IMG/VR virus record: IMGVR_UViG_3300007513_000003
Length of the DNA stretch: 64,000 nt
From: a virus
Taxonomy: Duplodnaviria; Caudoviricetes
Strand: one strand, 5' to 3'
Numbering within the stretch: the stretch's first letter is position 1; the number at the start of each line of letters is the position of its first letter. A model generated the notes under the pieces. The model was not told the origin of the DNA, ran no database searches, and saw only the letters and a list, made by a program, of their open reading frames with translations. The position numbers and the translations under genes are program-made. This document shows positions 1 through 64,000 of the stretch, piece by piece.

Positions 1-135
1 GTCGGCTTCTTCGCCTTCGTCGTCGCCAACTTCAGCCATTAACTTGTCGAATTCTGCTTGAAGTTCGTCAAATGCAGCTTCTAGATCACTAATTCTTTCA
101 TCGGCTTCTTCGTCGGCTTCTTCGCCTTCGTCGTC
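1..135. repeat. Identical 24-nt direct repeat at 1-24 and 112-135, encoding DDEGEEAD twice
   Basis: gtcggcttcttcgccttcgtcgtc is present at both positions. Confidence 0.9.
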
Positions 136-429
136 ACCTTCTTCTTCTTCGGCATCCATAGCATCTTCAAGTTCTTCACTTGCATCCTCTAGGGACATAC
201 CTTCTTCGTCGCCTTCAATATCATTAACAAAATCTTCAACCTCTTCATCTGAGATTGCTTCTTCAACTTCTTCAATCTCTTCTTCGATTGCATCAAGATC
301 TTGTTCGTCAATCAAGCCTTCATAAATGTCACGTGACTTTTCAACAACAATTTCATGGAAAAGTTCACGAGCTTTATCTTGCTCTTCATTGATAATATAG
401 TCAAGCAACTGATTAAATTTATCACTCAT
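1..429 (-). CDS. Highly acidic prohead core/scaffolding-like protein; 5' part only, runs off the window edge
   Basis: Missing from the ORF track because it is truncated. ATG at 429 follows AAGGAG. 143 open codons read MSDKFNQLLDYIINEEQDKARELFHEIVVEKSRDIYEGL, then a D/E-rich tract. It lies downstream of the portal, in the T4 head-module position. The function is inferred. Confidence 0.7.
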   Translation of the reverse strand, partial: MSDKFNQLLDYIINEEQDKARELFHEIVVEKSRDIYEGLIDEQDLDAIEEEIEEVEEAISDEEVEDFVNDIEGDEEGMSLEDASEELEDAMDAEEEEGDDEGEEADEEADERISDLEAAFDELQAEFDKLMAEVGDDEGEEAD

Positions 430-548
430 AGCGAAATCACTCCTTTTATATAAAAAGTTACAAAATATCAAATATATTTAAGTTAAAGGGGATATAAAGG
501 CACTCAAATAGTACCAAAATGGTATGAAAACGGCAGAAAAGGGCAAAA

Positions 549-788
549 TTACATTGGGACGTCTGCGCCAGCTGGCGCCGCGCCGTATTGTAACTTATAT
601 TTCTCTGCGTCTTTAATTTTTTCTGCAGTTCTTAGTTCTGAAACCTTTCTAAGCTTATTAATTTGTTCTAGTGTTAGTCTTGTTTTACGAGTATTCTCTT
701 TTTTAACAATAGTCTGATCAGAGTCCGAATCATAGCGACCGTTATCCTCTTTTTCTTCCAATTGTCCAAAAAGTTCTAGTAAAATCAT
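549..788 (-). CDS. Small hypothetical head-module protein (79 aa)
   Basis: ORF between the portal and scaffold-like genes, preceded by the late-promoter-like CATAAATA at 794-801. Confidence 0.75.
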   Translation of the reverse strand: MILLELFGQLEEKEDNGRYDSDSDQTIVKKENTRKTRLTLEQINKLRKVSELRTAEKIKDAEKYKLQYGAAPAGADVPM

Positions 789-796
789 AATACTAT

Positions 797-2467
797 TTAT
801 GTTGTTGGTGCTGGTTCTAACTCAGGTGCTTCGCCACCTTCTATAGGTGCTTCACCCTCTATAGGCGCTTCATCACCTTCCGGAAGTTCAGGTTCCTCTG
901 CCATAGACATATCAGAGTCTAATCCACCTGGTGTAATACCAACATTACGCATATCTGAACCATATACTTGGGATGCTTGATTGTTGCCTGTTTCCTCTTC
1001 CCACTTTTCTGTGTTTTCAATTAGTTCTTGCTCTGTTAGACCTAAGTAACGTGTTAGCAAGAAGCGTTTACTCATATATGGCAATTGTTCTAACTGCGTA
1101 AATGCAGAAATCTTTGTGTTATCCAACTCTGCTTGTCTATATGATGCAAAGTTCTGCGGCTCATTAAACTTAATTTCAAAAATACTATTGTCAATATTAA
1201 CACCACGTGTCTTTAAAAATAGTTTAAATTCTGTATCAACTGTACCAGAAATAATTGTTTGTAAACGTTTGCAGTATTCGTTGAATCTAAATTCTTGAAT
1301 TAATGCTGTGCCTACTCTACCATCATTATAAGCGGCGACACCTTCATCAGGTCCGGTTGGCAAATAACTTGCCGGAATACGCAATGCACGATATAATTTA
1401 TTTGTAAAATATCTTAAATCGTCAATTTGTCCTAGATTTTCACCTCCTGGTAATGTTTCGACTTTACTGCCTCTTCCTTCGCCCGTTTGTGGAAAGAAAT
1501 AATCTTCCATAATAGATAGTGGATTATATGTTGAATCCATCATTTTGGATCCACCACCTGTTGTAGTTGGAATTCTACGTTGGTGAATTTCATTCTTAAC
1601 ACGCTCAACAAAACCCATAGCCATGTGTGATGGCATATTACCTACGTCAATGTAAAATACACGGCGTTCCGGAGCACGTTGTACGCGGTAGATAATAATA
1701 GCATCTTCTAATAATTCTTTTTGTTTATATGTTTTAAAGATATTCTCTAAAATACTATTACCAAATGGCCAGGTGCCATCCATCTCTTCTGTTAAACTAA
1801 TATGAACAATATAATTAGCATCAATAGCAACGGCTTTTTTACCATATGTGTATTTGGAAGCATTTGCCATATTCTCTTGTGTTTGTGATCCTGTTCTACT
1901 CATTAGATTAGGAATAGTTGTACCACCTGTCTCCTTTTCTGTTGTTTGTAGAGTATCAAAATTAATTGCTAAATCACGAACAATATATTGTTCAATTTCT
2001 TTACCGGCACTTTCATCAACAACAATCTTTTCAACTTTGGCACAATCAACAAAGTGCCACTTTTGTGTTTCTGGATCACGAATAAAAAGTTGGTCACCGT
2101 ATTTTAGTGTGTTGCGGAAAAGTTTAAAAATTTTACGATCAAAACTTTGTAGATTATACCAGTGTTTTAATTGTGTATTTAAAATTTCCATTTCTGTTGC
2201 TGTCGCGTCATCATGGTAATGAACTTGGAATGCAATGCCTGATTCTGTATTTTGTTGTGTACAGAATTCTGCTAAAATATCAAGTGCTGAATTTACTTCA
2301 CTGTCTTGGTCCATTGCATCGTATTGAATATAACGCTCAATACGATTAGGATGCCCAGAGTAAACTTCAGGCAATACTGAACTATAATTTTTAAAGCCAA
2401 CGTCAGGAGTTCCATTTCTCATTGGAACTACATTGTTTGGTTGTGTGAAATATTTTTTCCAAGTCAT
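797..2467 (-). CDS. gp20: Portal vertex protein, T4 gp20 family
   Basis: Motifs YRVQRAPERRVFYIDVGNMP, EDYFFP, GSKVETLPGGENLGQIDDLRYFTNKLYRALRIPASYL and E-x-RFNEYCKRLQ match T4-type portals. The C-terminal tail is acidic with EAPIEG repeats. Confidence 0.95.
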   Translation of the reverse strand: MTWKKYFTQPNNVVPMRNGTPDVGFKNYSSVLPEVYSGHPNRIERYIQYDAMDQDSEVNSALDILAEFCTQQNTESGIAFQVHYHDDATATEMEILNTQLKHWYNLQSFDRKIFKLFRNTLKYGDQLFIRDPETQKWHFVDCAKVEKIVVDESAGKEIEQYIVRDLAINFDTLQTTEKETGGTTIPNLMSRTGSQTQENMANASKYTYGKKAVAIDANYIVHISLTEEMDGTWPFGNSILENIFKTYKQKELLEDAIIIYRVQRAPERRVFYIDVGNMPSHMAMGFVERVKNEIHQRRIPTTTGGGSKMMDSTYNPLSIMEDYFFPQTGEGRGSKVETLPGGENLGQIDDLRYFTNKLYRALRIPASYLPTGPDEGVAAYNDGRVGTALIQEFRFNEYCKRLQTIISGTVDTEFKLFLKTRGVNIDNSIFEIKFNEPQNFASYRQAELDNTKISAFTQLEQLPYMSKRFLLTRYLGLTEQELIENTEKWEEETGNNQASQVYGSDMRNVGITPGGLDSDMSMAEEPELPEGDEAPIEGEAPIEGGEAPELEPAPTT

Positions 2468-2543
2468 AATTATAATCTTTGTTTTATACTACTATTTACC
2501 CTATTTTATAATATATTTGTTGTATTGTGACTAGGGAACTGCA

Positions 2544-4856
2544 CTACCCGTATGTCGTCCCATCTTGCCCTGCTTCATTTGCTAATCCGTGCGGAGATCT
2601 TGCGTTCTTGTTTCCATTATCAATATTAACATTAACCTGATTATTTTTCTGTGCTTGCAATTGTTTTTCAGTAAGATCAACGAGTTTATCCAATTGTTGA
2701 GTTTGCTTTTTCACTTCTTGTAAGTTTTCATTAGCGGTATCTGACAAGCTTTTAGATGCTTCAGTTGCCCCAGTAGCAGATTCACCTGTTTGTGCTATGC
2801 CTGCCTCGGCCAAGGCTGATATCTTTGTGGAAAGTCCTGCATGGCGCGCATCTGCACTTGATGTTGCTACTTTTGGTTTTGCTACTGGTGTACCAGGTGG
2901 TGGAGTATTTGGTTTTACTACTGCTGTAGGTTTTGCTTCCGAAGTACCACCCAGCACATCCTTCCTTATGTCGACGCGATCTCCAGTCCCGCCAAACATT
3001 TCATGCATTGTGTCATACTGTTCTTGAATTAGATCTATAGATGTTTTCATAAAACCTGTAATTTTGTCACCTAATGTACCTGCCATTCTTGGAATAGTTC
3101 TGTAAGATACAAGTCCTTCGTCTTGTAGTTTTATTATCTCAGCTGAAAGTTCTTCATCAAACCCCGTTTTTTCTTTATAGGTTTTTAATTGTCCCTGGAC
3201 CCAATTGATCAGTCCATCATCAGCGTTAAAGATAGTATCCAAAAACAATTCCCTGGCGCCAACTGCTATCTCGTCTTTCAGAACTCTGATATCAGTTGTT
3301 AGTTGGGTAGCTGCATCACCAATCGTTCCTACGAGTTTCCCGTCGACAATTTCTGCGTCAATACCCATTGCTTGATCATAAAAATGTTCAAATGCTGTCG
3401 AAAAGTTTACTGATTCTGTATCAACTATCCCGGCATGTTTGGCATATGCGTCTTGAATTGCATTAAATTTTGTAGTGGTTGCCTGTGCAGCTTCGAACAA
3501 TGCTAACCCGATCGGTTGGCCAGCCGCGGCTAAAGGAGCAAAAGTATCTCTTGTTTTTTCTATGGCGTCTTCTAATTTGCCTAGACTTGCGTTAAAAATC
3601 TCGCCGGCGCCATCACCAGCAGATAACATATCTGAGGCTAGATCGTTATACATTTGTCCCATCGGAGTAGCCATCATCATTCTAGCCTCTTTACCTTTCG
3701 GAACAACACCTGCAACTCTGGCTTTAAAGATCTCAGCGGCCGCCGGGCCGCCTGTTTCCATTGCCTTCTTGAGCCCGTCTGTCATTGCAGCCTGTTGTTC
3801 TGGGCCCATGTTCATAATAGCCGCCTGGAATTGCGCGTCAGATGCCAATTTTTGTTGTTCTTTCGCTAGCCGATCTTTACTCTTACCAGTGAGTACTTCT
3901 AACTGTGATAATTGGTATATATAATCACCGGTCATATCTGCTTGCTCTTGAGCAGATAACGAACGAGTGCTATCAGCCAGAGAAGCATTATTCAGCATGG
4001 TTGCCGATAACTCTAATGCATCTTCTACATCCATACCCATCAATTCTATTGTGCGTCTAAACGACATTCCGGATGTTGTATGACGTCGGCCAACGTCTGA
4101 AAGTACGCCACCTAAAGTAACTAATCTTTCAGCACCTAGTTGTGCTGTTCCTCCAAACATAGACAATGTTTCAGAATTTCTTTTCATTAAAGCATTAAAT
4201 TCTGTTTGTGTCAAAGTTGTTGTTGTGATGGCCTTCGCATACGTTTCTAGACTTCTACCAAAAGGTATACCTGCTGTGGTTATCTCGTTTAGTCCATCTA
4301 AATATCCGCCGTACACTTCTTCAGCAATTCCGAGCGCCGCGCCGCCGGCGCCGCCCACAACAGAACCTACCATCGCACCGGCGCTGCCGAATCTAGCTCC
4401 CGCGGCACCGCCCAACCCAGCGCCGGCGGCCATAAAAGGAACCTTGGCAAGAATCGACTTAAAGACTCCCGCGATCGCAGACATAATACCACCTTGATCG
4501 TCATCCTTATCTTTGTCATCTCCATCTGAATCTGGCTTAGTTAGTTTTCCATCTTTAACAATTTTATCTATATTGCCCATCGCAATGACCATTGCTCCGG
4601 CGCTTGCGGAAAAGGTCATGCCGGCCTTGGTTATTTCTACAGCGGCACCGCCGAGAGATTTGGTCAATCCGTTTAATGCTTCTCCAAATGCCTCTGCACT
4701 ATCACCAGCATAGGATATTTGTTTTCCAGAAACCCTCGCAACTCGCGAAATGTAATTTAACTCTGTAGACGCACGATCCGCAGAGTCAGAGACACTTCTA
4801 AATAGCGCATCTATAGATCGTTTGGTTTCTCGTAAAATTGCGTCGTCGTCTGCCAT
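2544..4856 (-). CDS. Tape-measure-like protein (770 aa)
   Basis: Long, Ala/Gly-rich and apparently helical, with a Gly-zipper hydrophobic segment (GAGLGGAAGARFGSAGAMVGSVVGGAGGAALG). It is adjacent to a tail/baseplate chaperone gene and has TATAAATA upstream (4900-4907, minus). Confidence 0.65.
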   Translation of the reverse strand: MADDDAILRETKRSIDALFRSVSDSADRASTELNYISRVARVSGKQISYAGDSAEAFGEALNGLTKSLGGAAVEITKAGMTFSASAGAMVIAMGNIDKIVKDGKLTKPDSDGDDKDKDDDQGGIMSAIAGVFKSILAKVPFMAAGAGLGGAAGARFGSAGAMVGSVVGGAGGAALGIAEEVYGGYLDGLNEITTAGIPFGRSLETYAKAITTTTLTQTEFNALMKRNSETLSMFGGTAQLGAERLVTLGGVLSDVGRRHTTSGMSFRRTIELMGMDVEDALELSATMLNNASLADSTRSLSAQEQADMTGDYIYQLSQLEVLTGKSKDRLAKEQQKLASDAQFQAAIMNMGPEQQAAMTDGLKKAMETGGPAAAEIFKARVAGVVPKGKEARMMMATPMGQMYNDLASDMLSAGDGAGEIFNASLGKLEDAIEKTRDTFAPLAAAGQPIGLALFEAAQATTTKFNAIQDAYAKHAGIVDTESVNFSTAFEHFYDQAMGIDAEIVDGKLVGTIGDAATQLTTDIRVLKDEIAVGARELFLDTIFNADDGLINWVQGQLKTYKEKTGFDEELSAEIIKLQDEGLVSYRTIPRMAGTLGDKITGFMKTSIDLIQEQYDTMHEMFGGTGDRVDIRKDVLGGTSEAKPTAVVKPNTPPPGTPVAKPKVATSSADARHAGLSTKISALAEAGIAQTGESATGATEASKSLSDTANENLQEVKKQTQQLDKLVDLTEKQLQAQKNNQVNVNIDNGNKNARSPHGLANEAGQDGTTYG

Positions 4857-4884
4857 AATAATATGCGTATATTATAAAATAAGG

Positions 4885-4907
4885 TAAATATCGCTATATT
4901 ATTTATA
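4885..4907. promoter_or_regulatory. Divergent pair of T4-type late promoters: TAAATA on + at 4885-4890 and TATAAATA on - at 4900-4907
   Basis: Both motifs sit in the 73-bp gap between two divergent structural genes. A gp55 late sigma factor is encoded in the window. Confidence 0.6.
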
Positions 4908-4929
4908 CATCAAATTTTGAGGATTTCAA

Positions 4930-5769
4930 ATGAGTAGTTTATTAGAACAATATTATCGCCAACCTGAGATTTATATCTCATTACCTAACGAAGGTAAATT
5001 TTATCCTGCAGGATCTATAGAAATTTCCGAATCCGGCGAGATTCCTGTTTTTGCTATGACAGCCAAGGATGACATTGTACTTAAAACGCCTGATGCTTTG
5101 ATATCAGGTGAAGCAATTGCACAAGTTATAAAAAGTTGTGTTCCTGCTATTAAAGATCCATGGCAAGTACCTGCTACTGATATTGATTTCATTTTAGTAG
5201 CAATTCGAATTGCGTCTTATGGTAATGACATGGAATTGAATTTTTCATGTCCTAAATGTGAAGAAAAATTTGATTATCAAATAGGTTTAGAATATTATAT
5301 TAATAAACTAGGTGATATATCCTTTGAACCTGAACAAATCTTAATTCCTTATGGCCAAGTTAAAATACATATTAAACCATTAAATTATTTGGATTTGTCG
5401 TTAATTCAAAGACGCACATTCGAAGAACAACGTGCAATTGAGGCAGTGGGTTCAATGGAGGAAAAAACAGAAGAAGAAAAGCAAGAAATGTATAATGAAA
5501 TACTAAATACAATGACCGATATAAACATCAACGCTATTTCTTCAGGTGTTAAAGCAATTGAACTTCCAGATGGCACTATGGTTGATGATCAAGAAGAAAT
5601 TATTAATTTTGTTAATAATTCTAGTGTAAGATTATTCAAAAAAATTACAGGCGCTATTCAAGAAATTAAAGACAAAACAGTATTAGACCCTATTGATGTA
5701 AAATGCCCTGAATGTTCCCATGAGTTTACTAGTCCTATAATTTTTGATTACGCAAATTTTTTCGCCTAA
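4930..5769 (+). CDS. gp26: T4 gp26-like baseplate hub / tail assembly chaperone
   Basis: N-terminal PEIYISLPNEGKFYP, FAMTAKDDIVLKTPDALISGEA and DIDFILVAIRIASYG. Two CPxC motifs (CPKC, CPEC). Ends in NFFA. Confidence 0.75.
   Translation: MSSLLEQYYRQPEIYISLPNEGKFYPAGSIEISESGEIPVFAMTAKDDIVLKTPDALISGEAIAQVIKSCVPAIKDPWQVPATDIDFILVAIRIASYGNDMELNFSCPKCEEKFDYQIGLEYYINKLGDISFEPEQILIPYGQVKIHIKPLNYLDLSLIQRRTFEEQRAIEAVGSMEEKTEEEKQEMYNEILNTMTDININAISSGVKAIELPDGTMVDDQEEIINFVNNSSVRLFKKITGAIQEIKDKTVLDPIDVKCPECSHEFTSPIIFDYANFFA
5754..5763 (+). other. Candidate -1 ribosomal frameshift site: overlapping A AAT TTT and T TTT TTC heptamers in the gp26 frame
   Basis: Both heptamers fit X XXY YYZ in the zero frame, one to two codons before the gp26 stop. 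The -1 frame is open from 5748 to 5993. Confidence 0.65.
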
Positions 5770-5993
5770 GGCTTCTATCATTAAAATACGAAGAAATATT
5801 AGAGTTAATTACTAATTACGAAAATCAGGTAGAAGCCATAAAAAAAGAAATATACAGTTTTGCATGGCATATGCGAGGTGGATTTACTATCAATGAGATG
5901 TTCAACACTTCCGCAAAGGAAAGAAAAGTACTTTCTGACATTATTGAAGAACATATGAAAACAACAAAACAATCAGGTTTACCATATTTCTAA
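5763..5993 (+). CDS. -1-frame extension of gp26 (76 codons; resembles gp51 or the T part of a G/GT chaperone)
   Basis: Reads RLRLLSLKYEEILELITNYENQVEAIKKEIYSFAWHMRGGFTINEMFNTSAKERKVLSDIIEEHMKTTKQSGLPYF*. There is no ATG/GTG/TTG until 5871, and that ATG has no evident SD. Not in the ORF track. Confidence 0.65.
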   Translation, partial: RLRLLSLKYEEILELITNYENQVEAIKKEIYSFAWHMRGGFTINEMFNTSAKERKVLSDIIEEHMKTTKQSGLPYF

Positions 5994-6109
5994 TGGAACA
6001 AGAGAACGAAAAAAAGCAGAATGAAGGCTTAGGATTACTTGGGGCAATATTCAGTCTATTCATCGGCTACAAAGCAGGCAAGAAAGCTGGTAAATGGCCC
6101 TGCATTTAA
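5993..6109 (+). CDS. Micro membrane protein (38 aa)
   Basis: MEQENEKKQNEGLGLLGAIFSLFIGYKAGKKAGKWPCI*. The ATG overlaps the upstream TAA (TAATG). One hydrophobic segment followed by a basic tail. Confidence 0.55.
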   Translation: MEQENEKKQNEGLGLLGAIFSLFIGYKAGKKAGKWPCI

Positions 6110-6131
6110 ATAATTTAACGTAAGTATTAAT

Positions 6132-6152
6132 ATACCAGGCGTCGCCTGGTGT
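6132..6152. terminator. GC-rich hairpin between convergent genes; probable terminator
   Basis: ACCAGGC-GTC-GCCTGGT forms a 7-bp stem, extendable to 9 bp. No clear U tract. Confidence 0.4.
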
Positions 6153-6163
6153 CGGATTAAAAA

Positions 6164-6277
6164 CTAAATGACTTTTATATGCATTTTAGTTTTTTTGCCT
6201 ACGTTGTAACCTATTCCAAATGATATTGCTATCACTGTACAAATGGCTAGTATATGCCAGATTAAAAATGAGCTCAT
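6164..6277 (-). CDS. Micro membrane protein (37 aa)
   Basis: MSSFLIWHILAICTVIAISFGIGYNVGKKTKMHIKVI*, with a strong SD (AAGGAG) upstream. Confidence 0.7.
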   Translation of the reverse strand: MSSFLIWHILAICTVIAISFGIGYNVGKKTKMHIKVI

Positions 6278-6309
6278 TTTATTCTCCTTGTGAATTATTT
6301 CTTGCTTGG

Positions 6310-6879
6310 TTACTCGACATATTTTTTAAATTCTTCTGGAACTTCATCAAATCGCCAAAGTGTAACCCATTCTAAATATTCTTTAGGCCAATTTTTATAA
6401 TAGTTTGTATTTTTTGCCAATTGCACTGATGCGTTATTTAATACATCTAATCGTGCCATTAACACTAATGCAGATTTGCCAAAATTAAACATTAAATCAC
6501 CAATTTGTTCTATATGTCCCGGATGGTCATCAAGTATCGCTAAATTTAATGGATTTGCATATTCATTAATTTTTTCTGAAATGTCTTGATATTCTTCAAC
6601 CGTATACCTGTCAGTGGGTGTTATAACCGCTAATACTTCAACATTACCACGGTCATCACGATCTGTCCAGTTGTCAACATATTCTTTTAATTTTTCTAAA
6701 AGATTGTCATTGACTACTTTTATTCGTACTGTGTCATTTTCCAATGCAGGGGGTGCATATGGACATACTGGTAAGTTATCTAACTCGGGAAATTCTTTGA
6801 CAATAAAAGTTCTAATCCAATGTTTTAGTTCTTCTATTTTTTCTACGGCTTCTGCCGGGGTCCAATCGGTTTCGTTCAT
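6310..6879 (-). CDS. Hypothetical protein, DUF1415-like
   Basis: Good SD (AGGAGG). The segment WIRTFIV...LPVCPYAPPAL and a D-D-H-P segment recall DUF1415. The family call is tentative. Confidence 0.7.
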   Translation of the reverse strand: MNETDWTPAEAVEKIEELKHWIRTFIVKEFPELDNLPVCPYAPPALENDTVRIKVVNDNLLEKLKEYVDNWTDRDDRGNVEVLAVITPTDRYTVEEYQDISEKINEYANPLNLAILDDHPGHIEQIGDLMFNFGKSALVLMARLDVLNNASVQLAKNTNYYKNWPKEYLEWVTLWRFDEVPEEFKKYVE

Positions 6880-6953
6880 AATAATCCTCCTTTCATTTGT
6901 TAAACGAAATTTGGACTTTCTTTTGAAATAACCTGCCGTCCGAAAAGGTTATA

Positions 6954-6995
6954 TAAAACTATTTATATCATTATAAATAGTTTTAACTATTTATG
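6954..6995. promoter_or_regulatory. Late-promoter hub: 14-bp perfect inverted repeat carrying back-to-back TATAAATA boxes, plus a third box
   Basis: taaaactatttata-tcat-tataaatagtttta at 6954-6985. TATAAATA on - at 6960-6967 and on + at 6972-6979; CATAAATA on - at 6988-6995. Confidence 0.7.
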
Positions 6996-7073
6996 AGGCA
7001 GATATAAAACTATGAACCCATTTTATACACTTATTCCGAGTAATAAAATTGCGCTCTCTGACAAGCATTCGCA

Positions 7074-7145
7074 GATTACTTAGAGTGGGTTACGCTTTGG
7101 CGTTTTAAGGAAGTTCCTGAGGATCTAAAGAAGTTAACGCCTTAA
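7074..7145 (+). pseudogene. Start-less inverted remnant homologous to the last 24 codons of the 6310-6879 gene
   Basis: DYLEWVTLWRFKEVPEDLKKLTP* versus EYLEWVTLWRFDEVPEEFKKYVE*. 46 of 60 nt are identical over the first 20 codons, and the stop codon is at the same position. An in-frame TGA lies at 7059. Confidence 0.75.
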
Positions 7146-7791
7146 AACTTCTTATTTTACTGTCGCGTTTACATAACTTAATATACATTTCAACATCGTC
7201 GCTCCATTCCATACCAGTCCACCATTCGAATCCAGGAAATTGGGATTTGTAAATACTGCTCTGTTCATATCCCGGGCCAGTGTATAGATACTTGTATCCG
7301 TTATGTTTTGCCCACCATATTTCATGCTCTAAACTAATAGTACCTAAATGTAAATCAGGATTATGGTAATTCCAAATAAAGAAATGTGTTTCTACATCAT
7401 TACTGTAATTGAGTAACTTTGTAATAGCAACTATTTTTCCGTTATCTTTATAAAGAATATATTTGAATCGATCACAGTCCTCGTCTATAGAATATAAATC
7501 TTTATAATTATTTCTTTGCAGATATGCGTTTAGAATTTTTTTAATTACTTTCGGTTTTTTATCGACAATTTTCCATTCTAAATCTATCGAATTATAATTG
7601 GTTTTTTCTAGACAGATTCGAGTATTACGTGACATGAACCAATGCTCTTTTCCATTTTCAATATAAAGAGAAAATCCGTCTTGTAACGCCTGACTCTCCT
7701 CCCATAGCTCGACATTATCAAGGAATATATTGTTTATTATTACATCACGAGTTTCTTGTTTACCGAAGTAAGTTGATATTTTTATTTGCAT
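7105..7791 (-). CDS. Aminoacyl-tRNA--protein transferase-like (ATE1/Bpt C-terminal domain)
   Basis: WNYHNPDLHLGTISLEHEIWWAKHNGYKYLYTGPGYEQSSIYKSQF matches the ATE/Bpt pattern Y-D-P-x4-S-L-G-x5-E-I-x2-A-x3-G-x2-Y-x-Y-L-G-x8-YK. ATG 7791 is preferred over the track's GTG 7812. Confidence 0.65.
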   Translation of the reverse strand: MQIKISTYFGKQETRDVIINNIFLDNVELWEESQALQDGFSLYIENGKEHWFMSRNTRICLEKTNYNSIDLEWKIVDKKPKVIKKILNAYLQRNNYKDLYSIDEDCDRFKYILYKDNGKIVAITKLLNYSNDVETHFFIWNYHNPDLHLGTISLEHEIWWAKHNGYKYLYTGPGYEQSSIYKSQFPGFEWWTGMEWSDDVEMYIKLCKRDSKIRSFKALTSLDPQELP

Positions 7792-7812
7792 TATGAGATG
7801 AACTACGTTCAT

Positions 7813-8231
7813 CTAGTTCTTCGCTTTCGCTCGAACTAGGTATAATTTGAAAAGTCTTTTTTATATTTAACATTGTTATTTTTATTTAATTTTTTCCTGA
7901 AGTTTTGCTCACACTCCACCCGACTGGGTGAAGTGTGGATTTGACTTTTTCCTTCGGTCTTGTCCTATAAACTGTTGTGGATTATCTAACGACGTGGAAG
8001 CGGTTGTCCTGTACTCCCTACCACAGTCTCCTGGCTATCACGCCAACAAACGGTATCTACTAAATGCTACAGTTTCAACAAATAATAGACGCGAGGTTCT
8101 TACCCTCGTCTTTTTAGCCCATGCTATAGTGGTTTGTATCATCTCCGGAATCTCAATGTGCCTTTGCTACACCGTCAAGGAGAGCGGGTCTTAGCCGCAT
8201 TGTGGATATTATGTGTGCCTGTGTGTTGCCT
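7813..8231 (-). ncRNA. Candidate structured non-coding RNA, family not recognised
   Basis: 7901-8230 is about 47% GC by hand count (154/330), far above other intergenic gaps here. It carries several hairpins: a 12-bp stem at 7910-7937, a stem at 8088-8110, a stem at 8184-8198 and a GAAA-loop hairpin at 7813-7839. The strand is inferred from the flanking genes. Confidence 0.45.
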
Positions 8232-8765
8232 TTAATTTTTAGATGATAGTCTTGATTTATATGTGGTTGGGTTACTTGAGAATGTTTTAACACGGTCAGC
8301 ATTTTTGCTCCAAAACATATCATAGTCGCAAAAAATCCAACCTTTGTAATTAATGTGCCTGTCAAATTTAAATGGTGGGTATTTGTTTTCAATTGCTACG
8401 TATTTGCCTTTTCTATTGATTTTTATTATTAGTATGTTAAAGTCGTTTTCGTCTGCAGGTTCTAATAATTGCTCTATCCATTGATCTAACTTATTCACAT
8501 CCTGTGAAAATAAATGATGGAATGGAAAGTCGCCGTATGCCTTACACTCAATATTAAGTAAAGGGAAACTTGGACCTGGTACTATATCTCCCTTGAAAGA
8601 TCTTATTTGTCCTTCATGAAGATATTCCTTTCTCGCTTTATTAGACCCCCCAATATAGGAACCACTGTGCGGAACACGAATAAACGTTTCGCCGTATATT
8701 TCGGTTAAATGTTTAGCAACATCGCGCTCCCACGTGGAGCCTTTTATTTTCTGCTTGCTAGGCAT
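8232..8765 (-). CDS. Holliday junction resolvase-like PD-(D/E)xK nuclease
   Basis: N-terminal KQKIKGSTWERDVAKHL, then R-V-P-H-S-G, GDI and IECK. Confidence 0.75.
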   Translation of the reverse strand: MPSKQKIKGSTWERDVAKHLTEIYGETFIRVPHSGSYIGGSNKARKEYLHEGQIRSFKGDIVPGPSFPLLNIECKAYGDFPFHHLFSQDVNKLDQWIEQLLEPADENDFNILIIKINRKGKYVAIENKYPPFKFDRHINYKGWIFCDYDMFWSKNADRVKTFSSNPTTYKSRLSSKN

Positions 8766-8768
8766 TAA

Positions 8769-8948
8769 TTACATTGCGTTCTTTTTGTCTTGAATCTCTG
8801 CCCTGCGTGATTTGGCTAATTTGCCAATTTCGCCTAACGCTTTACGAGCGCGAGCGGCCGCCGCTTTTACGCCTTTATCTTCGAACTTTGAAGATTCGCT
8901 GACATATGTTTCGACTCGCTCTAAGATTTGCTCATGAATTGTTGACAT
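8769..8948 (-). CDS. Histone H1-like Hc1-family small basic protein (59 aa)
   Basis: Not in the ORF track. MSTIHEQILERVETYVSESSKFEDKGVKAAAARARKALGEIGKLAKSRRAEIQDKKNAM*. SD GGAG and an upstream GTAAATA. The K-G-x-K-A-A-x-x-R-A-R-K motif is typical of Hc1-like proteins. Confidence 0.75.
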   Translation of the reverse strand: MSTIHEQILERVETYVSESSKFEDKGVKAAAARARKALGEIGKLAKSRRAEIQDKKNAM

Positions 8949-8977
8949 TTTTATTACTCCTTAATATGTAAATATAT

Positions 8978-10738
8978 TTACATGATTTCTATATCGTCAC
9001 TATAATTTGTGAAACCATTTTCCTTTGTAACTGTGAGGACGCTATGTACACGCCCGACCAGTTCGTCCTTATGAGAGATAAGAAACACACTTTTGCCTCT
9101 ATCTCTACAAAACTTCTTGAGTATACTTATACTACCTTCTAAACCTAGTGCATCCATGCCACTATCTACTAATTCGTCAATAACTAGTAGGCTTATGTTA
9201 TCATATAAGTGTTCCCAGACATCCCTGAACGCCCAAGATAGACTTAAAATAAGTCTATTTCGTTCGCCTCTGCTGAGATTATCAAAGTCTAGATCACGCC
9301 CATACTCTGTAATTTCGACGCTTAAATCGTTTAAAAACATTACAGTATGAGGCAATCCAATTTTATCTAGATAGTAACTCAGTCTCTTATTTAAGAAGGC
9401 TAAGTTTTGATCTATAATTCTTTTGCGTATAAATGAATCCTTATTAACAAGCAATCTTGTTAAAAACTCTTGGTGTTCTTTAAGAGACACTAGATCATTT
9501 AATTTATCATAATTAATCTCTTGCAAAACAGAATTTTGTAAATCCTCAATTTGGGATTCGTAAGGATCATCCTCGTCTGCTTTCTCTACTAAAGTATTAC
9601 GCAAATGTTCTAAACTACTATCATGCTTATAAGCACTAGCAATATCCTCGTAGAAAGTATCAGCGATAGTATCAATATCGCCAATGTCTTCTATCTTTTT
9701 GTTTATAGTTGCTAAGTTACCTTCTTCGCTTTTGATAGATTCTTTATGTTCATTTATTTGTTCTTCCAAATCTGCAAGCATTTTTTGATGTATTTCATCA
9801 TGCAACGCCTGCCCGCAAGTATGGCATTTTTTATCTTCTGTCTTGGATATATTACTTTCAAAACGTGCTAACTCTTTGTTATATTTGGATAATAAGTTTT
9901 CAGAGGTGGATTTTTCTCTATTGTAGCCACGTAATTTAGACTCTAACTGCTCTACATTTGATTTTTTAGTGTGTAGTGCTATTTCCTCTTCGATATTAAC
10001 TGATTCAAGTTCCTTAACAGCGTTGTCTAGTTTTTCAACATCTTTGTTGCGAGATTTTACCCACGCTTTTTGTTTCATACGCAAACTTTTAATAGTATTT
10101 TCAATATTCTCGTTTGCTTGCTGTTTACCCTTAATTGCGTATTCTTCTTCAGTAATAAAATCTTTAGTCTGCTTTACGATCTCTTTAAGTCTTTCTGCTT
10201 TTTCGGATAGTAATGTAATACCAAGTAACTGCTCAATAACTTCACGCTGATCCGAAACACGCATAGCAAGAAACGGTTCAGTATATGTGTTAAGTGCCAC
10301 AACGTGCTTAAACATTGTATGCGACATACCAATTGCTTTCTCTATTGCTTCTTGCGTTTCTTTATTCTCGCCTTGTGCTAAGTTGTCGTCGTCATCATTC
10401 GTATAATATTTTAACACGCCTGGCTTTCTACCACGCTCAATACGATGACGCATACCATCTTTTTCAAACTCAATAGTGACTAACATACCTTTGGCATTTG
10501 TTTTGTTTATCAAATTATCTTTGCGAATATTAGTTAGTGCTTGCCCATACAGCACATAACTCAAAGCATTTACAATAGTAGTTTTACCCGTGCCATTACG
10601 AGCACCTGCGTCATCACCACCCAAGTCTAAGTTTTCACCCAAAACAAGTGTGAGGTCTTGTCTGTCCAAAGCAACCGCTTGAGTTTGGTTACCCACACTC
10701 ATAAAATTCTTTACTGTTAGGGAAGTCAGTTTTAACAC
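8978..10738 (-). CDS. gp46: Recombination endonuclease ATPase subunit (gp46/SbcC/Rad50)
   Basis: Walker A NGTGKTT, coiled coil with a CHTC zinc hook, signature LSRGE, Walker B LLVIDE, H-loop ISH. Confidence 0.95.
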   Translation of the reverse strand: MLKLTSLTVKNFMSVGNQTQAVALDRQDLTLVLGENLDLGGDDAGARNGTGKTTIVNALSYVLYGQALTNIRKDNLINKTNAKGMLVTIEFEKDGMRHRIERGRKPGVLKYYTNDDDDNLAQGENKETQEAIEKAIGMSHTMFKHVVALNTYTEPFLAMRVSDQREVIEQLLGITLLSEKAERLKEIVKQTKDFITEEEYAIKGKQQANENIENTIKSLRMKQKAWVKSRNKDVEKLDNAVKELESVNIEEEIALHTKKSNVEQLESKLRGYNREKSTSENLLSKYNKELARFESNISKTEDKKCHTCGQALHDEIHQKMLADLEEQINEHKESIKSEEGNLATINKKIEDIGDIDTIADTFYEDIASAYKHDSSLEHLRNTLVEKADEDDPYESQIEDLQNSVLQEINYDKLNDLVSLKEHQEFLTRLLVNKDSFIRKRIIDQNLAFLNKRLSYYLDKIGLPHTVMFLNDLSVEITEYGRDLDFDNLSRGERNRLILSLSWAFRDVWEHLYDNISLLVIDELVDSGMDALGLEGSISILKKFCRDRGKSVFLISHKDELVGRVHSVLTVTKENGFTNYSDDIEIM

Positions 10739-10739
10739 A

Positions 10740-11765
10740 CTAAATGTTCCTATAAATTTCTAACAACGTTTGTGGATTATAATATTCGCTTTCAATGTTT
10801 GATAATTGATCAATAACAATAGAGTCAATACTATCAAAGTTAAGTTCAATATCCTCGTCAATAATATCAAGGTCCTGCTTCTCTTTGTTTGGCAATAAAC
10901 TTAACTCACGAACATTGTGATCTCTAGTAAATGTTTCTTTAATAAAGTTTGCCTCTTCATAACTAATATCAATGTCCATTGTTACTCTTGCGTATGTTTT
11001 ATTGTCTAAATACTGTGTGGGATTTTCCAACAGTTGCGATAGTTTTAATGTTTTATATGAAGGAGCATTGGGCCAACTTACAAACTCTGGTTCACCATTC
11101 CATTCTAACATCATCATACCACGCTCATCGTCCCAAGCATCAGCATAGTTGTGTGGAAAGCAGTTACCAATGTAAATTACGTTCTTTTGTTGTTGCCTCT
11201 TATGGAAGTGTCCACTAAACACATACTCTGCTTGCGACATGTCGTCAGCATAAAGTTCGCCATGGTCTGGCATTTGTACCATAGCGTTCATATAAAAGTG
11301 TGGCAGTTCAAAGTGTCCAAAGATATATTTTGCTTTAAGTTTTTTAATTTTCTTAAAGTCATCGCCCACTAACCACGGAACAATAGCAACATTGCCCTCG
11401 TTAATTGTTTGATTTACGATGGAAATTCCAGGAAATCTACTAGCAAATTCAACACTGTTTAGATCACGACGATCTCTGTAGTACAGATCATGATTGCCTG
11501 TAATAAAATAAAACTTCTCAAAAGACTTGCCTAACTTTTCCAAACTACGTAGGCTATAGTTTAACGTATGGACGTTAATACTTGCTCGTTGATGATGCCA
11601 ATCGCCTAAGAATAGGCAAGTCTCGCAGTCGTTCTTATGCGCCGTGTCTATAAACCAGTCAACAAAATCCTCACAATCTTGATTGTGTATAGTTGAATTG
11701 CTTTTATTTCCGAAGTGTATATCTGTACAAACTGCTACTTTTTTAAATAGATTTTCGTTACTCAT
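10740..11765 (-). CDS. gp47: Recombination endonuclease nuclease subunit (gp47/SbcD/Mre11)
   Basis: Metallophosphoesterase motifs DIH, GDWHH, GNHD, GHFE and GHFH; adjacent to gp46. Confidence 0.95.
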   Translation of the reverse strand: MSNENLFKKVAVCTDIHFGNKSNSTIHNQDCEDFVDWFIDTAHKNDCETCLFLGDWHHQRASINVHTLNYSLRSLEKLGKSFEKFYFITGNHDLYYRDRRDLNSVEFASRFPGISIVNQTINEGNVAIVPWLVGDDFKKIKKLKAKYIFGHFELPHFYMNAMVQMPDHGELYADDMSQAEYVFSGHFHKRQQQKNVIYIGNCFPHNYADAWDDERGMMMLEWNGEPEFVSWPNAPSYKTLKLSQLLENPTQYLDNKTYARVTMDIDISYEEANFIKETFTRDHNVRELSLLPNKEKQDLDIIDEDIELNFDSIDSIVIDQLSNIESEYYNPQTLLEIYRNI

Positions 11766-11776
11766 ACATTCTTATT

Positions 11777-11805
11777 AGTATACTAAACTTAAAGTAATTT
11801 GTCAA
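11777..11805 (-). promoter_or_regulatory. sigma70-type promoter for gp47-gp46
   Basis: TTGACA (11805-11800), 17-nt spacer, TATACT (11782-11777). Confidence 0.8.
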
Positions 11806-12602
11806 GATCTTGCGTTCTGTCTTGTATAACTTGGATTCATATCATTCATCTCTAAAATATCATCACGTATGTTTTGATTACGCTTTTCCATATTGAGAAT
11901 TTTAGTAAATGAATTTGTTATAACCGCAGTATAATATGCAAATGGATTTTGACTTTTGCACTCGTCAAACTGTAATCCAACTTGAATTAGTTGTAAAACA
12001 GCCGCGCCACGCATTTCATCATTATATGTGTATCCTCGCCAGTTAGATCTTGTGCCATAGCGATCACAAAGTTTTATAAACATGCGGCCAAGATTATCAG
12101 TCATTTGCCCATGGTCCTTACTAAACTTACCATTCTCTAGATCACCAATCCAGTGACTTTTGCCCACACAGACAAGTTCGCCTGTTTCATCATAACGAAA
12201 GTGTTGATATGGAGGGAATGTAAGTTTTTCATAATGGTCTGCTACCGTTTTGGGTGTTTTAACTCTACCATGTTGTAAAGGAATATGATCAAAGGTCATG
12301 ACTCTAAATACGAGATCTTCCTTAGCAATCTTTTTCCAGTTGACAGTAAAGTCGATTAATCGAGGTTTTTTACGAGTAGTGTTTTCTTCTACTGCTTTTG
12401 CATGGTTTTCTTTTGCAATTTTAGATGCTTTATTACGTTTTGCTTGTGCGGCTGATCGTATGTTTATTTTTTTAATATCTAGTACGATAATATCGTAATC
12501 TGCATCTTCAGGTGTTACGTAACTACTATAACTATTTTTTGATTTGTGTATTTCTTCTAAAATATCTTTGTTTCTTAGGTATACGTTTCTAGTATTTGTC
12601 AT
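11802..12602 (-). CDS. gp55: Late-transcription sigma factor, T4 gp55 family
   Basis: NWRGYTYNDEM and FDECKSQNPFAYYTAVITNSFTKILNMEKR match the gp55 core. The T4 order gp55-gp47-gp46 is retained. Confidence 0.85.
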   Translation of the reverse strand: MTNTRNVYLRNKDILEEIHKSKNSYSSYVTPEDADYDIIVLDIKKINIRSAAQAKRNKASKIAKENHAKAVEENTTRKKPRLIDFTVNWKKIAKEDLVFRVMTFDHIPLQHGRVKTPKTVADHYEKLTFPPYQHFRYDETGELVCVGKSHWIGDLENGKFSKDHGQMTDNLGRMFIKLCDRYGTRSNWRGYTYNDEMRGAAVLQLIQVGLQFDECKSQNPFAYYTAVITNSFTKILNMEKRNQNIRDDILEMNDMNPSYTRQNARS

Positions 12603-12622
12603 AAATGCTCCATAATATATTT

Positions 12623-12651
12623 ATTATAATACACGCATATTAAAAAGTCAA
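12623..12651 (-). promoter_or_regulatory. sigma70-type promoter for gp55
   Basis: TTGACT (12651-12646), 17-nt spacer, TATAAT (12628-12623). Confidence 0.8.
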
Positions 12652-12683
12652 ATAAATAGAAAGATATAATAGGAAATATTTTT

Positions 12684-13355
12684 ATGGCAACAATTCCATT
12701 TGGTGGCGTGTTATTTGGTAGTTCAACTCTTCCTAAGGTAGGTTTCGACAGTTCCCCTAAAGAAGATTGGAGAACAAAAATAACTATTGGTATTGAGTTA
12801 TTAGGCGGACCAGTTTTGGGTCCCCTACAATCGTCTAAAGGAATAATATTTCCATATACACCTACGGTATTTGTTCAGCATAATGCTTCGTACGGTGCGG
12901 CCGGACTAACACATTCTAATTATGATCATCCTACGTTTGATAGCCACCAAGTTGGATCTATCCAAATTACAGGACAATTTACAGCTAATAGTTCAGCAGA
13001 AGCTGACTATCTTAGAGCTGTGTTACATTTTTTAAGAACCGTTACTAAAATGTTTTTTGGCCAAGATAAAGATCCAATTGCGGGCACACCACCGCCAGTT
13101 GTGAAATTAAATGGATTTGGGGATTATGCATTTTCAAACGTTCCTGTGGTAATAGAGACATTTACAATGGAACTACCTGGTACAATTGATTATATTAGAA
13201 CAACAGATGGTAAAACAATGATGCCTGCTAGTACTACTGTAACAATTACAGCCAAACCCACATATACAAGAAAAGCTACTTCTCGACGTTTCGGATTGAA
13301 GAGCTTTGCCAACGGCGATCTACTTGGAAGTGATAGTGAAGGAGGATTTATATAA
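12684..13355 (+). CDS. Tail tube initiator / baseplate protein (gp48/gp54-like)
   Basis: First gene of the baseplate operon. Carries GIIFPYTP and PPPVVKLNGFG motifs and a tube-like beta-rich pattern. AATAAATA lies upstream. Confidence 0.55.
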   Translation: MATIPFGGVLFGSSTLPKVGFDSSPKEDWRTKITIGIELLGGPVLGPLQSSKGIIFPYTPTVFVQHNASYGAAGLTHSNYDHPTFDSHQVGSIQITGQFTANSSAEADYLRAVLHFLRTVTKMFFGQDKDPIAGTPPPVVKLNGFGDYAFSNVPVVIETFTMELPGTIDYIRTTDGKTMMPASTTVTITAKPTYTRKATSRRFGLKSFANGDLLGSDSEGGFI

Positions 13356-13660
13356 TGCCAAAAGTTAATTATTTGTCAGAAAGTCCTTACTATCTAACAA
13401 CATCATTTAATAATAAATTAGGAATAATGAGAAAGCGATCTTTTCCTTTTGAAGATGATGATTTAGAATATAGAATTGAAGAGAAGTATGCTAATAGACC
13501 CGATTTGTTGGCGCATGAAATTTATAATAATGCCAACTTATGGTGGGTATTTGCAGTAAGAAATCCAGATACACTAATTGACCCAGTTTTTGATTTTATT
13601 GCAGGGGTAACTATTATTGTTCCAAAAATAACCACGTTGCGAAGATCATTGGAGTTATAA
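13355..13660 (+). CDS. gp53: LysM-like baseplate wedge protein (gp53-like)
   Basis: YRIEEKYANRPDLLAHEIYNNANLWWVFAVRN is a typical gp53/LysM pattern. Confidence 0.75.
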   Translation: MPKVNYLSESPYYLTTSFNNKLGIMRKRSFPFEDDDLEYRIEEKYANRPDLLAHEIYNNANLWWVFAVRNPDTLIDPVFDFIAGVTIIVPKITTLRRSLEL

Positions 13661-13664
13661 TACC

Positions 13665-16600
13665 ATGACAAATGGTGATCCTAATCTACAAGTTGTAGCA
13701 GATAAACCTGTACCAGCACCTGACAATATTTTACACCAGTTTACAAACTACACTTATAAAATAAGTTTATTAAGTTTCAAAACTGTGCAGAATTATAATG
13801 ATTTAGCAGAGAAAGGCAGTTGGGACTGGGCACATGCAAATATACCTAAAATATGCTATACATTATTTTCCTCAGGTGGTATACTTAATGATGGTTCAGA
13901 AATTCTGCCGGCAAGGCATCCTAAGTTTGAATTAGATTTTTACATTGAATCAATGACAACTTCTGGATTAATGGGTATGAACTCTAATTCTAGAGCAACT
14001 AACCTTATGGATCTAAGTATGGCTGTAGTTGAACCAACCGGAACCACACTGTTAGATAGATTTCATGAAGTGTTAACTGAAGATGGAGGGAATTGGACAG
14101 AAAAGCCGTTGTTAGTTCAGATTGATTTTTTAGGTTATGATGAGGAAGGCAAAAATGTACGTATAAAACCTGCTACACGTTGGATTCCTGTTAGAATAGC
14201 AAATTTAGATTTTAATATTACTGCAGAAGGCACAAATTATTCACTTGAATTTATTATGATGGCGGTTTTGGAAGCAGATAATAATCCGATAACACAAAGT
14301 CTTAATTTAAAAACAATAAAAGGAAAACAAATTCAAGATATTTTTAAACATCTAGAAAAAGAGTTTAATAGAGAACAAACAGATAGAACTACCGGCAGTT
14401 TTACCGCAGGAATAAAACCAAATGAAGCAGGAACTTGGGCTCCTAAAACACAGGAGTTTGCTGACAGTATAGAATTTAGAATAGGAACAGGAGGCGGCCC
14501 GGCCGCTAACAGATTAAAATCTGCAAAAATATCTCCTAATGTAGCAAAGCAGACGTTACTTAAAGTGGTTCCAAGCGGTCATGAAACAGTCGCACGTGGC
14601 GAGAGGGGAAGGCAAACGCCTCCAAAAGAAAAATTTAAGAACGATTCTGCGTTACGATATTATGGTGAAAGATCGGATTATAAAATAGAAATATCTGCCC
14701 CAGGACAATCTATGCTATCATTAGTAGAAAAAGTAATACGTGATAGTACATATATTACCGACCAACTTGCAGATAATAAACCATTAGGAAAAGTATCTGA
14801 AGCAAAAGAAGTTTTAAAGGATCCCAACAAAGGATTAGATTGGTTTAAGATTACATATGTTAAAATATTAAAAGAATTCGATAACATACGTAACAAATAT
14901 GCTAGACACACCCTTATACAAATTGATCCCTATAAGGTAGTAGATCCAGAAGTCACCGGAGGCAAGGCTAAGCCAGGACAAAATGGAGTACGCAATGTTG
15001 CAAGAAGTTATGATTATATTTACAGTGGCCAAAATTTAGATATTAGAAATTTAGATTTAACCTTTAATAATTCTTTTATATTAGCTATGGCAGGGGTTGC
15101 AACAGGCAATGCATCCGCTGATCAGGCTATAATACCAGAGGAGGAGTCGAATGTTGCACCAGATGCGGGGAATAGGCAAGACCAACAATCAAAAGTAGCA
15201 GGTGGCCAAAACATTAAACCGAAGTCTAAAAAGTTTATTCAAGATCCACACGCAACAAGTAAACAAAGAACCGGCGCAACCTTAATGGAAAACTTATATA
15301 GAACACCAGGATCGGACATGATGTCGGTAACTATGGAAATAGTAGGGGATCCGGGATATATTCAACAGGATGGTGTATTGACAATGGCAACTCCTAATAA
15401 AACTGGAGCAGGAGGCGGTACAAACGGCCATGATCCAAAGAATGGTGCAATATTATGTGACTTAGATGATGCACATTTTTATTTGTTATTCAAAACACCT
15501 AGAGATTATGATGAAGCGACCGGATTAGCAGACTTTAGTAGCAGTGCCGGCGGTAGTACGTTATCTGGTTATTATAGAGTATGGGAGGTTAACAGTGTTT
15601 TCCAAGGTGGAGAATTTACACAAACTATTGAAGCAACAAGAATTTATAATCAATGGCGTGAAAATATTGATAATCCTGAAAAGAATACAGAATTAATGTC
15701 TAATGATGAAGCAAACAATTATGATTTTGAAGATGCTAAAGCAGCTGCTAATCAGTTAATAACACCTGGTTCTGCAGAAGTTGCTAATGAAGCCGCCGTA
15801 GGCTTAGATGCATTTGGCGGCACTGGAGTAGCACCGACACCAATGGATGCAGATGAGTTTGCAGGAACTCCATTGACAGTAAAAGAAGAAATGAAGAATA
15901 GGCAATTAACTGCAGAAGCAATAGAAGTAAACAATGAATTTGCGGGAATTGAAGGCCCATTTCCAGTTACAGAAACAAGTTCTAGCAAAAACTTTGTAAA
16001 TCCCCACGCAGATTTTAATACAGCGGCGTTACAAAATAGGCCGCAAACCGCGGCAGAATTTAGAGCATCTGAAGCAAGTAGATTTGGATCTCCCAGCATA
16101 GCACAATCATCAGGAACACTTGCATCAGAATTGTCTACTACTGGTAGTGAATTAACACCAATTAGACCTAATCCCGCAGATGCCTCTGGCCCTGTCACAT
16201 TTAGTAATAGTTCACCTGCTGAACCATATAGATCATCGCCATCCTTTAGTGCTGGCGGACCGGTTGAACAATATAGATCATCGCCGTCCTTTGTGACCAC
16301 CACTGGTGGCACGGTATTACCGACTCCTCAAGGAAATCCCGTAGGAACAGTGGCATTAGATAGACATCCTAATATTAGTACATATGAAACATCGGATCAA
16401 ACTACTGTAGCAAACAATGATACAATAATGGGTGTAGAAAGACAAACAATCATTAATGCAGGCCTTGCCGCCGGAGCAGGGGTTCTTGCCGTTGCATCGT
16501 TACATCCGGCTGGTAGAATTATTAGAGCAGGTGTTGCGGCCGCAGCCGCCGTACTAAGCGGCACACAATTGGCACACGCCTGGGAACGCGGAAACTCAGC

Positions 16601-16730
16601 AAGTGAAAAAAATGAGGTTATACACAATAAATATGGAAATAATGTACCAAGTTGGAAAAAAACTGGCTACTTATTAGATATTATTTCAGAAAAAGAATCT
16701 ACGACTACCGGCGGTGGTGGCGGATTCTAA
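13665..16730 (+). CDS. Baseplate hub / tail protein with a long low-complexity C-terminal extension (1021 aa)
   Basis: Sits between gp53 and gp5. Motifs NILHQFTNYTY, MEIVGDP and SGYYRVWEVNSVFQGGEFTQ are hub-like. Confidence 0.6.
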   Translation: MTNGDPNLQVVADKPVPAPDNILHQFTNYTYKISLLSFKTVQNYNDLAEKGSWDWAHANIPKICYTLFSSGGILNDGSEILPARHPKFELDFYIESMTTSGLMGMNSNSRATNLMDLSMAVVEPTGTTLLDRFHEVLTEDGGNWTEKPLLVQIDFLGYDEEGKNVRIKPATRWIPVRIANLDFNITAEGTNYSLEFIMMAVLEADNNPITQSLNLKTIKGKQIQDIFKHLEKEFNREQTDRTTGSFTAGIKPNEAGTWAPKTQEFADSIEFRIGTGGGPAANRLKSAKISPNVAKQTLLKVVPSGHETVARGERGRQTPPKEKFKNDSALRYYGERSDYKIEISAPGQSMLSLVEKVIRDSTYITDQLADNKPLGKVSEAKEVLKDPNKGLDWFKITYVKILKEFDNIRNKYARHTLIQIDPYKVVDPEVTGGKAKPGQNGVRNVARSYDYIYSGQNLDIRNLDLTFNNSFILAMAGVATGNASADQAIIPEEESNVAPDAGNRQDQQSKVAGGQNIKPKSKKFIQDPHATSKQRTGATLMENLYRTPGSDMMSVTMEIVGDPGYIQQDGVLTMATPNKTGAGGGTNGHDPKNGAILCDLDDAHFYLLFKTPRDYDEATGLADFSSSAGGSTLSGYYRVWEVNSVFQGGEFTQTIEATRIYNQWRENIDNPEKNTELMSNDEANNYDFEDAKAAANQLITPGSAEVANEAAVGLDAFGGTGVAPTPMDADEFAGTPLTVKEEMKNRQLTAEAIEVNNEFAGIEGPFPVTETSSSKNFVNPHADFNTAALQNRPQTAAEFRASEASRFGSPSIAQSSGTLASELSTTGSELTPIRPNPADASGPVTFSNSSPAEPYRSSPSFSAGGPVEQYRSSPSFVTTTGGTVLPTPQGNPVGTVALDRHPNISTYETSDQTTVANNDTIMGVERQTIINAGLAAGAGVLAVASLHPAGRIIRAGVAAAAAVLSGTQLAHAWERGNSASEKNEVIHNKYGNNVPSWKKTGYLLDIISEKESTTTGGGGGF
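16221..16292 (+). repeat. 27-nt direct repeat with 45-nt period, encoding E-x-YRSSPSF twice
   Basis: gaaccatatagatcatcgccatccttt at 16221 and gaacaatatagatcatcgccgtccttt at 16266; 25 of 27 nt identical. Confidence 0.85.
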
Positions 16731-16745
16731 TAACAGGAAAACACA

Positions 16746-18296
16746 ATGCCTGGTCAATCAGATTATAATAATAAACCAAAAAAGCCAACACCCGGCCTTC
16801 CAACGAGTTCTCGTGATTATTCTGCAAAAGTAGATCCAGGTCCTTATATAGGAATAGTAAAAGGCTATGGCGACGACAGTGGTATGAATCGTATTGGTGT
16901 TTATATTCCAGCATTGGCCGAACAACGGACGTCAAATCCCCACTCTAAATACGATAAAACAGAACAAGAAAGTAATGTAATATTATGTTCATTAGCCTTG
17001 CCGTTTTACGGAAGAACAAATAATTTAGATGTAGGATCTGCAGGCCAATATGAAACAACCACTAAATCTTATGGTATGTGGTTGCCTACTCCTGATATTG
17101 ATACACAAGTTATGGTGGTCTTTGCAGAAGGAATACTTGAAAATGGATATATTATTTCTTATATACCTGATGCATTGATGTTACATATGGTGCCAGGTAT
17201 AGCAGCCTCCCCGGCATTTGCAAAGTCTAAGTCTACAACGAACGCAGGCATCACATCACCAAATTTTGAAGTACCTGTTGCAGAGTATAATAAGTTACAA
17301 GTAAAAAGTTTTGATAAATCCACTGCTTGGAAGAATGTTGAAAAGCCGGTGCATCCTCTTTTTGATACATTGCTTGCACAAGGATTGGAGGCAGATTATG
17401 TCAGAGGCATTAGTACGTCAAGTGCCCAGCGTGAAAGTCCTTCTAACGTATTTGGTATTTCAACACCTGGACCATTGGACTATGATTATGGATCCATTAA
17501 ACAAGGTTTAATTACTGAAAATAGTACAGGATATGATTGGCCTTATAATAGAAAGTCTGGACATACATTTGTTATGGACGACGGTGATCAACAAGGCCTT
17601 AGCCAACTTATTAGACTACGCACAGGAACAGGACACCAAGTTTTACTAAGTGATGACGGTGGAACAATTTACTTAGGAACTGCAAGTGGCAGTGCTTGGG
17701 CAGAATTAAGAAATGATGGCTCAGTAGATGTGTTTAGTGCTAGAGATATTAGCGTTCACGCAGAAGGAAATGTTAATATGTTAGCAGATGTTGATGTTAA
17801 TATACAAGCAGGTGAAGATGTTAATATTTTAGCAGGCCATAATTTTAAAATTGAAACAAATCCGGCCGGGGTTGAAGGCAAGGGCCACGCACATATATAT
17901 GTCAATGGTAACATGAAAACATATGCGGCCGGCACATTTAACATGTCGTCGACAGGTTGGTTTAACATTACATGCAAAGAAGCAATCAGTGTTACAAGTA
18001 CAGCATGTATCTATGTTAAAAGTGGCGGCGGTGCTAAGTACCCTATAAAACTCAACACAGAAGCAGGCAACGTTGCTGAAGAACCAACCAAGGTACCTGT
18101 ATATGAAAATAACTGGGTAAACAAGGGAGAATCCAACACACACGGCGGTAAACGCTATGCTGTTGATGGTAGTTACTCTTATTATACCGCAATGCAACGT
18201 GTTCCGATGCACGAGCCAGATCCAAGAATTAACCAATCAAAGAAAAAGGAACCTAAAGCAGGAACCACCTCACATATTGCTGATAGTAGTAATTAA
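16746..18296 (+). CDS. gp5: gp5-like baseplate central spike (OB-fold plus beta-helix)
   Basis: N-terminal GPYIGIVKG...GVYIP and YGMWLPTPDIDTQVMVVF; RKSGHTFVMDD; RLRTGTGHQ; repeated VNI-x-A beta-helix strands. Confidence 0.8.
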   Translation: MPGQSDYNNKPKKPTPGLPTSSRDYSAKVDPGPYIGIVKGYGDDSGMNRIGVYIPALAEQRTSNPHSKYDKTEQESNVILCSLALPFYGRTNNLDVGSAGQYETTTKSYGMWLPTPDIDTQVMVVFAEGILENGYIISYIPDALMLHMVPGIAASPAFAKSKSTTNAGITSPNFEVPVAEYNKLQVKSFDKSTAWKNVEKPVHPLFDTLLAQGLEADYVRGISTSSAQRESPSNVFGISTPGPLDYDYGSIKQGLITENSTGYDWPYNRKSGHTFVMDDGDQQGLSQLIRLRTGTGHQVLLSDDGGTIYLGTASGSAWAELRNDGSVDVFSARDISVHAEGNVNMLADVDVNIQAGEDVNILAGHNFKIETNPAGVEGKGHAHIYVNGNMKTYAAGTFNMSSTGWFNITCKEAISVTSTACIYVKSGGGAKYPIKLNTEAGNVAEEPTKVPVYENNWVNKGESNTHGGKRYAVDGSYSYYTAMQRVPMHEPDPRINQSKKKEPKAGTTSHIADSSN

Positions 18297-18344
18297 TCTA
18301 CCTAGGTTAATAGTAGCATATTATTAAAAACACTAAATATTAGC

Positions 18345-18734
18345 ATGGCGATTACATACAAAGGCTTCAATACACAAGGTAAAAAGTTCTCTAATTCTTT
18401 CACATTAACCGGGTTTGATATTGCTAAACAGGATCTTACAAACCATTTTAATATAAGAAAGGGAGAGAAATTACAGTTACCTGATTTCGGCTCTATAGTT
18501 TGGGATATGATTTATGAGCCTTTGAATGAGACTACAATTGAAACAATTAGACAGGATATACAAACGATTCTGGCATATGATCCAAGAATAGAAGGAAATG
18601 ATATTGTAGTCAGACAAGTTGAACAGGGTTTAATAATAGAATTAAATTTGACATTTATTCCGGACCAAATAATAGAACATTTGTTAATAGAGTTTGATAC
18701 AGAAACAACCCGAGCTACATTGAGTACAGTATAA
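18345..18734 (+). CDS. gp25: Baseplate wedge protein gp25 family
   Basis: KQDLTNHFNIRKGEKLQLPDFGSIVWDMIYEP and YDPRI. Confidence 0.9.
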   Translation: MAITYKGFNTQGKKFSNSFTLTGFDIAKQDLTNHFNIRKGEKLQLPDFGSIVWDMIYEPLNETTIETIRQDIQTILAYDPRIEGNDIVVRQVEQGLIIELNLTFIPDQIIEHLLIEFDTETTRATLSTV

Positions 18735-21700
18735 TGGCACTAACAACACGACAAAATAATATATATAGCGCAGAAGATTGGCAAGTGTTATACCAATCTT
18801 TTATTAATGCTGATTTTGAAAGTTATGATTTCCAAACATTGCGTAAGTCAATGATTGATTATATCAAAACATATCATCCTGAAGATTTTAATGATTATAT
18901 TGAAAGTTCAGAATTTATAGCATTAATTGACTTACTTGCGTATGTAACACAAAACATTAGTTACAGAGTAGATTTAAATGCTAGAGAAAATTTCCTAGCA
19001 ACTGCAAGTCGCAGAGAAAGTATTTTAAGACTTGCTAGACTAGTAAGTTATAACGCAAAGCGTAGTATAAATGCTAGTGGATTATTAAAATTATCAAGCA
19101 TTTCTACAACAGAAGATGTTTATGATTCCAATGGTGAAAATCTAGCAAATAGTAGAATTGAATGGAATGACCCCAACAATGTAGATTATACTGAACAAAT
19201 TAATTTAATACTTAATGCCGCAATGGTAAATTCTCAGAGAATAGGAAACCCTAACAGTTCTAAAACATTGAACGGCATATTAACAGAAGAATATGAAATT
19301 AATATACCATCTGGAACTATCCCTGTGTTTCCATTCACAACTAATATTGATGGAGTAAACATAGATTTTGAAATAGTTAGTGCCACTTTTCAAAATGCAG
19401 ATTTTATATATGAAAAAGCACCTAGCAATGTTGCGCCTTTTGGTTTTCTATATAGGAGTGATGGCAAGGGCAATGGCAGTGACAATACGGGATTTTTTGC
19501 GTACTTCAAACAAGGTACGCTACGATCATCTGATTTCAATATTGACCAAGCAATTCCTAATAGACAAGTTTTAATTAATACCAGTAACGTTAATAATAAT
19601 GATGTATGGCTATATGAATTAGATTCCAATAATGATTTGTATAGATTATGGACACAAGTTCCTAGTGTGGTCGGCAATAATGTAATATATAATAGTTTGG
19701 CCAAAGATATAAGAACATTATACAGTGTAACGTCACGCGAAGCGGATCAAATTTCATATATATTTGGAGATGGTATCTTCTCAGATATGCCTCGGGGAGG
19801 TTTTAGATCTTATTTTAGACAAAGTAACGGATTAACATATGATATTAATACAGATGATATGCAAGGTGTTACGTTAAGTGTCACTTATTTAAACAAGTAT
19901 AATATAACACATACCTTAACCATGGTATTTGATTTACAACAGCAGATTTACAATGCGGCAGAAAGAGAAACAATTGAAGATATTAGAACAAATGCACCGC
20001 AGGCCTATTACACACAAAATCGTATGGTAAATGGTGAAGATTATAATATATTCCCAGTCACGGCAACAAATGAAATCATAAAAGCAAAAGCGGTTAACAG
20101 AACATCCAGCGGTATATCACGTTATTTGGATGTTGTAGATCCGTCTGCAAAATATTCATCTACAAATGTATTTTGTGAAGATGGAATATTATTTGAAGAA
20201 ATATTTACTAATAACTTTGATTTTGAGTTTGTAAACGAGATGGACATATTGCGAATTATTCGTGATAGAATAGAACCCATCTTACGTGACGTTGGTAGTA
20301 AACAATACTATTATAAAAAATATTCTAGAATAACAGTTGCAACCACGACGTGGGAGCAATCAACAACCGGCACCAATTTAAGTACAGGTTATTTTAAAAA
20401 TAATATTGGATCACCTGTGCCATTGGGGTCATCAGCACCTGATGCAAGAAAATGGTTAACAAATAACTCACTAGTTAAGTTTAATGCACCATCTGGAAAA
20501 TACTTTAAAGCAGATGGTAGTTTGCATACAGGCTCAGTTAGCGCGCCAGGAACATTTAGCTCTATATGGGCAATGATTAAAAATGTTGTAGGCGACGGTA
20601 TGAATGGTGGCGTAGGTAATTTGTCAAATGGCAGTGGCCCGGTAACGTTAACAGAGAAAATTGGTGATGGTGCAGAAGTCGCAGAGATTATTCCACAGTT
20701 TGACACTGATTTGTCTTCATCAATTGAAACAGCAATGTTAAACAAAATCTTTAATCACGAAGAATTTGGTTTACGTTTTGATCTTAACGACAGAGAATGG
20801 TATATTGTATTAGCAGAAAATTTAAACGTTTCTGATAACTTTGGATTTGGATATGCCGGTGACACGTCGGGATTGCGTAAGGACGCAAGTTGGATGATTC
20901 GTTTTAAAAGTACTGGCGTGATGTATACAGCAACTTATAGAGGATTAAACTATAGTTTTGAAAGTGATTTAGAAACAAGATTTTATTTTGATGACTCACT
21001 TAAAATTTATGATTCTCGTACAGGACAAACAGTAATAGATTATGTTAATGTATTTAAAATGAACAGTAAGCCTGATGCAAATGACGCATTAGAAGAAGAT
21101 TACATCTGGCAAATTTATGGGCTGGATACAGAATTTACAGGCAATACTAATACACGCAGAGTTCTAGTTACTTTCTTAGATAGTGACGACGACGGTATAC
21201 CTGATAATCCTGATCAGTTTACATCTATTGTTGATCCTAGTGTTAATCCAAATAACAAACTAGTATTTTTTGAAAAATTTACAGAAGCAGACGGTGGCCA
21301 ACAATATAGATTAACTAAAAAAACAATTAATTTAGATTATGATTTAGAAACAAATTTACCATCCGACACATCAATTTTTAAAGATGGTGAAGTTATATAT
21401 TTGACGTTAGATAAGAAGTTTAAAGTTAATAATTCATCTGATAGTACTCTTTTAGACAGTACAGATTATCTAACATATGTAGGTAGAAAAGACTTATACT
21501 TTAATTATAAACACAACTCACCAAGTGATAGAAGAATTAATCCAGGACTGAGTAATATTATTGATTTATACATTTTAACACAATCATATAATGATCAGTT
21601 TGTGCGGTATATTCAAGATAATACAGGTGTTGTTACTAAACCAGAAACAAGTACTACAACAGAATTGGCAACACAATTTGGTAGTTTATTAGAATATAAA

Positions 21701-22129
21701 ATGTTGAGTGATGAAATTATTTTTCATCCGGTAAAATATAAGGTATTATTTGGTAGTAAAGCAGATGCTAATTTACAAGCACAATTTAAAATAGTAAAAA
21801 ATCCAAATTCTCCAATTACTGATTCTGAATTAAAAACAAGAACTGTAGACGCATTCATTGATTATTTTGAAGACGAAAATTGGGATTTTGGAGATACTTT
21901 TTATTTTACAGAATTATCAGCGTTTGTTCATCATGAATTAGCGCCGCACGTAGCGACCATTTTAATTGTACCTACTGGCACAAACCAAAATTTTGGTAGT
22001 TTATTTGAAGTTGAATGTGCTAGTGATGAAATTTTTATAAGTGATGTAAAAGTAGATAATATTGAGATTATAGATGCTGTCACTGCATCTAAGATTAGAG
22101 CAAGTGGCACAATTGTAACAAGTGCATAG
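18734..22129 (+). CDS. gp6: Baseplate wedge protein gp6 family (1131 aa)
   Basis: SYDFQTLRKSMIDYIK, ARENFLATASRRESILRLARLVSYN, IFGDGIFSDMP and QNRMVNGEDY. Confidence 0.85.
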   Translation: MALTTRQNNIYSAEDWQVLYQSFINADFESYDFQTLRKSMIDYIKTYHPEDFNDYIESSEFIALIDLLAYVTQNISYRVDLNARENFLATASRRESILRLARLVSYNAKRSINASGLLKLSSISTTEDVYDSNGENLANSRIEWNDPNNVDYTEQINLILNAAMVNSQRIGNPNSSKTLNGILTEEYEINIPSGTIPVFPFTTNIDGVNIDFEIVSATFQNADFIYEKAPSNVAPFGFLYRSDGKGNGSDNTGFFAYFKQGTLRSSDFNIDQAIPNRQVLINTSNVNNNDVWLYELDSNNDLYRLWTQVPSVVGNNVIYNSLAKDIRTLYSVTSREADQISYIFGDGIFSDMPRGGFRSYFRQSNGLTYDINTDDMQGVTLSVTYLNKYNITHTLTMVFDLQQQIYNAAERETIEDIRTNAPQAYYTQNRMVNGEDYNIFPVTATNEIIKAKAVNRTSSGISRYLDVVDPSAKYSSTNVFCEDGILFEEIFTNNFDFEFVNEMDILRIIRDRIEPILRDVGSKQYYYKKYSRITVATTTWEQSTTGTNLSTGYFKNNIGSPVPLGSSAPDARKWLTNNSLVKFNAPSGKYFKADGSLHTGSVSAPGTFSSIWAMIKNVVGDGMNGGVGNLSNGSGPVTLTEKIGDGAEVAEIIPQFDTDLSSSIETAMLNKIFNHEEFGLRFDLNDREWYIVLAENLNVSDNFGFGYAGDTSGLRKDASWMIRFKSTGVMYTATYRGLNYSFESDLETRFYFDDSLKIYDSRTGQTVIDYVNVFKMNSKPDANDALEEDYIWQIYGLDTEFTGNTNTRRVLVTFLDSDDDGIPDNPDQFTSIVDPSVNPNNKLVFFEKFTEADGGQQYRLTKKTINLDYDLETNLPSDTSIFKDGEVIYLTLDKKFKVNNSSDSTLLDSTDYLTYVGRKDLYFNYKHNSPSDRRINPGLSNIIDLYILTQSYNDQFVRYIQDNTGVVTKPETSTTTELATQFGSLLEYKMLSDEIIFHPVKYKVLFGSKADANLQAQFKIVKNPNSPITDSELKTRTVDAFIDYFEDENWDFGDTFYFTELSAFVHHELAPHVATILIVPTGTNQNFGSLFEVECASDEIFISDVKVDNIEIIDAVTASKIRASGTIVTSA

Positions 22130-22137
22130 GAAATACC

Positions 22138-25100
22138 ATGGCAATAAGAAAAACTGTTAATCTATTACCAAATCAGTTTCAAACTGAAGTTAATAAGAAA
22201 TTTTTAAATTCAACCTTGGATCAATTACTGTCTCCGGGAACATTGGATATCGTTAATGGATTCGTTGGTAGACGTGATGTTGATAATTTTAAAACTACTG
22301 ACAGTTACTTATTAGAATCAACTGCTGATAGAACAAATTATCAGTTAGAACCTGCATTTACCATTAAAAAGGATGCAGCTAATCTTCGATTTACGGACCG
22401 ATTGCACTCCGGAACTAGTCACGTTCTTGGACAATCTGCATATGACTACGCCGCAACATATATTGATTTAATCAATGCAGTAAAATCAAGAGGCGGCAAT
22501 AGTTTTGATCATGATAAAATATTTTCTAGTGAATATTATGTCTGGACCCCTCCAATTGACTTAGATAAAATTACTAGTTACGCAAGATATTTTTGGTTAC
22601 AGGACGGCCCTGATGTTGTTGAAATTACAGATAAATTAAATATTGATTCAGAAGTGTTAGGTAAAAAGAACTTTACTACTACCACTGGAAATATAAAATT
22701 TACTAACGGGTTGAAAGTTAAATTTACTCATGCAGACACCCAGCCCACAACTTATTATAATAAAGAATATATAGTTGCAAATGTAGGTAAAAGTATTGAA
22801 CTCATTGAATGGAATAGTTTAATTACACCAGAAAGTAATGTCTATTCTTTAGGCAAGGATTATATCACAATTAAACCTGGATCAATTGACGGAAACCAGT
22901 GGAGTAACAATAATCGCTGGTTCCATGAAGATATCATTGCCAAAACAGCGGAATATAACAAAACGGTTCCAGTGTATAATTCAGCCTTAAGAGCAAAACG
23001 CCCTATTATAGAATTTGATAAAGATCTAAAATTATATAATTTTGGTGTATCTAAGTTAACAAATGTTGATCTTGTTGACACTCTTTTTACAGATGCGTTT
23101 TCTAATTTAGAAGGTTCGGCTAAAGCAGGCACCTTTATTGATGGCGTTGCTGTTGAAGCAGGCCAAAAAATTGTTTTCACAAAAGATGAAGATTCATTTG
23201 TTAATGGTTTTATATATGAAATACAAATCGTAACTATCGGCGGCGTTGAAACTATTCATTTAGAGAAAATTACCACAGTGGCTGACCCTGTTGAAGGGAA
23301 TACGTTAATTGCTAAATTGGGCAATAATGCCGGGAGCCAATGGTATTATAAAAACAACGCATGGATAAAAGGACAAATAAAGTCAAAATTAAACCAAGCC
23401 CCATTGTTTGATATGTTTGATAATGCTGGTAATAGTTTTTCTACATATACTAATAGTAAATTTGCTGGAACAACTGTTTTTAGTTACGCTATAAATTCGG
23501 CAGGTGTTGCGGATACAGAGTTAGGGTTTGGGTTAACATATAGAAATTTTAATAACATCGGAGATATTGTTTTCCACGATAACATTATTAAAGATAGTTT
23601 TGTGTATACATCAGATGTTTTGAATAATATTTCTGCTAATATAAGATTGGCAAAGGGATTCTTGCATAAGTCAACCAGTATTACACAATATAACGTGCTT
23701 AACAATTGGACAAAGGCGCCTTTTGAAAGTAGACAATTTGTCCAACAAACAATTTCTGTCGGAACTGAATTGAAGCAGTTTAAAGTTACAACAACACCAA
23801 AAGCAGAAACAATTGCAAAAAATTTAATAGTAACGGTTAATGGAAAATTACAAGTAAAAGGTGATAACTCTGAAACTACAAAAGATTTTTATATTGTAGT
23901 AAATGATGGCGTACAGTTTATAAACTTTACTAGAGATCTAGTTAAAGAAGACATTGTCGTAATAAAATCTTATACAGATGATTTAATTGAAACTTTAGTA
24001 GACGGAGAAACATATACTATTCCGATTAACCTAAACAATAACCCACTTAATAATTTAGATACAACAACTACATTTACGCTTGGCCAGATTAGAGACCATG
24101 TAGGAACATGTGTTGAAAATAGTTTGGATTTTGACGGAGTGTTTTTTGGTTATAATAATTTGCGTGACATCGGTGATATTAATACGTTAGGAGTAAAAAT
24201 TATTCAAAACTCTGCTAGTTTGGCCAAGGCGGGTTATATCTTAACAAATAACGAATATGACTTCTTTGCTTCTATAGATCACGCAGAAATAGAATATAAT
24301 AAATTTAAGAATTTATTCCTTCAAACAGCTGACAAATTGCAATATAATGACAATCCAGCAACATTTGTTGATTTAATCTTAATTACAATGTTTGCTGGTA
24401 AAAATAGTACAATGCCTTATTACGATAGTGATATGGTACCATTTTCAACAGATAATACAGAAACAACTTATGTTGTTTTTGATATTGATAATAAAAAGTT
24501 TGAACTTAAAAGAACATATAACGACACTACACCAGGCCAAACAGCTGTTTTAATTTATCACAATGATGTACTATTAATTAAAGATCAAGATTACACTTTT
24601 TCTACAACAACACCATTTGTAACATTGACAGATTCTGTTACTTTGGTAGCGAATGATAAGATTAAATTAGTAGAATATAATACGACACTTGGCAATTTCA
24701 TACCACCAACGCCAACTAAGTTAGGATTATATCCAAAATATACTCCTAAAAAATACACAGATAATTCCTATGTAACATCGATATCGGCAATTCAAGGACA
24801 CGATGGCTCTATTATTCCAGCGTATGGGGACTACAAAGATGACGTTTTATTAGAATTAGAAAAGAAAATTTATAATAATATTAAGGCTACATATAATAAA
24901 GATTTACTTAGTAAATTTGAAATCATACCAGGTCATATAAGAAAACTGCCATTCACATTAGACGATATTAATATTATTACATCTGCGTTTTTGTCACAGT
25001 GGGCATACCGCAATAATGTTAACTATACTGATAATACACATTATGACTCATCAAATCCTTATACGTGGAATTACAGTTTAGTAAAAAATAAACTTAACTC

Positions 25101-28100
25101 GTCTGAATTTTTGCCAGGTTCTTGGAGAGGTATTTACAAATACTTTTATGATACAGATCGCCCACATTCTCATCCGTGGGAAATGCTTGGTTTTTTTGAG
25201 AAACCGAGTTGGTGGGAGAAAGAGTATGGGCCAGCACCGTATACAAAAGACAACCTAATATTGTGGCAAGATTTAGAAGATGGTAAAATTGTAAGTGGTC
25301 CTGATGCCGGCACTTATGACAAATATAAACGCACCGGAATGGTTGCAAATTATATTCCAGTAGATTCATCAGGCGCGCTATTAAATCCACGTGAGATAGG
25401 CCTTACAGGTGTAATTGATACAGATACCACTAGTGATTGGAAAGCGGGGGACGATGGCCCGGCTGAAACTGCGTGGAAGAGATCTAGTAGTTATCCCTTT
25501 GCAGTGCAAAAACTATTTGCATTAACTAAACCTGCAAAATATTTTGAATTGATGTATGATGTATCTAACGTAACAAAAAATTTAGTTGGGCACTATGTAG
25601 ACAAAGATACAGGGTTATTCCTTGTTCCCAATTCCGTAAAGACAAACGGGTTTGTTAATACAGATAAATCAATTGATTATACTCTTGGTTATGGCAACTG
25701 GTTAGTTGATCATGCAAAATATTTAAGTAGTGATACTGTAAAACTTAACACAAATTTAAATACTTTAAGTCTTAATTTGGCTTATAAGATAGCCGGATTC
25801 ACAGATAAAGAAAAATTAAAAATTATATTAGAACAAATTTCACCTACTAGATCTTCTAATGACATTTTTGTGCCACAAGAAGATTATTCTTTATACTTGC
25901 TTGAAGGCAAACCCTTAGCAAAAATAAATTATTCAGGCTTGTTAATTGAAAGAACACACACCGGATACATTATTGACGGTTATTCAGTTGATACTCCTTA
26001 TTTTAATATATTAAAAAGTATTACTACATCTGGTAATACAAGACAGGTATCTGTTGGAGGAATACAACTTGATTCAATTCCATATGAACTAGGTAAAGAA
26101 TATGCTATTGGTCAAGTTGTGGAAGTAGGTCAAAATACTTTCTATATTGTTAACGCTGAGTTTACAGCAACAAATAATTTTGATGATGATAGACAATATT
26201 TAACTAGTACACCAACAGTTCCTACACAAGGAGGAATCACTGTACTTCATCATGATGATTTTCAAAGCACCACTACAAAAGTACCTTATAAAACAGAATA
26301 TAACACTATACAAGATGTATATGATTTCATTATAAGTTATGGAAGATATTTAGAATCTGTTGGCCTAGTATTTGATAATGTTAGCGATGATTTTGGCCAA
26401 ATTGAAGACTGGGACAATTCAGCAAGGGAATTCTTATTCTGGACTCAGGCCAACTTTGGTCCAGGGTCATTAATAACAATGAGTGCTGGTAGTAATACTT
26501 TCAAATTTAACTTAAACCAAACACAAGTTAGCAATTTAGTAAGTAATATTTTACCTTCTTCTGTCATTAACCAAAATAAACAAAGAATAGCAATACAAGA
26601 TCTTTTCTATTATAGAGAAGATAACATGTTCCAACTAAGTTCAAGTGAAGAAGTGGATGGCATATTTGCTTGTACTTTAAATCCAATACAAACAGAACAT
26701 TTATTAATTCTTGAAAATGAAACAGTATTCAAGGATGTTATTTGGAATTTAACAACAGGCAGTAGACAGAACAGAATTAAGTTAGTTGGATATAAAACAA
26801 GATTGTGGGATGGTACACAGCAATTACCGGGTTATATATTACTAGACGATAGCGTAGAAGTTTGGAATGTTAATTATTCTTATCAGATAGGAGATATTAT
26901 AAAATTTAAAAATAAATTTTACGCCACTAACGTAAGTCATTCTCCTACAGATCTAACAGAATTGGGTAAGTTTGATTTTAGCAAATGGAAACTTTTAGAT
27001 AAAGTAGAAACAGGACTACTGCCTAACTTAGATACTAAAGCAGACCAATTTAGAAGCTTTTATGAAGTTGAAGAAGATGCTAGAATGTCTAGTCTAGACA
27101 AGTTATCCACTAATCTAATAGGATATCAAAGTAGAAGATATTTAGAAAACTTACAAATTGACGACACGGCGCAAAAGAAATTTTACCAAGGTTTTCTTAA
27201 AGAAAAAGGTACAAGTTCTGTAGTTAATAAACTATTAAGAGCAAAAGTTCCTGCTTTAGATACAACAATTGACTTATATGAAGAATGGGCATTTAGAATT
27301 GGTGAATATGGTTCAGTAGACAGTACACAGACAATTGATCTATATTTAGAAGAAAATAAATTTAAAGAAAGTCCTGATTTAATTGAACTCATTAACTCAG
27401 ATGAGCAATATAAAGATATTCACATCACTGTTCGTCCTGAAGATTTGCATCAACGACCACAAGAACCTTTATATTATAGCAAAAATATATTTAAACATAA
27501 AACAGATAATATTAGTAACAGACTAACATTGCCTACAGCGGGCCATGTAAGAACTGATGACTCCGAGCACTCTGTATTAACACTTTCTGATTGGGTTTCA
27601 TCTAACATAATAACAATAACAGAATCTATCGATATACAAACAGAACTACTCGGAAGAAAAAGCTATACAACTAATGATTCTGTACAATTATATAATGGTT
27701 CCGTAGTATTCTTTAGTAGTTCACAGATTACGCCGTCTAGTTATAAAGGTAAGAATTTTGTAGTATCCGGTGTAGGCGAATCAATACAACTTACCGAAAA
27801 AACAGAATTTTTAAATTCTTTAAAAATTGGTGACAAAATTTGGGTAGCAAATGCTGATAGTTACCCGCCACAATTTGAAGAAGATTCAAAAGATTGGGCA
27901 ATGTATAGGATTACTAATGCAAATAATTCACCTATAGCAGTGGCTAAAGATAATAATAATGAATTAACTGTCACATTTACATACCCAATTGGAAAAATTC
28001 TTGAAGGTGATTATATTATTCTAAGAAAATTTTATAACACAGCAGACCAGTCAATTGACTTCAGTGGTGTTTATAAAGTTAAAGAAAATTTACTTTCTTC

Positions 28101-31100
28101 TAGAACATATACTTTAAAATTACACGCAAACACGTCTGTGGGACCGTTAAACGGGTTGGGAGATTCTTTAGCACCGACTCCGACTCGCGGTGAAATTTTA
28201 TTATTAACAAATTCTCGTTATGCTAGTTCTAGTGATTTATATAGCGATGCCGGACCTAGATATGGATGGTTAGATGGGGATTTGGCTTGGATTGATGACT
28301 ATAACGATACAGGAAAATGGGCAGTACTTGAAAAGAAGAATCCATTTACGTTGAGAGAACAACTTTATCCTACCGGCAAGCCGGCTAATACTGGATTTGG
28401 TCAGGCTATCTCAACCAACAAGGATACATCTACGCTGTTGGTTGGATCTGTACATGACGGCACGTCAGCCGGTAATATTGAACAATGGACAAGAACTATT
28501 AAAACAGTCTTTGATGTAACAAGTATTTTTGTAAGTGGAGATGGCTCACTAACATCAGGACATTTAAGTGAATCAGGATTTTTATTAACAATTAATACAG
28601 ATGGTTTACCTAAGCCTGCACCATTTGGTGTATTTCCTAGTGATGCTAATCCTAATAGAATTAATAGTAAAACTTTTGAACATACGTTTAATATACGTGT
28701 TGGTACAAATACTACTACAAGCTCCCCAAAAGAAATTGGTCTAGGCGGCATTGGCATTGCAGCCAATGGTGTAACTTTTGTAAGTCCAATTATTGACGGG
28801 AATTTGACAAACGACACAGGGCCAGCAAAAGGCGTAGCACCAGGCAATTGGAAATGGAACGCGATAGTAAACAGAACAAATTTGGGATTAGACGCGAGTG
28901 ACGGCCACCCACAAGAAGATGGTGAGTATCATTACCATAGTGGTAAGTTTTTAAGCCAATGGAATAGCGGAGTCTATACAGAAAATAATTATTATAATAA
29001 CACGAATTACAGCGGAGACCATTGGAGACATGCAGATGGACACTCTAAGATTATAGGCTACGCATACGACGGTTATCCAATTTATGGACCATTCGGTTAC
29101 CAAACTCCTGGAAATTCTACAACAACACCTGTACGTATGACATCTTCTTATCGTACACACTCATCACCGTTAAGTGAAAGAGGATACAATTATACAGTTT
29201 ATCCTGTTGGTTCATTTATAGAAGATCATTATTATTTAGATGGTGTCGGAACTTTAGACAAACACAATGGTCGTTATTGTGTAACCCCTGATTATCCTGA
29301 TGGCACCTATGCATACTTTTTAACTATAAAAGTAGACGGAACTCCTGTATATCCTTATATCGTAGGACCTACATTTAAAGAACAACCTGTTTTAGAAACA
29401 GACACAGTGCCTAGTGATCCAGGAGGAAGTAACACACAAACAATTAATATTGCACCTACCAACTTTACTTTTGATAGTAATATAGTAGATGGCACTAAAC
29501 TTTATAACAGTGGTTTGTTGGGGTGGCAGTTTGACAACACGAAAGAACATGATTACTTAGTTACTTCTGCACCAGGTAGTAATTCTAAAGAAGGCTATGC
29601 GATTATCTTAAAACAAAAAGATGATAAAACATATGAAGCGTTTGACGTATTGCGATCACCGTCGCCTACAACTAGCGGCTTTTTTGGATATGATGTTTCT
29701 ATTAGTAATAATGGATATCTAGTAGTTGGTGCGCCGGGAGAATTAAAATCCTATGTTTACAAATTAGTAACAGGAATAACTTCTTCTAGTGAGTTCTTTA
29801 ACGGTACAGGCGCCACACCTACATTTGCTACAACAATATCATATGGTGACGATAAAGAAATCACTGTTTATGTGGATGGCCATATTAAAATTCAAGGTTT
29901 GGATTACACATTAGCACCTGGCAGTATTACTTTTATAAGTGGATTCCCGCCAATTGGTTCTAACAATGTAGAAATGCGTAAGGGAAATTACTATAATTTG
30001 ATACAAACATTATCGGGTGTTAGCGGAACAGACTTTGGTAGAAGTGTTGCTATAACTGATGATGGCGCATACGTATTTGTTGGCCAACCAAATATAGAGA
30101 AAAGCGGAAACTTGCAAGTAGGTTCTACTAAGGTATACGGAAAGTCACCGAATGATTCATTTAATGAAGTCCAAGAATTGACCAGTGGCGTAACATCTGA
30201 ACTTGAATTTTTTGGAAAACAAGTAGAAGCAGGCGCATTCGGGCATATTGTTGCTGTTGGTGCTACCGGCGCTGATTATGCATATATAAATGAAACAGCT
30301 AAACTTGCTGTTAACACAGGTGAAGTAGATTACTTTATTGATTATGCTAGAGTGTCCGGCACACTTACCGGCACTGTGGCTAATCCAACGGTTAGTATAG
30401 GCGATCAAATTGTTATAAATGGAACACAAGTTACATTTACAGGCACTGCGTTGGCCGATGTAGTGCAAGATATTAATGATGCTGGTATGTATTTTGTTAC
30501 TGCGGAAAGCACATCAGATAATAAATTAAAAATTACTAGCACCAGCACCACTACAAATAATAAACTTGCTGTTACAGTAGGTAATACAAATGGTGTAGCA
30601 GTGTTTACAGCACTAGGAATTACACCTTATGAATTTAAAGCATCGTTAGTTCATCCTGATGGTTTTCAGAATGCATTTTATGGTGAGCGAATTAAATTTA
30701 ATGAAGACGCCTCTAATATTTTAATTAGTAGTCCTGTATCAAATTCAATTGTTGATCTTAATATGGACAATTCTTTAACAACGTTTGACCAAGGAAATAC
30801 ACTTATAAGTGATGAACAATTAGAATCAGGATCTGCGTTAATATATGATATTAATAGTGATATGTCGTATTCACTATTGCAACGATTAGATTGGAAAGAA
30901 CGTAGACAATATGACAAATATGGCACAGGTATTGGTCTAACAAATAATACAGCTTTTATAGGTGCTCCTGGCGATGATTATTTTGAAATTGAAGAAAAGA
31001 CCGGCGATGGAGTAACTACAGCGTTTGCAATTACCGGTCAATATAGTACAGATAAAATTGAAATTTTTATTAATAATAAAAAAATTCTAACAGGCTTTAC

Positions 31101-34100
31101 TAGTGACAACGCTTCACCTAACAGTACTATTACATTTGATACTGCTCCAGTTGCATACACCATTAAAATTTACAAGTATACATCTAATACAGGGTCAGTT
31201 ATAGAAGCAATAAACACGGGAGACAAGGACGCTTGGACTATTAAACGACAAGAAACTAATAAAATTGATATTGATAACATTAACCAAGTGTTTACATATG
31301 ATCATAAAAATAATAAGTTTATAGAGTATGTGGAAGTTTTAGATCCTGTTAAAGGAAAGATACCAGGAATAGCAGATCAAGAAATTAGTTTCAAAACGTT
31401 TTATGATCCTGCTGTTTATAATACTGCTTCAAACCTACTAGTGACAACTAATTCTAAACACCATTGGGGGCCAAACGAAGTTGGCACATTGTGGTGGGAT
31501 TTAACAAATACAAAATATGTTGATTATGAGCAGGGTGATCTGGAATATAGAAAAAATAATTGGGGTAAGCTATTTCCAGGAACACAAATCAATATTTATG
31601 AATGGGTTGAGAGTGATACGTTACCATCAAATTATGTATCATTGTTAGGTGATGGGAATCCTAAATTTGTTGATGATAGTGCATATGTTGAATATGTTAG
31701 AAAAGATGAAGCAACTGGACTATTAGAACCAGTATACTATTATTGGGTTGCTAATAAAACTACTGTGCCGCCTATACCTAGAACATATTTGAATGCAGCT
31801 GGCCAAATTAGATTTACATCGCGAGGTAAAGAAATTGAGTTGAATAGTTTTATTCCGGCCGCAACAAGAAAACTTCCGGCTGACACAGTAGCAAATATTA
31901 TTAAAGATCCTGCAGGTTATGGGTTAAAATATATTGGATTAGTAGATCAAAATGCTATTGTTGGATATAATCTAAATAAAAATTTGGTTAACGATAACAT
32001 TGTACTTAGTATTAATTATGATACTAAGAAAAATAATATACCATTGCATACTGAATGGCAATTGGTGCAAAAGAATAATAAATTATCAAAACCAAACCAA
32101 TACCTAGTAACTAAACTAGCAGATAGTTTAGTGGGTCTTGATTCTAAAAATCGATCCGTACCGGATCCTACATTACAACCAGGATCAAAATATGGTATTT
32201 TAAACTATCCAAGGCAAACAATGTTTGTCAACAAAAACGATGCTATTAAAGTCTTAGTTAATTATAGTAATTCAGTATTTGTTGAAAACAGAATGGCAAT
32301 AGAATATAGTTTAAGTAAACTACAGACTGCAGAAGCATTGCCAATAGATGGCTTTGATGAAGTTGTAGAAACATATGCTGAATTAACTTATATAAACACC
32401 GCAACAATTTCTAATGGATATACAGTGGTAGTTAAAAAAGATGAAACAAGAGGTAATTATTGGACACAATACTCTTGGTCAACAGCTACACAACTTTGGG
32501 CTTTTGATAAAAAACAAAAATATGATACATCTAAATATTGGGATTATAGTGATTGGTATAAGACCGGATATAGTGTTAACACTGTTATTAATTATACTGT
32601 TGCCACTAGAAATGATTTAGATAAATTAACTACCAGCACGGGTGATATTGTCAAAGTTCTTGACAATGGGCAAGGTCGTTGGGAACTTTATGAAAAAACA
32701 AACCCTTACGAATTAATAGGTGAAGAAAACGCAAGTATATCTTTAAAAACAGAATTATATACTTTACCTGGGCCATTAGAAGAAATAAGATATATTATTG
32801 ATGCATTAAAAGATGATTTGTTTATTAATTCATTAGAAGAACATTTTAATAAAATCTGGTTTCAATTGGTCCAATATGCATTAGTTGATCAAAATTTACA
32901 GGTCGATTGGGCGTTTAAAACTAGTTTCGTAGGAGTAAATCAAACAGTAAGAGAACTTTCTGAAATTGTTAATTATAGTTATGATGTTCAGGATAGTATA
33001 GAAAGTTACATTGAAGAAGCAAAGCCATATAGAACAAATTTAAGAGAATATATCTATAGATATCCATATCTTGAAATATCTCACAATGCAGTAACAGATT
33101 TTGATTTACCAGGTTATTGGGACGAGACACAACAGATATTCCGCTCACCAAATGTATACGAGGCAGATGATGATCAGCGTATGCAAACAGGGCCATGGGT
33201 TAACTGGTTTAACCATTATACAAAACACGTAGAATCTATTACAGTTACTGAAGGTGGCAGTGGTTATGGTAATAGTGATATTGATGAATATGCAGAATCT
33301 GCATATGATACCACAAAATATGATGGGGCAGCCGTATCAACAACGCCTCCGGTTGTCTTTATTGAAAGCGGAGCACAATGGGAACTTGGCTATAGTTATA
33401 CTAGCGACACCGACCCAGGCGAAGCAGGCGCACAAGCAGTTCTTGTGGTTCCAGAACATAGTCCAGATACGCTATGGTATTATAGTAGTGACATAAAAGA
33501 CATGGGTTGGAAAGTGAGAATAAAACCAGCATTAAATACTCCAGAATCAAAAACATTTGCTGTTACTGTAGTAGTTGATGGCGAAGGCAATCCAGATTTT
33601 TATATTGATGGTGTAGAGCGTCCTAATTTAATATTGTATAGAGGTTCAACATATACCTTTACACAAACAGATGCAAGTAACGCCACAAGAGGGGTCTTTA
33701 GATTCTCTGCACTAGAAGATGGAACACATAGAGATGGTTCAGGCGCAACCGCTGTTCCTGTAATGACCACACCTGGTTTAGATTCAGTAGCGTCTATTAC
33801 AGTTACCAACGGTGGTACAGGATATGTAACTACACCAAAAGTAATAATAGAAGGTGGTGCAGGTACTGGCGCTATAGCATATGCTAATCTAGAAAACTTT
33901 AAAGTGAGAGATATTTTAGAAACAATTAAGTTTGACCGTGTTGATGGCCCTCGACATGTAGAAACAGTTGCAGTAACTGACGGTGGTTCCGGGTATACTT
34001 CTATACCAAATATATCATTGGCCGGCGTCGTTGATACTATCACGATAACTGAAAAAGGTTTAGGATATACAGTAGCGCCAAAAGTGCTTATTTCTGCGCC

Positions 34101-36948
34101 AGATGAGTTAAATGGTACACAAGCAACCGCATCATTAACACTAGATGTAGATGGTTCAATTGCTTCTGTTACTATAACAGAACAAGGCAGTGGATATATT
34201 AATAAACCATTTGTACAATTTATTAAAAATAGTCCTGCAGATCCTAATCCAACAAAAAAGGCACATGCATCAGCAATAAACACAGGATTGGGGGGTAACG
34301 GAGCACAGGCTATAGCATCCATCTCAGGGGGAGCAGTAACAAGTATTACAGTAACTGAGCAGGGTAAAGGATATCAAACGGCTCCTACCGTTGTTATTAG
34401 TGGAGGAGGTGGTAGTAGTGCTACAGCAACAGCAACAGTTACGTATTCATCTTATAATAGATTAGAGCCTGATCATGAATTAACAAGTAAAAAACATAGT
34501 GATAGATTAACTCTTTATTATGCAGGCGGGCAAACAGGCACAAATAGTAATAAGAATTGGAAAAATGAATTAATAGATTTGCCCAATTATGAATCAATTA
34601 TTTCAGAATCTGGTTTAGAATACAAAGCAAATAAAGTGTTAGGTGCAGAATTTAGTTTAGAACCCGGTTATGACAGAGCGGCGTATGCTAAAAACGCTTT
34701 TGATGATTATGCTGTAACAGAAGAAGGTATTAGAGTTATAGCAAGTGTCGACACTGATTTAAGTGGTGGTGATTTTAGTACATCAGGAGGTATTGATCCT
34801 GCTAATGTTGTAGTAGATGGCGATGGCTTTGTAACCGTATATACATCACACGCTCCGGAAGAACAGATTCCTGGCAGAATGTTTGATACATTAGATATGA
34901 AAGTATATGAAATGCCTTCACCTAGGAATTCGGGAGTAACGGTTAAAAAATATACTTACTATGGTAACGGTTCAACTACTAGTTATGATTTCAGTAGTGT
35001 AGGTGGATTGCCTACAACAGACTATGGTGCAGAAGTGTATATTGATAATGTTTTAAAAATACGTGGTACTGATTTTACATTAAATTATGAGATAAACACA
35101 GTTAACTTGAACACTCCTGCAAACCCGGGGCAATTAGTACACGTTGTTCTTGTTGAAACAGGTGGCGAAAATATTAGCGCCTTTAAACAAGACTTTACAG
35201 GTGACGGGTCAACAACTCAATTTATTGTTAATATTCCTTATCAATATGCACAAAATTTGTATGTAACAGTCAACGGTGGGGATGCTACATATACAGCATC
35301 TAGTTATTACAAAAAGACAAAAGTTACATTTTCATCCGCGCCCGGCGCTAATAGTAGAATAAGAGTGCATACGTTTAATATGTCTGGATTAACATTGGTT
35401 AACCCAGGATCAGGATATAGTAAAGCAAGTCCACCAACTGTGACTATTACGGGAGTAGGATCAAACGCGGCCGCCGATGCTATAGTTAATGATAATGGCG
35501 AAGTAGAAGGCTTTATTATTACAAACTTAGGAACAGGATATACGACAGCACCAACAGTTACTATTGCTCCTCCTGCTTCAGGAGTCACAGCAACAGCAAC
35601 CGCGCAAGTATATGATGATAAAATTGCTGTACCATCTCCATATATTAGAATTGACTCGGAGGAATTTACACTTTCATTGCCAGGCTCACCATCATGGCCA
35701 AGTGATTATACTATTACTTATCCGAGTTTATTTGAGGAACAGGGCCCAGATATGGCCAAAGCATTTGTTTATCTAAATGGCACACGTTTAATTCCGCCCG
35801 ATACAGAATACTACACCGGTGATGGCACAACAACAGTATATGCAAGTCCAACTAATCCAACGGTTAATTATGCTTCAGCCACAGATGCAGATATACAAGT
35901 GCATGTTGCTGGTGAATTAAAAACACTCACATCAGATTATACGTTTACAGGAACCCCTTCTCGCGCAGAAGTAACATTCGTAACGGCTCCTGCAGATGGT
36001 GCAGAAGTTGCCATTACAGTTAGAAACGGAAAATATTGGATTGCAAACAATCAACAGGTTATATTAGAAAATGGTAGTGGATTGTCAACGGATGCCGGTG
36101 CAGTTAATGGAGACAAGGTGTTTGTACAATCATTTGCTAACCAAACGTATAGCCAAGGGAAAACCATAACTATTGAAGGTTCGTCAATAGCAACATCTAC
36201 TTCATTAGAAAGATTTGACGCTATAATTTATGATACTTCCGGATACGCAGGCGATGTAAGTGTTAGCATTGCTACGCCGGTTTATGATATTAGATTATTA
36301 CAAGAAGAATATAATACCAACTATGCTTGGGTATGGTTAAATGGCGTTTATCAGATTGCTAACCATGATTATTATATTACAGATGATGGTTATTTAGTTA
36401 TGACTCCTCGCACTGGAGTAATTCTAGCGACAGATAAAATTACAGTATCGACTATGCGCGGTGCTGAAGCAGAACAAGAACAAAGCATTGGATTTAGAAT
36501 TTGGAAAGATATGTTCGACCAAATTGCTTATTATAGAATTGCAACAGACAATATTACTACGCTTGCTGATACACTTGAATATACTGATTTAGAAATTCAT
36601 GTAACAGACGCTTCTAAATTATTAACGCCTAATCCAAGTGATGGCATACCAGGTGTTATATTCATTGGTGGTGAACGTATTGAGTATTGGGAAATTGATA
36701 GCAACAAACTAAAAAGAATTCGCAGAGGTACATGGGGCACAGGTGTTGTTACTACACATGCGTCAGGTACAGAAGTAGTAGATAGCAGTAAGCAACAAAT
36801 TGTTCCGGGCGGGTCAGACTCACATACAAAGGTATGGTATGACCAAGGAACAAGCACAGCAACAAATGGATTAGGGTTGGGAATGGCAACCACACAACAA
36901 GTAAAATTCTTAAAAGAAGGGCCGTTAACTATTCCAAAGGCATATTAA
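22138..36948 (+). CDS. Giant multidomain virion/baseplate protein (4936 aa; gp7 position)
   Basis: Uninterrupted 14.8-kb ORF after gp6. Contains FG-GAP-like propeller blades, a YHYH domain (~28600-29375), G-x-G-Y-T-x-x-P-x-V repeats and several G-D-G-x-T-T-x-F Ig-like modules. Confidence 0.9.
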   Translation: MAIRKTVNLLPNQFQTEVNKKFLNSTLDQLLSPGTLDIVNGFVGRRDVDNFKTTDSYLLESTADRTNYQLEPAFTIKKDAANLRFTDRLHSGTSHVLGQSAYDYAATYIDLINAVKSRGGNSFDHDKIFSSEYYVWTPPIDLDKITSYARYFWLQDGPDVVEITDKLNIDSEVLGKKNFTTTTGNIKFTNGLKVKFTHADTQPTTYYNKEYIVANVGKSIELIEWNSLITPESNVYSLGKDYITIKPGSIDGNQWSNNNRWFHEDIIAKTAEYNKTVPVYNSALRAKRPIIEFDKDLKLYNFGVSKLTNVDLVDTLFTDAFSNLEGSAKAGTFIDGVAVEAGQKIVFTKDEDSFVNGFIYEIQIVTIGGVETIHLEKITTVADPVEGNTLIAKLGNNAGSQWYYKNNAWIKGQIKSKLNQAPLFDMFDNAGNSFSTYTNSKFAGTTVFSYAINSAGVADTELGFGLTYRNFNNIGDIVFHDNIIKDSFVYTSDVLNNISANIRLAKGFLHKSTSITQYNVLNNWTKAPFESRQFVQQTISVGTELKQFKVTTTPKAETIAKNLIVTVNGKLQVKGDNSETTKDFYIVVNDGVQFINFTRDLVKEDIVVIKSYTDDLIETLVDGETYTIPINLNNNPLNNLDTTTTFTLGQIRDHVGTCVENSLDFDGVFFGYNNLRDIGDINTLGVKIIQNSASLAKAGYILTNNEYDFFASIDHAEIEYNKFKNLFLQTADKLQYNDNPATFVDLILITMFAGKNSTMPYYDSDMVPFSTDNTETTYVVFDIDNKKFELKRTYNDTTPGQTAVLIYHNDVLLIKDQDYTFSTTTPFVTLTDSVTLVANDKIKLVEYNTTLGNFIPPTPTKLGLYPKYTPKKYTDNSYVTSISAIQGHDGSIIPAYGDYKDDVLLELEKKIYNNIKATYNKDLLSKFEIIPGHIRKLPFTLDDINIITSAFLSQWAYRNNVNYTDNTHYDSSNPYTWNYSLVKNKLNSSEFLPGSWRGIYKYFYDTDRPHSHPWEMLGFFEKPSWWEKEYGPAPYTKDNLILWQDLEDGKIVSGPDAGTYDKYKRTGMVANYIPVDSSGALLNPREIGLTGVIDTDTTSDWKAGDDGPAETAWKRSSSYPFAVQKLFALTKPAKYFELMYDVSNVTKNLVGHYVDKDTGLFLVPNSVKTNGFVNTDKSIDYTLGYGNWLVDHAKYLSSDTVKLNTNLNTLSLNLAYKIAGFTDKEKLKIILEQISPTRSSNDIFVPQEDYSLYLLEGKPLAKINYSGLLIERTHTGYIIDGYSVDTPYFNILKSITTSGNTRQVSVGGIQLDSIPYELGKEYAIGQVVEVGQNTFYIVNAEFTATNNFDDDRQYLTSTPTVPTQGGITVLHHDDFQSTTTKVPYKTEYNTIQDVYDFIISYGRYLESVGLVFDNVSDDFGQIEDWDNSAREFLFWTQANFGPGSLITMSAGSNTFKFNLNQTQVSNLVSNILPSSVINQNKQRIAIQDLFYYREDNMFQLSSSEEVDGIFACTLNPIQTEHLLILENETVFKDVIWNLTTGSRQNRIKLVGYKTRLWDGTQQLPGYILLDDSVEVWNVNYSYQIGDIIKFKNKFYATNVSHSPTDLTELGKFDFSKWKLLDKVETGLLPNLDTKADQFRSFYEVEEDARMSSLDKLSTNLIGYQSRRYLENLQIDDTAQKKFYQGFLKEKGTSSVVNKLLRAKVPALDTTIDLYEEWAFRIGEYGSVDSTQTIDLYLEENKFKESPDLIELINSDEQYKDIHITVRPEDLHQRPQEPLYYSKNIFKHKTDNISNRLTLPTAGHVRTDDSEHSVLTLSDWVSSNIITITESIDIQTELLGRKSYTTNDSVQLYNGSVVFFSSSQITPSSYKGKNFVVSGVGESIQLTEKTEFLNSLKIGDKIWVANADSYPPQFEEDSKDWAMYRITNANNSPIAVAKDNNNELTVTFTYPIGKILEGDYIILRKFYNTADQSIDFSGVYKVKENLLSSRTYTLKLHANTSVGPLNGLGDSLAPTPTRGEILLLTNSRYASSSDLYSDAGPRYGWLDGDLAWIDDYNDTGKWAVLEKKNPFTLREQLYPTGKPANTGFGQAISTNKDTSTLLVGSVHDGTSAGNIEQWTRTIKTVFDVTSIFVSGDGSLTSGHLSESGFLLTINTDGLPKPAPFGVFPSDANPNRINSKTFEHTFNIRVGTNTTTSSPKEIGLGGIGIAANGVTFVSPIIDGNLTNDTGPAKGVAPGNWKWNAIVNRTNLGLDASDGHPQEDGEYHYHSGKFLSQWNSGVYTENNYYNNTNYSGDHWRHADGHSKIIGYAYDGYPIYGPFGYQTPGNSTTTPVRMTSSYRTHSSPLSERGYNYTVYPVGSFIEDHYYLDGVGTLDKHNGRYCVTPDYPDGTYAYFLTIKVDGTPVYPYIVGPTFKEQPVLETDTVPSDPGGSNTQTINIAPTNFTFDSNIVDGTKLYNSGLLGWQFDNTKEHDYLVTSAPGSNSKEGYAIILKQKDDKTYEAFDVLRSPSPTTSGFFGYDVSISNNGYLVVGAPGELKSYVYKLVTGITSSSEFFNGTGATPTFATTISYGDDKEITVYVDGHIKIQGLDYTLAPGSITFISGFPPIGSNNVEMRKGNYYNLIQTLSGVSGTDFGRSVAITDDGAYVFVGQPNIEKSGNLQVGSTKVYGKSPNDSFNEVQELTSGVTSELEFFGKQVEAGAFGHIVAVGATGADYAYINETAKLAVNTGEVDYFIDYARVSGTLTGTVANPTVSIGDQIVINGTQVTFTGTALADVVQDINDAGMYFVTAESTSDNKLKITSTSTTTNNKLAVTVGNTNGVAVFTALGITPYEFKASLVHPDGFQNAFYGERIKFNEDASNILISSPVSNSIVDLNMDNSLTTFDQGNTLISDEQLESGSALIYDINSDMSYSLLQRLDWKERRQYDKYGTGIGLTNNTAFIGAPGDDYFEIEEKTGDGVTTAFAITGQYSTDKIEIFINNKKILTGFTSDNASPNSTITFDTAPVAYTIKIYKYTSNTGSVIEAINTGDKDAWTIKRQETNKIDIDNINQVFTYDHKNNKFIEYVEVLDPVKGKIPGIADQEISFKTFYDPAVYNTASNLLVTTNSKHHWGPNEVGTLWWDLTNTKYVDYEQGDLEYRKNNWGKLFPGTQINIYEWVESDTLPSNYVSLLGDGNPKFVDDSAYVEYVRKDEATGLLEPVYYYWVANKTTVPPIPRTYLNAAGQIRFTSRGKEIELNSFIPAATRKLPADTVANIIKDPAGYGLKYIGLVDQNAIVGYNLNKNLVNDNIVLSINYDTKKNNIPLHTEWQLVQKNNKLSKPNQYLVTKLADSLVGLDSKNRSVPDPTLQPGSKYGILNYPRQTMFVNKNDAIKVLVNYSNSVFVENRMAIEYSLSKLQTAEALPIDGFDEVVETYAELTYINTATISNGYTVVVKKDETRGNYWTQYSWSTATQLWAFDKKQKYDTSKYWDYSDWYKTGYSVNTVINYTVATRNDLDKLTTSTGDIVKVLDNGQGRWELYEKTNPYELIGEENASISLKTELYTLPGPLEEIRYIIDALKDDLFINSLEEHFNKIWFQLVQYALVDQNLQVDWAFKTSFVGVNQTVRELSEIVNYSYDVQDSIESYIEEAKPYRTNLREYIYRYPYLEISHNAVTDFDLPGYWDETQQIFRSPNVYEADDDQRMQTGPWVNWFNHYTKHVESITVTEGGSGYGNSDIDEYAESAYDTTKYDGAAVSTTPPVVFIESGAQWELGYSYTSDTDPGEAGAQAVLVVPEHSPDTLWYYSSDIKDMGWKVRIKPALNTPESKTFAVTVVVDGEGNPDFYIDGVERPNLILYRGSTYTFTQTDASNATRGVFRFSALEDGTHRDGSGATAVPVMTTPGLDSVASITVTNGGTGYVTTPKVIIEGGAGTGAIAYANLENFKVRDILETIKFDRVDGPRHVETVAVTDGGSGYTSIPNISLAGVVDTITITEKGLGYTVAPKVLISAPDELNGTQATASLTLDVDGSIASVTITEQGSGYINKPFVQFIKNSPADPNPTKKAHASAINTGLGGNGAQAIASISGGAVTSITVTEQGKGYQTAPTVVISGGGGSSATATATVTYSSYNRLEPDHELTSKKHSDRLTLYYAGGQTGTNSNKNWKNELIDLPNYESIISESGLEYKANKVLGAEFSLEPGYDRAAYAKNAFDDYAVTEEGIRVIASVDTDLSGGDFSTSGGIDPANVVVDGDGFVTVYTSHAPEEQIPGRMFDTLDMKVYEMPSPRNSGVTVKKYTYYGNGSTTSYDFSSVGGLPTTDYGAEVYIDNVLKIRGTDFTLNYEINTVNLNTPANPGQLVHVVLVETGGENISAFKQDFTGDGSTTQFIVNIPYQYAQNLYVTVNGGDATYTASSYYKKTKVTFSSAPGANSRIRVHTFNMSGLTLVNPGSGYSKASPPTVTITGVGSNAAADAIVNDNGEVEGFIITNLGTGYTTAPTVTIAPPASGVTATATAQVYDDKIAVPSPYIRIDSEEFTLSLPGSPSWPSDYTITYPSLFEEQGPDMAKAFVYLNGTRLIPPDTEYYTGDGTTTVYASPTNPTVNYASATDADIQVHVAGELKTLTSDYTFTGTPSRAEVTFVTAPADGAEVAITVRNGKYWIANNQQVILENGSGLSTDAGAVNGDKVFVQSFANQTYSQGKTITIEGSSIATSTSLERFDAIIYDTSGYAGDVSVSIATPVYDIRLLQEEYNTNYAWVWLNGVYQIANHDYYITDDGYLVMTPRTGVILATDKITVSTMRGAEAEQEQSIGFRIWKDMFDQIAYYRIATDNITTLADTLEYTDLEIHVTDASKLLTPNPSDGIPGVIFIGGERIEYWEIDSNKLKRIRRGTWGTGVVTTHASGTEVVDSSKQQIVPGGSDSHTKVWYDQGTSTATNGLGLGMATTQQVKFLKEGPLTIPKAY

Positions 36949-36965
36949 TAGGATAAATATACAAG

Positions 36966-37631
36966 ATGGAAAACGAACAAATCAACAACAGTGAAGAACA
37001 AAAAGATATGGAAGTGAAACAACCTAATGAAATTCCTAATGTGCATATCGAAGGCCACATTAAAATCTTTGATCCTGAAACAGATGAAGTTTTTGTAGAT
37101 AAGCGTAACGCTATTCATTATGAAAACTTTTCTTTGGCATTAGCGAAAAGTGTTGCTAATAAAACAACAGGATTTATTCACGAAATGCATTTTGGCAACG
37201 GCGGTACTTCAGTATCAACTACTGGTATTATCACTTACTTGCCTGCAAATAACTCAGGTAGTTCTGCAGATTTATATAACAAAACCTACTACAAAGTTAT
37301 TGATGATACAAGTAGTTCTAATCCAGATCCAATTCGTAACAAAATGACAGTGGGCCATACTGCTGGCACAGTTTATTCTGATATCCTAGTTACATGTTTG
37401 TTAGATTACGGTGAACCTGCAGGTCAAGAAGCATTTGATAACTCCGCTTCACTAGACGGTACATATGTATTTGACGAACTAGGCTTAAAGAGTTGGGAAG
37501 GCACAATTGGTGAAGGCAATTTGCTTACACACGTAGTTTTCCACCCTGTACAGAAGTCATTAAACCGTTTGATTCAAATTGACTACACAATACGTATTCA
37601 AACGCTTACAAACCTAAGTTCTGCTACATAA
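36966..37631 (+). CDS. Virion structural protein of the baseplate/tail module (221 aa)
   Basis: GATAAATA upstream. Motifs NAIHYEN, FGNGG, FDELGL and HPVQKSLNR-x-IQIDYTIRI. Located between the giant baseplate gene and the fibres. Confidence 0.75.
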   Translation: MENEQINNSEEQKDMEVKQPNEIPNVHIEGHIKIFDPETDEVFVDKRNAIHYENFSLALAKSVANKTTGFIHEMHFGNGGTSVSTTGIITYLPANNSGSSADLYNKTYYKVIDDTSSSNPDPIRNKMTVGHTAGTVYSDILVTCLLDYGEPAGQEAFDNSASLDGTYVFDELGLKSWEGTIGEGNLLTHVVFHPVQKSLNRLIQIDYTIRIQTLTNLSSAT

Positions 37632-37675
37632 GGGCCCTAAAAAACCACTTTTTCTGCTCTATTATTCCACATTAC

Positions 37676-37694
37676 TATAAATAGAATATAAATA
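37676..37694 (+). promoter_or_regulatory. Tandem T4-type late promoters
   Basis: TATAAATA at 37676-37683 and 37687-37694. Confidence 0.75.
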
Positions 37695-37784
37695 ATAGTA
37701 GCATATTATATATGTAATGCCAAATCAATTACGGCAATAATAGCCGCGGCAAACACATAATCGATTATACATGGAGAAATAAAA

Positions 37785-39326
37785 GTGGCATATACAGTTA
37801 ATAAAACAGACGGTTCAGTCTTAACTACGGTTGCAGACTCAACGCTGGATACAACAACCGACCTGACGCTTATTGGTAAGAATTATGCTGGATATGGCGA
37901 GATTCAAAATGAAAATTTTGTCTTTATGCTAGAAAATTTTGCAAATACTTCAGCACCAAGTTCACCGGTGGCGGGTCAACTTTGGTGGGACACTGCCAAT
38001 ACGTTATTGAATGTTTACACTGGATCAAATTGGAAAGGTGCAGGTGGAATAACAATTAGGGCATCAGCACCATCCGGTCCTTCAGAAGGTGAATTGTGGT
38101 TTGATACAGTAAATGATCAACTATTTGCATACGACGGTGGTTCATGGATTCTTGTTGGTCCATTGTATGCAGGTGGTGTTAAAACGGGACCCGTTATAGA
38201 AACAATTACTGATACATTGGCAGTTGATCATACTGTAATTACAATGTATGTAGGAAATTCAAGAGTTTCTATTATATCTAAAGATACGTCCTTTACACCA
38301 AACGTTGCTATTTCTGGTTTTGCAACAGTTGAACCAGGATACAATTTAAGTACAACAGTAGCAGGTGCTAAATGGCACGGAACCGCAACAAACTCAGATA
38401 AATTAGGAAGTGTTGCGGCCGCTAGCTACATGCGTTCAGATACTAATGAATCTACATCAGGATCAATTAGTATTTTAAATGACAATGGTATAGTAGTTGG
38501 TGTTGATTCTGATTTTAGCGCAACAGTAGCAGGTGATGATGTATCACTTAAGAACAATACAAGTAATGGTAATGTATACATTAATGTTAATCAAGGCGGT
38601 ACTCCAACAAACGCTATTACTGTTGATGGTTCAACAACCGCTGTAACAATCGCGGGCGATTTATCAGTTGGTGGAACTACTACAACAATTAATACTAACA
38701 ACTTGTTGGTAGAAGATCCGTTAATTGTTCTTTCTAAGAACGTAACAGGCGCGGGCCCGCATCCGGACGCAGGCTTAATAGTAGAAAGAGGATCTACTTC
38801 AAATGTTGGATTTATTTGGGATCGATCAGGTACTGAATGGGCGGCTGTCGTTACAGCAGAAACAGGTAGTACATCAGGTGATGTAACAATTGATAGTTAT
38901 GCCAATATTCATTGTGGAACCTTAACCGGTCTAGCAACATCAGCACAATACGCTGACTTGGCAGAAAAGTTTGTAGCAGACTATGACTACGATGCAGGTA
39001 CTGTTGTTCAAATTGGTGGCGAATGTGAAGTTACAATGTGTGAAACAAGCGCATCTGAAGATGTATTGGGCGTTGTAAGTTCATATCCGGCGTACTTGAT
39101 GAATAGTGATCAAGAAGATGGTGTTCAAATAGCATTAGCAGGCAGAGTTGCAGTTAAAATTACTGGTTCTATTGCAAAAGGTGACAGGATTGTGGCCGCT
39201 GGCAACGGAACTGCTAGAAAGGCAACAAGAAAAGAAATGACTGCATTTAACGTTATTGGAAGGGCCCTTGAAAGCAATTCTGATGAAGATGAAAAGTTAG
39301 TTCTTTGTATTGTTCGAGCAGTCTAA
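37785..39326 (+). CDS. Tail fibre protein with a C-terminal intramolecular chaperone / auto-cleavage-like domain
   Basis: GTG start after GGAG. Thr/Gly/Ser-rich, with repeated GQLWWD/GELWFD motifs. The C-terminal AQYADLAE...GVVS...AGRV...G-x-I-x-K-G-D pattern is typical of fibre chaperone domains. Confidence 0.75.
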   Translation: MAYTVNKTDGSVLTTVADSTLDTTTDLTLIGKNYAGYGEIQNENFVFMLENFANTSAPSSPVAGQLWWDTANTLLNVYTGSNWKGAGGITIRASAPSGPSEGELWFDTVNDQLFAYDGGSWILVGPLYAGGVKTGPVIETITDTLAVDHTVITMYVGNSRVSIISKDTSFTPNVAISGFATVEPGYNLSTTVAGAKWHGTATNSDKLGSVAAASYMRSDTNESTSGSISILNDNGIVVGVDSDFSATVAGDDVSLKNNTSNGNVYINVNQGGTPTNAITVDGSTTAVTIAGDLSVGGTTTTINTNNLLVEDPLIVLSKNVTGAGPHPDAGLIVERGSTSNVGFIWDRSGTEWAAVVTAETGSTSGDVTIDSYANIHCGTLTGLATSAQYADLAEKFVADYDYDAGTVVQIGGECEVTMCETSASEDVLGVVSSYPAYLMNSDQEDGVQIALAGRVAVKITGSIAKGDRIVAAGNGTARKATRKEMTAFNVIGRALESNSDEDEKLVLCIVRAV

Positions 39327-39337
39327 GTTACAAACGA

Positions 39338-39397
39338 TATAAATAAGTATATATATAACTATATATTCTCTCCCTTCCTAACAGTAGGGGGAGAATA
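39338..39397 (+). promoter_or_regulatory. Late promoter followed by a leader hairpin
   Basis: TATAAATA at 39338-39345, then a 12-bp stem (one G-U pair) at 39364-39397. Confidence 0.7.
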
Positions 39398-39451
39398 GTG
39401 AGTTAAAACTCGAGTTTAAAAACGAAAAATCCTTAAGGAGAATTAAAAAAG

Positions 39452-40363
39452 ATGGCATATTCAACCGGTGATACAATTCTCGCTACACACTATAATGGCT
39501 TTGTGACTAGTGTTAACACCATCTGGGGAACAGGCGGTGGTGACGATGGTTATGGTCAAAGTAATGTAATTTCAACCGTAAGCGCATCTGACACAGTAAC
39601 AGCAACCCAGTGGGCAACGTTGTTAGCAAGAATTTCTTCAGCCGCGTCCCATCAAGGCAGTTCAATTACCGCTATTTCAACACCAAGTGCAGGTGATACA
39701 ATTAGCGCATACGCCGCTCTATCAACAAACATTGGCACAATTGATACAAGCAAGTTAAACATTACTTCACCTAACTATGATGATACTACTAGCACTGGTA
39801 GTGGATCAGCTAGCTGGACAACAAGTACTGTTGACGAGTTTACATTAACATGGTCAAGTGGCGACGAAGCAAGATATTATTATAATGCAGGTGGTAGCAC
39901 CCGTCTTACGTTTAGTAGATCAGGCGGTACATCACATACAAAAAATACAGAATGGGCAAACTTGGCAACTGCATGTGGCACAGTTATTTTTGCCGCACAA
40001 GGCACAACCAAGTCAGGCGGATCTGGTACAGTAGATACAGAAGCAACAACAATTGGTTATCATGACATGTCAACAAGCAACCAGTTAATATTTAGACAGT
40101 ATGAAGGCGATAGTCCTTACACATCTAACTATATTTCTGTACAGGCAAAGTCAAATGGTACACAAGGTTCAAACAGCGACAAAGGTAGTGTTTTAACATT
40201 TACTATTACTTGGGCTGACGCGGCCGCAGATGACTTTGATGATACAGTAGACGGTACAGTAACTAATACTGTTACACATAGAACACCAAACACAACTCAA
40301 TTAAACAATGCGAGTTGGACTGGCGCGCCTACGTATGCTAGTTCAAGTTTCGCACAATCATAA
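39452..40363 (+). CDS. Virion structural / short fibre-like protein (303 aa)
   Basis: SD AAGGAG, late promoter upstream, Ser/Thr/Gly-rich composition. Confidence 0.75.
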   Translation: MAYSTGDTILATHYNGFVTSVNTIWGTGGGDDGYGQSNVISTVSASDTVTATQWATLLARISSAASHQGSSITAISTPSAGDTISAYAALSTNIGTIDTSKLNITSPNYDDTTSTGSGSASWTTSTVDEFTLTWSSGDEARYYYNAGGSTRLTFSRSGGTSHTKNTEWANLATACGTVIFAAQGTTKSGGSGTVDTEATTIGYHDMSTSNQLIFRQYEGDSPYTSNYISVQAKSNGTQGSNSDKGSVLTFTITWADAAADDFDDTVDGTVTNTVTHRTPNTTQLNNASWTGAPTYASSSFAQS

Positions 40364-40377
40364 CTTGACAATTTAAA

Positions 40378-40406
40378 TTGACAATTAAAAGCATTTAATA
40401 TATAAT
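40378..40406 (+). promoter_or_regulatory. Perfect-consensus sigma70 promoter heading the tailoring cluster
   Basis: TTGACA (40378-40383), 17-nt spacer, TATAAT (40401-40406). A second TTGACA lies at 40365. Confidence 0.85.
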
Positions 40407-40407
40407 A

Positions 40408-40764
40408 ATGTATATGAGTGCAAAAGAAGTAGTAAAGAAAAAGTTTAACCAAAAGGTGGCTCATGCAACAAAGCGTGAGACCACCCTAGGTTTACTTTCC
40501 CTTCCTTATAACGGTGGCTTATTTAAAGTAACACAGGAGTTAATAAGTTTTGGTGAATTAATGTCTTTAAGACACCAAATAGCCACACAAAATGACTTAG
40601 ATGCAAATCCAACAGTAGTTTTAGATTCATTTGAAAACCCAATTTTAATTGAGGATCCAGTAGATTTTACACAGAAGTTATGGCAACGGTATTACGAAGT
40701 AACAAACGAATACTATGCCGAACTAGAAAAAATTCGACAAATTAGAAAACCAGACCAAATTTAA
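40408..40764 (+). CDS. Hypothetical protein; likely starts at ATG 40414 on a leaderless mRNA
   Basis: ORF with no SD. The second ATG lies 7 nt after the -10 box. Confidence 0.7.
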   Translation: MYMSAKEVVKKKFNQKVAHATKRETTLGLLSLPYNGGLFKVTQELISFGELMSLRHQIATQNDLDANPTVVLDSFENPILIEDPVDFTQKLWQRYYEVTNEYYAELEKIRQIRKPDQI

Positions 40765-41606
40765 TGCCAGATGAAAAAGGCGTATTATTATTTGCGTATG
40801 ATAACGAATCAATAAGTTACACAAATCTCGCCATTATTTGTGCTTTATTAGTACGCAAACACTTACCAGGAACAGGAATAGCGTTAGTTACTAACAATCC
40901 TGTCGATGGCCCCTTCGATCATATTATACACGTTGACGCTGGGAACAGCGGAAGAAGAACATTTAGAGGCCCGGAGGGAGAACTCGAAGAACTTACATGG
41001 CACAATAAAACTAGACCCTTAGCATACGATATTTCTCCATTCCACAAAACTTTATTATTAGATGTAGATTATCTTATGTTTAATAATTCGTTGCAAGGGA
41101 TATTTCAAACACAAGAAGAACTAATATGTCATAAAGATGTGTTTGATATAACAGAAAATCATAGTTTTATTGATGATAAGTTATTGCATTGGAGTAGCAT
41201 ACCGATGCTGTGGGCAACTGTATTATATTTTACTAAAGGAGAAACTGCTAAAGCATTTTTCGATTTAATGAAAATGATACAAGAAAATTATATGTATTAT
41301 TATAATCTATATAATTTCAAGAAAGGCCCATACAGAAACGACTATGCTATAAGTATTGCATATAACCTTCTAAGCTTAGAAGGTTACTTCGACAACTCCC
41401 TCCTTACCTTACCTTCTCAATATATTGTTAGTGATGTTAGAGAAGATGGTACGGTAGTGTATGAGTTTGATAATTGTTTATCAACAATAACAAATGCTAA
41501 TTTACACATTATGAACAAGCACAGTATATTAGAAAATGCAAATAATATTATACGATACGCAACACAACCTACTTTAATCCACACAGCACATGAAGCGAAT
41601 CAATGA
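40764..41606 (+). CDS. GT-A fold glycosyltransferase-like protein
   Basis: SPFHKTLLLDVDYL contains a DxD motif. Also WATVLYF and YRNDYAISIA. Paralogous to the next gene. Confidence 0.6.
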   Translation: MPDEKGVLLFAYDNESISYTNLAIICALLVRKHLPGTGIALVTNNPVDGPFDHIIHVDAGNSGRRTFRGPEGELEELTWHNKTRPLAYDISPFHKTLLLDVDYLMFNNSLQGIFQTQEELICHKDVFDITENHSFIDDKLLHWSSIPMLWATVLYFTKGETAKAFFDLMKMIQENYMYYYNLYNFKKGPYRNDYAISIAYNLLSLEGYFDNSLLTLPSQYIVSDVREDGTVVYEFDNCLSTITNANLHIMNKHSILENANNIIRYATQPTLIHTAHEANQ

Positions 41607-42453
41607 TCACAGTGAGCAAATAGGTTACTTTACATTTGTTCAAAACAATGAAACAACAGACTATTTAAAACTTGCGTATGCGTGTGGTTTAAGTTTAAAG
41701 GCAACACAAAGCATAAACAAGTTTGCTATAGCAGTAGACGAAGCAACTAAAGAATGTTTGGAAGACAAACATTATAAAGTATTTGATTATGTTATAGATA
41801 TACCGTGGGGAGATGATAGCGAAGAAGATAGTTGGAAGTTAGGCAACGAATGGAAGGCGTGGGCAATAACACCATTTAAAGAAACAGTTAAATTAGACTG
41901 TGATATGGTGTTTACCAGAAACGTTGACCATTGGTGGACATTTATGCGAGAGCAAGAAATACTAATTGCGACGAATGTACGTAAATTAAATGGACACATT
42001 GCCACATCACGCAAATATAGAAGTGTATTTGATGAAAATAATTTACCAAACGTATATAGTGGGTTTATGTATTTTCGTTACGGTGAGGAAAGTTTAAAAC
42101 TGTTTAAAACACTCAAATGGGTTTACAAAAACTGGAATACAGTAACAGAGAATATTAAAAACTGTAGAGATAATAAACCCACAACAGATGTTGCGTTAGC
42201 TATTGCGTTAGTATTGCAAGAGCAAGAATATACATATACAAATAAAATTATAGATTACCCAACATTTGTACATTTAAAACCAAGCATTCTAGAATGGCCA
42301 GAGCAACACAAAATAGAGGATGTTGTTAATATAAGTTATAGTGATGATGTGGGATTACTTATTGGTGTTGAGCCACAGTTATACCCAGTACATGGTGCTG
42401 ATTGTAAAGAATACTTGGCTGATAAAACAATAGAGTACTATGAAAGGACTTAA
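41590..42453 (+). CDS. GT-A fold glycosyltransferase-like protein
   Basis: TPFKETVKLDCDMV contains a DxD motif. Also YSGFMYF and TDVALAIA. Confidence 0.6.
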   Translation: MKRINDHSEQIGYFTFVQNNETTDYLKLAYACGLSLKATQSINKFAIAVDEATKECLEDKHYKVFDYVIDIPWGDDSEEDSWKLGNEWKAWAITPFKETVKLDCDMVFTRNVDHWWTFMREQEILIATNVRKLNGHIATSRKYRSVFDENNLPNVYSGFMYFRYGEESLKLFKTLKWVYKNWNTVTENIKNCRDNKPTTDVALAIALVLQEQEYTYTNKIIDYPTFVHLKPSILEWPEQHKIEDVVNISYSDDVGLLIGVEPQLYPVHGADCKEYLADKTIEYYERT

Positions 42454-42829
42454 TGAGTTTTTAGAAGCATTAGAAGGCTTTAACTATAGTGAAAAGGAAA
42501 AGCCAGATTATTGTTTATATTATGATGACTCAGGCAGAATATACGAAGCATCAACAGAAGAACGAGAAGGATTAAGTTATATAAAAGTTCCATGGAACTG
42601 GCCAAACGATAACTTTATTACAGATTGGACTGTTGAAGATGGTAAGTTAAAGCCTATAGAAAAATATAATAGCGCAATATCAAAATATAAACAAATAACA
42701 CATGCTTCAGAGTTAGACCATACTCGTCCTGTATTAGTTACTAATAAAGATCATAGGTTAATTAAACGTGTTATTAATCCAGACCAAGTCAAATTTATTA
42801 AAGATGAAAGTTATTACCAATTACAATAG
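42440..42829 (+). CDS. Hypothetical protein
   Basis: ORF overlapping the upstream gene; part of the operon. Confidence 0.65.
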   Translation: MKGLNEFLEALEGFNYSEKEKPDYCLYYDDSGRIYEASTEEREGLSYIKVPWNWPNDNFITDWTVEDGKLKPIEKYNSAISKYKQITHASELDHTRPVLVTNKDHRLIKRVINPDQVKFIKDESYYQLQ

Positions 42830-42837
42830 GAGGAAAA

Positions 42838-43065
42838 ATGGTGACATCACATGCAAAGTTTCCGTGGAAAGTTGAAAAGGGAGACGTAATTAAAAATCAA
42901 GAGTTTAAAGAGGCAGTTAAAATATATAAAAGTGTAAAAGTATGGTGTGAATCAAACTGTAAGGGTGAATATAAAGTCGACGACCGAGTTTATGCCCACG
43001 GCGTAAGGGTAGATTTTAAACGCCCAACAGAAGCATCATTATTTGAAGAACACTTTAACTCATGA
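42838..43065 (+). CDS. Hypothetical protein
   Basis: Strong SD (AGGAGG); part of the operon. Confidence 0.7.
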   Translation: MVTSHAKFPWKVEKGDVIKNQEFKEAVKIYKSVKVWCESNCKGEYKVDDRVYAHGVRVDFKRPTEASLFEEHFNS

Positions 43066-43988
43066 CTGAAATCATCGACATTGCGGACTTAGACTGCATA
43101 TATCTAACATACGATGAACCACAAAAGGATGAGTTTTGGGCAAAGATACTTAATATGGTTCCGTGGGCAAAACACGTTGACGGTGTTTATGGTTCTGATG
43201 CGGCACATAAAGCGGCGGCAGAAGCAAGTGACACAGAACGGTTTGTTTTGATTGACGGAGACAATATGCCTGACCCGGAGTTCTTTAACCTTCAAATTAC
43301 ATTAGATAACGATACAAAAGATTGCGTTTTTAGATGGAAGGGACGTAATGTTATAAACGGACTAATGTACGGCAATGGTGGTTTAAGTTGTTGGCCAGTT
43401 GAGTTTGTAATGAACATGAAATCACATGAAAACACTGATGGCAGAGATGAAACATTGGTTGAATTTTGTTTTGATGACAAATATAGAGCAATGCATAACT
43501 GCTACAGTACAACATATCCAAATGGATCCGAACTTCATGCGTGGAGGGCAGGCTTTAGAGAAGGCGTCAAGATGGTGCTGGATAAAGGATCCCGCCCCAG
43601 TCTCGATACATTTGAGAAACAAATACATGCTCGTAATTACGATAATCTATGTATTTGGCAAACAGTAGGACGCGATGTTGAACACGGCATTTGGGCAATA
43701 TATGGAGCACGTTTAGGCACGTTTTTAACCATGCTTGCAGATTGGGATTATATAAATGTAAGAGACTTTAAGTATCTTACAGAATTGTTTAATGCGGAAC
43801 ACGCAGACAAAGATCCAGAAGCAGAAGCAAGAAGGTTGGGCGAAATACTACAAAACAAATTAGGTATGCCTATATGCGAAATGGATGCTGAATCAAGTAA
43901 GTTTTTTAAAGAGCACTATAGCACACACAAAAACTATGATATCATGATCCAGGAGTTAGATGTAATACGCCAAATTGAAGGCTGGTAA
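43062..43988 (+). CDS. GT-A-like glycosyltransferase-related protein
   Basis: DCIYLTYDEP, VDGVYGSDAAHKAAA and FVLIDGDN (DxD), then NGLMYGNGG and AWRAGFREGVKM. Confidence 0.55.
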   Translation: MTEIIDIADLDCIYLTYDEPQKDEFWAKILNMVPWAKHVDGVYGSDAAHKAAAEASDTERFVLIDGDNMPDPEFFNLQITLDNDTKDCVFRWKGRNVINGLMYGNGGLSCWPVEFVMNMKSHENTDGRDETLVEFCFDDKYRAMHNCYSTTYPNGSELHAWRAGFREGVKMVLDKGSRPSLDTFEKQIHARNYDNLCIWQTVGRDVEHGIWAIYGARLGTFLTMLADWDYINVRDFKYLTELFNAEHADKDPEAEARRLGEILQNKLGMPICEMDAESSKFFKEHYSTHKNYDIMIQELDVIRQIEGW

Positions 43989-45430
43989 TGGAACTATACA
44001 AGGACAATAAGGGCGATAAAGTAGAAGTTGAAGATGGGAAATTTAAATCGGACTTTTACAAAAGCGCAGAAAATATTACAGAGCAATTAGACTCTGTATC
44101 ACCGTCCTTTTGCCTTGCTAAATGGAATCAAGTTAGTTTACATTTACCAACTGGATTAAACAACAGTTGCTACCACCCACCACTACACAAAATAGACGCA
44201 GAAGAAGTTAAACAAAATCCATCTGCTTTACATAATACGCAACACAAGAAACAAATGCGTAAGTTAATGCTAGAAGGAGAACGTCCAAAAGAATGCCAGT
44301 ATTGTTGGAACATTGAAGATACTGGGCATATGAGCGACAGGCATTATAGAAGTGGCGAGCCATGGGCACACATGGACTTTGAAACTATACTTAATGCTCC
44401 GTGGAATGCAGACAAAAACCCACGCTATGTTGAAGTTAACTTTAATCATAATTGCAATCTAAAGTGTAGTTACTGTTCACCACAGTTTAGCACATCGTGG
44501 GAAAAGGAAATGAAGCAGTATGGTGCATGGCCCACAAAAACACCACATAACGCACCTGAACATTTTACTGGCGACAGAGCATGTATTCCACATAGTCATT
44601 ATAATCCACATGTAGAAGCATTTTGGAAATGGTGGCCCGACTTATATAAAGATTTAAAACACTTTAGAATGACTGGCGGCGAACCAATGATGGATAAAAA
44701 TACTTACAAAGTATTTGATTACATTAATGAGCATCCAAAAAGCGATTTACATCTTAACGTAACGAGTAACTTCTCAGTAGAGGATAAACTGTTTAACAAA
44801 TATATTGAAGCAATTAAACCTATTTGCTTAGATGAAAAAGTAGAACACTTTATGCAATATGTTAGCGTTGACACGTGGATGGAGCAAGCGGAATATATAC
44901 GCAATGGATTAGATTTTAATAGAATGTGGGACAACGTTAATAGATTTTTAACAGAAGTTCCATATAGAAACAGCGTTACGTTTATTATTACATATAATAA
45001 TTTAAGTGTAACAGGCATGGATAAACTGTTAGCCGCTATACATGGTTTAAGACAAATATATAGCGAGACTTACCAACGAGTGTGGTTTGATACTCCACTG
45101 TTGAGACAACCACGTTGGCAAAGCATACAATTATTGCCCGAAGCATACCAAATGATACATGACGACAACATTTGTTGGATGTTGGATAATATGGAAGACG
45201 AAAAAACACGCTTTAAGGGATTTAAAGATTATGAAGTTCAACGTATGCAACGTGACTTGGCGTGGTGGCAAGAAGGTAGTAATTTAGACGAGCACTATGT
45301 AAAAGACTGTAAAGCAGATTTTTATAGGTTTTTTAACGAACACGATAAACGCCGAGGAACAAACTTCCTCGAAACTTTCCCCGAAATGATAGATTGGTGG
45401 GAAGAATGTAAGAGGTTGGCGCAATCGTGA
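43988..45430 (+). CDS. Radical SAM enzyme 1 (subgroup A, N-terminal Cys-rich auxiliary domain)
   Basis: CNLKCSYC and MTGGEP. N-terminal FCLAKW...SCYHPP...ECQYCW. Confidence 0.9.
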   Translation: MELYKDNKGDKVEVEDGKFKSDFYKSAENITEQLDSVSPSFCLAKWNQVSLHLPTGLNNSCYHPPLHKIDAEEVKQNPSALHNTQHKKQMRKLMLEGERPKECQYCWNIEDTGHMSDRHYRSGEPWAHMDFETILNAPWNADKNPRYVEVNFNHNCNLKCSYCSPQFSTSWEKEMKQYGAWPTKTPHNAPEHFTGDRACIPHSHYNPHVEAFWKWWPDLYKDLKHFRMTGGEPMMDKNTYKVFDYINEHPKSDLHLNVTSNFSVEDKLFNKYIEAIKPICLDEKVEHFMQYVSVDTWMEQAEYIRNGLDFNRMWDNVNRFLTEVPYRNSVTFIITYNNLSVTGMDKLLAAIHGLRQIYSETYQRVWFDTPLLRQPRWQSIQLLPEAYQMIHDDNICWMLDNMEDEKTRFKGFKDYEVQRMQRDLAWWQEGSNLDEHYVKDCKADFYRFFNEHDKRRGTNFLETFPEMIDWWEECKRLAQS

Positions 45431-46446
45431 AAAATGAATTTAACTGGCCACTGTGGCATTGGCATATTGAACTTAGTAGTTTATGTACGTTAAAATGTCC
45501 TAGATGTTCTAGAACAGAAAAACCACAAACATTAGAAAGAGATAATTTAACATTAGGCTTTTTTACAAAAAACTTTACTAAGGATATCTTAACACAAATA
45601 AAAAGAATTACATTGTGTGGCTACGACGGTGATCCAATTTACAATAGAGAATTTATAGAGATTTGTGAATATTTTAAAACTATTAATCCTAAAATAGAGT
45701 TAAGTATTGTTACCAATGGTAGTTACAAACCAGTAGTATGGTGGGAAAGATTGGCTAAAGTATTAAACAAATACGATCAGGTGCATTTTAGTTTGGATGG
45801 TTATGATCAAGAAAGTAATGAGAAATATAGAATAAATTGTGATTGGAATAGTATAATGGAAGGCGTAAATGCATTAAGAAAAAAACCTGTTAGATTAGTA
45901 TGGGATATGATATATTTTTCTTTTAATTATAAACATGAAGATCATATGATAGCACTTGCAAAGGAACTAAATTTTGATGCTATAAGACAAACTAAAAGTA
46001 ATAAGTTTAATTTTTATTATCAACACTATGATAATTCTTTAGATCCTATAGAAGATTACATTAGTAAATCTGGTAGATACGAAAGTAATACCATACGTCT
46101 TACAAAAAGGAAAATATACGATGATAGTTTTAAGACAGCAGTACAGTTATATAAAAAGCAATCTTTGGTGGGTGATTTAATACCTTATTGCTTTATAGGT
46201 ACAAAAGGGTTATTCATTGATAGCAGAGGATATTTTTATCCGTGTTGCTGGATTATTAATAGATATAATGATGAGGCATATAAAAACTGGTTGACGCATG
46301 ACAAGAACATAAAACAACGTGGGTTAGAATCAGTATTAAACAATCCTTGTTGGAAAGAATTTATAGAAAACATACCTAAGTTGGATATATGTAATTTAAA
46401 ATGTAAATCAACTGAGGTTAATAAAGAAACAGTAATGAGGTTTTAA
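45427..46446 (+). CDS. Radical SAM enzyme 2 (C-terminal SPASM/twitch-like domain)
   Basis: CTLKCPRC, CGYDGDP, TNGS and SLDG. C-terminal C...G-x-FYPCCW...CNLKC. GTG start. Confidence 0.9.
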   Translation: MKNEFNWPLWHWHIELSSLCTLKCPRCSRTEKPQTLERDNLTLGFFTKNFTKDILTQIKRITLCGYDGDPIYNREFIEICEYFKTINPKIELSIVTNGSYKPVVWWERLAKVLNKYDQVHFSLDGYDQESNEKYRINCDWNSIMEGVNALRKKPVRLVWDMIYFSFNYKHEDHMIALAKELNFDAIRQTKSNKFNFYYQHYDNSLDPIEDYISKSGRYESNTIRLTKRKIYDDSFKTAVQLYKKQSLVGDLIPYCFIGTKGLFIDSRGYFYPCCWIINRYNDEAYKNWLTHDKNIKQRGLESVLNNPCWKEFIENIPKLDICNLKCKSTEVNKETVMRF

Positions 46447-47814
46447 ATGACACTAAGAAAACCGGGTAGAGAGACCGATTTAGAGGTCAAAAAATGGCTA
46501 AATAATACTATAAGTCCATCTTTTTGTATGGCAAAATGGAGGAACGCTACAATATGGTTAGGAAGTGGAATGACAACAAGTTGTCATCACCCGCCTGCCC
46601 ACGAAATAGATGTAACAGAACTTCAATCCAATCCAGCCGCTATCCATAACACATTCCAAAAAAAGAAAGATCGACACAATATGCTAATGGGACAACGTCC
46701 TGCTGGCTGTGAGTATTGTTGGAAGATTGAAGATATTGGGCCCGATGCTATTTCGGATCGTGTCCATAAATCAGTCATTTATGACGAGGAGGATGTTAAT
46801 TATGTCAAAGACAAATTACCGACAGAAAATTTTGCACTTCGCACTCTTGAGACCGCCTTTGATCGGACTTGCAACTTTAGCTGTTCTTACTGTAATCCTG
46901 CTTTTAGTAGTTCCTGGGTAAAGGATATCAAAAAAGATGGACCGTACGAAAATCTAATTAGCGACGGTCGTAATCATTTTACTCATACCCACCCTTCTGC
47001 TCAATTATACAAAAAGGATGAAACTAATCCTTATGTTGAAGCGTTCTGGAAGTGGTGGGATGAGGAATTACACGAAACACTTGATGAACTTCGTATTACT
47101 GGTGGCGAACCATTGATGTCTGACGACATATGGAAACTATTTGAATGGTTTAAAAATAGTGACAGGCAAACAAATATGCGTTTTGCTATTAACAGTAATC
47201 TGGGTGCCAAAGACGAACTATTAGATAGATTTATTGAAAATGCACAGCATGTTCCGCACTTGCATTTATATACAAGTTGTGAAGCGATGGGCGTACAAGC
47301 AGAATATATACGTGATGGATTAGAGTGGAATAGATGGGTGAGTAATTGCCACAGAGCCTGTACCGAAGGAAACCTTGAAGGTTTTCATATGATGTGTACA
47401 ATTAACGCATTGTGTTTAAACTCTCTTCCACAATTTTTACAGCAACAATTGGAATTTAAAGAAGAGTACGGATCGAGCTTTCCAACATTTACATTAAATA
47501 TTTTACGTTTTCCAAGTTTCCAATCTCCGTTGGTATTGCCGAAAGAAATACTTGCGGAGTTTAGAGGGGATATACAAGGTTGGTATAGAAAAGCAAAGAA
47601 AAATAAGTTGATGCATGAAATGGAACGCAATCACGTAGAGCGTTTAATAGATTATTTAGATGTGGTAGAAACACCGCACAGCGATACATTTGAAAAACCA
47701 GCATTGCATAATGATTTTTATCATTTCTACAAACAATATGATGAGCGTAGAAGAAAGAATTTTGTAGAAACGTTTCCACGCCTAGCAGATTGGTATAATA
47801 GTTTAAATGGATAA
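46447..47814 (+). CDS. Radical SAM enzyme 3 (subgroup A)
   Basis: CNFSCSYC and ITGGEP. N-terminal FCMAKW...SCHHPP...GCEYCW. Confidence 0.9.
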   Translation: MTLRKPGRETDLEVKKWLNNTISPSFCMAKWRNATIWLGSGMTTSCHHPPAHEIDVTELQSNPAAIHNTFQKKKDRHNMLMGQRPAGCEYCWKIEDIGPDAISDRVHKSVIYDEEDVNYVKDKLPTENFALRTLETAFDRTCNFSCSYCNPAFSSSWVKDIKKDGPYENLISDGRNHFTHTHPSAQLYKKDETNPYVEAFWKWWDEELHETLDELRITGGEPLMSDDIWKLFEWFKNSDRQTNMRFAINSNLGAKDELLDRFIENAQHVPHLHLYTSCEAMGVQAEYIRDGLEWNRWVSNCHRACTEGNLEGFHMMCTINALCLNSLPQFLQQQLEFKEEYGSSFPTFTLNILRFPSFQSPLVLPKEILAEFRGDIQGWYRKAKKNKLMHEMERNHVERLIDYLDVVETPHSDTFEKPALHNDFYHFYKQYDERRRKNFVETFPRLADWYNSLNG

Positions 47815-49120
47815 AGGATTTTTAGACGAAGATAATCCGTTTGATAGTAAGACGTTGTTACTTGATAGAAACAAACAACGATTACAAAAGAGTGATTTTA
47901 CGCAATTACAGTATGAACTGTTAGCACATAGTAAACACTTCTGTATGCTGCCGTGGATACATTTACACGGTTGGTCACAAGGCGAAGCATATCCTTGCTG
48001 TATGGCAGAGATGAATGAAACAGTAGGAAATTTACGCGACAATACTTTAGAAGAAGTATGGAACGGTGAAAGCATGAGACAAATGCGTCTTAATATGCTA
48101 CAAGATAAACCTAGCGAGCAATGCGTAAAATGTTATGAGAAAGAGGACAATGGCTTTTTTAGTTTGCGTAATGAAAGCAATAGAAACTTTGCGTATGCTG
48201 TAGATTATATAGATAGCACACAAACAGATGGCAGTGCTGATCCGAATATTATATATTGGGATATGCGGTTTAATAATTTATGTAATTTTAGTTGTAGAAT
48301 GTGTGGCCCGCAGTTTAGTAGTAATTGGGTTAAAGAGTTTAATCGCATATATGGGCAAGACTTAAAGATTGAATATACACGTGGCAATAAAGAATTAAAT
48401 TGGGAAATGGTAGAACCATATATAGATAACTTACATAAAATATACTTTGCTGGCGGAGAACCGCTAATGATGGAAGAACACTGGCGCTTAATAGATGAAC
48501 TATTAAAACGCGGCAAAACAAATGTAGAGTTAATGTATAACACAAACTTTAGTGAAACGAAGTATAAAAGCAGAAACGTATTTGAAATATGGAAAGAGTT
48601 TGAAACAGTATCAGTAGGTGCAAGTTTAGACGCGATAGGTGCAAGAGCAGAGTATATACGCAAAGGAACTAATTGGGATAAAATAGTTCGCAACAGAGAA
48701 GAAATGTTGGATATATGTCCTACAGTAGACTTTTTTCCAAGTGCTACACTGCAGGTATTAAATGCATATCATATTGTAGATTTCCATAATGATTGGATGC
48801 ATCGTGGCCTTATTAAGGCGTATGACTTTCATATTAATATATTACAAGGACCAGACTATTATAGACTAACTATCTTGCCACAACATATGAGAGAAGAAGT
48901 AATAAAATTATATAAAGAGCATTTAGTAAACATTGCCGAAGCAGATGATATCAAACGTGCTACAAATGGATTTGAAGGCGCCATACACTTTTTAGAGAAC
49001 GAAGATAGAACAGACTTATTACCAAAGTTTAGAGAGGAAATACATAAGTTTGATAGATTTAGAAATGAAGATATGGTAGAAGTATTTCCAGAATTAAAGG
49101 AGTTAATGGATGGATTATAA
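47807..49120 (+). CDS. Radical SAM enzyme 4 (subgroup B, N-terminal twitch-like domain)
   Basis: CNFSCRMC and FAGGEP. N-terminal FCMLPW...PCC...QCVKC. Confidence 0.9.
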   Translation: MDKGFLDEDNPFDSKTLLLDRNKQRLQKSDFTQLQYELLAHSKHFCMLPWIHLHGWSQGEAYPCCMAEMNETVGNLRDNTLEEVWNGESMRQMRLNMLQDKPSEQCVKCYEKEDNGFFSLRNESNRNFAYAVDYIDSTQTDGSADPNIIYWDMRFNNLCNFSCRMCGPQFSSNWVKEFNRIYGQDLKIEYTRGNKELNWEMVEPYIDNLHKIYFAGGEPLMMEEHWRLIDELLKRGKTNVELMYNTNFSETKYKSRNVFEIWKEFETVSVGASLDAIGARAEYIRKGTNWDKIVRNREEMLDICPTVDFFPSATLQVLNAYHIVDFHNDWMHRGLIKAYDFHINILQGPDYYRLTILPQHMREEVIKLYKEHLVNIAEADDIKRATNGFEGAIHFLENEDRTDLLPKFREEIHKFDRFRNEDMVEVFPELKELMDGL

Positions 49121-50363
49121 TGAAAAAAAGCCGTTGAAAGTTCAACTTGAGGATCTATCACCACAAGAACAATTCAATCTCTTAGAAAATCCTACGTTTT
49201 GTATCTATCCCTGGACTCATATACATGCTTATCCTGATTCCTCTGTGCATCTTTGCTGTATGTCAGATATGAATATGCCAGTTGGTGATTTAAAAGATAA
49301 TACTTTGGAAGAGATTTGGCACGGCGAGAAAATGCAAAATATACGTGATAGAATGTTTAAAGGATTGCACCTTAAAGAATGTAGTAAATGCTATGAACAA
49401 GATAAAAACGGATTCATGAGTGGTAGAGTAAGTGCAAATAAACATTTTGGACATCATATTAATAAAACAAAATCACATAACGTTGATCCAAATTTTGAAA
49501 TTGTGTATTGGGACGTTCGCTTTAGTAATATGTGTAACTTCCGTTGTCGCACTTGCGGACCACTGTTTAGTTCTAATTGGTATAGTGATGCCGTTAAGTT
49601 AGGACAAACGCCAAATCATCCCAAAGTAATACGATGTGGTGATGACAAAGACTTTTATGAAGAAGCAAAGCGACATATGCCATACATTGAGCAATTTTAT
49701 TTTGCGGGTGGTGAACCACTTACAATGGTTGAGCATTGGAAAATTTTAGAAGAACTTATACGACAAGAGCGTTTTGATGTAAAACTTATTTACAACACTA
49801 ATATGAGCGAAATGAAGTTTAAAGGAAAAAGTATTTTTGAAATGTGGAAACATTTTGATAGTGTTAGTGTCGGCGCAAGTTTGGATGGCATGGGCAAACG
49901 TGCCGAGTATATACGTAAAGGAACTATTTGGAAAGAGACTGAACAAAATAGATTTGAAATGTTAGAAATTTGTCCTAACGTGGATTTTTATATTAGTTGC
50001 ACGTTAAGCATAATGAACAGTTTCCATATGCCAGACTTTCATCGTGATTGGATGGATAGAGGTTTAATACAAGCACAAGACTTTAACATAAACATATTAA
50101 TGAATCCACCACACTATCGCATAGACAATCTACCAAATAATCTTAAAGAAAAACTAATCGCTAAATACAAAGAGCATATTGAATATATTAGACCGTTGGA
50201 CGGCTTGCAACGAGCAACAAACGGTTATGAAAGTGCTATTAACTTTATTAATCAACCTGCCAACGAACAATTGCTACAAGACTTTTTAAAACTAACCAAC
50301 CAAGTAGACGATGTAAGAAATGAAAACTTTAAAGAAACATTTCCAGAGTTGAGTGAACTATGA
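49110..50363 (+). CDS. Radical SAM enzyme 5 (subgroup B)
   Basis: CNFRCRTC and FAGGEP. N-terminal FCIYPW...LCC...ECSKC. Confidence 0.9.
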   Translation: MDYNEKKPLKVQLEDLSPQEQFNLLENPTFCIYPWTHIHAYPDSSVHLCCMSDMNMPVGDLKDNTLEEIWHGEKMQNIRDRMFKGLHLKECSKCYEQDKNGFMSGRVSANKHFGHHINKTKSHNVDPNFEIVYWDVRFSNMCNFRCRTCGPLFSSNWYSDAVKLGQTPNHPKVIRCGDDKDFYEEAKRHMPYIEQFYFAGGEPLTMVEHWKILEELIRQERFDVKLIYNTNMSEMKFKGKSIFEMWKHFDSVSVGASLDGMGKRAEYIRKGTIWKETEQNRFEMLEICPNVDFYISCTLSIMNSFHMPDFHRDWMDRGLIQAQDFNINILMNPPHYRIDNLPNNLKEKLIAKYKEHIEYIRPLDGLQRATNGYESAINFINQPANEQLLQDFLKLTNQVDDVRNENFKETFPELSEL

Positions 50364-51706
50364 ATGAAAAACTAAAAACTGTTATACATAAAGTAGACTC
50401 TTTTAAGGAAACACCTACACTATGCTACTTGCCCTTTATGCATATGGAAGCAGATGCTAAAGGATGGCTTAAACCTTGTTGTATGACAGAAGGGCCTGTG
50501 CGTAAAGAAGGAACAAATGAGCCGTATAATTTAAACAATGGCGACAATATTACAAATGCGTTTAATAGTCCTGATATGCAAAAGTTACGACAAGACTTCT
50601 TAGACGGCAAAAAGCCTGAGATTTGCAAAAAGTGTTGGGATGAGGAAGACGCTGGATTGGAAAGTAAACGTATAAATTGGGCACACTACTTTACACATCA
50701 CTTGCCTGAAATGCGTGATATTTTTAGTAAAGATATTACAGAAAATGATATTGCATATTTAGACTTAAAGTTAGGAACTATTTGTAATTTAAAATGTAGA
50801 ATATGCGGATCATGGAGTAGTAGCAAATGGGCGCAAGAAGAAATAGAATTAGATATAAAGTTCCATGGACTTAAAAAAGAAGATGCAAAAAAATCATCAG
50901 CATATTACTATCTAAAGCAAGGCGAATGGCCACGCAAAAGTCCGCAATTTTGGGAAGACCTAAAGGAAATATTGCCTAACGTAAAGCATTTAGAGTTTAC
51001 AGGCGGTGAACCCTGGATGATTAAAGAACACTTTACAGTATTAGAAACATTAATTGAATCCGGACACGCAAAAAATATAAATATTCATTATAATACAAAT
51101 GGCACTCAGTTGCCAAAAGATGAATTTCATGATATTTTACCACATTTTAAACATTGTAGAATATCTTTTAGTGTAGATGATATTGGCGATAAATTTGAAT
51201 ACCAACGTTATGGTGCAAAATGGGATGAAGTAAACAGTAATATACTGTATATTTCTGAGAACAAAACCAGTAACATGGAAACAGAAATATGCACTACATT
51301 TAACTTGTTTAATTTCCATAACATAACAGATGTTGCAGACTGGGTTAAAGAAATTAAAGACTTAGATTCTTGGTATCTAAATTTAATGCATTATCCCAAA
51401 CATTTTAATATACAAATGCATTCACCTGAAGTAAAAGATATTATTGCAAATAAGTTAAGAGCATATAATTGGCAAGAGTTAATAGATAAAAACTTTGATA
51501 ACGTAAAAGAAGTAGAGTCTTTAATTTCTTATATGTATAGTGAAGATCTTAGAAAGGAAAAAGATGGTGAAGAATATCTAGACACCATGTTACATACCAT
51601 TATCTGTAAAGTAGATAGTGTAAGAAGCAAAACTTTAAATGATGTTGATTCTGTGTTAGCAGAATTCATAAATTATGACTATAAAAAATGGATACAAAAT
51701 ATTTAA
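50360..51706 (+). CDS. Radical SAM enzyme 6 (subgroup B)
   Basis: CNLKCRIC and FTGGEP. N-terminal LCYLPF...PCC...ICKKC. Confidence 0.9.
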   Translation: MNEKLKTVIHKVDSFKETPTLCYLPFMHMEADAKGWLKPCCMTEGPVRKEGTNEPYNLNNGDNITNAFNSPDMQKLRQDFLDGKKPEICKKCWDEEDAGLESKRINWAHYFTHHLPEMRDIFSKDITENDIAYLDLKLGTICNLKCRICGSWSSSKWAQEEIELDIKFHGLKKEDAKKSSAYYYLKQGEWPRKSPQFWEDLKEILPNVKHLEFTGGEPWMIKEHFTVLETLIESGHAKNINIHYNTNGTQLPKDEFHDILPHFKHCRISFSVDDIGDKFEYQRYGAKWDEVNSNILYISENKTSNMETEICTTFNLFNFHNITDVADWVKEIKDLDSWYLNLMHYPKHFNIQMHSPEVKDIIANKLRAYNWQELIDKNFDNVKEVESLISYMYSEDLRKEKDGEEYLDTMLHTIICKVDSVRSKTLNDVDSVLAEFINYDYKKWIQNI

Positions 51707-52824
51707 CCCTTGTTCGAAAAACCGGCGGTAATTTCTCCTTAAAAAATAAGTATAGAAATAAAGTCGACTTATCTGCTAAAAATTTTACATGTATTCTTCC
51801 TGAAACCAACATGACGATGGATAAAGATGGATATATTTTTATATGTAGTTGTGAAGGATTCTTACCTTATCCTGTTGGCCATATTTTTGATTTTTATAGA
51901 TTGCATGATATATGGAACAACCCAGTTGCTAAAAAACTACAAGAAAACACAAAAGCAGGATCAACATTTAAATTTTGTGATCTAAAACATTGTCATGGCC
52001 CTTTTGAGGAGGAGGATCCATTTCATGATTTTACAATTAATATAACAACGGATGATAGTTGCAATTTACAGTGCCCTAGTTGCAGAAATGAACTGATGTA
52101 TTATAAATCTGGAAAACAGTTTGAAAAGAAAAAAAGTTATGTAAAAAAATTCTTAGAACTTTTGGACAAATATAAAGGATCAGTACTTATAGAATTCGCC
52201 GGCGGTGAACCTTTTGCTAGTAAAATATATAGTGAAATTATATATAATTATAAACCAAATCCAAAACATCGTTTTACAATTAGATCAAATGCAACATTAA
52301 TAGATCAATCCAAGTTTGAAACATCTACTATGTTAAAAAATAATATACAAGAATTTTCAATAAGCATTGATGCAGGCACTAAGGACGTATATAACATTGT
52401 TAGACCTCCTGGCAAATGGGAAACTGTTCTAGATAATTTACAATTTTTGAAAGATAATAATTATGTATTTCATATGACTTTTGTTGTGCAAAAAAATAAT
52501 TTTAAAGATATTATAAATTTTATAAATCTTTGCGAAAAGTTTGAAGTTAAAGGATTTCTTAACCCTGTACACGATTGGGGCACGGCGTGGGGCATAACAT
52601 GGCCAGTGGTAGATCAGAATAACGGCTTGACGGAAGCAGACCGCTACACAAATTTTAAAAGACAACAAGTATTCATGCCTGACCACGAATTATATGATGA
52701 ATGGGTTAAAATCTATAATAATATCATAACACATCCGTGGTTTCACGCTCCGGAAGTACCTCCGATCACTTTCAACAGAAATATAAGCATTAGTAAAGAT
52801 TCATTATTAATACCCAAAAAATAA
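51688..52824 (+). CDS. Radical SAM enzyme 7 (subgroup C)
   Basis: CNLQCPSC and FAGGEP. N-terminal CILP...ICSC...FCDLKHC. Confidence 0.9.
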   Translation: MDTKYLTLVRKTGGNFSLKNKYRNKVDLSAKNFTCILPETNMTMDKDGYIFICSCEGFLPYPVGHIFDFYRLHDIWNNPVAKKLQENTKAGSTFKFCDLKHCHGPFEEEDPFHDFTINITTDDSCNLQCPSCRNELMYYKSGKQFEKKKSYVKKFLELLDKYKGSVLIEFAGGEPFASKIYSEIIYNYKPNPKHRFTIRSNATLIDQSKFETSTMLKNNIQEFSISIDAGTKDVYNIVRPPGKWETVLDNLQFLKDNNYVFHMTFVVQKNNFKDIINFINLCEKFEVKGFLNPVHDWGTAWGITWPVVDQNNGLTEADRYTNFKRQQVFMPDHELYDEWVKIYNNIITHPWFHAPEVPPITFNRNISISKDSLLIPKK

Positions 52825-52825
52825 A

Positions 52826-54139
52826 ATGAAAAAAATACAAAAACCAGAAACAATGTGTATGGCACCGTGGGTGCATACTTACCTAAGTCCACAAACAGAA
52901 CGTAGATTGTGTTGCGCTTCACGCGAGCCTGCACAAAGCTTTAAGCAATATATAGACACTGAAGCCGGCACAGGTGAATATAATCCAATATCATTAGAAG
53001 AACATTGGAATAGTGAATATATGAAAAGTGTACGTAGAGCACACATGGCGGGAGAAGAAATAGATGCTTGCCAAGTATGTAATAAAAAATTACTAAACAC
53101 TGACGTATATAGAGATTATTTTTGGAATTTATTTAAACACAAATACGACGAAGTGATAGCAAGTACAGACGAAACAGGCTACACTACAATGAAGCCAGTA
53201 AGTTGGGATTATCGCTTTAGTAATTTATGTAATTTTAAATGTCGTATGTGTGGCGATATGTTAAGTAGTAGTTGGGAAACAGAACAACGTAACAACAACA
53301 TGATTGATTACAGTAATCCAAAAAATAATTGGATGGACCCAACTGTAAGAAAACAAATAAGCGAGGTTCAATCGCAAGTAGTAGAAAAAGAATTTGCTGA
53401 TGCAGTAGCAAATGGCAAAGTAGAAGAGATATACTGGGTAGGTGGCGAACCTCTAATGTTTGAAGAACATTGGAAGTATATGAAACAAATTATAGAACAA
53501 GGACACGGAAGTAAAGTATACGCAAGATATAATACAAACTTATCTCGTATAGAGTATAAAGGAACGCATTTGTTTAGAAATATACTAGACAATATACGCG
53601 ACTGGCAAATATGTGCATCAATTGATGGTACAGGTGCTATAGGAGAATACATACGCGATGGTTTAGATTGGAGTAAGTTTTTACACTATTATAAACAAGG
53701 TATGGCGGCACAAAAGCATCCAAACCAAATGCGTTTAGACTTTACTTTAACCTTACCTGGATTATATGAAGTAAAAAATATGTTTGAATTAAGTAAGGAG
53801 TTAGATACGATGTTATTAGCAAAAGTTACTTTTGCTTTTACACCGGACATTATAATGAGTCCATTGTGTTTACCACGTAACTTATTAAACGACAAAGTAG
53901 ATCAATTATTAGAAGAATGTAAGGAGGCAACATGGAAACAACAACCGCTAATAGATGTATTAAAAAATCTAAAAGAAAGACCAACTTTCCAAGAAGAGTG
54001 GTCCGACGAGTACGAACAAGGCATCTTGAAAGGCAAACAACGCATGGCAAAAATTGACAATCTGCGTAAAACCAGTTATACTATAGATAATATTTTGAAT
54101 GGCGAGATTTTAGAATGGTGGAAGACGATAAAAGTTTAG
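52826..54139 (+). CDS. Radical SAM enzyme 8 (subgroup B)
   Basis: CNFKCRMC and WVGGEP. N-terminal MCMAPW...LCC...ACQVC. Confidence 0.9.
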   Translation: MKKIQKPETMCMAPWVHTYLSPQTERRLCCASREPAQSFKQYIDTEAGTGEYNPISLEEHWNSEYMKSVRRAHMAGEEIDACQVCNKKLLNTDVYRDYFWNLFKHKYDEVIASTDETGYTTMKPVSWDYRFSNLCNFKCRMCGDMLSSSWETEQRNNNMIDYSNPKNNWMDPTVRKQISEVQSQVVEKEFADAVANGKVEEIYWVGGEPLMFEEHWKYMKQIIEQGHGSKVYARYNTNLSRIEYKGTHLFRNILDNIRDWQICASIDGTGAIGEYIRDGLDWSKFLHYYKQGMAAQKHPNQMRLDFTLTLPGLYEVKNMFELSKELDTMLLAKVTFAFTPDIIMSPLCLPRNLLNDKVDQLLEECKEATWKQQPLIDVLKNLKERPTFQEEWSDEYEQGILKGKQRMAKIDNLRKTSYTIDNILNGEILEWWKTIKV

Positions 54140-54663
54140 AAACAAATTTTACTACAGTAGACGCAATACATATTGTTGAAAATTTAATAACTGCTGATAG
54201 TGGTTTTATGTATATGGCCACTTCATTAGGAAATGGTCATGATGCATTACAAACTCATCCATATGTAAGTTTGGTTCAGTCATGCTTTATTAGAAAAGTT
54301 CCTTATATTTTTATATCAGATTTGTCAGACCATAGTAAAAATATTCAAACATACAAAAAGATATCTTTATTATTAGATGGCACAATTGACGGTAGTTTAC
54401 ATGGACGTATGAGAATGAATAGTCCCAGAGCCACTTTTATAGGCAGAGTAGAATTAGTAGACAAGAATGAACACAAATCAAAGTTTTTAGAAAAGCATAA
54501 GAAAGCAAGAGGATTTTTTGACTTTTTAGACTTTAATATGTATAGACTCAATGTCGAGTCTATTAGGTTAAATGGAGGATTTGCTAAGGCAGCTTGGATA
54601 CGCACCAGTATTGATGAACAAGAATTTCTAAAGTTTGATACTACAACAATAGGAGGAATATAA
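54115..54663 (+). CDS. HugZ / pyridoxamine 5'-phosphate oxidase-like split-barrel protein
   Basis: PYVSLV, YIFISDLSDHSKNI, RATFIG and DFNMYRL...NGGFAKA. Confidence 0.75.
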   Translation: MVEDDKSLETNFTTVDAIHIVENLITADSGFMYMATSLGNGHDALQTHPYVSLVQSCFIRKVPYIFISDLSDHSKNIQTYKKISLLLDGTIDGSLHGRMRMNSPRATFIGRVELVDKNEHKSKFLEKHKKARGFFDFLDFNMYRLNVESIRLNGGFAKAAWIRTSIDEQEFLKFDTTTIGGI

Positions 54664-54664
54664 A

Positions 54665-55441
54665 ATGGATAAGATATTAGACAAATCTGAACCATGGGTT
54701 GGTTCACAACACATTGATTTTAACGACAAATATGACATGTTTGATATTGCTAAGTTAAGAGAAGTTTTTTCTATACTTAGAAAATATAGAGAAACATATT
54801 ATTCAGTTGAGGAAAAAGATAAATCTAAAGCACTGAAAAAAGTCTTAGATCTAATAGTAAAAAACAAAGATTATTATGATTCTATAGATATGGAAAAAAT
54901 TCGCCCACTAGTTACTGACAAAAAAGGAACAGAAGGAGTTATATTAGTAGGGCAAGCAGATAATCCGTTGTACTCTCGTTTTAATGTTCTTGAGGACCAA
55001 CACAGTATTAAAGAGTTTACTGATAATAAAAAATACATGCAAGAAATAGGAAAACAATTAATTGAACATTTAAATTTGCAAGACTTTATTTTAGATTATG
55101 ATGTAAATTACGTATGGTCAGCAAAAAATACTAGCATCGACTGGCATGTGGATAATGTTATAACAGTTCCGGATAGATTGTTAAAGTCTAATAACACTAC
55201 TTTTACACCTATTGTTATAGCTATTAACTTAGATAGCGAAACTAGTAAACGTGGAGCAACAGAGTTTAGAGAAGGTGACAATTATTATAAAGTAGATACC
55301 TACAAGGTAGCGTTAATTAATAGTGGTATAGAACATCGTGTAGAAGCAACACCAAATGAAAGACTTACGCTTAGAGTATGCCTATATGGTAAAACATTTG
55401 AAGAAGTAAAGGAGAAACTAATCAATGAAAAAATTAGATGA
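54665..55441 (+). CDS. 2OG-Fe(II) oxygenase / cupin-like protein
   Basis: H-x-D...H facial triad (IDWHVD ... IEHRVE), then R-x-T-L-R. Confidence 0.6.
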   Translation: MDKILDKSEPWVGSQHIDFNDKYDMFDIAKLREVFSILRKYRETYYSVEEKDKSKALKKVLDLIVKNKDYYDSIDMEKIRPLVTDKKGTEGVILVGQADNPLYSRFNVLEDQHSIKEFTDNKKYMQEIGKQLIEHLNLQDFILDYDVNYVWSAKNTSIDWHVDNVITVPDRLLKSNNTTFTPIVIAINLDSETSKRGATEFREGDNYYKVDTYKVALINSGIEHRVEATPNERLTLRVCLYGKTFEEVKEKLINEKIR

Positions 55442-56531
55442 AATTGTAATGACGTTAAGAACAAGATATCATAGTACTATGGATGTCTATATTGACGTAT
55501 ATGATACAGGGTTAAGTCGCAAATGGCTTACAGCGTTAAACGGAATACTTAACGACAATTTAATACTTGAAAAAAACTATTGCTTTTTGGGTTTTGTAAA
55601 CGGAAAACGATCAGGGCAATTGATTCTTGATGAAATCAACGATACGATAGACTTTATTAACAGTAGTTCATTAAACTATAATATAGAAACAGCGCCATAT
55701 ACATTAGAAAATTGTATTAATTATGGTGAAGTAGGGTTTGGCCATCCAGGACTATCCATTAAACATGAAAAGTTTAATTGGTTACATAGATGGTTTGAAG
55801 AATTACAAGGCATTGATACAGGTGATACGTCAACGTCAATGTCTCGGCATTTTAAAAACGCCACACCTGAAGAAAAGTATCATATAAGGCAACTTAATTT
55901 GTTATGTCACGAGTTTGAAACATGGGCATTAACTAATCGTAAGTTAGTACAGGCGCCTGAGTGGATGCAGAAGTCACAATTAATGTGTTGGTTAAATGCA
56001 CCACGCTTTGATTTAGTAGATGAATCAGACTTCGAAGGGTTTGGAATTGGTAGCTTAGACAAAGTGTTTGGCGGTGTTTATGTAGGTGTTAATAAAGCAG
56101 TTGGTAAAACGCATTGGGAAGTTTTTATAGATGAAGGTGGTGCATTAGATATCAGTGGTGGCAATACAATGACATTGGGTGAAATTACTATTGCATGCCG
56201 ATCACAAACAAAAGCCGCAGGTGATTTTGATATTAGTTGGTCAAGGAAGTCAGATTTCCCACATCATAATGAACGAATTAATGAATTTATAAATTGGTTA
56301 AGGCAAAACGGATTAGATCCTGATGATCCAACATTAACATTGGGGCATCCACAGGTAGGACAAGTTAACTTACAAAAGTCTTTTAATACTGACATACCTT
56401 ATCTAACTTGGTATATTATGAATGACTATTTAGATGTTTATAAGTTACAAACATCTGACGCAAGTGCTACATTCGATTATTTTTGGCACGATAGTAACTT
56501 TAAACAATTACAAATAGATCAAATACGTTAA
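55425..56531 (+). CDS. Hypothetical protein with conserved His motifs; paralog of 61768-62697
   Basis: NWLHRWF, LNLLCHEFE, VGKTHW and LGHPQVGQV. Confidence 0.75.
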   Translation: MKKLDEIVMTLRTRYHSTMDVYIDVYDTGLSRKWLTALNGILNDNLILEKNYCFLGFVNGKRSGQLILDEINDTIDFINSSSLNYNIETAPYTLENCINYGEVGFGHPGLSIKHEKFNWLHRWFEELQGIDTGDTSTSMSRHFKNATPEEKYHIRQLNLLCHEFETWALTNRKLVQAPEWMQKSQLMCWLNAPRFDLVDESDFEGFGIGSLDKVFGGVYVGVNKAVGKTHWEVFIDEGGALDISGGNTMTLGEITIACRSQTKAAGDFDISWSRKSDFPHHNERINEFINWLRQNGLDPDDPTLTLGHPQVGQVNLQKSFNTDIPYLTWYIMNDYLDVYKLQTSDASATFDYFWHDSNFKQLQIDQIR

Positions 56532-56539
56532 ATAAGAAT

Positions 56540-57367
56540 ATGAAAATATGCATCTCATCCGGAGATAGTTTTACTTATGGTGCTGAATTACCAAATGATA
56601 GTATTGGACCTAGTAAATATGCTTGGAGTAATTTAGTATCTAATAAACTAGGAGCCAAGCACATAAACACGGCAGCTAGTGGAAGAGGCAATGCATTTAT
56701 GGCACGGCGAGTGTTATATTATACTATTGAATTCTTAAAGAAGTATGATCCTGAAGATGTTTTTGTACAAGTCATGTATACATTTATTGCAAGGCGCGAG
56801 TTCAAATTAATAAATGGAACATTGAATGACCAAATGTATAAAGTAGATTCAGAGTGGTTATCGTTAGATCCTTATGCCGCAACCAATGAAGTAAAATCTG
56901 AATGGTTTAAAAAGGTTAGTTCTGATGCTCCCAATTACGAAAGTACTAAAGCCACTTTAGAAAGAAAATATAATATATATAAAGAAGCAGGCATTGTAGA
57001 CTTAGCAAAAGCATGGTATTATACTGTAAGCGATGAAGACGATGTATATACCAGTTTAAAAGAAATATTATTACTTCAAGAATTTTTGAATAGTAAAAAT
57101 ATTAAATACTTATTCACATACGTAGGACATCATACGCCTTCGCAATTATTTGAAGATCATACTAATCAATATACTATTAATTTAAGAACATTAATTGATA
57201 AAGATGTATGGTTTCATTTTCCCGGAGCATGGCCAACAAGTAAGTATTTGGGATTCAATGACTGGGCACTTATAAATAATTATGAATTTGCAACTTCGCA
57301 TCCTTTAGAGAAAGCACACGAAGACGCGGCAGAGATAATTTATGAACACATTAAAAAAATACTATAA
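56540..57367 (+). CDS. SGNH/GDSL hydrolase-like protein
   Basis: SGDSFTYG, ASGRGN, C-terminal SHP...H. Confidence 0.7.
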   Translation: MKICISSGDSFTYGAELPNDSIGPSKYAWSNLVSNKLGAKHINTAASGRGNAFMARRVLYYTIEFLKKYDPEDVFVQVMYTFIARREFKLINGTLNDQMYKVDSEWLSLDPYAATNEVKSEWFKKVSSDAPNYESTKATLERKYNIYKEAGIVDLAKAWYYTVSDEDDVYTSLKEILLLQEFLNSKNIKYLFTYVGHHTPSQLFEDHTNQYTINLRTLIDKDVWFHFPGAWPTSKYLGFNDWALINNYEFATSHPLEKAHEDAAEIIYEHIKKIL

Positions 57368-57476
57368 AAAAGCAAAGTATCAAGCTATGCGTCCTATTAA
57401 CGCAATTAAGCGTGAGATACGATATAGAAAGCGTTTAAAAGAACTTAAAAAGAGAGATCCATTTATATACAAATAA
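57342..57476 (+). CDS. Small, very basic peptide (44 aa)
   Basis: Not in the ORF track. MNTLKKYYKKAKYQAMRPINAIKREIRYRKRLKELKKRDPFIYK*; overlaps the upstream gene end. Confidence 0.6.
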   Translation: MNTLKKYYKKAKYQAMRPINAIKREIRYRKRLKELKKRDPFIYK

Positions 57477-57508
57477 ATATTTAAATATTTATTAATAAAT
57501 ATTTAAAT
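57472..57508. repeat. 22-nt perfect A/T palindrome plus a 15-nt direct repeat
   Basis: aataaatatttaaatatttatt at 57472-57493; aataaatatttaaat at 57472 and 57494. Confidence 0.8.
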
Positions 57509-58577
57509 GAAAGTTGATTACTTACGTTATATAAGAAGCACACCTTCAATAAGTTCTATTAGACACAAGTATAAATTGGGAGATAACCAATTACATCCTT
57601 TTAAAGAAGATGTTTATTGTATAATGCCAAGCAGTTCAATTCTTGTTAACAAACTTGGCCACGTATTCATCTGTTCATGCCATGGTCATTTACCTTATCT
57701 AATTGGTAATATAAAAGATTTTAACACTATAGAAGAAATATGGAACAATTCAATTGCTAAAAAACTACAAGAACATACTTCAGCAGGAAGCAGTTTTAAG
57801 TTTTGTAATACAGCAAAATGCACCGGGCCTATACGATTCGGTGATTTCCCTCAAAGGTATTCATTTATATTTGCTATTGATGATAGTTGCAATTTACAAT
57901 GTCCAAGTTGCCGGCCAGAATTTAGGTTTATTAATAAGGGTCCTGAATTTGAGTTAAGAAAAAGTTATGCAATGCATTTTTTAGATTTGGTGTCAAACTT
58001 TGAACACGCGTCTTTAATAGAATTGGGAGGCGACGGAGAACCATTTGCTAGTGGAATTTATGGTGATATAATCTATAATTATATTCCTAGAAAAAATCAT
58101 AAATTTACAATTCGGTCAAACGCCACACGCATAAATTATAAAAAGCTTTTAAATTCAAAAGTTATGGATCAAGTAACATCTTTTGCAGTTAGTATTGATG
58201 CAGGAAGTGAAGAAGTATATAGAAAAGTGCGTTACCCAGGTAACTGGAGTACTGTTATTGATAGTCTAGACTTTTTGAAAGAGAACAATCGTTATTTTCA
58301 TTTATCATTCGTATTACAAAAAAATAATTATAGGGATGTTATAAATTTTGCAAACCTATGTCAAAAGTACAATGTTGGTGCCACTATTAGTAGTATAGAA
58401 GATTGGGGTTCTTGGTGGGTTAACAATTACAATACCAACTTATTTTTAGAGCAAGCAGTTTTTTTGCCAAACAATTCATTGTACAGTGATTGCATAAACA
58501 TGTTAAACAAACTTAAAAATCACCAACATTATAAAAATGGATATATAACATTAAAGGGTTCATTAATTAATATATGA
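57507..58577 (+). CDS. Radical SAM enzyme 9 (subgroup C; paralog of 51688-52824)
   Basis: DDSCNLQCPSC (identical to enzyme 7) and GGDGEP. N-terminal CIMP...ICSC...FCNTAKC. Confidence 0.9.
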   Translation: MKVDYLRYIRSTPSISSIRHKYKLGDNQLHPFKEDVYCIMPSSSILVNKLGHVFICSCHGHLPYLIGNIKDFNTIEEIWNNSIAKKLQEHTSAGSSFKFCNTAKCTGPIRFGDFPQRYSFIFAIDDSCNLQCPSCRPEFRFINKGPEFELRKSYAMHFLDLVSNFEHASLIELGGDGEPFASGIYGDIIYNYIPRKNHKFTIRSNATRINYKKLLNSKVMDQVTSFAVSIDAGSEEVYRKVRYPGNWSTVIDSLDFLKENNRYFHLSFVLQKNNYRDVINFANLCQKYNVGATISSIEDWGSWWVNNYNTNLFLEQAVFLPNNSLYSDCINMLNKLKNHQHYKNGYITLKGSLINI

Positions 58578-58807
58578 TAGTAATCGACTACCACGGCTAT
58601 TCCATACAAGAAGCATATGATGACATTATTGCTACTATTAAAGAATGCCATGAAGAAAGAATTAAAAAAATAAAAATAATTACAGGCAAAGGAAGTATTT
58701 GCCAAGAATTCCCACTGTGGATCGAATGTAGCCCACTAGTAAGAAAAATAGAACAAAGCGACGACGGCGGGTGCTTTTACCTATGGATATTAGTCAAGAA
58801 AAAATAA
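58574..58807 (+). CDS. Stand-alone Smr domain protein
   Basis: IDYHG...IKIITGKG...DDGG matches the Smr motifs LDLHG and IIHGKG. Confidence 0.75.
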   Translation: MIVIDYHGYSIQEAYDDIIATIKECHEERIKKIKIITGKGSICQEFPLWIECSPLVRKIEQSDDGGCFYLWILVKKK

Positions 58808-59430
58808 TATTCACAAACGGTGATAGTTTTACGTTTGGGGATGAGTTAGAACATCCGTTTTCTGAATGTTGGCCAGCCAAGTTGGGTGAAATAACTAGAC
58901 TTCAAGTAGTTAATTTTGCACGTTCCGGTGCCGCAAATAATCGTATAGTAGAAACTACCAAAAACTTTTTTAACGATTTGGCCAGACTATCTGTTTTTAA
59001 TACTGGTAAAAGGAAATCATTGAATTCAGTAACTGAAATAGAATGTGCTGTAATACAATGGACTTCGTATATTCGATTGGGGCCAAACGAAACTATACCA
59101 AAGAATATTGTGTTAGGAGAGAATGAAAAAAATTATCTATTAGATAATTTTTTTGTACAAATAAGAGAATTACAGGATTTTTTCGAGTCTAGACGTATAC
59201 CTTATTTGATGCTTAATGCTTTTGATAATGAAAAAGTAATACCACAATGTAATTCTGAGTTTAAAGACCTAGTTGACGATAAGTATTTTATAGGGTGGCC
59301 AAACCAAGCAATAGTTAATTGGGTGTATGGTATGGATCACGGTCCTAAAGGCCATCCAGGAAAATTGGCACATGCTGAAATAGCAGAGATTATCTATGAA
59401 AATATTAGGAATAAGTTGCGGGTTTCATGA
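58771..59430 (+). CDS. SGNH/GDSL hydrolase-like protein (start may be ATG 58783)
   Basis: NGDSFTFG, ARSGAAN, GHPGKLAH. Confidence 0.7.
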   Translation: MLLPMDISQEKIIFTNGDSFTFGDELEHPFSECWPAKLGEITRLQVVNFARSGAANNRIVETTKNFFNDLARLSVFNTGKRKSLNSVTEIECAVIQWTSYIRLGPNETIPKNIVLGENEKNYLLDNFFVQIRELQDFFESRRIPYLMLNAFDNEKVIPQCNSEFKDLVDDKYFIGWPNQAIVNWVYGMDHGPKGHPGKLAHAEIAEIIYENIRNKLRVS

Positions 59431-61063
59431 CGCTGCCGCCAGTTTAATAGACGATTCTGGAAATATACTTTTTGCTGGACACGCGGAAAGATATAGTAAG
59501 CAAAAACACGACAATAACTTAAATTATGAATTAATAATTGACGCACTTAAACATGGATTTCCCGAAGTTGTTTCGTATTACGAAAATCCATGGATTAAAA
59601 AAACTCGCCAAGCATATTCCGGACAATGGAAAGATGCATTAAGTTTAAAAAATCTTTCCATTAAAAAAATGCTTGTTAAGCAAACTGAATTAAGTTGGAA
59701 TTTTACCAAACATTTTAATTATCATAATCACCATTTATCCCATGCCGCCGCGGGCTTTCAAACAAGTCCATTTAATGATGCAACTATAGTAGTTATTGAC
59801 GCGATAGGAGAATGGGATACTATTACAATATGGAATGCACAATACAATCACAATGGTTATGCAAAATACGAAAAAGTTTGGGGTGCAAAATATCCAAATA
59901 GTATTGGTTTGTTTTATAGTGCTATGACTGATCGCGTAGGCCTACGCCCACTAGATGAAGAATACATTTTAATGGGAATGGCCGCATATGGATTTCCAAT
60001 ATATTCGCGAGACTTAATTGATACCTTTTGGGAAACAAATAACTTAAATAAAATAGTTTTTAAACTAAAAGAGAACTTACACGCTGGTACAAATTGGCGA
60101 AGTAATGAACTTCGGTACGGCGCACGGCTCGCGGCCAATTACTTGGCAGAAATGGAAGATCAAGATAATTATGACATTGCGGCATCTTCGCAACAAGTTT
60201 TAGAGTTTATGGTAGGCCATATTATGACTCACGCTAAAAAACATTGCAAATCTACAAATTTAGTTTATATGGGCGGCGTTGCATTAAATTGCGTTGCAAA
60301 TACAAAAGTAGCAAATAACTGGAATAATATTTGGATTATGCCTAATCCAGGAGATGCTGGTAGCAGTTTAGGTGCCGCCGCATTAACATATGGTAAAAAA
60401 TTAAATTGGGAGCATCCATATCTCGGCTATGATATTAGTGGCCAATATCCAGAAGCAGAGATTATAAAAGAGTTGTTAGAAGGAAACATCGTGGGTGTTG
60501 CTAACGGTAAAGCAGAGTTTGGTCCAAGAGCATTAGGCAATAGAAGTTTATTAGCAGATCCACGCGGTGATGATATTAAAGATAAAGTAAATGAAATAAA
60601 ACGCAGACAAAAGTTTCGTCCATTTGCGCCAATGATATTAGAAGAAAGAGCACATGAGTATTTTGATATGCCAGATACTTTATTGTTTGAAACAGCAACT
60701 AGAGCAGATTATGCAAACAAACATGGCGTAATACTACATCGCAATAAAAGGAAATTAGCATCTCCTTATATGCAGTTTGTAGCCAAATGTAAGAAGCCAA
60801 AAGAGTTCCCGGCTATTGTACATGCAGACGGAACAAGTAGAGTGCAAACAGTAGGCCCAAATGATAATCCAAATGTAAGAAATTTACTTAAAATGTGGGA
60901 ATACTATACAGGTTGTCCAATGTTATTAAATACCAGTTTAAATATTAGAGGTGAGCCAATGGTAAATGATGTTGCCGATGCTATAAGATTTACTAAAAAA
61001 TATGGCATTCCTGTATATACTGCCGCCGGTGCAGTTACCATGGGTAGGCATGTGAGGTTTTAA
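59396..61063 (+). CDS. Carbamoyltransferase, NodU/CmcH/TobZ family
   Basis: HDAAA, HHLSHAA, MGMAAYG, GGVALNC, GDAG, EFGPRALGNRSLLADPR, FRPFAP, HADGTSRVQTV and LLNTSLN. Confidence 0.95.
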   Translation: MKILGISCGFHDAAASLIDDSGNILFAGHAERYSKQKHDNNLNYELIIDALKHGFPEVVSYYENPWIKKTRQAYSGQWKDALSLKNLSIKKMLVKQTELSWNFTKHFNYHNHHLSHAAAGFQTSPFNDATIVVIDAIGEWDTITIWNAQYNHNGYAKYEKVWGAKYPNSIGLFYSAMTDRVGLRPLDEEYILMGMAAYGFPIYSRDLIDTFWETNNLNKIVFKLKENLHAGTNWRSNELRYGARLAANYLAEMEDQDNYDIAASSQQVLEFMVGHIMTHAKKHCKSTNLVYMGGVALNCVANTKVANNWNNIWIMPNPGDAGSSLGAAALTYGKKLNWEHPYLGYDISGQYPEAEIIKELLEGNIVGVANGKAEFGPRALGNRSLLADPRGDDIKDKVNEIKRRQKFRPFAPMILEERAHEYFDMPDTLLFETATRADYANKHGVILHRNKRKLASPYMQFVAKCKKPKEFPAIVHADGTSRVQTVGPNDNPNVRNLLKMWEYYTGCPMLLNTSLNIRGEPMVNDVADAIRFTKKYGIPVYTAAGAVTMGRHVRF

Positions 61064-61067
61064 TATA

Positions 61068-61640
61068 ATGGATAAAAATACAATAGTAATATATGGCGCA
61101 AAAAGGAGTGGTAATCATTATTTGCAAAGTTATTTTAAAAACCAAGGGCATGAGTGCGAATTTAGACATGAAGCAGATTACGCTAAAAAATTATATGATG
61201 AAAAAGGAAAACATCTAATAGTTTTAGTGCGTAATCCTAGAGACCAAATTATATCTAACTCTTATAGTATGTTTAATGCTGATAAAGATGGGTATAGCGT
61301 GGGCACAAAAAATCGACCATTAACAGATTTATCTCCGCAAGAAATACCATATCAAGTTGTTGGTTCAGCATGCCAATACCTTAAAGATTTTACAGATACC
61401 ATGGTACCGCTTATAGCAACTCGCCCATACCAGTTCATATTATATGATACCATAGCACAGAAAAATTTAAACAGTATATACACAAAACGCGATCTAGAAT
61501 ATTATAAAAAAGCAATCTTAAATTATGATGGTATTTTAGATGTGCTTAATAGAAGCGACATAGAAGAATATTGTTTAAAAATATGGCGAGCGTTTAATCT
61601 TCAACAAACAGTTTTTTATCCTGAATTAGCAAATGTATGA
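61068..61640 (+). CDS. Sulfotransferase-like P-loop protein
   Basis: GAKRSGNHYL resembles the 5'-PSB loop; VRNPRDQIIS resembles the 3'-PB motif. Confidence 0.65.
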   Translation: MDKNTIVIYGAKRSGNHYLQSYFKNQGHECEFRHEADYAKKLYDEKGKHLIVLVRNPRDQIISNSYSMFNADKDGYSVGTKNRPLTDLSPQEIPYQVVGSACQYLKDFTDTMVPLIATRPYQFILYDTIAQKNLNSIYTKRDLEYYKKAILNYDGILDVLNRSDIEEYCLKIWRAFNLQQTVFYPELANV

Positions 61641-61767
61641 CATAATATAAATATAATTAATACTATAAAAATTTCTATAAAATTAATATAAACAAGTTCA
61701 ATCAAATAATATTTTCAATTAATTAATAATTAAATTCGATCAAATAGTTTTTCGATTAGGAAAACAT

Positions 61768-62697
61768 TTGATGAACAGGATTGAACTAGTTAGCCAAGGG
61801 CGTTCTTTGGCAGTTATTGAGTTTCGGAATCATCCATTTGTTAACAAATGGTTCGAACATTGGAAATATATAAACTCTAATTTCCAAGCATATACGCTAA
61901 ATTATCTATATCCAACAAATTCGTGGAAGCCAGCACCGTCTATAGACATAGTTAAAAAATCAATTGATTCTATTAGAGACGCGGGGTTATACCTAAACTC
62001 TATTACAAATACACATATATTCCCATATGATTCAGATAATTTTCCAAGTTATGATATTTTCTTAGAAAATGGATTAGAAGCACAGCAATATTTAAACACA
62101 TTCCATAGGCATTTTACTAATGGTATTCGCGAACCTCATGGAAGAGATTTATTAAAAAATGGAATGATTAAAAAAGAAGAGGATACATCCAATTGGATTA
62201 ACAGAATACAAGAAATCAACCAAGCAGTTCATGACTTAGATAGTTATACAAGAACTCCCCATTTGCAAAGTATTCCTATTTTAGATTATTTCAGTATACA
62301 GTATCATTTATATAATGAAAACATGTATCTGTCAGAAAGTGTTCATTGTCCTATTACACCCGAAGAATGTTTAAGTGCGGCAGATGATAGTAATAATTGG
62401 AATGTGTGGCTAAAAGTAGATTTACTAGGCAAAGATTACATAACAGGATTTATAAATCATGATAATCCTACTGAATGGGATATACAATATTTAAATAATT
62501 ATACTGGTATGTTTGTACTTTATCCTAACAAAACGCCAGTAGATTTTTGCAAAAACAAAATATTTTACAAATGGTTGCAACAATATAACTTAGAATATGA
62601 TCCTAGAATGTGTGGCATTCCGCTTGGTAAAATAAACTATATTGTAGATGATTATCATAATTATCATAATTCAGATTTATTGATTCAAGAATTGTAG
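61768..62697 (+). CDS. Hypothetical protein; paralog of 55425-56531 (start probably ATG 61771)
   Basis: NTFHRHF, INQAVHDLD, LGKDY and CGIPLGKI. Confidence 0.75.
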   Translation: MMNRIELVSQGRSLAVIEFRNHPFVNKWFEHWKYINSNFQAYTLNYLYPTNSWKPAPSIDIVKKSIDSIRDAGLYLNSITNTHIFPYDSDNFPSYDIFLENGLEAQQYLNTFHRHFTNGIREPHGRDLLKNGMIKKEEDTSNWINRIQEINQAVHDLDSYTRTPHLQSIPILDYFSIQYHLYNENMYLSESVHCPITPEECLSAADDSNNWNVWLKVDLLGKDYITGFINHDNPTEWDIQYLNNYTGMFVLYPNKTPVDFCKNKIFYKWLQQYNLEYDPRMCGIPLGKINYIVDDYHNYHNSDLLIQEL

Positions 62698-62745
62698 TAA
62701 ATTCTATTAACAAAATTAAATATTATATACAGTAAGATTTCCCAC

Positions 62746-64000
62746 ATGTATGACATAATAAGCAGGGATGACATCGATGACATTCACGAGGCGGCCGCCA
62801 AATGCAAAACGAGATATTTTTGGTACGTTGATCATGGTGTTGATTGTACTGGGTTTGATTTCAATTGGGTTCCTGTACCATGGGAATCCGAGTTTGTACA
62901 TATCTTCCCAAGCAAATGGCAACGTGACGGCGGAATAAGATTAGTCAATAAGCAACATCCCGAAGAACAAATAAAATTACATAATAGTAATGTTGTTCCA
63001 CGAGAATCTACGAAAAGAAATTGGATTCTCAATGACGATACTGATTACAGTAACTTCGACTTCAGTTGGCATCCTGACAATTTGGATGACGATTTTACAT
63101 ACGTCTTTCCTTCGCAGTGGCAAAGAGATGGTGGCACGTACTATGTTACAGAGCCTGGCGCGCCTAAGAAGTATGTTAGTGATCAGGTAACAAAACGCAC
63201 AAACTGTTTGGATAACTGGAAACTACCGAATGTAGACACAACTGAGTTCGACTTTAGTTGGCACCCCGATCCTGCTGAAAAACCTTACACGTATGTTTTC
63301 GCTTCGCAATGGCAACGTGATAGTGGAACACACTATATTACAGAACCCGGCGCACCGCGTAAGTACGCTAATGACCAAACAACAATAAGAGATGTTCCTG
63401 TTAGTTCCGATACTAGTGTTGTGTCTGCAGATAATATTAAACATACTAGCGATATTAAACACGGTTGGAAACTACATGAAGATACAGACTACAGTAACTT
63501 TGACTTTAGTTGGCATCCTGATCCATCACACGGAGATTTTACTTATGTGTTTCCTTCACAATGGCAAAGAGATGGCGGTACATACTATGTTACAAGTCCT
63601 AATGCACCGCGTAAGTATGTTAGTGATCAGGTAACAAAAAGAATACCAAATAAAGATAATTGGAGTCTCAACAAATATACTGACTATACTAATTTCGATT
63701 TTAGCTGGCATCCTGACCCATCATATGGTAACTACACGTATGTTTTCCCTTCGCAATGGCAACGTGATGGCGGCACATATTATGTAACTGCCCTCGATTC
63801 GCCTAAAAAGTATATTAGCGACCAAGTAACAAAACGTACCAACTGTCTAGATAATTGGGAATTGCCAGACAATATAGACACAAGTGAGTTTGACTTTAGT
63901 TGGCATCCTGATCCCTCGCACGGCGACTACACATATGTATTTCCTTCATTATGGCAACGTAATAGCAATGTTTGTTATACTACAAAAGAAGGTGCACCAA
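62746..64000 (+). CDS. Trp-rich tandem-repeat protein, truncated at the window end (at least 418 aa)
   Basis: Not in the ORF track because it has no stop in the window. Open from ATG 62746. Six units with core F-D-F-(S/N)-W at 62854, 63055, 63247, 63499, 63694 and 63889. Confidence 0.85.
   Translation, partial: MYDIISRDDIDDIHEAAAKCKTRYFWYVDHGVDCTGFDFNWVPVPWESEFVHIFPSKWQRDGGIRLVNKQHPEEQIKLHNSNVVPRESTKRNWILNDDTDYSNFDFSWHPDNLDDDFTYVFPSQWQRDGGTYYVTEPGAPKKYVSDQVTKRTNCLDNWKLPNVDTTEFDFSWHPDPAEKPYTYVFASQWQRDSGTHYITEPGAPRKYANDQTTIRDVPVSSDTSVVSADNIKHTSDIKHGWKLHEDTDYSNFDFSWHPDPSHGDFTYVFPSQWQRDGGTYYVTSPNAPRKYVSDQVTKRIPNKDNWSLNKYTDYTNFDFSWHPDPSYGNYTYVFPSQWQRDGGTYYVTALDSPKKYISDQVTKRTNCLDNWELPDNIDTSEFDFSWHPDPSHGDYTYVFPSLWQRNSNVCYTTKEGAP

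Follow-up and report, generated by a model that had tools for sequence, protein, structure and literature searches.

The gene at 4930-5769 of the window (the whole 64,000-nucleotide stretch of viral DNA analysed here) encodes a member of the T4 gp26/gp51 family, a putative hub/tail assembly chaperone, and very probably also yields a 354-aa long form through a ribosomal -1 slip at TTTTTTC. The anatomy of the locus and its conservation are directly observed, as are long forms that occur naturally in one frame and relatives that use two genes. The features discussed are:

797-2467, minus strand: T4-type portal protein gp20 (PF07230, E = 1.3e-107)
2544-4856, minus strand: 770-aa tape-measure-like gene that diverges from the adjoining chaperone gene
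4930-5769, plus strand: short-form gp26-like gene (279 aa; PF12322 T4_baseplate domain; two CxxC pairs; zero-frame TAA at 5767-5769)
5757-5763, plus strand: slippery heptamer T_TTT_TTC, in phase and one codon 5' of the zero-frame stop; proposed -1 slip site
5763-5993, plus strand: -1 frame extension, 76 codons (RLRLLSLKYEEI...GLPYF) and TAA; predicted helical domain at the C-terminus of the 354-aa long form
5770-5837, plus strand: possible long-range stem, an uncertain stimulator; 5770-5779 (GGCUUCUAUC) pairs with 5828-5837 (GGUAGAAGCC)
5993-6109, plus strand: 38-codon ORF with a hydrophobic middle; its ATG overlaps the -1 frame stop (TAATG)

The short form and its neighbours

Judged by its profile matches, the 4930-5769 gene is a member of the T4 gp26/gp51 family (PF12322; phrog_150), which bears out the gp26 identity given to it in the first-pass annotation. 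Its product (P0001) matches PF12322 with E = 1.5e-18 and 67.8 bits (residues 47-279, profile positions 34-219) against a curated cut-off of 24.5 bits; in the genome-wide search the same gene scored 65.3 bits. The phrog_150 'baseplate hub' profile matches with E = 2.1e-19, and the BFVD matches for the product are solely other 'baseplate hub' proteins. The AlphaFold2 model of the short form has a mean pLDDT of 89. The source is an uncultured marine giant phage, and a blastn search with positions 4800-6200 against 50,697 phage records returned no match.

The gp20 portal (PF07230) marks the virus as a T4-related myovirus. The name of the tape-measure-like gene rests on its position, on Gly/Ala-rich hydrophobic stretches and on its relatives, of which the RaK2 homologue is annotated as similar to tape measure protein; the 770-aa protein has no family match in Pfam, PHROGs or NCBIfam and no similarity to T4 gp29 by BLASTP. 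In phage CBB the homologue of this protein, CBB_251, is abundant in the virion (29 peptides), and CBB_250, the homologue of the chaperone gene, is missing from the virion mass-spectrometry table (PMC5259590). The synteny of the tape-measure-like and chaperone genes and their divergence are kept in all annotated relatives. The adjacency of the two genes reported by the first-pass annotation stands, but a lambda-like downstream position does not, as transcription is divergent. A search of the 124-kb record for PF06841 (tail tube gp19) gave no match; the control genomes also lacked one, so this result is uninformative. Downstream, the 38-codon ORF is probably the remnant of a longer gene; in L012 and L032 an ORF of 168-180 aa begins with the same TAATG overlap.

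A slippery heptamer conserved in all single-gene relatives

The 3' end of the gene reads ...GAT TAC GCA AAT TTT TTC GCC TAA and contains, as first noted, two overlapping in-phase X XXY YYZ heptamers, A_AAT_TTT (5754-5760) and T_TTT_TTC (5757-5763). On alignment of homologous loci, T_TTT_TTC and its phase are kept in 56/56 single-gene relatives (10 cultured jumbo phages, 45 IMG/VR contigs and the window), among which protein identity is 20-73%. These loci come from marine and other environmental contigs and from phages cultured on Pseudomonas, Klebsiella, Escherichia, Salmonella, Pectobacterium, Xanthomonas, Yersinia, Agrobacterium, Sinorhizobium and Salicola. The heptamer at 5754 is not counted as part of the signal because it is unconserved; relatives have CAT, AGT, GAT, CGT or ACT in place of AAT.

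The codon 5' of the T run (AAT, GAT, ACT, CAT, AGT or CGT) stands for six amino acids and invariably ends in T, and the second phenylalanine is always TTC, the minor codon in these genes (96 TTC versus 235 TTT). Selection at the nucleotide level is indicated, since six differing codons all end in T and the minor codon always comes second. From the codon use of each gene, a T-ending codon followed by TTT and TTC is expected in 4-20% of sequences; it was observed in all 32 non-identical ones, for which the chance product is 10^-29.7, a value that overstates significance as the sequences are related. The conservation of the heptamer is nevertheless far beyond chance.

RNA structure near the site

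The first-pass annotation had seen no strong hairpin after the site, and local folding of the window agrees; there is no strong local hairpin, no significant downstream stimulator and no visible Shine-Dalgarno-like element upstream. The window's predicted minimum-energy fold contains the long-range stem (10 bp, 6-nt spacer from the heptamer), and so does that of L012, its closest relative, in which two changes leave the bases paired through G-U. Its energy is ordinary (z = -1.5; 29th percentile of windows within the same gene). Across relatives, the 45 nt 3' of the heptamer form folds (mean -4.5 kcal/mol) of greater stability than windows elsewhere in the same gene (Wilcoxon p = 1e-4) and fall in the lowest decile in 16 of 32 sequences. 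Many lineages have stems of 7-12 bp beginning 3-7 nt downstream of the heptamer. RNAalifold found no common structure among 24 downstream regions, and folds of the individual sequences were used instead.

Proposed slip and the alternative of polymerase slippage

In the proposed mechanism, tRNA-Phe would occupy TTT in the P site and TTC in the A site (5758-5763), and a fraction of ribosomes would slip one base back to T TTT TT. A shifted ribosome would read CGC CTA AGG... in the -1 frame, bypass the TAA at 5767 and terminate at 5991-5993. A simultaneous slip on T_TTT_TTC computes to 278 + 76 = 354 aa with the junction ...YANFF-RLRLL, the size first proposed, and the product would be a long form extended at the C-terminus by a helical domain of 76 residues. 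We infer the ribosomal nature of the slip and its efficiency.

The same protein would arise if RNA polymerase added one U in the U6 run, so that a subset of mRNA encoded the 354 aa in one frame. In favour of this route, what is conserved is a homopolymer run, and either route would give one and the same product (..NFFRLRLL..), so sequence cannot separate the two. Productive slippage by bacterial polymerases usually requires runs of 7-9 or more, but all 56 loci have exactly T6 and then C, never a longer run, and the stable stems 3-7 nt downstream in many lineages have the classic geometry of a ribosomal -1 stimulator. We consider transcriptional slippage improbable. One RNA-library contig reaches 5300-5382 only, outside the slip site, and is for that reason uninformative on expression of the site or U insertions.

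The -1 frame extension

Re-reading of the sequence gives the -1 frame as first described: it opens after a TGA at 5745-5747, runs from 5748 to 5990 and ends at TAA 5991-5993, with 41 codons before the first ATG/GTG/TTG, an ATG at 5871. In relatives the frame opens 0-39 codons before the heptamer (0-11 in most), and several loci have a -1 frame stop immediately 5' of it. The conserved -1 peptide starts exactly at the heptamer (FFR-x-x-L-L) and is 70-77 codons long; the zero-frame tail past the heptamer is 1 to 11 codons and unconserved in the 56 single-gene loci. Judged from sequence, the -1 domain is under clear purifying selection. The -1 ORF alone has no meaningful match in Pfam, PHROGs or NCBIfam.

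A conserved independent start codon for the -1 ORF was sought among relatives and none was found. The first ATG/GTG/TTG may precede the heptamer by up to 20 codons or follow it by up to 36, and among 129 representatives in the databases gene callers placed the start of the small ORF at profile positions 1 to 39. In Phosso and Atu_ph07 a -1 frame ATG overlaps the zero-frame stop (ATGA), an arrangement that may also permit coupled re-initiation in these phages; the window has CTA there. Among the GenBank records of 10 isolates, eight annotate the small ORF, with differing starts, and PA5oct and RaK2 omit it; none of the 10 annotates a frameshift, the downstream frame being a 'hypothetical protein' or absent. 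No report of a trans-frame protein was found in the literature consulted for the source phage or its relatives.

Natural in-frame long forms and two-gene relatives

A search with the C-domain profile gave 503 matches at E <= 1e-3, including 20 natural in-frame long proteins of 319-351 aa that carry the domain at the extreme C-terminus (E down to 2e-22; junction ..LDxSxxFRxKLI..). PF12322 lies N-terminal to the C-domain in 8/8 long proteins scanned. In a model of one natural long form, the C-domain is predicted as four helices with pLDDT 83-94.

The context of six long genes was looked up. Four, in the same synteny, come directly after a short gene with PF12322 (281-297 aa), the fifth follows a 330-aa gene with no Pfam match on record, and the sixth follows a contig-cut fragment with a similar C-terminus. 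Examples of such uncultured two-gene relatives are P0026 with L064, P0023 with L065, P0040 with L080 and P0117 with L081. They share with the window the order of portal, minus-strand tape-measure-like gene and plus-strand chaperone gene(s), as well as the N-domain family and the C-terminal domain (E = 1e-13 to 2e-22). Unlike the window, they have two tandem genes, for which recoding is unneeded. The short gene is usually without the heptamer, and L064 and L065 also lack the CxxC pairs; TTTTTTC is retained in only one of seven two-gene lineages, T4 included.

These comparisons bear on the possibility that the extension is a separate small gene, unfused, whose translation starts either at the internal ATG (5871) or by re-initiation or coupling once ribosomes have stopped at the end of gp26. 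The ATGA overlap in Phosso and Atu_ph07 speaks for it, as does the separate small ORF in most GenBank records. In the window itself CTA replaces that ATG and is part of the start-less stretch; across relatives the starts are scattered and the peptide is conserved from the heptamer onward. In several loci a -1 stop immediately precedes the heptamer. An unfused gene also leaves unexplained both the invariance of TTTTTTC and its loss in two-gene lineages, and in the natural in-frame fusions the domain is attached to PF12322 at this very position. We regard a separate gene as highly improbable.

The first-pass annotation had named an indel in the T6 run as the main alternative. Contigs from another sample's run span 5482-6100 with zero differences and zero gaps; because they are identical and 55 other loci are alike, the T run is not an assembly slip. 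The start of a contig at 5756 in one run is a mere contig end. Errors are common in homopolymer runs, and other lineages do have long forms in a single ORF, but a sequencing or assembly indel (the true gene being one 354-aa ORF) or a decaying gene with a tail of junk has a practically negligible probability, given that independent isolates and metagenomes of different groups have the same arrangement at 56 loci with differing zero-frame stop distances, that an independent sample agrees across the site and that the -1 domain is under clear purifying selection.

Comparison with T4 gp26 and gp51

T4 gp26 and gp51 are listed as hub assembly chaperones (PMC3004832). Both proteins match PF12322 along their full length (gp26, 208 aa, residues 1-206; gp51, 249 aa, residues 1-201), and gp51 has about 48 extra C-terminal residues. 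T4 thus has two PF12322 copies, and the complete PA5oct, RaK2, Atu_ph07 and CBB genomes have one each. As in the window, there is a short form that ends a few residues past a Phe-Phe and a long form with a C-terminal tail, and each system has links to the cluster of tape-measure and hub genes. The tails read FKLLVNPDEI...PAER...LIEK in T4 gp51 and FFRLRLL..YEEI...KER...IIEE in the window. The T4 forms are made from two separate genes with divergent transcription, whereas the window would use one gene and a -1 slip; at the same Phe-Phe, T4 gene 26 reads GAG TTC TTT GAG, with no slippery site. The N-domain of the window is about 70 residues longer than that of T4, and its tail has 76 rather than about 48 residues.

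Homology of the -1 domain to the gp51 tail is weakly supported by sequence. In hhalign the two align with E = 0.068, and the profile-profile comparison gives P = 0.0011, a level that 1 of 200 column shuffles also attained. With an HMM built from 118 C-domains, T4 gp51 scored no better than shuffles (rank 12 of 2000), and hhalign of the gp51 family with the long-form family was limited to the N-terminal part. The pairing with T4 gp26/gp51 made at first reading holds at the level of architecture; the T4 genes are divergent, not tandem.

Comparison with lambda G/GT

Xu, Hendrix and Duda reportedly described, in 2004, a conserved -1 frameshift in the genes that encode tail assembly chaperones in long-tailed phages; P2 E/E+E' uses the same kind of -1 frameshift, at T_TTT_TTG. 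The window resembles lambda gpG/gpGT in having a short and a long protein with a common N-terminus, a proposed -1 slip at a heptamer of the X_XXY_YYZ type close to where the upstream ORF ends, an extension without a start codon, a place adjoining the tape-measure gene, and a phase and site that are kept while sequences diverge. It differs in orientation, the lambda pair lying directly upstream of the tape measure in the same orientation and the window gene being divergent from the tape-measure-like gene, and its protein is much larger than lambda-type chaperones and has a zinc-ribbon-like CxxC...CxxC.

Searches with the N-domain found no solved relative. Foldseek of the model against the PDB gave nothing at E <= 0.001, VIA-align wide returned generic helical hairpins only (Z <= 8.2), phmmer against PDB sequences had no match, and neither sequence nor fold searches brought up a similarity to HK97 gp13 or other solved tail assembly chaperones. 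The absence of a solved relative does not make the fold new. The term 'G/GT equivalent', as first proposed, is an analogy of expression logic, which is upheld; these searches found no similarity in sequence or fold to solved chaperones.

By this analogy both forms would be needed, presumably in a fixed ratio as for lambda G and GT, and T4 and some environmental relatives would meet the same need with a short (gp26) and a long (gp51) gene. The N-domain may work with the tape-measure-like protein, and the C-domain may recruit another tail or hub component. A chaperone role for the 4930-5769 product is likewise suggested by T4 genetics and analogy.

Discussion

A literature search on gp26, gp51 and frameshifting found no open paper reporting the slip directly. 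Vladimirov et al. (2022), which we know from citations, appears to describe such a system already: it is cited for T4-like phages that have one short and one longer fused gene instead of frameshifting (PMC10885494) and for poly-T signals of a -1 slip within the TAC-N genes of T4-like phages (PMC12846349). Both citing statements agree with our independent findings. The idea has thus probably been published for T4-like phages, and the gain here is confirmation and extension, not discovery.

In a tree of the N-domain family, four environmental short genes form one clade (100/100) among the frameshifting genes, and the long genes fall outside them. T4 gp26 and gp51 sit on very long branches and the tree is unrooted, for which reasons no order of events is claimed. 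A tentative and rather doubtful proposal is that the T_TTT_TTC frameshift was ancestral to the whole gp26/gp51 family and was replaced more than once by short and long pairs (in T4 and in the environmental clade), after which the site decayed; this toggling and the jumbo-phage frameshift would be absent from Vladimirov et al. (2022). If true, T4, which has long been cited as an exception to the universal tail-chaperone frameshift, would be the derived case, and PA5oct, RaK2, 121Q, CBB and Atu_ph07 would carry an unrecognised essential recoding event.

On the reading favoured here, a ribosomal -1 slip within a gp26/gp51-family chaperone gene, T4-related and jumbo myoviruses would fall under the general rule of long-tailed phages that a short and a long chaperone are made from one start site, and this rule would explain the two paralogous hub chaperone genes of T4. 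The public records of well-studied jumbo phages would lack an essential recoded gene or annotate it wrongly, and annotation pipelines could search for the invariant T_TTT_TTC with CGN following it to detect the frameshift. The pairing of one-gene with two-gene lineages would provide a natural experiment on the importance of the ratio of the two forms.

Overlapping frames at the 3′ end of the gp26-like gene

The plus-strand gp26-like ORF of the window, which matches Pfam PF12322 'T4_baseplate' at 67.8 bits (cut-off 24.5) and also phrog_150 'baseplate hub', ends GCA AAT TTT TTC GCC TAA and lies among the following features.

797-2467, minus strand: T4-type portal gene (PF07230, E 1e-107)
2544-4856, minus strand: tape-measure-like gene, 770 aa, without family match
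4930-5769, plus strand: gp26-like ORF, 279 aa
5748-5993, plus strand: -1 open frame, preceded by TGA at 5745-5747 and closed by TAA at 5991-5993
5757-5763, plus strand: heptamer T_TTT_TTC, proposed slip site

Simultaneous slippage on T_TTT_TTC is computed to give 278 + 76 = 354 aa, with the junction ..YANFF-RLRLL..; the -1 frame has 41 codons before its earliest ATG, GTG or TTG, at 5871. The first-pass annotation had described the heptamer, the -1 frame (5745-5993) with 41 start-less codons, a product of about 354 aa and the tape-measure-like neighbour, all of which are confirmed. The window is contained in a 124-kb IMG/VR virus record with a CheckV completeness estimate of 35% and therefore belongs to a jumbo phage; nearly identical contigs are present in marine and seawater metagenome runs.

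The -1 frame stop overlaps the start (TAATG) of a 38-codon plus-strand ORF (MEQENEKKQNEGLGLLGAIFSLFIGYKAGKKAGKWPCI, 5993-6109). At this overlap two relatives, L012 and L032, begin an ORF of 168-180 aa in which the motif ..LGN.P.CPYA.. is conserved; by comparison the window ORF looks truncated or replaced. An inverted repeat (CCAGGCG-T-CGCCTGG, 6133-6152), probably a terminator, separates the convergent plus-strand unit from a minus-strand gene (6310-6879); several relatives (L003, L005, L008, L026) have a GC-rich hairpin and then a T run immediately past the -1 ORF stop.

Conservation of the proposed slip site

The -1 peptide identifies Sinorhizobium phage Phosso and Agrobacterium phage Atu_ph07 by tblastn. 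The gp26-like protein retrieves 98 phage records, every one a jumbo myovirus (groups PA5oct, RaK2, 121Q, CBB/GAP32, 7t3, XbC2, fHe-Yen9, SCTP-2 and Atu_ph07). In all 10 of these records taken for comparison (20-34% protein identity to the window), T_TTT_TTC is in phase 1-11 codons ahead of the zero-frame stop, and the -1 frame opens just 5′ of it, reads FFR/Q-x-x-L-L/V/F and extends 70-77 codons. A scan of IMG/VR added 45 loci (32-73% identity), each with the identical heptamer and phase and an extension of 75-77 codons. The heptamer and -1 phase, whose conservation the first-pass annotation had proposed checking, are thus kept in 56/56 one-gene loci.

The codon 5′ of the T run is AAT, GAT, ACT, CAT, AGT or CGT, specifying six amino acids with T as third base throughout. 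The second Phe codon is invariably TTC, though this is the minor Phe codon of these genes (96 vs 235 TTT); in the -1 frame its C also opens the invariant Arg (or Gln) codon. Each gene's own codon usage predicts the slip pattern in 4-20% of sequences; it was observed in 32/32 non-identical sequences tested. Two products made with ribosomal slippage are a highly likely reading of the locus; that the long form is made by transcriptional slippage is improbable.

RNAalifold finds no common structure 3′ of the heptamer in the relatives. Folded individually, many lineages have a 7-12-bp stem beginning 3-7 nt past the heptamer, of differing sequence (GGAUCU/AGAUCC or GGCUUCU/AGAAGCU), and the 45 nt past the heptamer exceed other windows from the same genes in stability by a mean of 4.5 kcal/mol (Wilcoxon p 1e-4, in a set of related sequences). 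The window is an exception: its sole stem is long-range (10 bp, 5770-5779 with 5828-5837, spacer 6 nt), of ordinary energy, and is also predicted in the closest relative. Most loci have a zero-frame stop 1-4 codons past the heptamer, which may aid the slip.

Candidate start codons in the -1 frame

Separate initiation of the -1 frame, slightly less probable still than transcriptional slippage, would draw on the ATGA overlap in Phosso and Atu_ph07, but the window carries CTA at the corresponding position. Across loci the first candidate start ranges from 20 codons 5′ to 36 codons 3′ of the heptamer, and in several a -1 frame stop directly abuts the heptamer on its 5′ side. A conserved independent start codon, which the first-pass annotation would have counted against the fusion, is absent, the starts being scattered over the relatives. 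A profile of the -1 domain gave 503 matches among 1.84 billion representative proteins; the 150 listed include 129 small proteins (up to 110 aa, most 40-102 aa) beginning at profile positions 1 to 39, a spread indicating that gene callers took the nearest available start. In GenBank the start of the -1 ORF differs among eight isolates, the ORF is left out of PA5oct and RaK2, and 0/10 records of cultured relatives join the two frames in one CDS.

An assembly artefact, such as the T-run indel that the first-pass annotation gave as the main alternative, is extremely improbable: Logan contigs from a run of a different sample cover 5482-6100 with zero differences and zero gaps and, more importantly, all one-gene relatives examined share the arrangement.

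Two-gene lineages

Among the 150 matches listed are 20 proteins of 319-351 aa with the -1 domain at the extreme C-terminus (junction ..LDxSxxFRxKLI..); PF12322 is N-terminal to it in 8/8 scanned. Six long genes were examined in their genomic context. Four of them lie immediately 3′ of a short PF12322 gene (281-297 aa), in the order portal, tape-measure-like gene (-), short gene (+), long gene (+), syntenic with the one-gene relatives; hence some lineages produce both forms from two genes. The fifth has an upstream neighbour of 330 aa, without Pfam match on record, and the sixth, on a 1.3-kb contig, an upstream gene cut to 30 residues; both neighbours have a similar C-terminus. At one long-form locus (P0026, GCA_015689235.1) the T4-type portal gene by the tape-measure-like gene has an intein (PF14890 flanked by two PF07230 halves; 1015-aa product).

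Short genes of two-gene lineages end SNFMS*, ADFFQKK* (GAC TTC TTT), SEFINQ..*, SSFMPSGL* or SNFLPE..*, and just one retains TCT TTT TTC. Retention of the heptamer is thus 56/56 in one-gene loci vs 1/7 in two-gene lineages (T4 included), as a functional slip site predicts.

In the one short gene with the heptamer (L065, 1680-1704) a -1 frame stop follows a single codon (CAA TGA); the heptamer there may be the relic of a slip site. The short forms of L064 and L065 have lost both CxxC pairs, which their long paralogues retain; the zinc-ribbon-like element may be needed only by the long form in these lineages.

Comparison with T4 gp26/gp51 and lambda G/GT

T4 gp26 and gp51 are, as the first-pass annotation held, separate genes: 26 (-) and 51 (+) are divergent neighbours, with 27, 28 and then 29, the tape measure, downstream of 51. 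T4 has two PF12322 gene copies; the complete PA5oct, RaK2, Atu_ph07 and CBB genomes and the 124-kb record have one each. PF12322 spans gp26 (1-206) and gp51 (1-201) end to end, and gp51 has ~48 additional residues. Gene 26 ends GAG TTC TTT GAG TTA CTA TAA, its stop falling three residues past Phe-Phe, as in the short forms of the window family. In architecture the short and long forms are equivalent to gp26 and gp51. By eye the gp51 tail (FKLLVNPDEI...MIPAERGFVLKLIEK) looks like the -1 domain; T4 alone gives hhalign E 0.068, a 13-sequence gp51-family tail profile P 0.0011 (1/200 column shuffles did as well), and plain HMM comparison of tail and domain no significance. Homology of the two is probable, with modest statistical support. 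The T4 gene 25 start overlaps the gene 26 stop as TAATG (L011, 2801-2805), which places gene 25 in the -1 frame relative to gene 26; with TTC TTT instead of a slippery site in gene 26, the overlap resembles ordinary coupling.

AlphaFold2 predicts the window N-domain with pLDDT 89 and the natural long form P0026 with 90.4, its C-domain comprising four helices. Solved structures match the N-domain as generic helical hairpins at most, with no tail assembly chaperone among them; BFVD matches are gp26/gp51-like 'baseplate hub' proteins of many myovirus groups. The proposed equivalence to lambda G/GT consequently holds for expression logic and genomic neighbourhood, not for protein family.

Function and relation to earlier work

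Both T4 proteins are classed as hub assembly chaperones, gp51 being needed for assembly and missing from the particle (PMC3004832). Virions of phage CBB yielded 29 peptides of the tape-measure-like neighbour, CBB_251, and the gp26-like CBB_250 is absent from the virion table (PMC5259590), consistent with a non-structural chaperone. Vladimirov et al. (2022) are described as finding a short gene plus a longer fused gene in place of frameshifting in some T4-like phages (PMC10885494) and are cited on poly-T signals for -1 slippage in the TAC-N genes of such phages (PMC12846349). Both citing statements match our independent results, so this kind of system has very probably been published; we found no report in the open literature of the slip in the jumbo-phage clade. 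A ribosomal -1 slip at the heptamer would yield a short form like gp26 and a long form like gp51, and the window has a real, conserved and unannotated site that very probably serves -1 recoding for this pair.

What the first reader, a model, noticed from the sequence alone, without database searches (positions are those of the whole stretch)
7813..8231. GC-rich, hairpin-dense ~420-nt non-coding region: candidate novel phage RNA
Seen: no credible ORF lies between the resolvase and ATE-like genes. 7901-8230 is about 47% GC while other gaps are very AT-rich. On the minus strand the stems include CACACTTCACCC/GGGTGGAGTGTG (12 bp), CGAGG/CCTCG, GCGG/CCGC, GGGAG/CTTCC and CTAGTTC...GC-GAAA-GC...GAACTAG. 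I could not match it to tRNA, tmRNA, RNase P, SRP or group I/II intron cores. Inference: it is a structured RNA, or a structured DNA site such as an origin or packaging signal.
Basis: partly seen in the sequence, partly recalled or inferred. Interest (0 to 1): 0.6.

Follow-up and report, generated by a model that had tools for sequence, protein, structure and literature searches.

The report
Twin-box structured RNA of jumbo phages
The gene-free gap encodes a real, intricately folded non-coding RNA of about 400 bases from a large family in giant T4-like phages, only a fragment of which is catalogued (Polynucleobacter-1 motif); its job is unknown, and relatives in lab-grown E. coli giant phages make it testable.

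Summary
It is a structured RNA. A covariance model of its 3' domain finds 38 distinct relatives. In these, 89.5% of cells pair (70.7% shuffled, 42-53% slid), and 20 of 28 pairs show compensatory changes. Rfam has no match in the window. In nine relatives, however, the same RNA begins with the Polynucleobacter-1 motif (RF01718), and the window keeps that motif's last hairpin and UUGAC. The RNA lies in a fixed slot: gp47-gp46, then a small nuclease/resolvase, then the RNA, then the baseplate hub. It has a 5' junction domain, a conserved 3' domain, and two identical single-stranded boxes (AGGAAAAA here) either side of a 12-bp hairpin. The boxes change between phages but stay alike within each RNA. 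An AU-rich linker and a conserved pair of terminal hairpins follow. I found homologues in cultured Rak2-like phages (E. coli ph0011, 121Q, PBECO4), four or five copies per genome, some annotated as proteins. Function is unknown. My best guess is a free RNA read through its twin boxes; an RNA-primed replication origin is the main rival. This scan reported the same family before on other genomes.

The parts
8184..8198 (-). P1, the first hairpin (GCGG CUAAGAC CCGC); likely 5' end of the RNA. With the following UUGAC it is homologous to the last hairpin of the Rfam Polynucleobacter-1 motif.
   Evidence: GC to AU compensatory change. At least 10 different fully paired versions in relatives. L014's RF01718 alignment shows UAAGACCCGCU...UUGACGG as in the window.
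8142..8183 (-). 5' junction domain: helix P2 (UCUCC 8179-8183 with GGAGA 8142-8146), conserved UUGA(C), and inner hairpin P2a (8154-8174).
   Evidence: P2 variants CUCC/GGAG, CGCC/GGCG, CACC/GGUG, CACU/AGUG and CCCA/UGGG in 15 relatives. P2a GGUGU/ACAUU against CACGU/ACGUG.
8054..8125 (-). Central region: small hairpin AGC-AUGG-GCU (8116-8125), conserved AAAAAGAC, hairpin CGAGG/CCUCG (8092-8108) and a long hairpin (8054-8090).
   Evidence: pairs 164-199 carry many both-side changes. The GAGG/CCUC helix becomes GUGG/CCAC, GCGG/CCGC, GAAGG/CCUUC in relatives.
7899..8053 (-). Conserved 3' domain: CCGUUUG motif (8043-8053), helix Pa (GACUGUGG 8021-8028 with the CCACA of AAUCCACA, near 7975-7983), near-invariant hairpin Pb (GGGAG UAC AGG ACAA CCG CUUCC, 7996-8018), hairpin Pc (7984-7993).
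   Evidence: Model R1 scores 124.8 bits on 7899-8032 and R3 scores 106.5 bits. Pair counts. Pa variants GUGG/CCAC, GAGG/CCUC, AAGG/CCUU, GGGG/CCCC, UGGG/CCCA, GAAG/CUUC, GAAC/GUUC.
7943..7953 (-). Box 1 (AGGAAAAAG), single-stranded, just 5' of hairpin Pe.
   Evidence: The same word recurs as box 2. The box differs between relatives but stays identical within each RNA.
7910..7937 (-). Pe, a 12-bp hairpin (CACACUUCACCC AGUC GGGUGGAGUGUG) followed by GUGUGA.
   Evidence: Helix 7: 98.3% of cells paired, 5 of 8 pairs with both-side changes.
7888..7898 (-). Box 2 (AGGAAAAAA). Its 5' flank UCAGG can pair with CUUGA of the 5' domain (8176-8180).
   Evidence: Long-range pairs 57-61 with 357-361 (U-A to C-G in some relatives, one mismatch in L032).
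7840..7887 (-). AU-rich linker (about 12% GC), long in this clade and only 23-54 nt in most relatives.
   Evidence: Distances between R1 and R2 matches.
7796..7839 (-). Terminal twin hairpins. H1 (7813-7839): stem, GA, GC-GAAA-GC, GAA, stem. H2 (7796-7814): AGAUGAAC GUA GUUCAUCU.
   Evidence: Model R2, built without this clade, scores 43.6 bits with E = 5.5e-7 on 7788-7839. It is the only copy in the 124-kb record. It follows the RNA on the same strand in 39 further loci.
8232..8765 (-). Upstream neighbour: PDDEXK_15 nuclease gene (PHROG 'RusA-like resolvase'), occupying the nuclease/resolvase slot. Context, not part of the RNA.
   Evidence: Metatranscriptome contigs run from this gene into the RNA.

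Best explanation
Window 8198 to 7796, minus strand, is a non-coding RNA gene of about 400 nt. It has a folded core of about 310 nt, an AU-rich linker and two terminal hairpins. It is a 5'-reduced member of a large RNA family of T4-like jumbo phages that sits in one fixed slot: after gp47-gp46 and a small nuclease/resolvase gene, before the baseplate-hub gene. In some members the first third of this RNA is the catalogued Polynucleobacter-1 motif. Shown: the fold is conserved by covariation, the element is transcribed-strand specific, and it is single copy in the 124 kb held for this phage. Inferred: it is made as the last part of the gp47-gp46-Hc1-PDDEXK transcription unit or from a weak promoter of its own, and the twin hairpins form its protected 3' end. 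My working mechanism (inference, about 40%) is that it acts as a free, stable RNA. On this view the folded core is a scaffold that holds out two identical single-stranded boxes, one on each side of hairpin Pe, to one reader with two sites or to two copies of it.
For: Structure: on 38 distinct sequences, 89.5% of cells pair (70.7% shuffled, 42-53% slid); 202 cells carry both-side changes against 65 shuffled; covariation score 0.50 against 0.17, reached by 0 of 500 shuffles. Several pairs are G-U or U-G in many sequences (U-G in all 38 at columns 22/35), which works on this strand only. R2, built without the window clade, finds the twin hairpins at E = 5.5e-7. Family and slot: R1 hits 36 and R2 hits 39 of 74 further PDDEXK loci, in every case but one (L110) on the gene's strand just downstream. 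RF01718 directly precedes the R1 domain in 9 loci. Independence from neighbours: the upstream gene is PDDEXK_15, a SegE-like GIY-YIG nuclease, or (opposite strand) endonuclease VII; the downstream gene is ATE_C-like here and a convergent baseplate hub elsewhere. Twin boxes: the two boxes of one RNA are the same word in most of the 38 RNAs, across at least 14 box variants. Close relatives differ by the same change in both boxes: L064/L062 A to G, L067/L100 A to G, L128/L015 A to G, L021/L029 AAUCAAG to GAUCAA. All four paralogues of E. coli phage ph0011 carry CGUCAA. Transcription: RNA-library contigs from three studies cover 7968-8121 or 7969-8744. The ph0011 copies lie behind TGnTATAAT extended -10 elements.
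Against: No experiment bears on function. No reader of the boxes was found: there is no complementary site inside the RNAs or in the partial genomes searched. The metatranscriptome data are contigs, so they show neither strand, ends nor abundance, and DNA carry-over is possible. Identity of short purine-rich boxes could partly reflect an internal duplication of about 22 nt rather than a shared reader. The position in the replication/recombination module and the multiple dispersed copies in Rak2-like phages fit an origin function equally well.
Confidence: 0.42

Rival explanations
1. RNA-primed replication origin. The transcript folds, stays hybridised to the AT-rich DNA just downstream, and is processed into a leading-strand primer, as with ColE1 RNA II or the R-loop origins oriF/oriG of T4. 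The twin boxes or terminal hairpins would be loading sites for replication proteins.
For: It lies in the replication/recombination module (gp47, gp46, resolvase slot), at the boundary with the oppositely transcribed late genes. In the window a tract of 12% GC follows the folded core. In E. coli phage ph0011 four copies are spread over the genome at about 61, 116, 199 and 315 kb. At least two of them lie behind an extended -10 element, reminiscent of T4's several promoter-driven origins (established knowledge). An RNase HI gene adjoins the equivalent non-coding gap in phage Phosso.
Against: The AT-rich linker is only 23-54 nt in most relatives, and the conserved twin hairpins follow it, so the element reads as one RNA. 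GNRA loops, GA/GAA loops and long-range helices point to a compact tertiary fold, which is not needed for an R-loop. No iterons are shared by the family. Nothing here tests priming.
Confidence: 0.25
2. A cis-acting element of the flanking messages: a 3'-UTR stabiliser, terminator or insulator at the end of the early operon, or a leader that controls the downstream ATE_C-like gene.
For: It ends a co-directional operon, and RNA contigs bridge the PDDEXK gene and the RNA. Hairpin H2 ends 5 nt before the ATE_C-like start codon. Weinberg et al. (2010) listed Polynucleobacter-1 as possibly cis-regulatory (PMC2864571).
Against: The ATE_C-like gene follows only in the window's clade; elsewhere the next gene is convergent. 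In ph0011 the preceding gene is on the other strand and extra copies lie in unrelated gaps. No U-tract follows H2, and the scan places no terminator there. About 300 nt of conserved multi-helix fold is far more than termination needs.
Confidence: 0.1
3. A partner of the adjacent nuclease: a guide, cofactor, antitoxin-like inhibitor, or the conserved target beside which a selfish nuclease gene has settled.
For: A small nuclease gene lies immediately upstream on the same strand in most loci. Weinberg et al. noted the same neighbour family.
Against: The nuclease is PDDEXK_15, a SegE-like GIY-YIG nuclease or endonuclease VII in different phages, even among near-identical RNAs (L025 against L029, L031, L035). 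In ph0011 it is on the opposite strand, and one extra copy I looked at (about 61 kb) has only hypothetical-protein genes beside it. PDDEXK homologues L010-L012 have no RNA.
Confidence: 0.06
4. A structured DNA site (packaging signal, cruciform, recombination site) or an unrecognised small protein gene.
For: Local hairpins would also form in DNA. An 88-aa ORF exists on the plus strand.
Against: Conserved G-U pairs are strand specific. Helices span up to 300 nt. Only the minus strand folds better than shuffles. The ORF has no family match and is broken by non-triplet indels in relatives.
Confidence: 0.03

Closest known systems
Polynucleobacter-1 RNA motif (Rfam RF01718; Weinberg et al. 2010, Genome Biol 11:R31, PMC2864571)
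   Same: Same locus and neighbour. [quoted passage not shown] Here RF01718 matches start right after the PDDEXK_15 gene in 9 loci and are followed by the same 3' domain and twin hairpins as in the window. The window keeps the motif's last hairpin plus UUGAC. Function is unknown for both.
   Different: The window RNA does not match RF01718 even at E <= 10; the well-conserved first 100 nt or so of the motif are absent. RF01718 models 141 nt, whereas the RNA described here is about 310-450 nt and has a 3' domain, twin boxes and terminal hairpins that no Rfam model covers. The motif was not known from any isolated phage; relatives of the larger RNA occur in cultured Rak2-like phages.
GOLLD and ROOL, large ornate RNAs associated with phages and prophages
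   Same: Large, multi-helix non-coding RNAs carried by phages, conserved by covariation, with function unknown (my own knowledge of the literature).
   Different: No Rfam match to either. Different hosts (Gram-positive prophages against aquatic and enterobacterial jumbo myoviruses), smaller size, a fixed genomic slot, and the twin boxes.
ColE1 RNA II and the T4 oriF/oriG origin transcripts
   Same: A transcript followed by AT-rich DNA in a replication context. RNA II also needs a defined fold (established knowledge).
   Different: No sequence or structural homology was tested or seen. The linker is short in most relatives. No evidence of RNase H processing or of initiation.
ncRNA001-004 of Pseudomonas phage PA5oct (Lood et al. 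2020, PMC7318152)
   Same: PA5oct is among the closest cultured relatives by gp46 (47.8% identity). Its RNA-seq defined four non-coding RNAs, two of them very abundant. ncRNA001 and ncRNA004 share the word AAGGAUGAUGCU and family-like strings (ACCGCUCCGUUGUG; GUAC...AACCGC; an H1-like hairpin). A twin-hairpin look-alike lies in the equivalent slot.
   Different: Neither R1 nor R3 matches PA5oct significantly, so homology is not shown. None of the four published ncRNAs lies in the gp46-to-baseplate-hub slot.

Membership tests
Polynucleobacter-1 RNA (RF01718) | Scores at or above the Rfam gathering threshold (37 bits) with the family covariance model | tested here: not met
   No match in the whole window at gathering score, nor in 7600-8450 at E <= 10. 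Relatives L014, L067, L113, L087, L100, L082, L126, L119 and L121 score 87-120 bits.
Polynucleobacter-1 RNA (RF01718) | Lies directly downstream of the GOS11034 / PSSM2_218-like gene | tested here: inconclusive
   The window RNA starts about 35 nt after the stop of a PDDEXK_15 gene, and all RF01718 matches found here start right after homologues of that gene. I could not check directly that GOS11034 is this family.
Polynucleobacter-1 RNA (RF01718) | 3'-terminal hairpin followed by UUUGAC that closes the motif | tested here: met
   Window GCGG-CUAAGAC-CCGC ... CCUUGACGG against L014 CAGC-UUGUAAGACCC-GCUG UUUGACGG, the latter aligned to model positions 108-141. The upstream partner strand of the closing helix is absent in the window.
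Extended jumbo-phage RNA family defined here (models R1/R3 and R2) | 3' domain with helices Pa, Pb, Pc and Pe | tested here: met
   124.8 bits with R1 (window in the seed) and 106.5 bits with R3. Covariation.
Extended jumbo-phage RNA family defined here (models R1/R3 and R2) | Two identical single-stranded boxes flanking hairpin Pe | tested here: met
   AGGAAAAA at 7946-7953 and 7891-7898.
Extended jumbo-phage RNA family defined here (models R1/R3 and R2) | Terminal twin hairpins H1 (GA / GNRA / GAA) and H2 (AGAU..AUCU stem) downstream on the same strand | tested here: met
   R2, built from other clades only, gives 43.6 bits and E = 5.5e-7 at 7788-7839.
Extended jumbo-phage RNA family defined here (models R1/R3 and R2) | Slot between gp46 plus a small nuclease and the baseplate-hub gene | tested here: met
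   gp47 10740-11765, gp46 8978-10738, PDDEXK 8232-8765, baseplate hub 4930-5769. Same order in relatives and in ph0011.
tRNA, tmRNA, RNase P, SRP RNA, group I/II introns, known ribozymes and riboswitches | Match to the family model | tested here: not met
   ARAGORN finds none in the window. Rfam 15 gives nothing at gathering score and only two chance-level hits (mir-460, a snoRNA) at E <= 10.
ColE1 RNA II-type primer / R-loop origin | Persistent RNA-DNA hybrid, RNase H processing, DNA synthesis starting at the RNA 3' end | not testable with these tools
   Needs replication-intermediate or RNA-DNA junction mapping in a cultured carrier.

The most novel reading that the evidence does not exclude
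The family is a new functional class of phage RNA. Its folded core positions two copies of a short, fast-evolving 'address' word, and this word is read by base pairing or by a co-evolving phage protein. The reading would either organise the several replication start sites of jumbo phages or capture a specific host or phage partner early in infection. The catalogued Polynucleobacter-1 motif would then be only one optional 5' module of this RNA.
Probability: 0.2. Interest if true: 0.85.

Novelty: new variant of a known kind. Interest (0 to 1): 0.66.

Why it matters
Large conserved RNAs of unknown function are rare, and every one solved so far has revealed new biochemistry. This one is common: 583 candidate stretches in IMG/VR encode a relative of the neighbouring nuclease, and about half of the 80 loci examined carry the RNA. 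It extends a motif left unexplained since 2010 from 141 nt to a 300-450 nt RNA. Its twin boxes, which mutate in step, give a concrete and mutable handle on function. Homologues are present in four or five copies in cultured E. coli, Klebsiella, Salmonella, Cronobacter, Erwinia and Pectobacterium jumbo phages, partly annotated as hypothetical proteins. The question can therefore be taken to the bench at once, and those annotations can be corrected.

Tried and rejected
Sequence searches that found nothing:
- blastn of the window RNA and of three divergent relatives (L021, L118, L067) against 50,697 phage records gave no match. Only the ph0011 copy used as query found cultured relatives.
- R1 and R3 gave no significant match in PA5oct, Phosso, Atu_ph07 or SCTP-2. 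R2 scores the PA5oct twin-hairpin look-alike at only E = 0.39.
- nhmmer found L013-L015 only.
- The genome-contig scan with the nuclease alignment returned one MAG contig, so no bacterial carrier was recovered.

Readings considered and dropped:
- H1 as a hammerhead core ("UGAUGAG..CGAAA" in some relatives): covariation pairs those bases in a plain stem, and the window lacks the core.
- H1 as a K-turn: the outer stem is fully Watson-Crick.
- 'GGTTCGAAT' in clade B as a tRNA T-arm: not conserved in other clades.
- RNase P CR-I/CR-IV-like strings: not conserved, and no Rfam match.
- A dedicated promoter box AGGCWA-N11-TAnnnT upstream of the RNA: 28 sites in the window against 30 expected.

Search for a partner of the twin boxes: none complementary inside 22 RNAs, nor in the partial genomes of L016 (60 kb) and L119 (12 kb). 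This is not conclusive.

Other:
- mafft-qinsi could not run, so the 5' domain is supported by listed variants, not by a formal count.
- Read laying used contigs only. Uncovered parts (7738-7937 in all four runs) and the shared contig end near 7955-7969 are not evidence of an RNA end.
- PA5oct's published ncRNAs do not lie in this slot.

Full report
WHAT IS THERE. The window comes from an uncultured marine T4-like jumbo phage; the record is 124 kb and CheckV estimates it 35% complete. Around the finding, all on the minus strand, lie gp47 (10740-11765), gp46 (8978-10738), a histone-H1-like Hc1 gene (8769-8948) and a PDDEXK_15 nuclease that PHROGs calls 'RusA-like resolvase' (8232-8765). The gap follows, then an ATE_C-like gene (7105-7791). 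A baseplate-hub gene lies on the other strand. By gp46 the nearest cultured phages are Sinorhizobium phage Phosso, Pseudomonas phage PA5oct and Agrobacterium phage Atu_ph07 (44-49% identity), followed by the Rak2-like phages.

- The stretch has no credible ORF.
- It is 46.7% GC in a 35.2% GC window.
- The minus strand folds better than all 100 shuffles (z = -3.3); the plus strand does not (z = -0.6).
- The non-coding stretch reaches 7796. The ATG at 7812 lies in a conserved hairpin and is TTG in relatives, whereas ATGCAA at 7791 is conserved.

IT IS A CONSERVED STRUCTURED RNA. Relatives fetched through the nuclease gene keep the gap at 82% and 69% nucleotide identity. The near-invariant word GGTAGGGNGTACAGGNNAACCGC found more distant ones. 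I built a covariance model of the 3' domain (R1) and rebuilt it on its own hits (R3). On 38 distinct sequences:
- 89.5% of cells pair, against 70.7% after shuffling and 42-53% when partners are slid.
- 20 of 28 pairs show changes on both sides.
- The covariation score is 0.50 against 0.17; none of 500 shuffles reaches it.
- Several pairs are G-U in many or all sequences, so the constraint acts on this strand as RNA.
Helix Pa alone occurs as GUGG/CCAC, GAGG/CCUC, AAGG/CCUU, GGGG/CCCC, UGGG/CCCA, GAAG/CUUC and GAAC/GUUC. In the 5' domain, the first hairpin has at least ten fully paired versions, and helix P2 occurs as CUCC/GGAG, CGCC/GGCG, CACC/GGUG, CACU/AGUG and CCCA/UGGG. The central hairpins covary as well. 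RNA-library contigs from three studies cover the RNA, two of them continuously with the nuclease gene. This is weak support for transcription, because contigs show no strand and no ends.

ANATOMY IN THE WINDOW (minus strand).
- P1 hairpin: 8184-8198.
- P2/P2a junction with UUGA: 8142-8183.
- Small hairpin, AAAAAGAC, the CGAGG/CCUCG hairpin and a long hairpin: 8054-8125.
- CCGUUUG, then the 3' domain with Pa, Pb and Pc: 7899-8053.
- Box 1: 7943-7953.
- The 12-bp hairpin Pe: 7910-7937.
- Box 2: 7888-7898.
- AU-rich linker, 12% GC: 7840-7887.
- Two terminal hairpins, H1 and H2: 7796-7839.
A model of the twin hairpins built from other clades only (R2) finds the window's copy at E = 5.5e-7. It is the only copy in the 124-kb record. 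It follows the RNA on the same strand in 39 further loci, mostly 23-54 nt after the 3' domain. The hairpins therefore belong to the RNA, and the long AT-rich tract is a peculiarity of this clade.

RELATION TO KNOWN FAMILIES. Rfam 15 has no match in the window, at gathering score or at E <= 10, and ARAGORN finds nothing. In nine relatives, however, the first 135 nt or so after the nuclease gene are the Polynucleobacter-1 motif RF01718 at 87-120 bits, followed by the same 3' domain and twin hairpins. The window keeps that motif's last hairpin and UUGAC (UAAGACCCGCU...UUGACGG) but lacks its conserved 5' part. Weinberg et al. (2010) described 16 examples, noted the same upstream gene family and found none in an isolated phage. 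No later paper in the library mentions the motif. A 2023 survey of IMG/VR lists thousands of short candidates of 29-151 nt; I could not check whether fragments of this RNA are among them. The family is modular:
- The 5' domain is either RF01718-type or the UUGAG junction type seen in the window.
- The 3' domain is either R1-type or a second type seen in L017, L105, L107, L120, L122 and L092.

THE NEIGHBOURS ARE NOT PARTNERS. Among near-identical RNAs the upstream gene is PDDEXK_15 in L025 but a SegE-like GIY-YIG nuclease in L029 and L035 (the same-sized 146-aa ORF in L031 was not scanned). Nuclease homologues L010-L012 have no RNA. The ATE_C-like gene follows only in the window's clade; elsewhere the next gene is the convergent baseplate hub.

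CULTURED CARRIERS. Following a lead from earlier notes of this scan, I searched E. coli phage ph0011 (Asteriusvirus). R3 matches the same slot, between endonuclease VII and the baseplate protein, inside an annotated 'hypothetical protein'. The match carries CCGUUG, the Pa/Pb core, hairpin Pe, twin boxes CGUCAAG and an H1-like hairpin. The genome holds four matches, at about 61, 116, 199 and 315 kb. blastn with that copy finds four or five places in each of 73 cultured Rak2-like phages of Escherichia, Klebsiella, Salmonella, Cronobacter, Erwinia, Pectobacterium, Serratia, Yersinia and Xanthomonas. Two copies lie behind TGnTATAAT elements. PA5oct and Phosso have twin-hairpin look-alikes in the equivalent gap, but no significant model match.

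THE TWIN BOXES. Each RNA carries the same short word on both sides of Pe. At least 14 variants occur, among them GGAAAAAG, AAUCAAG, AGAUGAU, GGAUGAU, AGAUGAA, AGAUAAAG, AGCUGAA, GAAUGAU, CAUCGUCAAG and AGGAAAUAGUUAA. Four pairs of close relatives differ by the same change in both boxes. The four ph0011 paralogues share CGUCAA. I found no complementary partner.

HOW IT MOST LIKELY WORKS. It is shown that this is an RNA-level, lineage-conserved element that does not depend on its neighbouring genes. My best inference (about 40%) is a free, stable RNA whose fold presents the two boxes to one two-site reader specific to the phage lineage. The main rival (about 25%) is an RNA-primed replication origin. 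For that rival:
- its place in the replication/recombination module;
- AT-rich DNA downstream in this clade;
- several dispersed copies in Rak2-like phages, at least two behind promoter-like elements;
- an RNase HI gene beside the gap in Phosso.
Against it:
- the short linker in most members;
- the compact, tertiary-motif-rich fold.
Cis-regulatory, nuclease-partner, DNA-site and coding readings are unlikely, for the reasons given under the rivals.

VERDICT. The finding is real. It is a new, 5'-reduced variant of a family known only as the 141-nt Polynucleobacter-1 fragment; most of the RNA is uncatalogued and its function is open. Earlier follow-ups of this scan reached the same family on other genomes. 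Here I tested their twin-box claim and their claim of copies in E. coli phages, and both hold.

Noticed in passing
window 7789-7814: The ATE_C-like gene (Pfam ATE_C, E = 2e-5) most likely starts at the ATG at 7791, not 7812. The upstream ATG lies inside conserved hairpin H2 and is TTG in relatives. H2 ends 5 nt before the start codon and no Shine-Dalgarno sequence is visible, so translation may depend on the hairpin.
   Followed up: partly
window 8769-8948 (-): A 59-aa gene matches the chlamydial histone-H1-like protein Hc1 (PF07432, E = 1.5e-11), between gp46 and the nuclease gene. This is an unusual DNA-condensing protein for a phage.
   Followed up: no
L029:2056-2493(-), L035:4338-4775(+), against L025:8920-9465(+): Near-identical RNAs are preceded by a SegE-like GIY-YIG nuclease in L029 and L035 (L031 has a same-sized unscanned ORF) and by PDDEXK_15 in L025. 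In E. coli phage ph0011 the slot holds endonuclease VII on the other strand. This looks like non-orthologous replacement in a 'resolvase slot'.
   Followed up: partly
L015:3540-4000: About 450 nt of AT-rich DNA between the nuclease gene and the RNA carry roughly 15 copies of AGGC(T/A), an iteron-like array. One to three such words also precede the RNA in the window (8215-8231) and in other clades, but the word with a -10-like spacing is not enriched in the window (28 sites against 30 expected).
   Followed up: partly
L013:3540-3575: Direct repeats AACCGCAACTCTT (about 2.5 copies) lie immediately after the nuclease stop codon, ahead of the RNA.
   Followed up: no
L146:8128-8418 (Escherichia phage ph0011, OP557969.1 198818-199108): The CDS annotated as a hypothetical protein (vBEcoMphAPEC6_01640) overlaps the RNA homologue (R3 match at 8208-8396) and is probably a mis-annotation. 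Other records list up to four 'hypothetical proteins' under the same element.
   Followed up: partly
L154 (PA5oct 8100-8650) and L157 (PA5oct 245950-246900): The published PA5oct ncRNA001 and ncRNA004 share the 12-mer AAGGAUGAUGCU. They also carry strings typical of this family (ACCGCUCCGUUGUG; GAGAU-UGUAC...AACCGC...AUCUC; an H1-like hairpin at the end of ncRNA004). They may be distant relatives; the models do not detect them.
   Followed up: partly
L037:7055-7867 (PA5oct 75704-76516): Four annotated ORFs of 38-50 aa on both strands fill the non-coding slot between the RusA-like gene and the baseplate hub, next to a twin-hairpin look-alike at L037 8113-8177 (-). They may be spurious calls on a non-coding transcript.
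   Followed up: no
window 7934-7941 and 7976-7983 (-): AAUCCACA occurs twice in the RNA: once as the 3' strand of helix Pa and once at the 5' foot of hairpin Pe. Together with the boxes this suggests an imperfect internal duplication of about 22 nt flanking Pe.
   Followed up: no

Follow-up and report, generated by a model that had tools for sequence, protein, structure and literature searches.

The locus studied here raises the question of what a phage makes with nine radical SAM enzymes, a set of glycosyltransferase-like proteins and a carbamoyltransferase, and of where it puts the product. An initial annotation of the window, i.e., the whole stretch of 64,000 nucleotides of viral record IMGVR_UViG_3300007513_000003, had described these genes as one cluster next to the tail fibers, and the open reading frames, motifs and profile matches that we examined confirmed this. 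We find that an uncultured marine jumbo phage and thousands of its relatives carry a conserved operon adjoining tail-fiber genes. The operon seems to assemble an unusual sugar and to modify it extensively. We hold, with about even confidence, that it is a self-contained unit whose product, a sugar or short glycan, is made and decorated in the cytoplasm of the host and likely placed on a virion protein.

Positions 40378 to 64000 of the window are one co-oriented operon. The open reading frame listing gives 25 genes on the + strand, to which all coordinates below refer, running from 40408 to the window end with many overlaps of a few bases; the operon continues for approximately 2.4 kb beyond this point, and position 64000 is not its terminus. 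A sigma-70-type promoter, TTGACA-N17-TATAAT (40378..40406), starts exactly at position 40378, ends 1 nt before an ATG and is the only 12/12 consensus match in the 40 kb scanned. TTGACA-N17-TATAAT is also present before the orthologous gene in five related loci (L015, L017, L019, L020, and L024), where the spacers differ. The presence of its own sigma-70 promoter suggests that the operon is transcribed by the host polymerase, possibly early, rather than co-expressed with the late structural genes. T4-late-like TAAATA motifs occur 5 nt before two cluster genes, at -11 of 56540 and of 57507, and before two structural genes. Giant structural proteins adjoin the operon. A 513-aa tail-fiber-like protein (37785..39326), a candidate acceptor, has an ortholog encoded immediately ahead of the cluster in every relative; it gives PHROG tail-fiber and virion-protein matches as well as a weak Peptidase_G2 intramolecular-chaperone match. 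The last gene before the operon is always that of a 303-aa protein of unknown function (39452..40363), with orthologs of 34-84% identity in the same position and no Pfam or PHROG match. The first operon gene encodes a small conserved protein of 118 aa and unknown function (40408..40764), present in all close relatives and in the cultured Ralstonia jumbo phage RsoM2USA, while small proteins of 129 aa (42440..42829) and 75 aa (42838..43065) are conserved only in closer relatives; profile searches found no family match for these three proteins.

Three DxD-containing, GT-A-like genes had been proposed at the front of the cluster, and the GT-A features of all three were supported, two through a glycogenin profile and one through its fold. 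The genes at 40764..41606 (paralog a, DVD at residues 100-102) and 41590..42453 (paralog b, DCD at residues 103-105) encode GT8/glycogenin-like GT-A transferases. They are paralogs (hhalign probability 100), and their joint profile matches glycogenin through the DxD motif with an E value of 1e-4, over about 100 residues only; orthologs of 41590 were found down to 31% identity. The third gene (43062..43988) encodes a transferase from a viral family that has no name and is very large (>8000 clusters at 90% identity, 1367 at 50%). Its predicted structure (AF2 pLDDT 95.4) has an N-terminal GT-A fold, with DGD at residues 65-67, followed by a helical C-terminal half. Residues 3-170 give VIA Z-scores of 8-9.4 to GT-A enzymes, which are moderate, Foldseek matches are exclusively to GT-A or nucleotidyltransferases, and remote homologs carry fused GT-B glycosyltransferase domains. 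None of these three proteins has a Pfam match. A fourth GT-A-like domain, resembling 43062, forms the C terminus of a 1224-aa core protein that starts in the window (62746..64000) and extends to approximately 66420 in window-equivalent coordinates, and that contains approximately 13 repeats (FDFSWHPD...YVF.SQWQRDGG). In relatives, orthologs of this protein come after the carbamoyltransferase, either directly or one or two shell genes later.

The run of eight consecutive radical SAM genes (43988-54139) and the ninth at 57507 were likewise correctly read, since all nine (43988, 45427, 46447, 47807, 49110, 50360, 51688, 52826, and 57507) contain a single CX3CX2C motif and match PF04055; 7 of 9 match PF13186, and 6 of 9 score 290-407 bits against NF033640 (N_Twi_rSAM), where the cut-off is 170 bits. 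By these profiles, six are N-terminal-twitch proteins of the NF033640 type, two are related to them, and one is a classical rSAM-SPASM protein (45427..46446, C-terminal SPASM, PF04055 and PF13186), which is accessory and variably present. The six fall into orthogroups A (43988..45430, 328 bits), B (46447..47814, 310 bits, with a 51% ortholog in RsoM2USA), C, with copy 1 (47807..49120, 407 bits) and copy 2 (49110..50363, 399 bits), D (50360..51706, 352 bits), and E (52826..54139, 290 bits), with a tree supporting the placement of A, B, C copy 2, D, and E. Accessory group F comprises a shorter protein with an N-terminal SPASM/twitch-like domain (51688..52824; PF04055 and PF13186, NF033640 only 65 bits) and the ninth enzyme (57507..58577), with which it clusters in the tree. 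Paralogs within the window are 20-27% identical to each other, apart from the two copies of C (45%), and orthologs are 50-90% identical. Twitch/SPASM radical SAM enzymes such as BtrN oxidize sugar or aminocyclitol carbons, and this sugar enzyme is the only PDB sequence match of the twitch domain in the cluster.

The assignments of the remaining tailoring genes in the initial annotation varied in how well they held. The NodU/TobZ carbamoyltransferase is secure, as the core gene at 59396..61063 encodes a NodU/CmcH/TobZ-family O-carbamoyltransferase (PF02543, E 2.6e-39; PF16861, E 1.3e-52), and every relative, RsoM2USA among them, has an ortholog that is 44-73% identical. The HugZ/PNPOx-like protein was also identified by profile, as an accessory CREG/PNPOx-like split-barrel protein of the flavin-binding type (54115..54663; PF13883, E 2e-11; PF01243, E 4e-6). 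For the two SGNH proteins, the motif stood and firmer family support was not obtained: the SGNH-like hydrolase/acyltransferase at 56540..57367 has GDS block I and a borderline DUF6071 match (27.4 bits vs a cut-off of 27), and the second protein (58771..59430), related to it with an hhalign probability of 98, has a GDS motif. The small sulfotransferase-like protein (61068..61640), with 73% orthologs in G001 and G002, rests on the motifs GAKRSGNH and RNPRDQIIS, a PF13469 match below cut-off (E 0.006), and its only two PDB matches, both sulfotransferases (E 0.26). A 258-aa accessory protein (54665..55441) has the HxD...H pattern, on which alone its reading as a possible 2OG-Fe(II) oxygenase depends; with no Pfam or PDB match, this family remains unconfirmed. 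A core protein of unknown function (55425..56531), present in all full clusters, is predicted to be a cyclophilin-like beta-barrel with a helical insertion (AF2 pLDDT 87); this structure has no Foldseek match, and its VIA Z-scores of 7-8.5 to cyclophilins are inside the background range. The operon also encodes a 77-aa Smr-domain mini-protein (58574..58807; PF01713, E 9e-9), kept in L017 and L026, and a 309-aa protein of unknown function with no family match (61768..62697).

Our survey of relatives demonstrated that homologs of the cluster are co-conserved rather than scattered. Gene order in the core (40408, 40764, 41590, 43062, the five radical SAM orthogroups, 55425, and the genes for the carbamoyltransferase and repeat/GT-A protein) is preserved in 13 IMG/VR loci as well as ENA marine contigs, with identities of 35-90%, and RsoM2USA contains the cluster in reduced form. 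The cluster always follows tail-fiber or baseplate genes; in RsoM2USA, whose virion proteins were confirmed by MS (PMC8504454), it comes after the baseplate wedge, a 2541-aa virion protein and the sheath. Nucleotide-sugar genes, which the initial annotation proposed to look for downstream, are indeed present just past the window and convergent on the operon end: an NDP-sugar dehydratase/epimerase, a DegT aminotransferase and a PIG-L deacetylase. Dehydratase/epimerase- and/or DegT-like genes are also located behind the cluster in G001, G002, G004, and L030, with one such gene near it in RsoM2USA; a sugar-1-phosphate nucleotidyltransferase was not found in these phages. On a Crocinitomicaceae chromosome, a polysaccharide locus contains a homolog of the radical SAM family alongside a UDP-glucose dehydrogenase, an epimerase, a carbamoyltransferase, GT4, a sulfotransferase, GDSL enzymes and PhyH. 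The GT-A features, the co-conservation, the NDP-sugar genes and this bacterial locus support the inference of a glycan-building and decorating pathway. The radical SAM family itself is not tied to glycans, since the module occurs without glycosyltransferase genes in a Bacteriovoracaceae MAG and one bacterial homolog lies within an NRPS/PKS cluster with TauD and GT2.

Our observations are of enzyme families or folds, of conserved synteny and of proteins that lack membrane segments; the acceptor, the order of steps and the chemistry are inferred. In the proposed pathway, a 4,6-dehydratase/epimerase-type enzyme, the DegT aminotransferase and the PIG-L deacetylase of the phage would convert a host NDP-hexose to an amino-deoxy sugar, and the four GT-A-type domains (two glycogenin-like, one of the new family and one ending the 1224-aa repeat protein) would transfer sugars. 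The five N-terminal-twitch orthogroups may carry out BtrN-like radical oxidation, epimerization or C-H functionalization on sugar carbons, the TobZ-type enzyme would O-carbamoylate a hydroxyl group, and the variable shell of SGNH-like, sulfotransferase-like and oxygenase-like proteins, the flavoprotein and extra radical SAM enzymes could add or remove groups. The putative acceptor is a virion protein of the adjoining tail-fiber/baseplate module, with the product decorating the fibers. We favor virion proteins because none of the cluster proteins contains a membrane segment (hydrophobicity exceeds 1.6 in no 19-residue window), and we regard DNA as the strongest alternative; no acceptor has been identified, and these data do not show a glycan on any protein. 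The constant place behind fiber and baseplate genes and the shared TAAATA motifs also speak for a virion link, and the sigma-70 promoter speaks against it. Virion glycosylation is known in mycobacteriophages, as far as can be taken from the citation of Freeman 2023 in PMC12619734.

Were DNA the acceptor, the transferases and the carbamoyltransferase would put a tailored, carbamoylated sugar on a hydroxymethylated pyrimidine or other modified base, which we consider unlikely without dismissing it, and to the same limited degree we entertain that this would protect the phage genome from host nucleases. Carbamoylation of 5hmC in DNA has been demonstrated for a phage enzyme of the TobZ family (PMC8670742), and there are reports of DNA hypermodification with glycans by virus glycosyltransferases, at least as Pyle 2024 is cited in PMC12619734. 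The consensus promoter fits early expression, all cluster proteins are soluble, a Smr nuclease-type domain is inside the cluster, and in five genomes a thymidylate synthase gene, ThyX (G000, G001, and G002) or ThyA (G003 and G004), is located a few kb downstream of the cluster. However, these genes run opposite to the cluster and belong to two unrelated types, which is what a neighboring nucleotide-metabolism module would give, and G001, a 90%-complete relative, has no ThyA-family gene able to serve as hydroxymethylase. The DNA-modifying carbamoyltransferase clade has a thymidylate synthase, MazG and dCMP deaminase set within 3 kb (PMC8670742), whereas the window carbamoyltransferase neighbors SGNH-like and sulfotransferase-like genes and not that set, and the cluster is linked to fiber genes in every relative. 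The early-type promoter, the same enzyme types in a bacterial polysaccharide locus, and the precedent of phage glycosyltransferases known to change host serotype (reviewed in PMC12619734) would also fit remodeling of LPS, capsule or another surface glycan of the host, e.g., to block superinfection. We give this very little credence, as no cluster protein has a membrane-spanning segment and the families matched in profile searches of the window proteins did not include priming polyprenyl-phosphate transferases, flippases, polymerases or ABC exporters. Phages that convert serotype are typically temperate, and the window proteins scanned gave no match to an integrase or lysogeny family.

Two further products have to be weighed. 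Butirosin, neomycin and tobramycin biosynthesis are aminoglycoside pathways with a parallel enzyme set, i.e., a BtrN-like twitch enzyme, a TobZ-family enzyme, DegT, a PIG-L/BtrD-type deacetylase and glycosyltransferases, and this parallel, together with the homolog in the NRPS/PKS cluster, would be consistent with an aminoglycoside-like pseudo-oligosaccharide or tailored metabolite acting against the host or competitors without attachment to a macromolecule. We think this improbable: the five phage records contain no 2-deoxy-scyllo-inosose synthase/DHQS homolog, an exporter or self-resistance gene is not among the family matches of the cluster, and this reading does not account for the constant location of the operon among virion structural genes. 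It is similarly doubtful that the twitch enzymes act directly on a giant 4936-aa protein or the fibers, like RiPP maturases, and no less doubtful that cross-links, epimerization or oxidation are the main outcome, with glycosylation only a side decoration. The proximity of the operon to giant structural proteins, weak NCBIfam matches of the radical SAM proteins to sactipeptide, ranthipeptide and WgkB maturases, and the cyclophilin-like barrel of core protein 55425 (Z about 8, in the background range) can be cited for it, as can Elusimicrobia homologs fused to long TPR repeat arrays, since TPR repeats often bind proteins. SPASM/twitch radical SAM enzymes are also best known as peptide maturases (PMC11002830). 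Yet we found neither a PqqD/RRE domain nor a conserved peptide resembling a precursor, the small ORFs show poor conservation or have no Cys, the twitch domain matches only a sugar enzyme in the PDB, the association of the cluster with sugar genes is close, and BLAST found no window-fiber homolog in the 21-kb locus of the Bacteriovoracaceae MAG that contains the radical SAM set.

Virus-encoded glycosylation, to which we would assign the operon as a pathway decorating virion proteins, is already known, but the chemistry of this operon is uncharacterized. In agreement with the initial annotation, which knew of no characterized phage pathway of this composition, the literature searched yielded no paper describing such a set of enzymes in a virus pathway; one paper mentions 12 radical SAM genes in the genome of a T4-like marine virus, with their function not given (PMC5332604). 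Within the operon, the classical radical SAM gene at 45427 is missing in L015 and L024 and replaced in L020-22, and one RNA-library contig joins 45424 to 46447, thereby skipping exactly this gene.

The window derives from the minus strand of positions 9695-73694 in a 124-kb IMG/VR record that is estimated to be 35% complete; the portal protein shares ~50% identity with its counterparts in the jumbo myophages PA5oct, Atu_ph07 and Phosso, and near-identical DNA is present in seawater and estuary metagenomes. T4-like baseplate genes are followed by a 4936-aa ORF (22138-36948, + strand) and then by genes encoding 221-aa, 513-aa fibre-like and 303-aa proteins. In the 4936-aa product, a YHYH domain spans residues 2193-2399, and there is an FG-GAP repeat as well as, near residue 4353, a T7-tail-fibre N-terminal domain. 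Beyond the 303-aa gene, 25 genes in the same orientation, many of which share a few bases with the next, run from the gene at 40408 to the end of the window (genes are named here by their start coordinate), which bears out the initial annotation of a co-oriented, often overlapping gene run. This 26-kb operon has its own sugar-nucleotide genes and a tailoring shell. Its last gene (62746), which is cut by the window end, encodes a 1224-aa protein in which an FDFSWHPD...YVF.SQWQRDGG unit is repeated ~13 times ahead of a C-terminal domain that shares homology with the product of gene 43062. We also observe that a baseplate wedge gene precedes the 4936-aa ORF, and that a weakly similar 2541-aa virion protein occupies the equivalent position in the Ralstonia jumbo phage RsoM2USA.

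The presence of nine radical SAM enzymes, as originally proposed, is borne out by a single CX3CX2C motif, which binds the SAM-cleaving 4Fe-4S cluster, in every one of the nine proteins, and by matches of all nine to the radical SAM model PF04055, with seven also matching the SPASM model. The PF04055 gathering score (29.5 bits) is exceeded by six proteins; the three that fall below it are 43988 (21 bits), 46447 (28 bits) and 52826 (28.5 bits), all of which reach 290-328 bits on NF033640 (NCBIfam N_Twi_rSAM, “twitch domain-containing radical SAM protein”), which has a curated cut-off of 170 bits. This cut-off is passed by 43988, 46447, 47807, 49110, 50360 and 52826 (290-407 bits), and is not reached by 51688 (65 bits) or 57507 (45 bits), while 45427 has no match to this model. 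Proteins 51688 and 57507 are shorter relatives of the N-twitch radical SAM proteins, and 45427 is a classical rSAM-SPASM protein. No characterized member of NF033640 was found in the literature that we searched.

Alignment of the eight related proteins demonstrated that the three motif cysteines and a GGEP motif are invariant, as are C46, C65, C106 and C109 (47807 numbering) of an auxiliary Fe-S domain that lies N-terminal, not C-terminal, to the radical SAM core, with PF13186 matching at residues ~10-110 ahead of this core. When the family profile was compared with solved proteins it matched only BtrN, of butirosin biosynthesis, exactly over the C-terminal twitch domain of that enzyme (E 0.002), and a sequence search of the PDB with the whole protein found no solved relative. 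The phage proteins resemble BtrN and related twitch enzymes in having a radical SAM core and a single auxiliary-cluster domain, with their four-cysteine domain aligning to the twitch domain, but differ in the N-terminal placement of this domain, the lack of overall sequence similarity, and the fact that their substrates are unknown. Aligned together, the eight window paralogues proved too diverse to be used in a genome scan, and a closer alignment was substituted. In a tree, the window paralogues cluster with orthologues from distant phages and not with their own neighbours; 47807 and 49110 represent a recent duplication. The classical gene at 45427-46446 shows a presence/absence polymorphism: it is missing from two related loci (L015 and L024), and a marine RNA-library contig of a related strain joins 45424 to 46447. 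We also looked for the Cys-rich or conserved small precursors that a RiPP pathway would use; the ORFs of 118, 129 and 75 aa do not fit.

Three genes at the front of the operon (40764, 41590 and 43062) had been annotated as DxD-containing and GT-A-like, and this assignment is supported by profile and fold comparisons despite the absence of any Pfam match (for 40764 and 41590, none at E <= 0.01). Proteins 40764 and 41590 are paralogues (hhalign probability 100), and their joint profile (A4) aligns with 19 sequences of glycogenin (GT8), with E values of 1e-4 to 4e-3, over ~100 residues ending at the DxD motif, one aspartate of which (D105 of 41590) is invariant in a 14-sequence alignment. Since neither matches a GT8 family profile, we term them “GT8-like” and do not class them as GT8 members. 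Gene 43062 belongs to a very large, unnamed and almost purely viral family (>8000 clusters at 90% identity, 1367 at 50%), the remote members of which carry fused GT-B (GT28/EryCIII-like) domains. Its profile gave only spurious matches to PDB sequences (ankyrin designs, DppA), and a fold search was needed. The AF2 model, predicted from a 70-sequence alignment (pLDDT 95.4), places a Rossmann-like GT-A fold at residues 3-170, with VIA scores of Z 9.4 against B4GALNT1 (rmsd 3.1 A, 140 residues aligned) and Z 8-9 against CHSY3, WrtF, STIV A197, SunS and PBCV-1 A64R, and every Foldseek row was a GT-A enzyme or a nucleotidyltransferase. The DxD motif (D65-G-D67) follows the fourth strand, and both aspartates are present in at least 90% of 70 homologues (30-48% identity). 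These VIA scores are moderate, and nucleotidyltransferases of the same superfamily score Z 7-8; the predicted structure suggests that 43062 is of the GT-A-fold nucleotide-sugar transferase type, with sugar transfer itself being inferred in the absence of an assay.

Both Pfam domains expected of a NodU/TobZ carbamoyltransferase are well above cut-off in 59396 (Carbam_trans_N, 136 bits against 24; Carbam_trans_C, 178 bits against 27), in agreement with the earlier assignment, and the proposed HugZ/PNPOx-like protein (54115) is clearly CREG/PNPOx-like by profile. As in the TobZ/NodU/CmcH enzymes, including the phage enzyme acting on 5hmC, both domains of 59396 are full length and the YrdC-like and Kae1-like pairing is kept, but with 145 bits where the NodU cut-off is 1000, it is not NodU proper. 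Several shell proteins are assigned mainly on motifs and remain putative. The SGNH-like pair, 56540 and 58771, carries GDSFTYG and GDSFTFG, with SHP and GHP at the C-terminus, and its only profile support is from DUF6071 (27.4 bits against a cut-off of 27 for 56540; below cut-off for 58771). The sulfotransferase-like 61068 contains GAKRSGNH and RNPRDQIIS, with a PF13469 match below cut-off (E 0.006) and two weak matches to PDB sulfotransferases (E 0.26), and 54665, a candidate 2OG-Fe(II) oxygenase, shows an HVD...H pattern with no match in Pfam, PHROG (function) or the PDB. For 55425, Atlas, PDB profile and Foldseek searches gave no match, and since its VIA scores against cyclophilins (Z 7-8.5) lie inside the stated background of the tool, we assign no function. 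A stand-alone 77-aa Smr domain (58574-58807, + strand) is also kept within the tailoring shell of two relatives (L017 and L026), where it is unexpected as part of a sugar pathway.

Gene content and order are shared by marine ENA contigs and by 13 IMG/VR loci, at identities from 90% down to ~35%, and three contigs binned into Legionellales and Haliscomenobacter MAGs also keep both genes and order. Two of the checks proposed in the initial annotation, conservation of the cluster in related phages and a search for nucleotide-sugar genes downstream of the window, gave positive results. The conserved core consists of 40408, the GT8-like pair, 43062, five radical SAM orthogroups (43988; 46447; 47807 with 49110; 50360; 52826), 55425, the carbamoyltransferase and the repeat/GT-A protein. 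The shell around this core differs between relatives and comprises 45427, 51688/57507, the CREG/PNPOx-like flavoprotein, the oxygenase-like 54665, the SGNH-like pair, the Smr protein and the sulfotransferase-like protein. The flanks are also kept: the 513-aa fibre-like and 303-aa genes are always 5′ of the operon, and the repeat/GT-A gene is always 3′ of the carbamoyltransferase, either adjacent or with one or two shell genes between. In one relative at 50% identity (L012-L014, 15695-18188), the carbamoyltransferase lies between an FNR-like NAD-binding protein and a PF01883 Fe-S assembly protein, a pair that could provide dedicated reductant and cluster delivery for the radical SAM enzymes.

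Just past the window, on the opposite strand and convergent with the 3′ end of the 1224-aa gene, are genes encoding an NAD-dependent NDP-sugar epimerase/dehydratase, a DegT/DnrJ/EryC1 aminotransferase, a PIG-L-family deacetylase and ThyX (G000:C1:3812-7315, equivalent to window positions ~66380-69883). Dehydratase/epimerase- and/or DegT-like genes are found 3′ of the cluster in four relatives (G001, G002, G004 and L030), and RsoM2USA has an epimerase-like gene near its cluster. Neither a DHQS-type cyclitol synthase nor a sugar-1-phosphate nucleotidyltransferase was found in five related records, leaving an aminocyclitol route unsupported and making it probable that the starting NDP-sugar is the host's.

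N-twitch radical SAM genes also occur in bacteria. In a complete Crocinitomicaceae chromosome, three of them lie inside a polysaccharide locus with a UDP-glucose dehydrogenase, an epimerase, a carbamoyltransferase, a GT4-UbiA-GDSL fusion, a sulfotransferase, a GDSL protein and a PhyH oxygenase, i.e., the same accessory repertoire as the phage cluster. The Bacteriovoracaceae MAG UBA6144 contains eight such genes (6040-18036), representing all five phage orthogroups, on a contig that also bears Obg, with a nucleotidyltransferase nearby and no GT or carbamoyltransferase genes; the radical SAM genes thus behave like a unit that can be transferred. An Elusimicrobia MAG (49-13551) encodes five proteins in a row (564-1128 aa), in each of which an N-twitch radical SAM domain is joined to a long array of TPR repeats. 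In a Cytophagales MAG (8739-11224), one such gene sits between two giant NRPS/PKS genes and beside a TauD oxygenase, so the family occurs in secondary-metabolite clusters too. Singleton homologues also exist, with those in Reichenbachiella and Agaribacillus having uninformative neighbours. From these differing contexts, we regard the N-twitch radical SAM proteins as a general tailoring family, and the assignment of the phage set to sugars rests on the operon's own neighbours.

The operon opens with a perfect sigma-70 consensus promoter, TTGACA-N17-TATAAT (40378-40406, + strand), which ends 1 nt before the annotated ATG and is the only one in the 40 kb scanned; it is kept in five relatives, four of which have an extended TG -10 element. 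Transcription would start near a second ATG (40414), giving a leaderless or near-leaderless mRNA, and the promoter suggests host-polymerase, possibly early, transcription of the operon. A TAAATA hexamer, resembling the T4 late promoter TATAAATA, is located 5-6 nt before the ATG of two structural genes (18334-18339 and 36954-36959) and of the cluster genes 56540 (56529-56534) and 57507 (57496-57501), all on the + strand, i.e., 4 of 35 genes where ~0.02 would be expected by chance. Marine RNA-library contigs from four runs in four studies cover parts of 40408-50808 and 53184-54465 at 90-99% identity; since DNA may be present in libraries of this type and some of the contigs extend upstream through the promoter, they prove neither transcription nor its start site.

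Taken together, we consider it probable that the operon encodes a sugar-based pathway of some kind, and our analysis supports the glycan-tailoring interpretation put forward at the outset, which had left the acceptor open, and confirms the observation behind it. No cluster protein has a membrane-type hydrophobic segment, and none matched a priming transferase, flippase, polymerase or exporter family, which places the acceptor in the cytoplasm; it would be a phage protein that is not yet assembled, DNA or a soluble molecule. The full reading, in which the sugar is attached to virion proteins, we hold to be evenly balanced; no glycan has been demonstrated, and the link to structural genes is purely genomic. 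Even very distant relatives retain the linkage to fibre and baseplate genes without exception, and late-type hexamers precede two cluster genes and two structural genes alike, but an operon that opens with a conserved sigma-70 promoter does not sit easily with this acceptor. DNA as the acceptor is suggested by a phage TobZ-family enzyme that carbamoylates 5hmC (PMC8670742) and by a thymidylate synthase gene a few kb downstream in five genomes. We nevertheless judge it unlikely: the synthase is ThyX in three of these genomes and ThyA in two (G003 and G004, at the corresponding place), on the other strand from the operon (in this genome, ~8 kb from the carbamoyltransferase), and a 90%-complete relative (G001) has no ThyA-family gene, while the lack of ThyA in the present 35%-complete fragment is uninformative by itself. 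In addition, the clade described in PMC8670742 is marked by thymidylate-synthase homologue, MazG-like or dCMP deaminase genes within ~3 kb, and none of these is present within 3 kb of 59396, where the neighbours are SGNH-like, Smr, sulfotransferase-like and unknown proteins, unlike the neighbourhood of that DNA-modifying clade.

A small molecule, direct modification of proteins and remodelling of the host envelope jointly account for whatever likelihood remains. The formal parallel with aminoglycoside biosynthesis is striking (BtrN, TobZ, DegT and PIG-L), but no cyclitol synthase was found in the five related records. Returning to virion proteins as acceptor, we tentatively raise a more specific possibility, for which the case is as yet weak: that five ancient N-twitch orthogroups, shared by abundant aquatic myophages and some predatory bacteria, form an unknown multi-step radical pathway that builds a hyper-modified amino sugar, carbamoylated and possibly sulfated or acylated, which is displayed on the tail fibres or the giant baseplate protein as a virion “glycocalyx” with a role in shaping host recognition or in protection from defences.

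Virus-encoded glycosylation is already known in giant viruses, chloroviruses and mycobacteriophages, as is glycosylation of DNA. The giant-virus fibril and capsid clusters, such as the nine-gene cluster of Mimivirus, encode host-independent sugar machinery with an NDP-sugar 4,6-dehydratase, a DegT-type aminotransferase and GT-A transferases, linked to surface structures, as in the phage cluster. The structural matches of 43062 include PBCV-1 A64R as well as R655 and R699 of Mimivirus, but sequence-level orthology between the systems has not been demonstrated. To our knowledge, these clusters contain no radical SAM enzymes and no carbamoyltransferase, and they belong to eukaryotic viruses. In mycobacteriophages (Freeman et al. 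2023, as cited in PMC12619734), GT genes also adjoin structural genes and virion proteins are modified in the cytoplasm, but those systems use one or two GT genes and host sugars, whereas the operon described here spans 26 kb and encodes nine radical SAM enzymes, with no glycan demonstrated. A 183-kb T4-like environmental viral genome was reported to contain 12 radical SAM genes (Nishimura et al. 2017, PMC5332604), which are probably the same kind of cluster, although their identity is unchecked; there, they were merely counted as Fe-S proteins among Fe-S assembly genes, without operon structure, orthogroups or any link to GTs or sugars. In the literature that we searched, which covered N-terminal SPASM domains, twitch domains in phages and the combination of radical SAM enzymes, carbamoyltransferase and tail fibre, such a cluster is not described, and a characterized counterpart is lacking for the N-twitch set of five orthogroups, for the new GT-A family and for the repeat/GT-A protein. 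The cluster families are very large in aquatic metagenomes, and the system is very widespread. If the sugar reading is correct, many marine and freshwater phages devote ~26 kb to a sugar tailored by radical chemistry, involving new enzymology with five distinct conserved radical SAM steps, and this would add a phage surface or DNA chemistry bearing on host range, on defence evasion and on how “Fe-S auxiliary genes” in viromes are read.

The only cultured phage with clear orthologues is RsoM2USA. Its first locus, directly 3′ of the baseplate wedge, the 2541-aa virion protein and the sheath (virion proteins as in PMC8504454), contains 40408, both GT8-like genes, 43062, the orthologue of radical SAM gene 43988 and a second 43062-like gene, and a second locus contains the orthologue of radical SAM gene 46447 and the carbamoyltransferase. 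In its own numbering, the cluster comprises ORF347-354 and ORF199/202, with ORF350 as the 43062 orthologue and ORF349 as a radical SAM gene. This reduced version of the cluster in a cultured phage makes experiments possible and the reading testable. A megablast search of GenBank phages with the radical SAM block gave no match, and with tblastn against the same phages the matches were confined to RsoM2USA, a pair of Vibrio phages and a single marine fragment (22-38% identity). Separately, the cultured Vibrio phage K566 (255 kb) contains four distant N-twitch-like radical SAM genes at ~9470-19400 (21-26% identity), which form their own clade and are not accompanied by GT genes.
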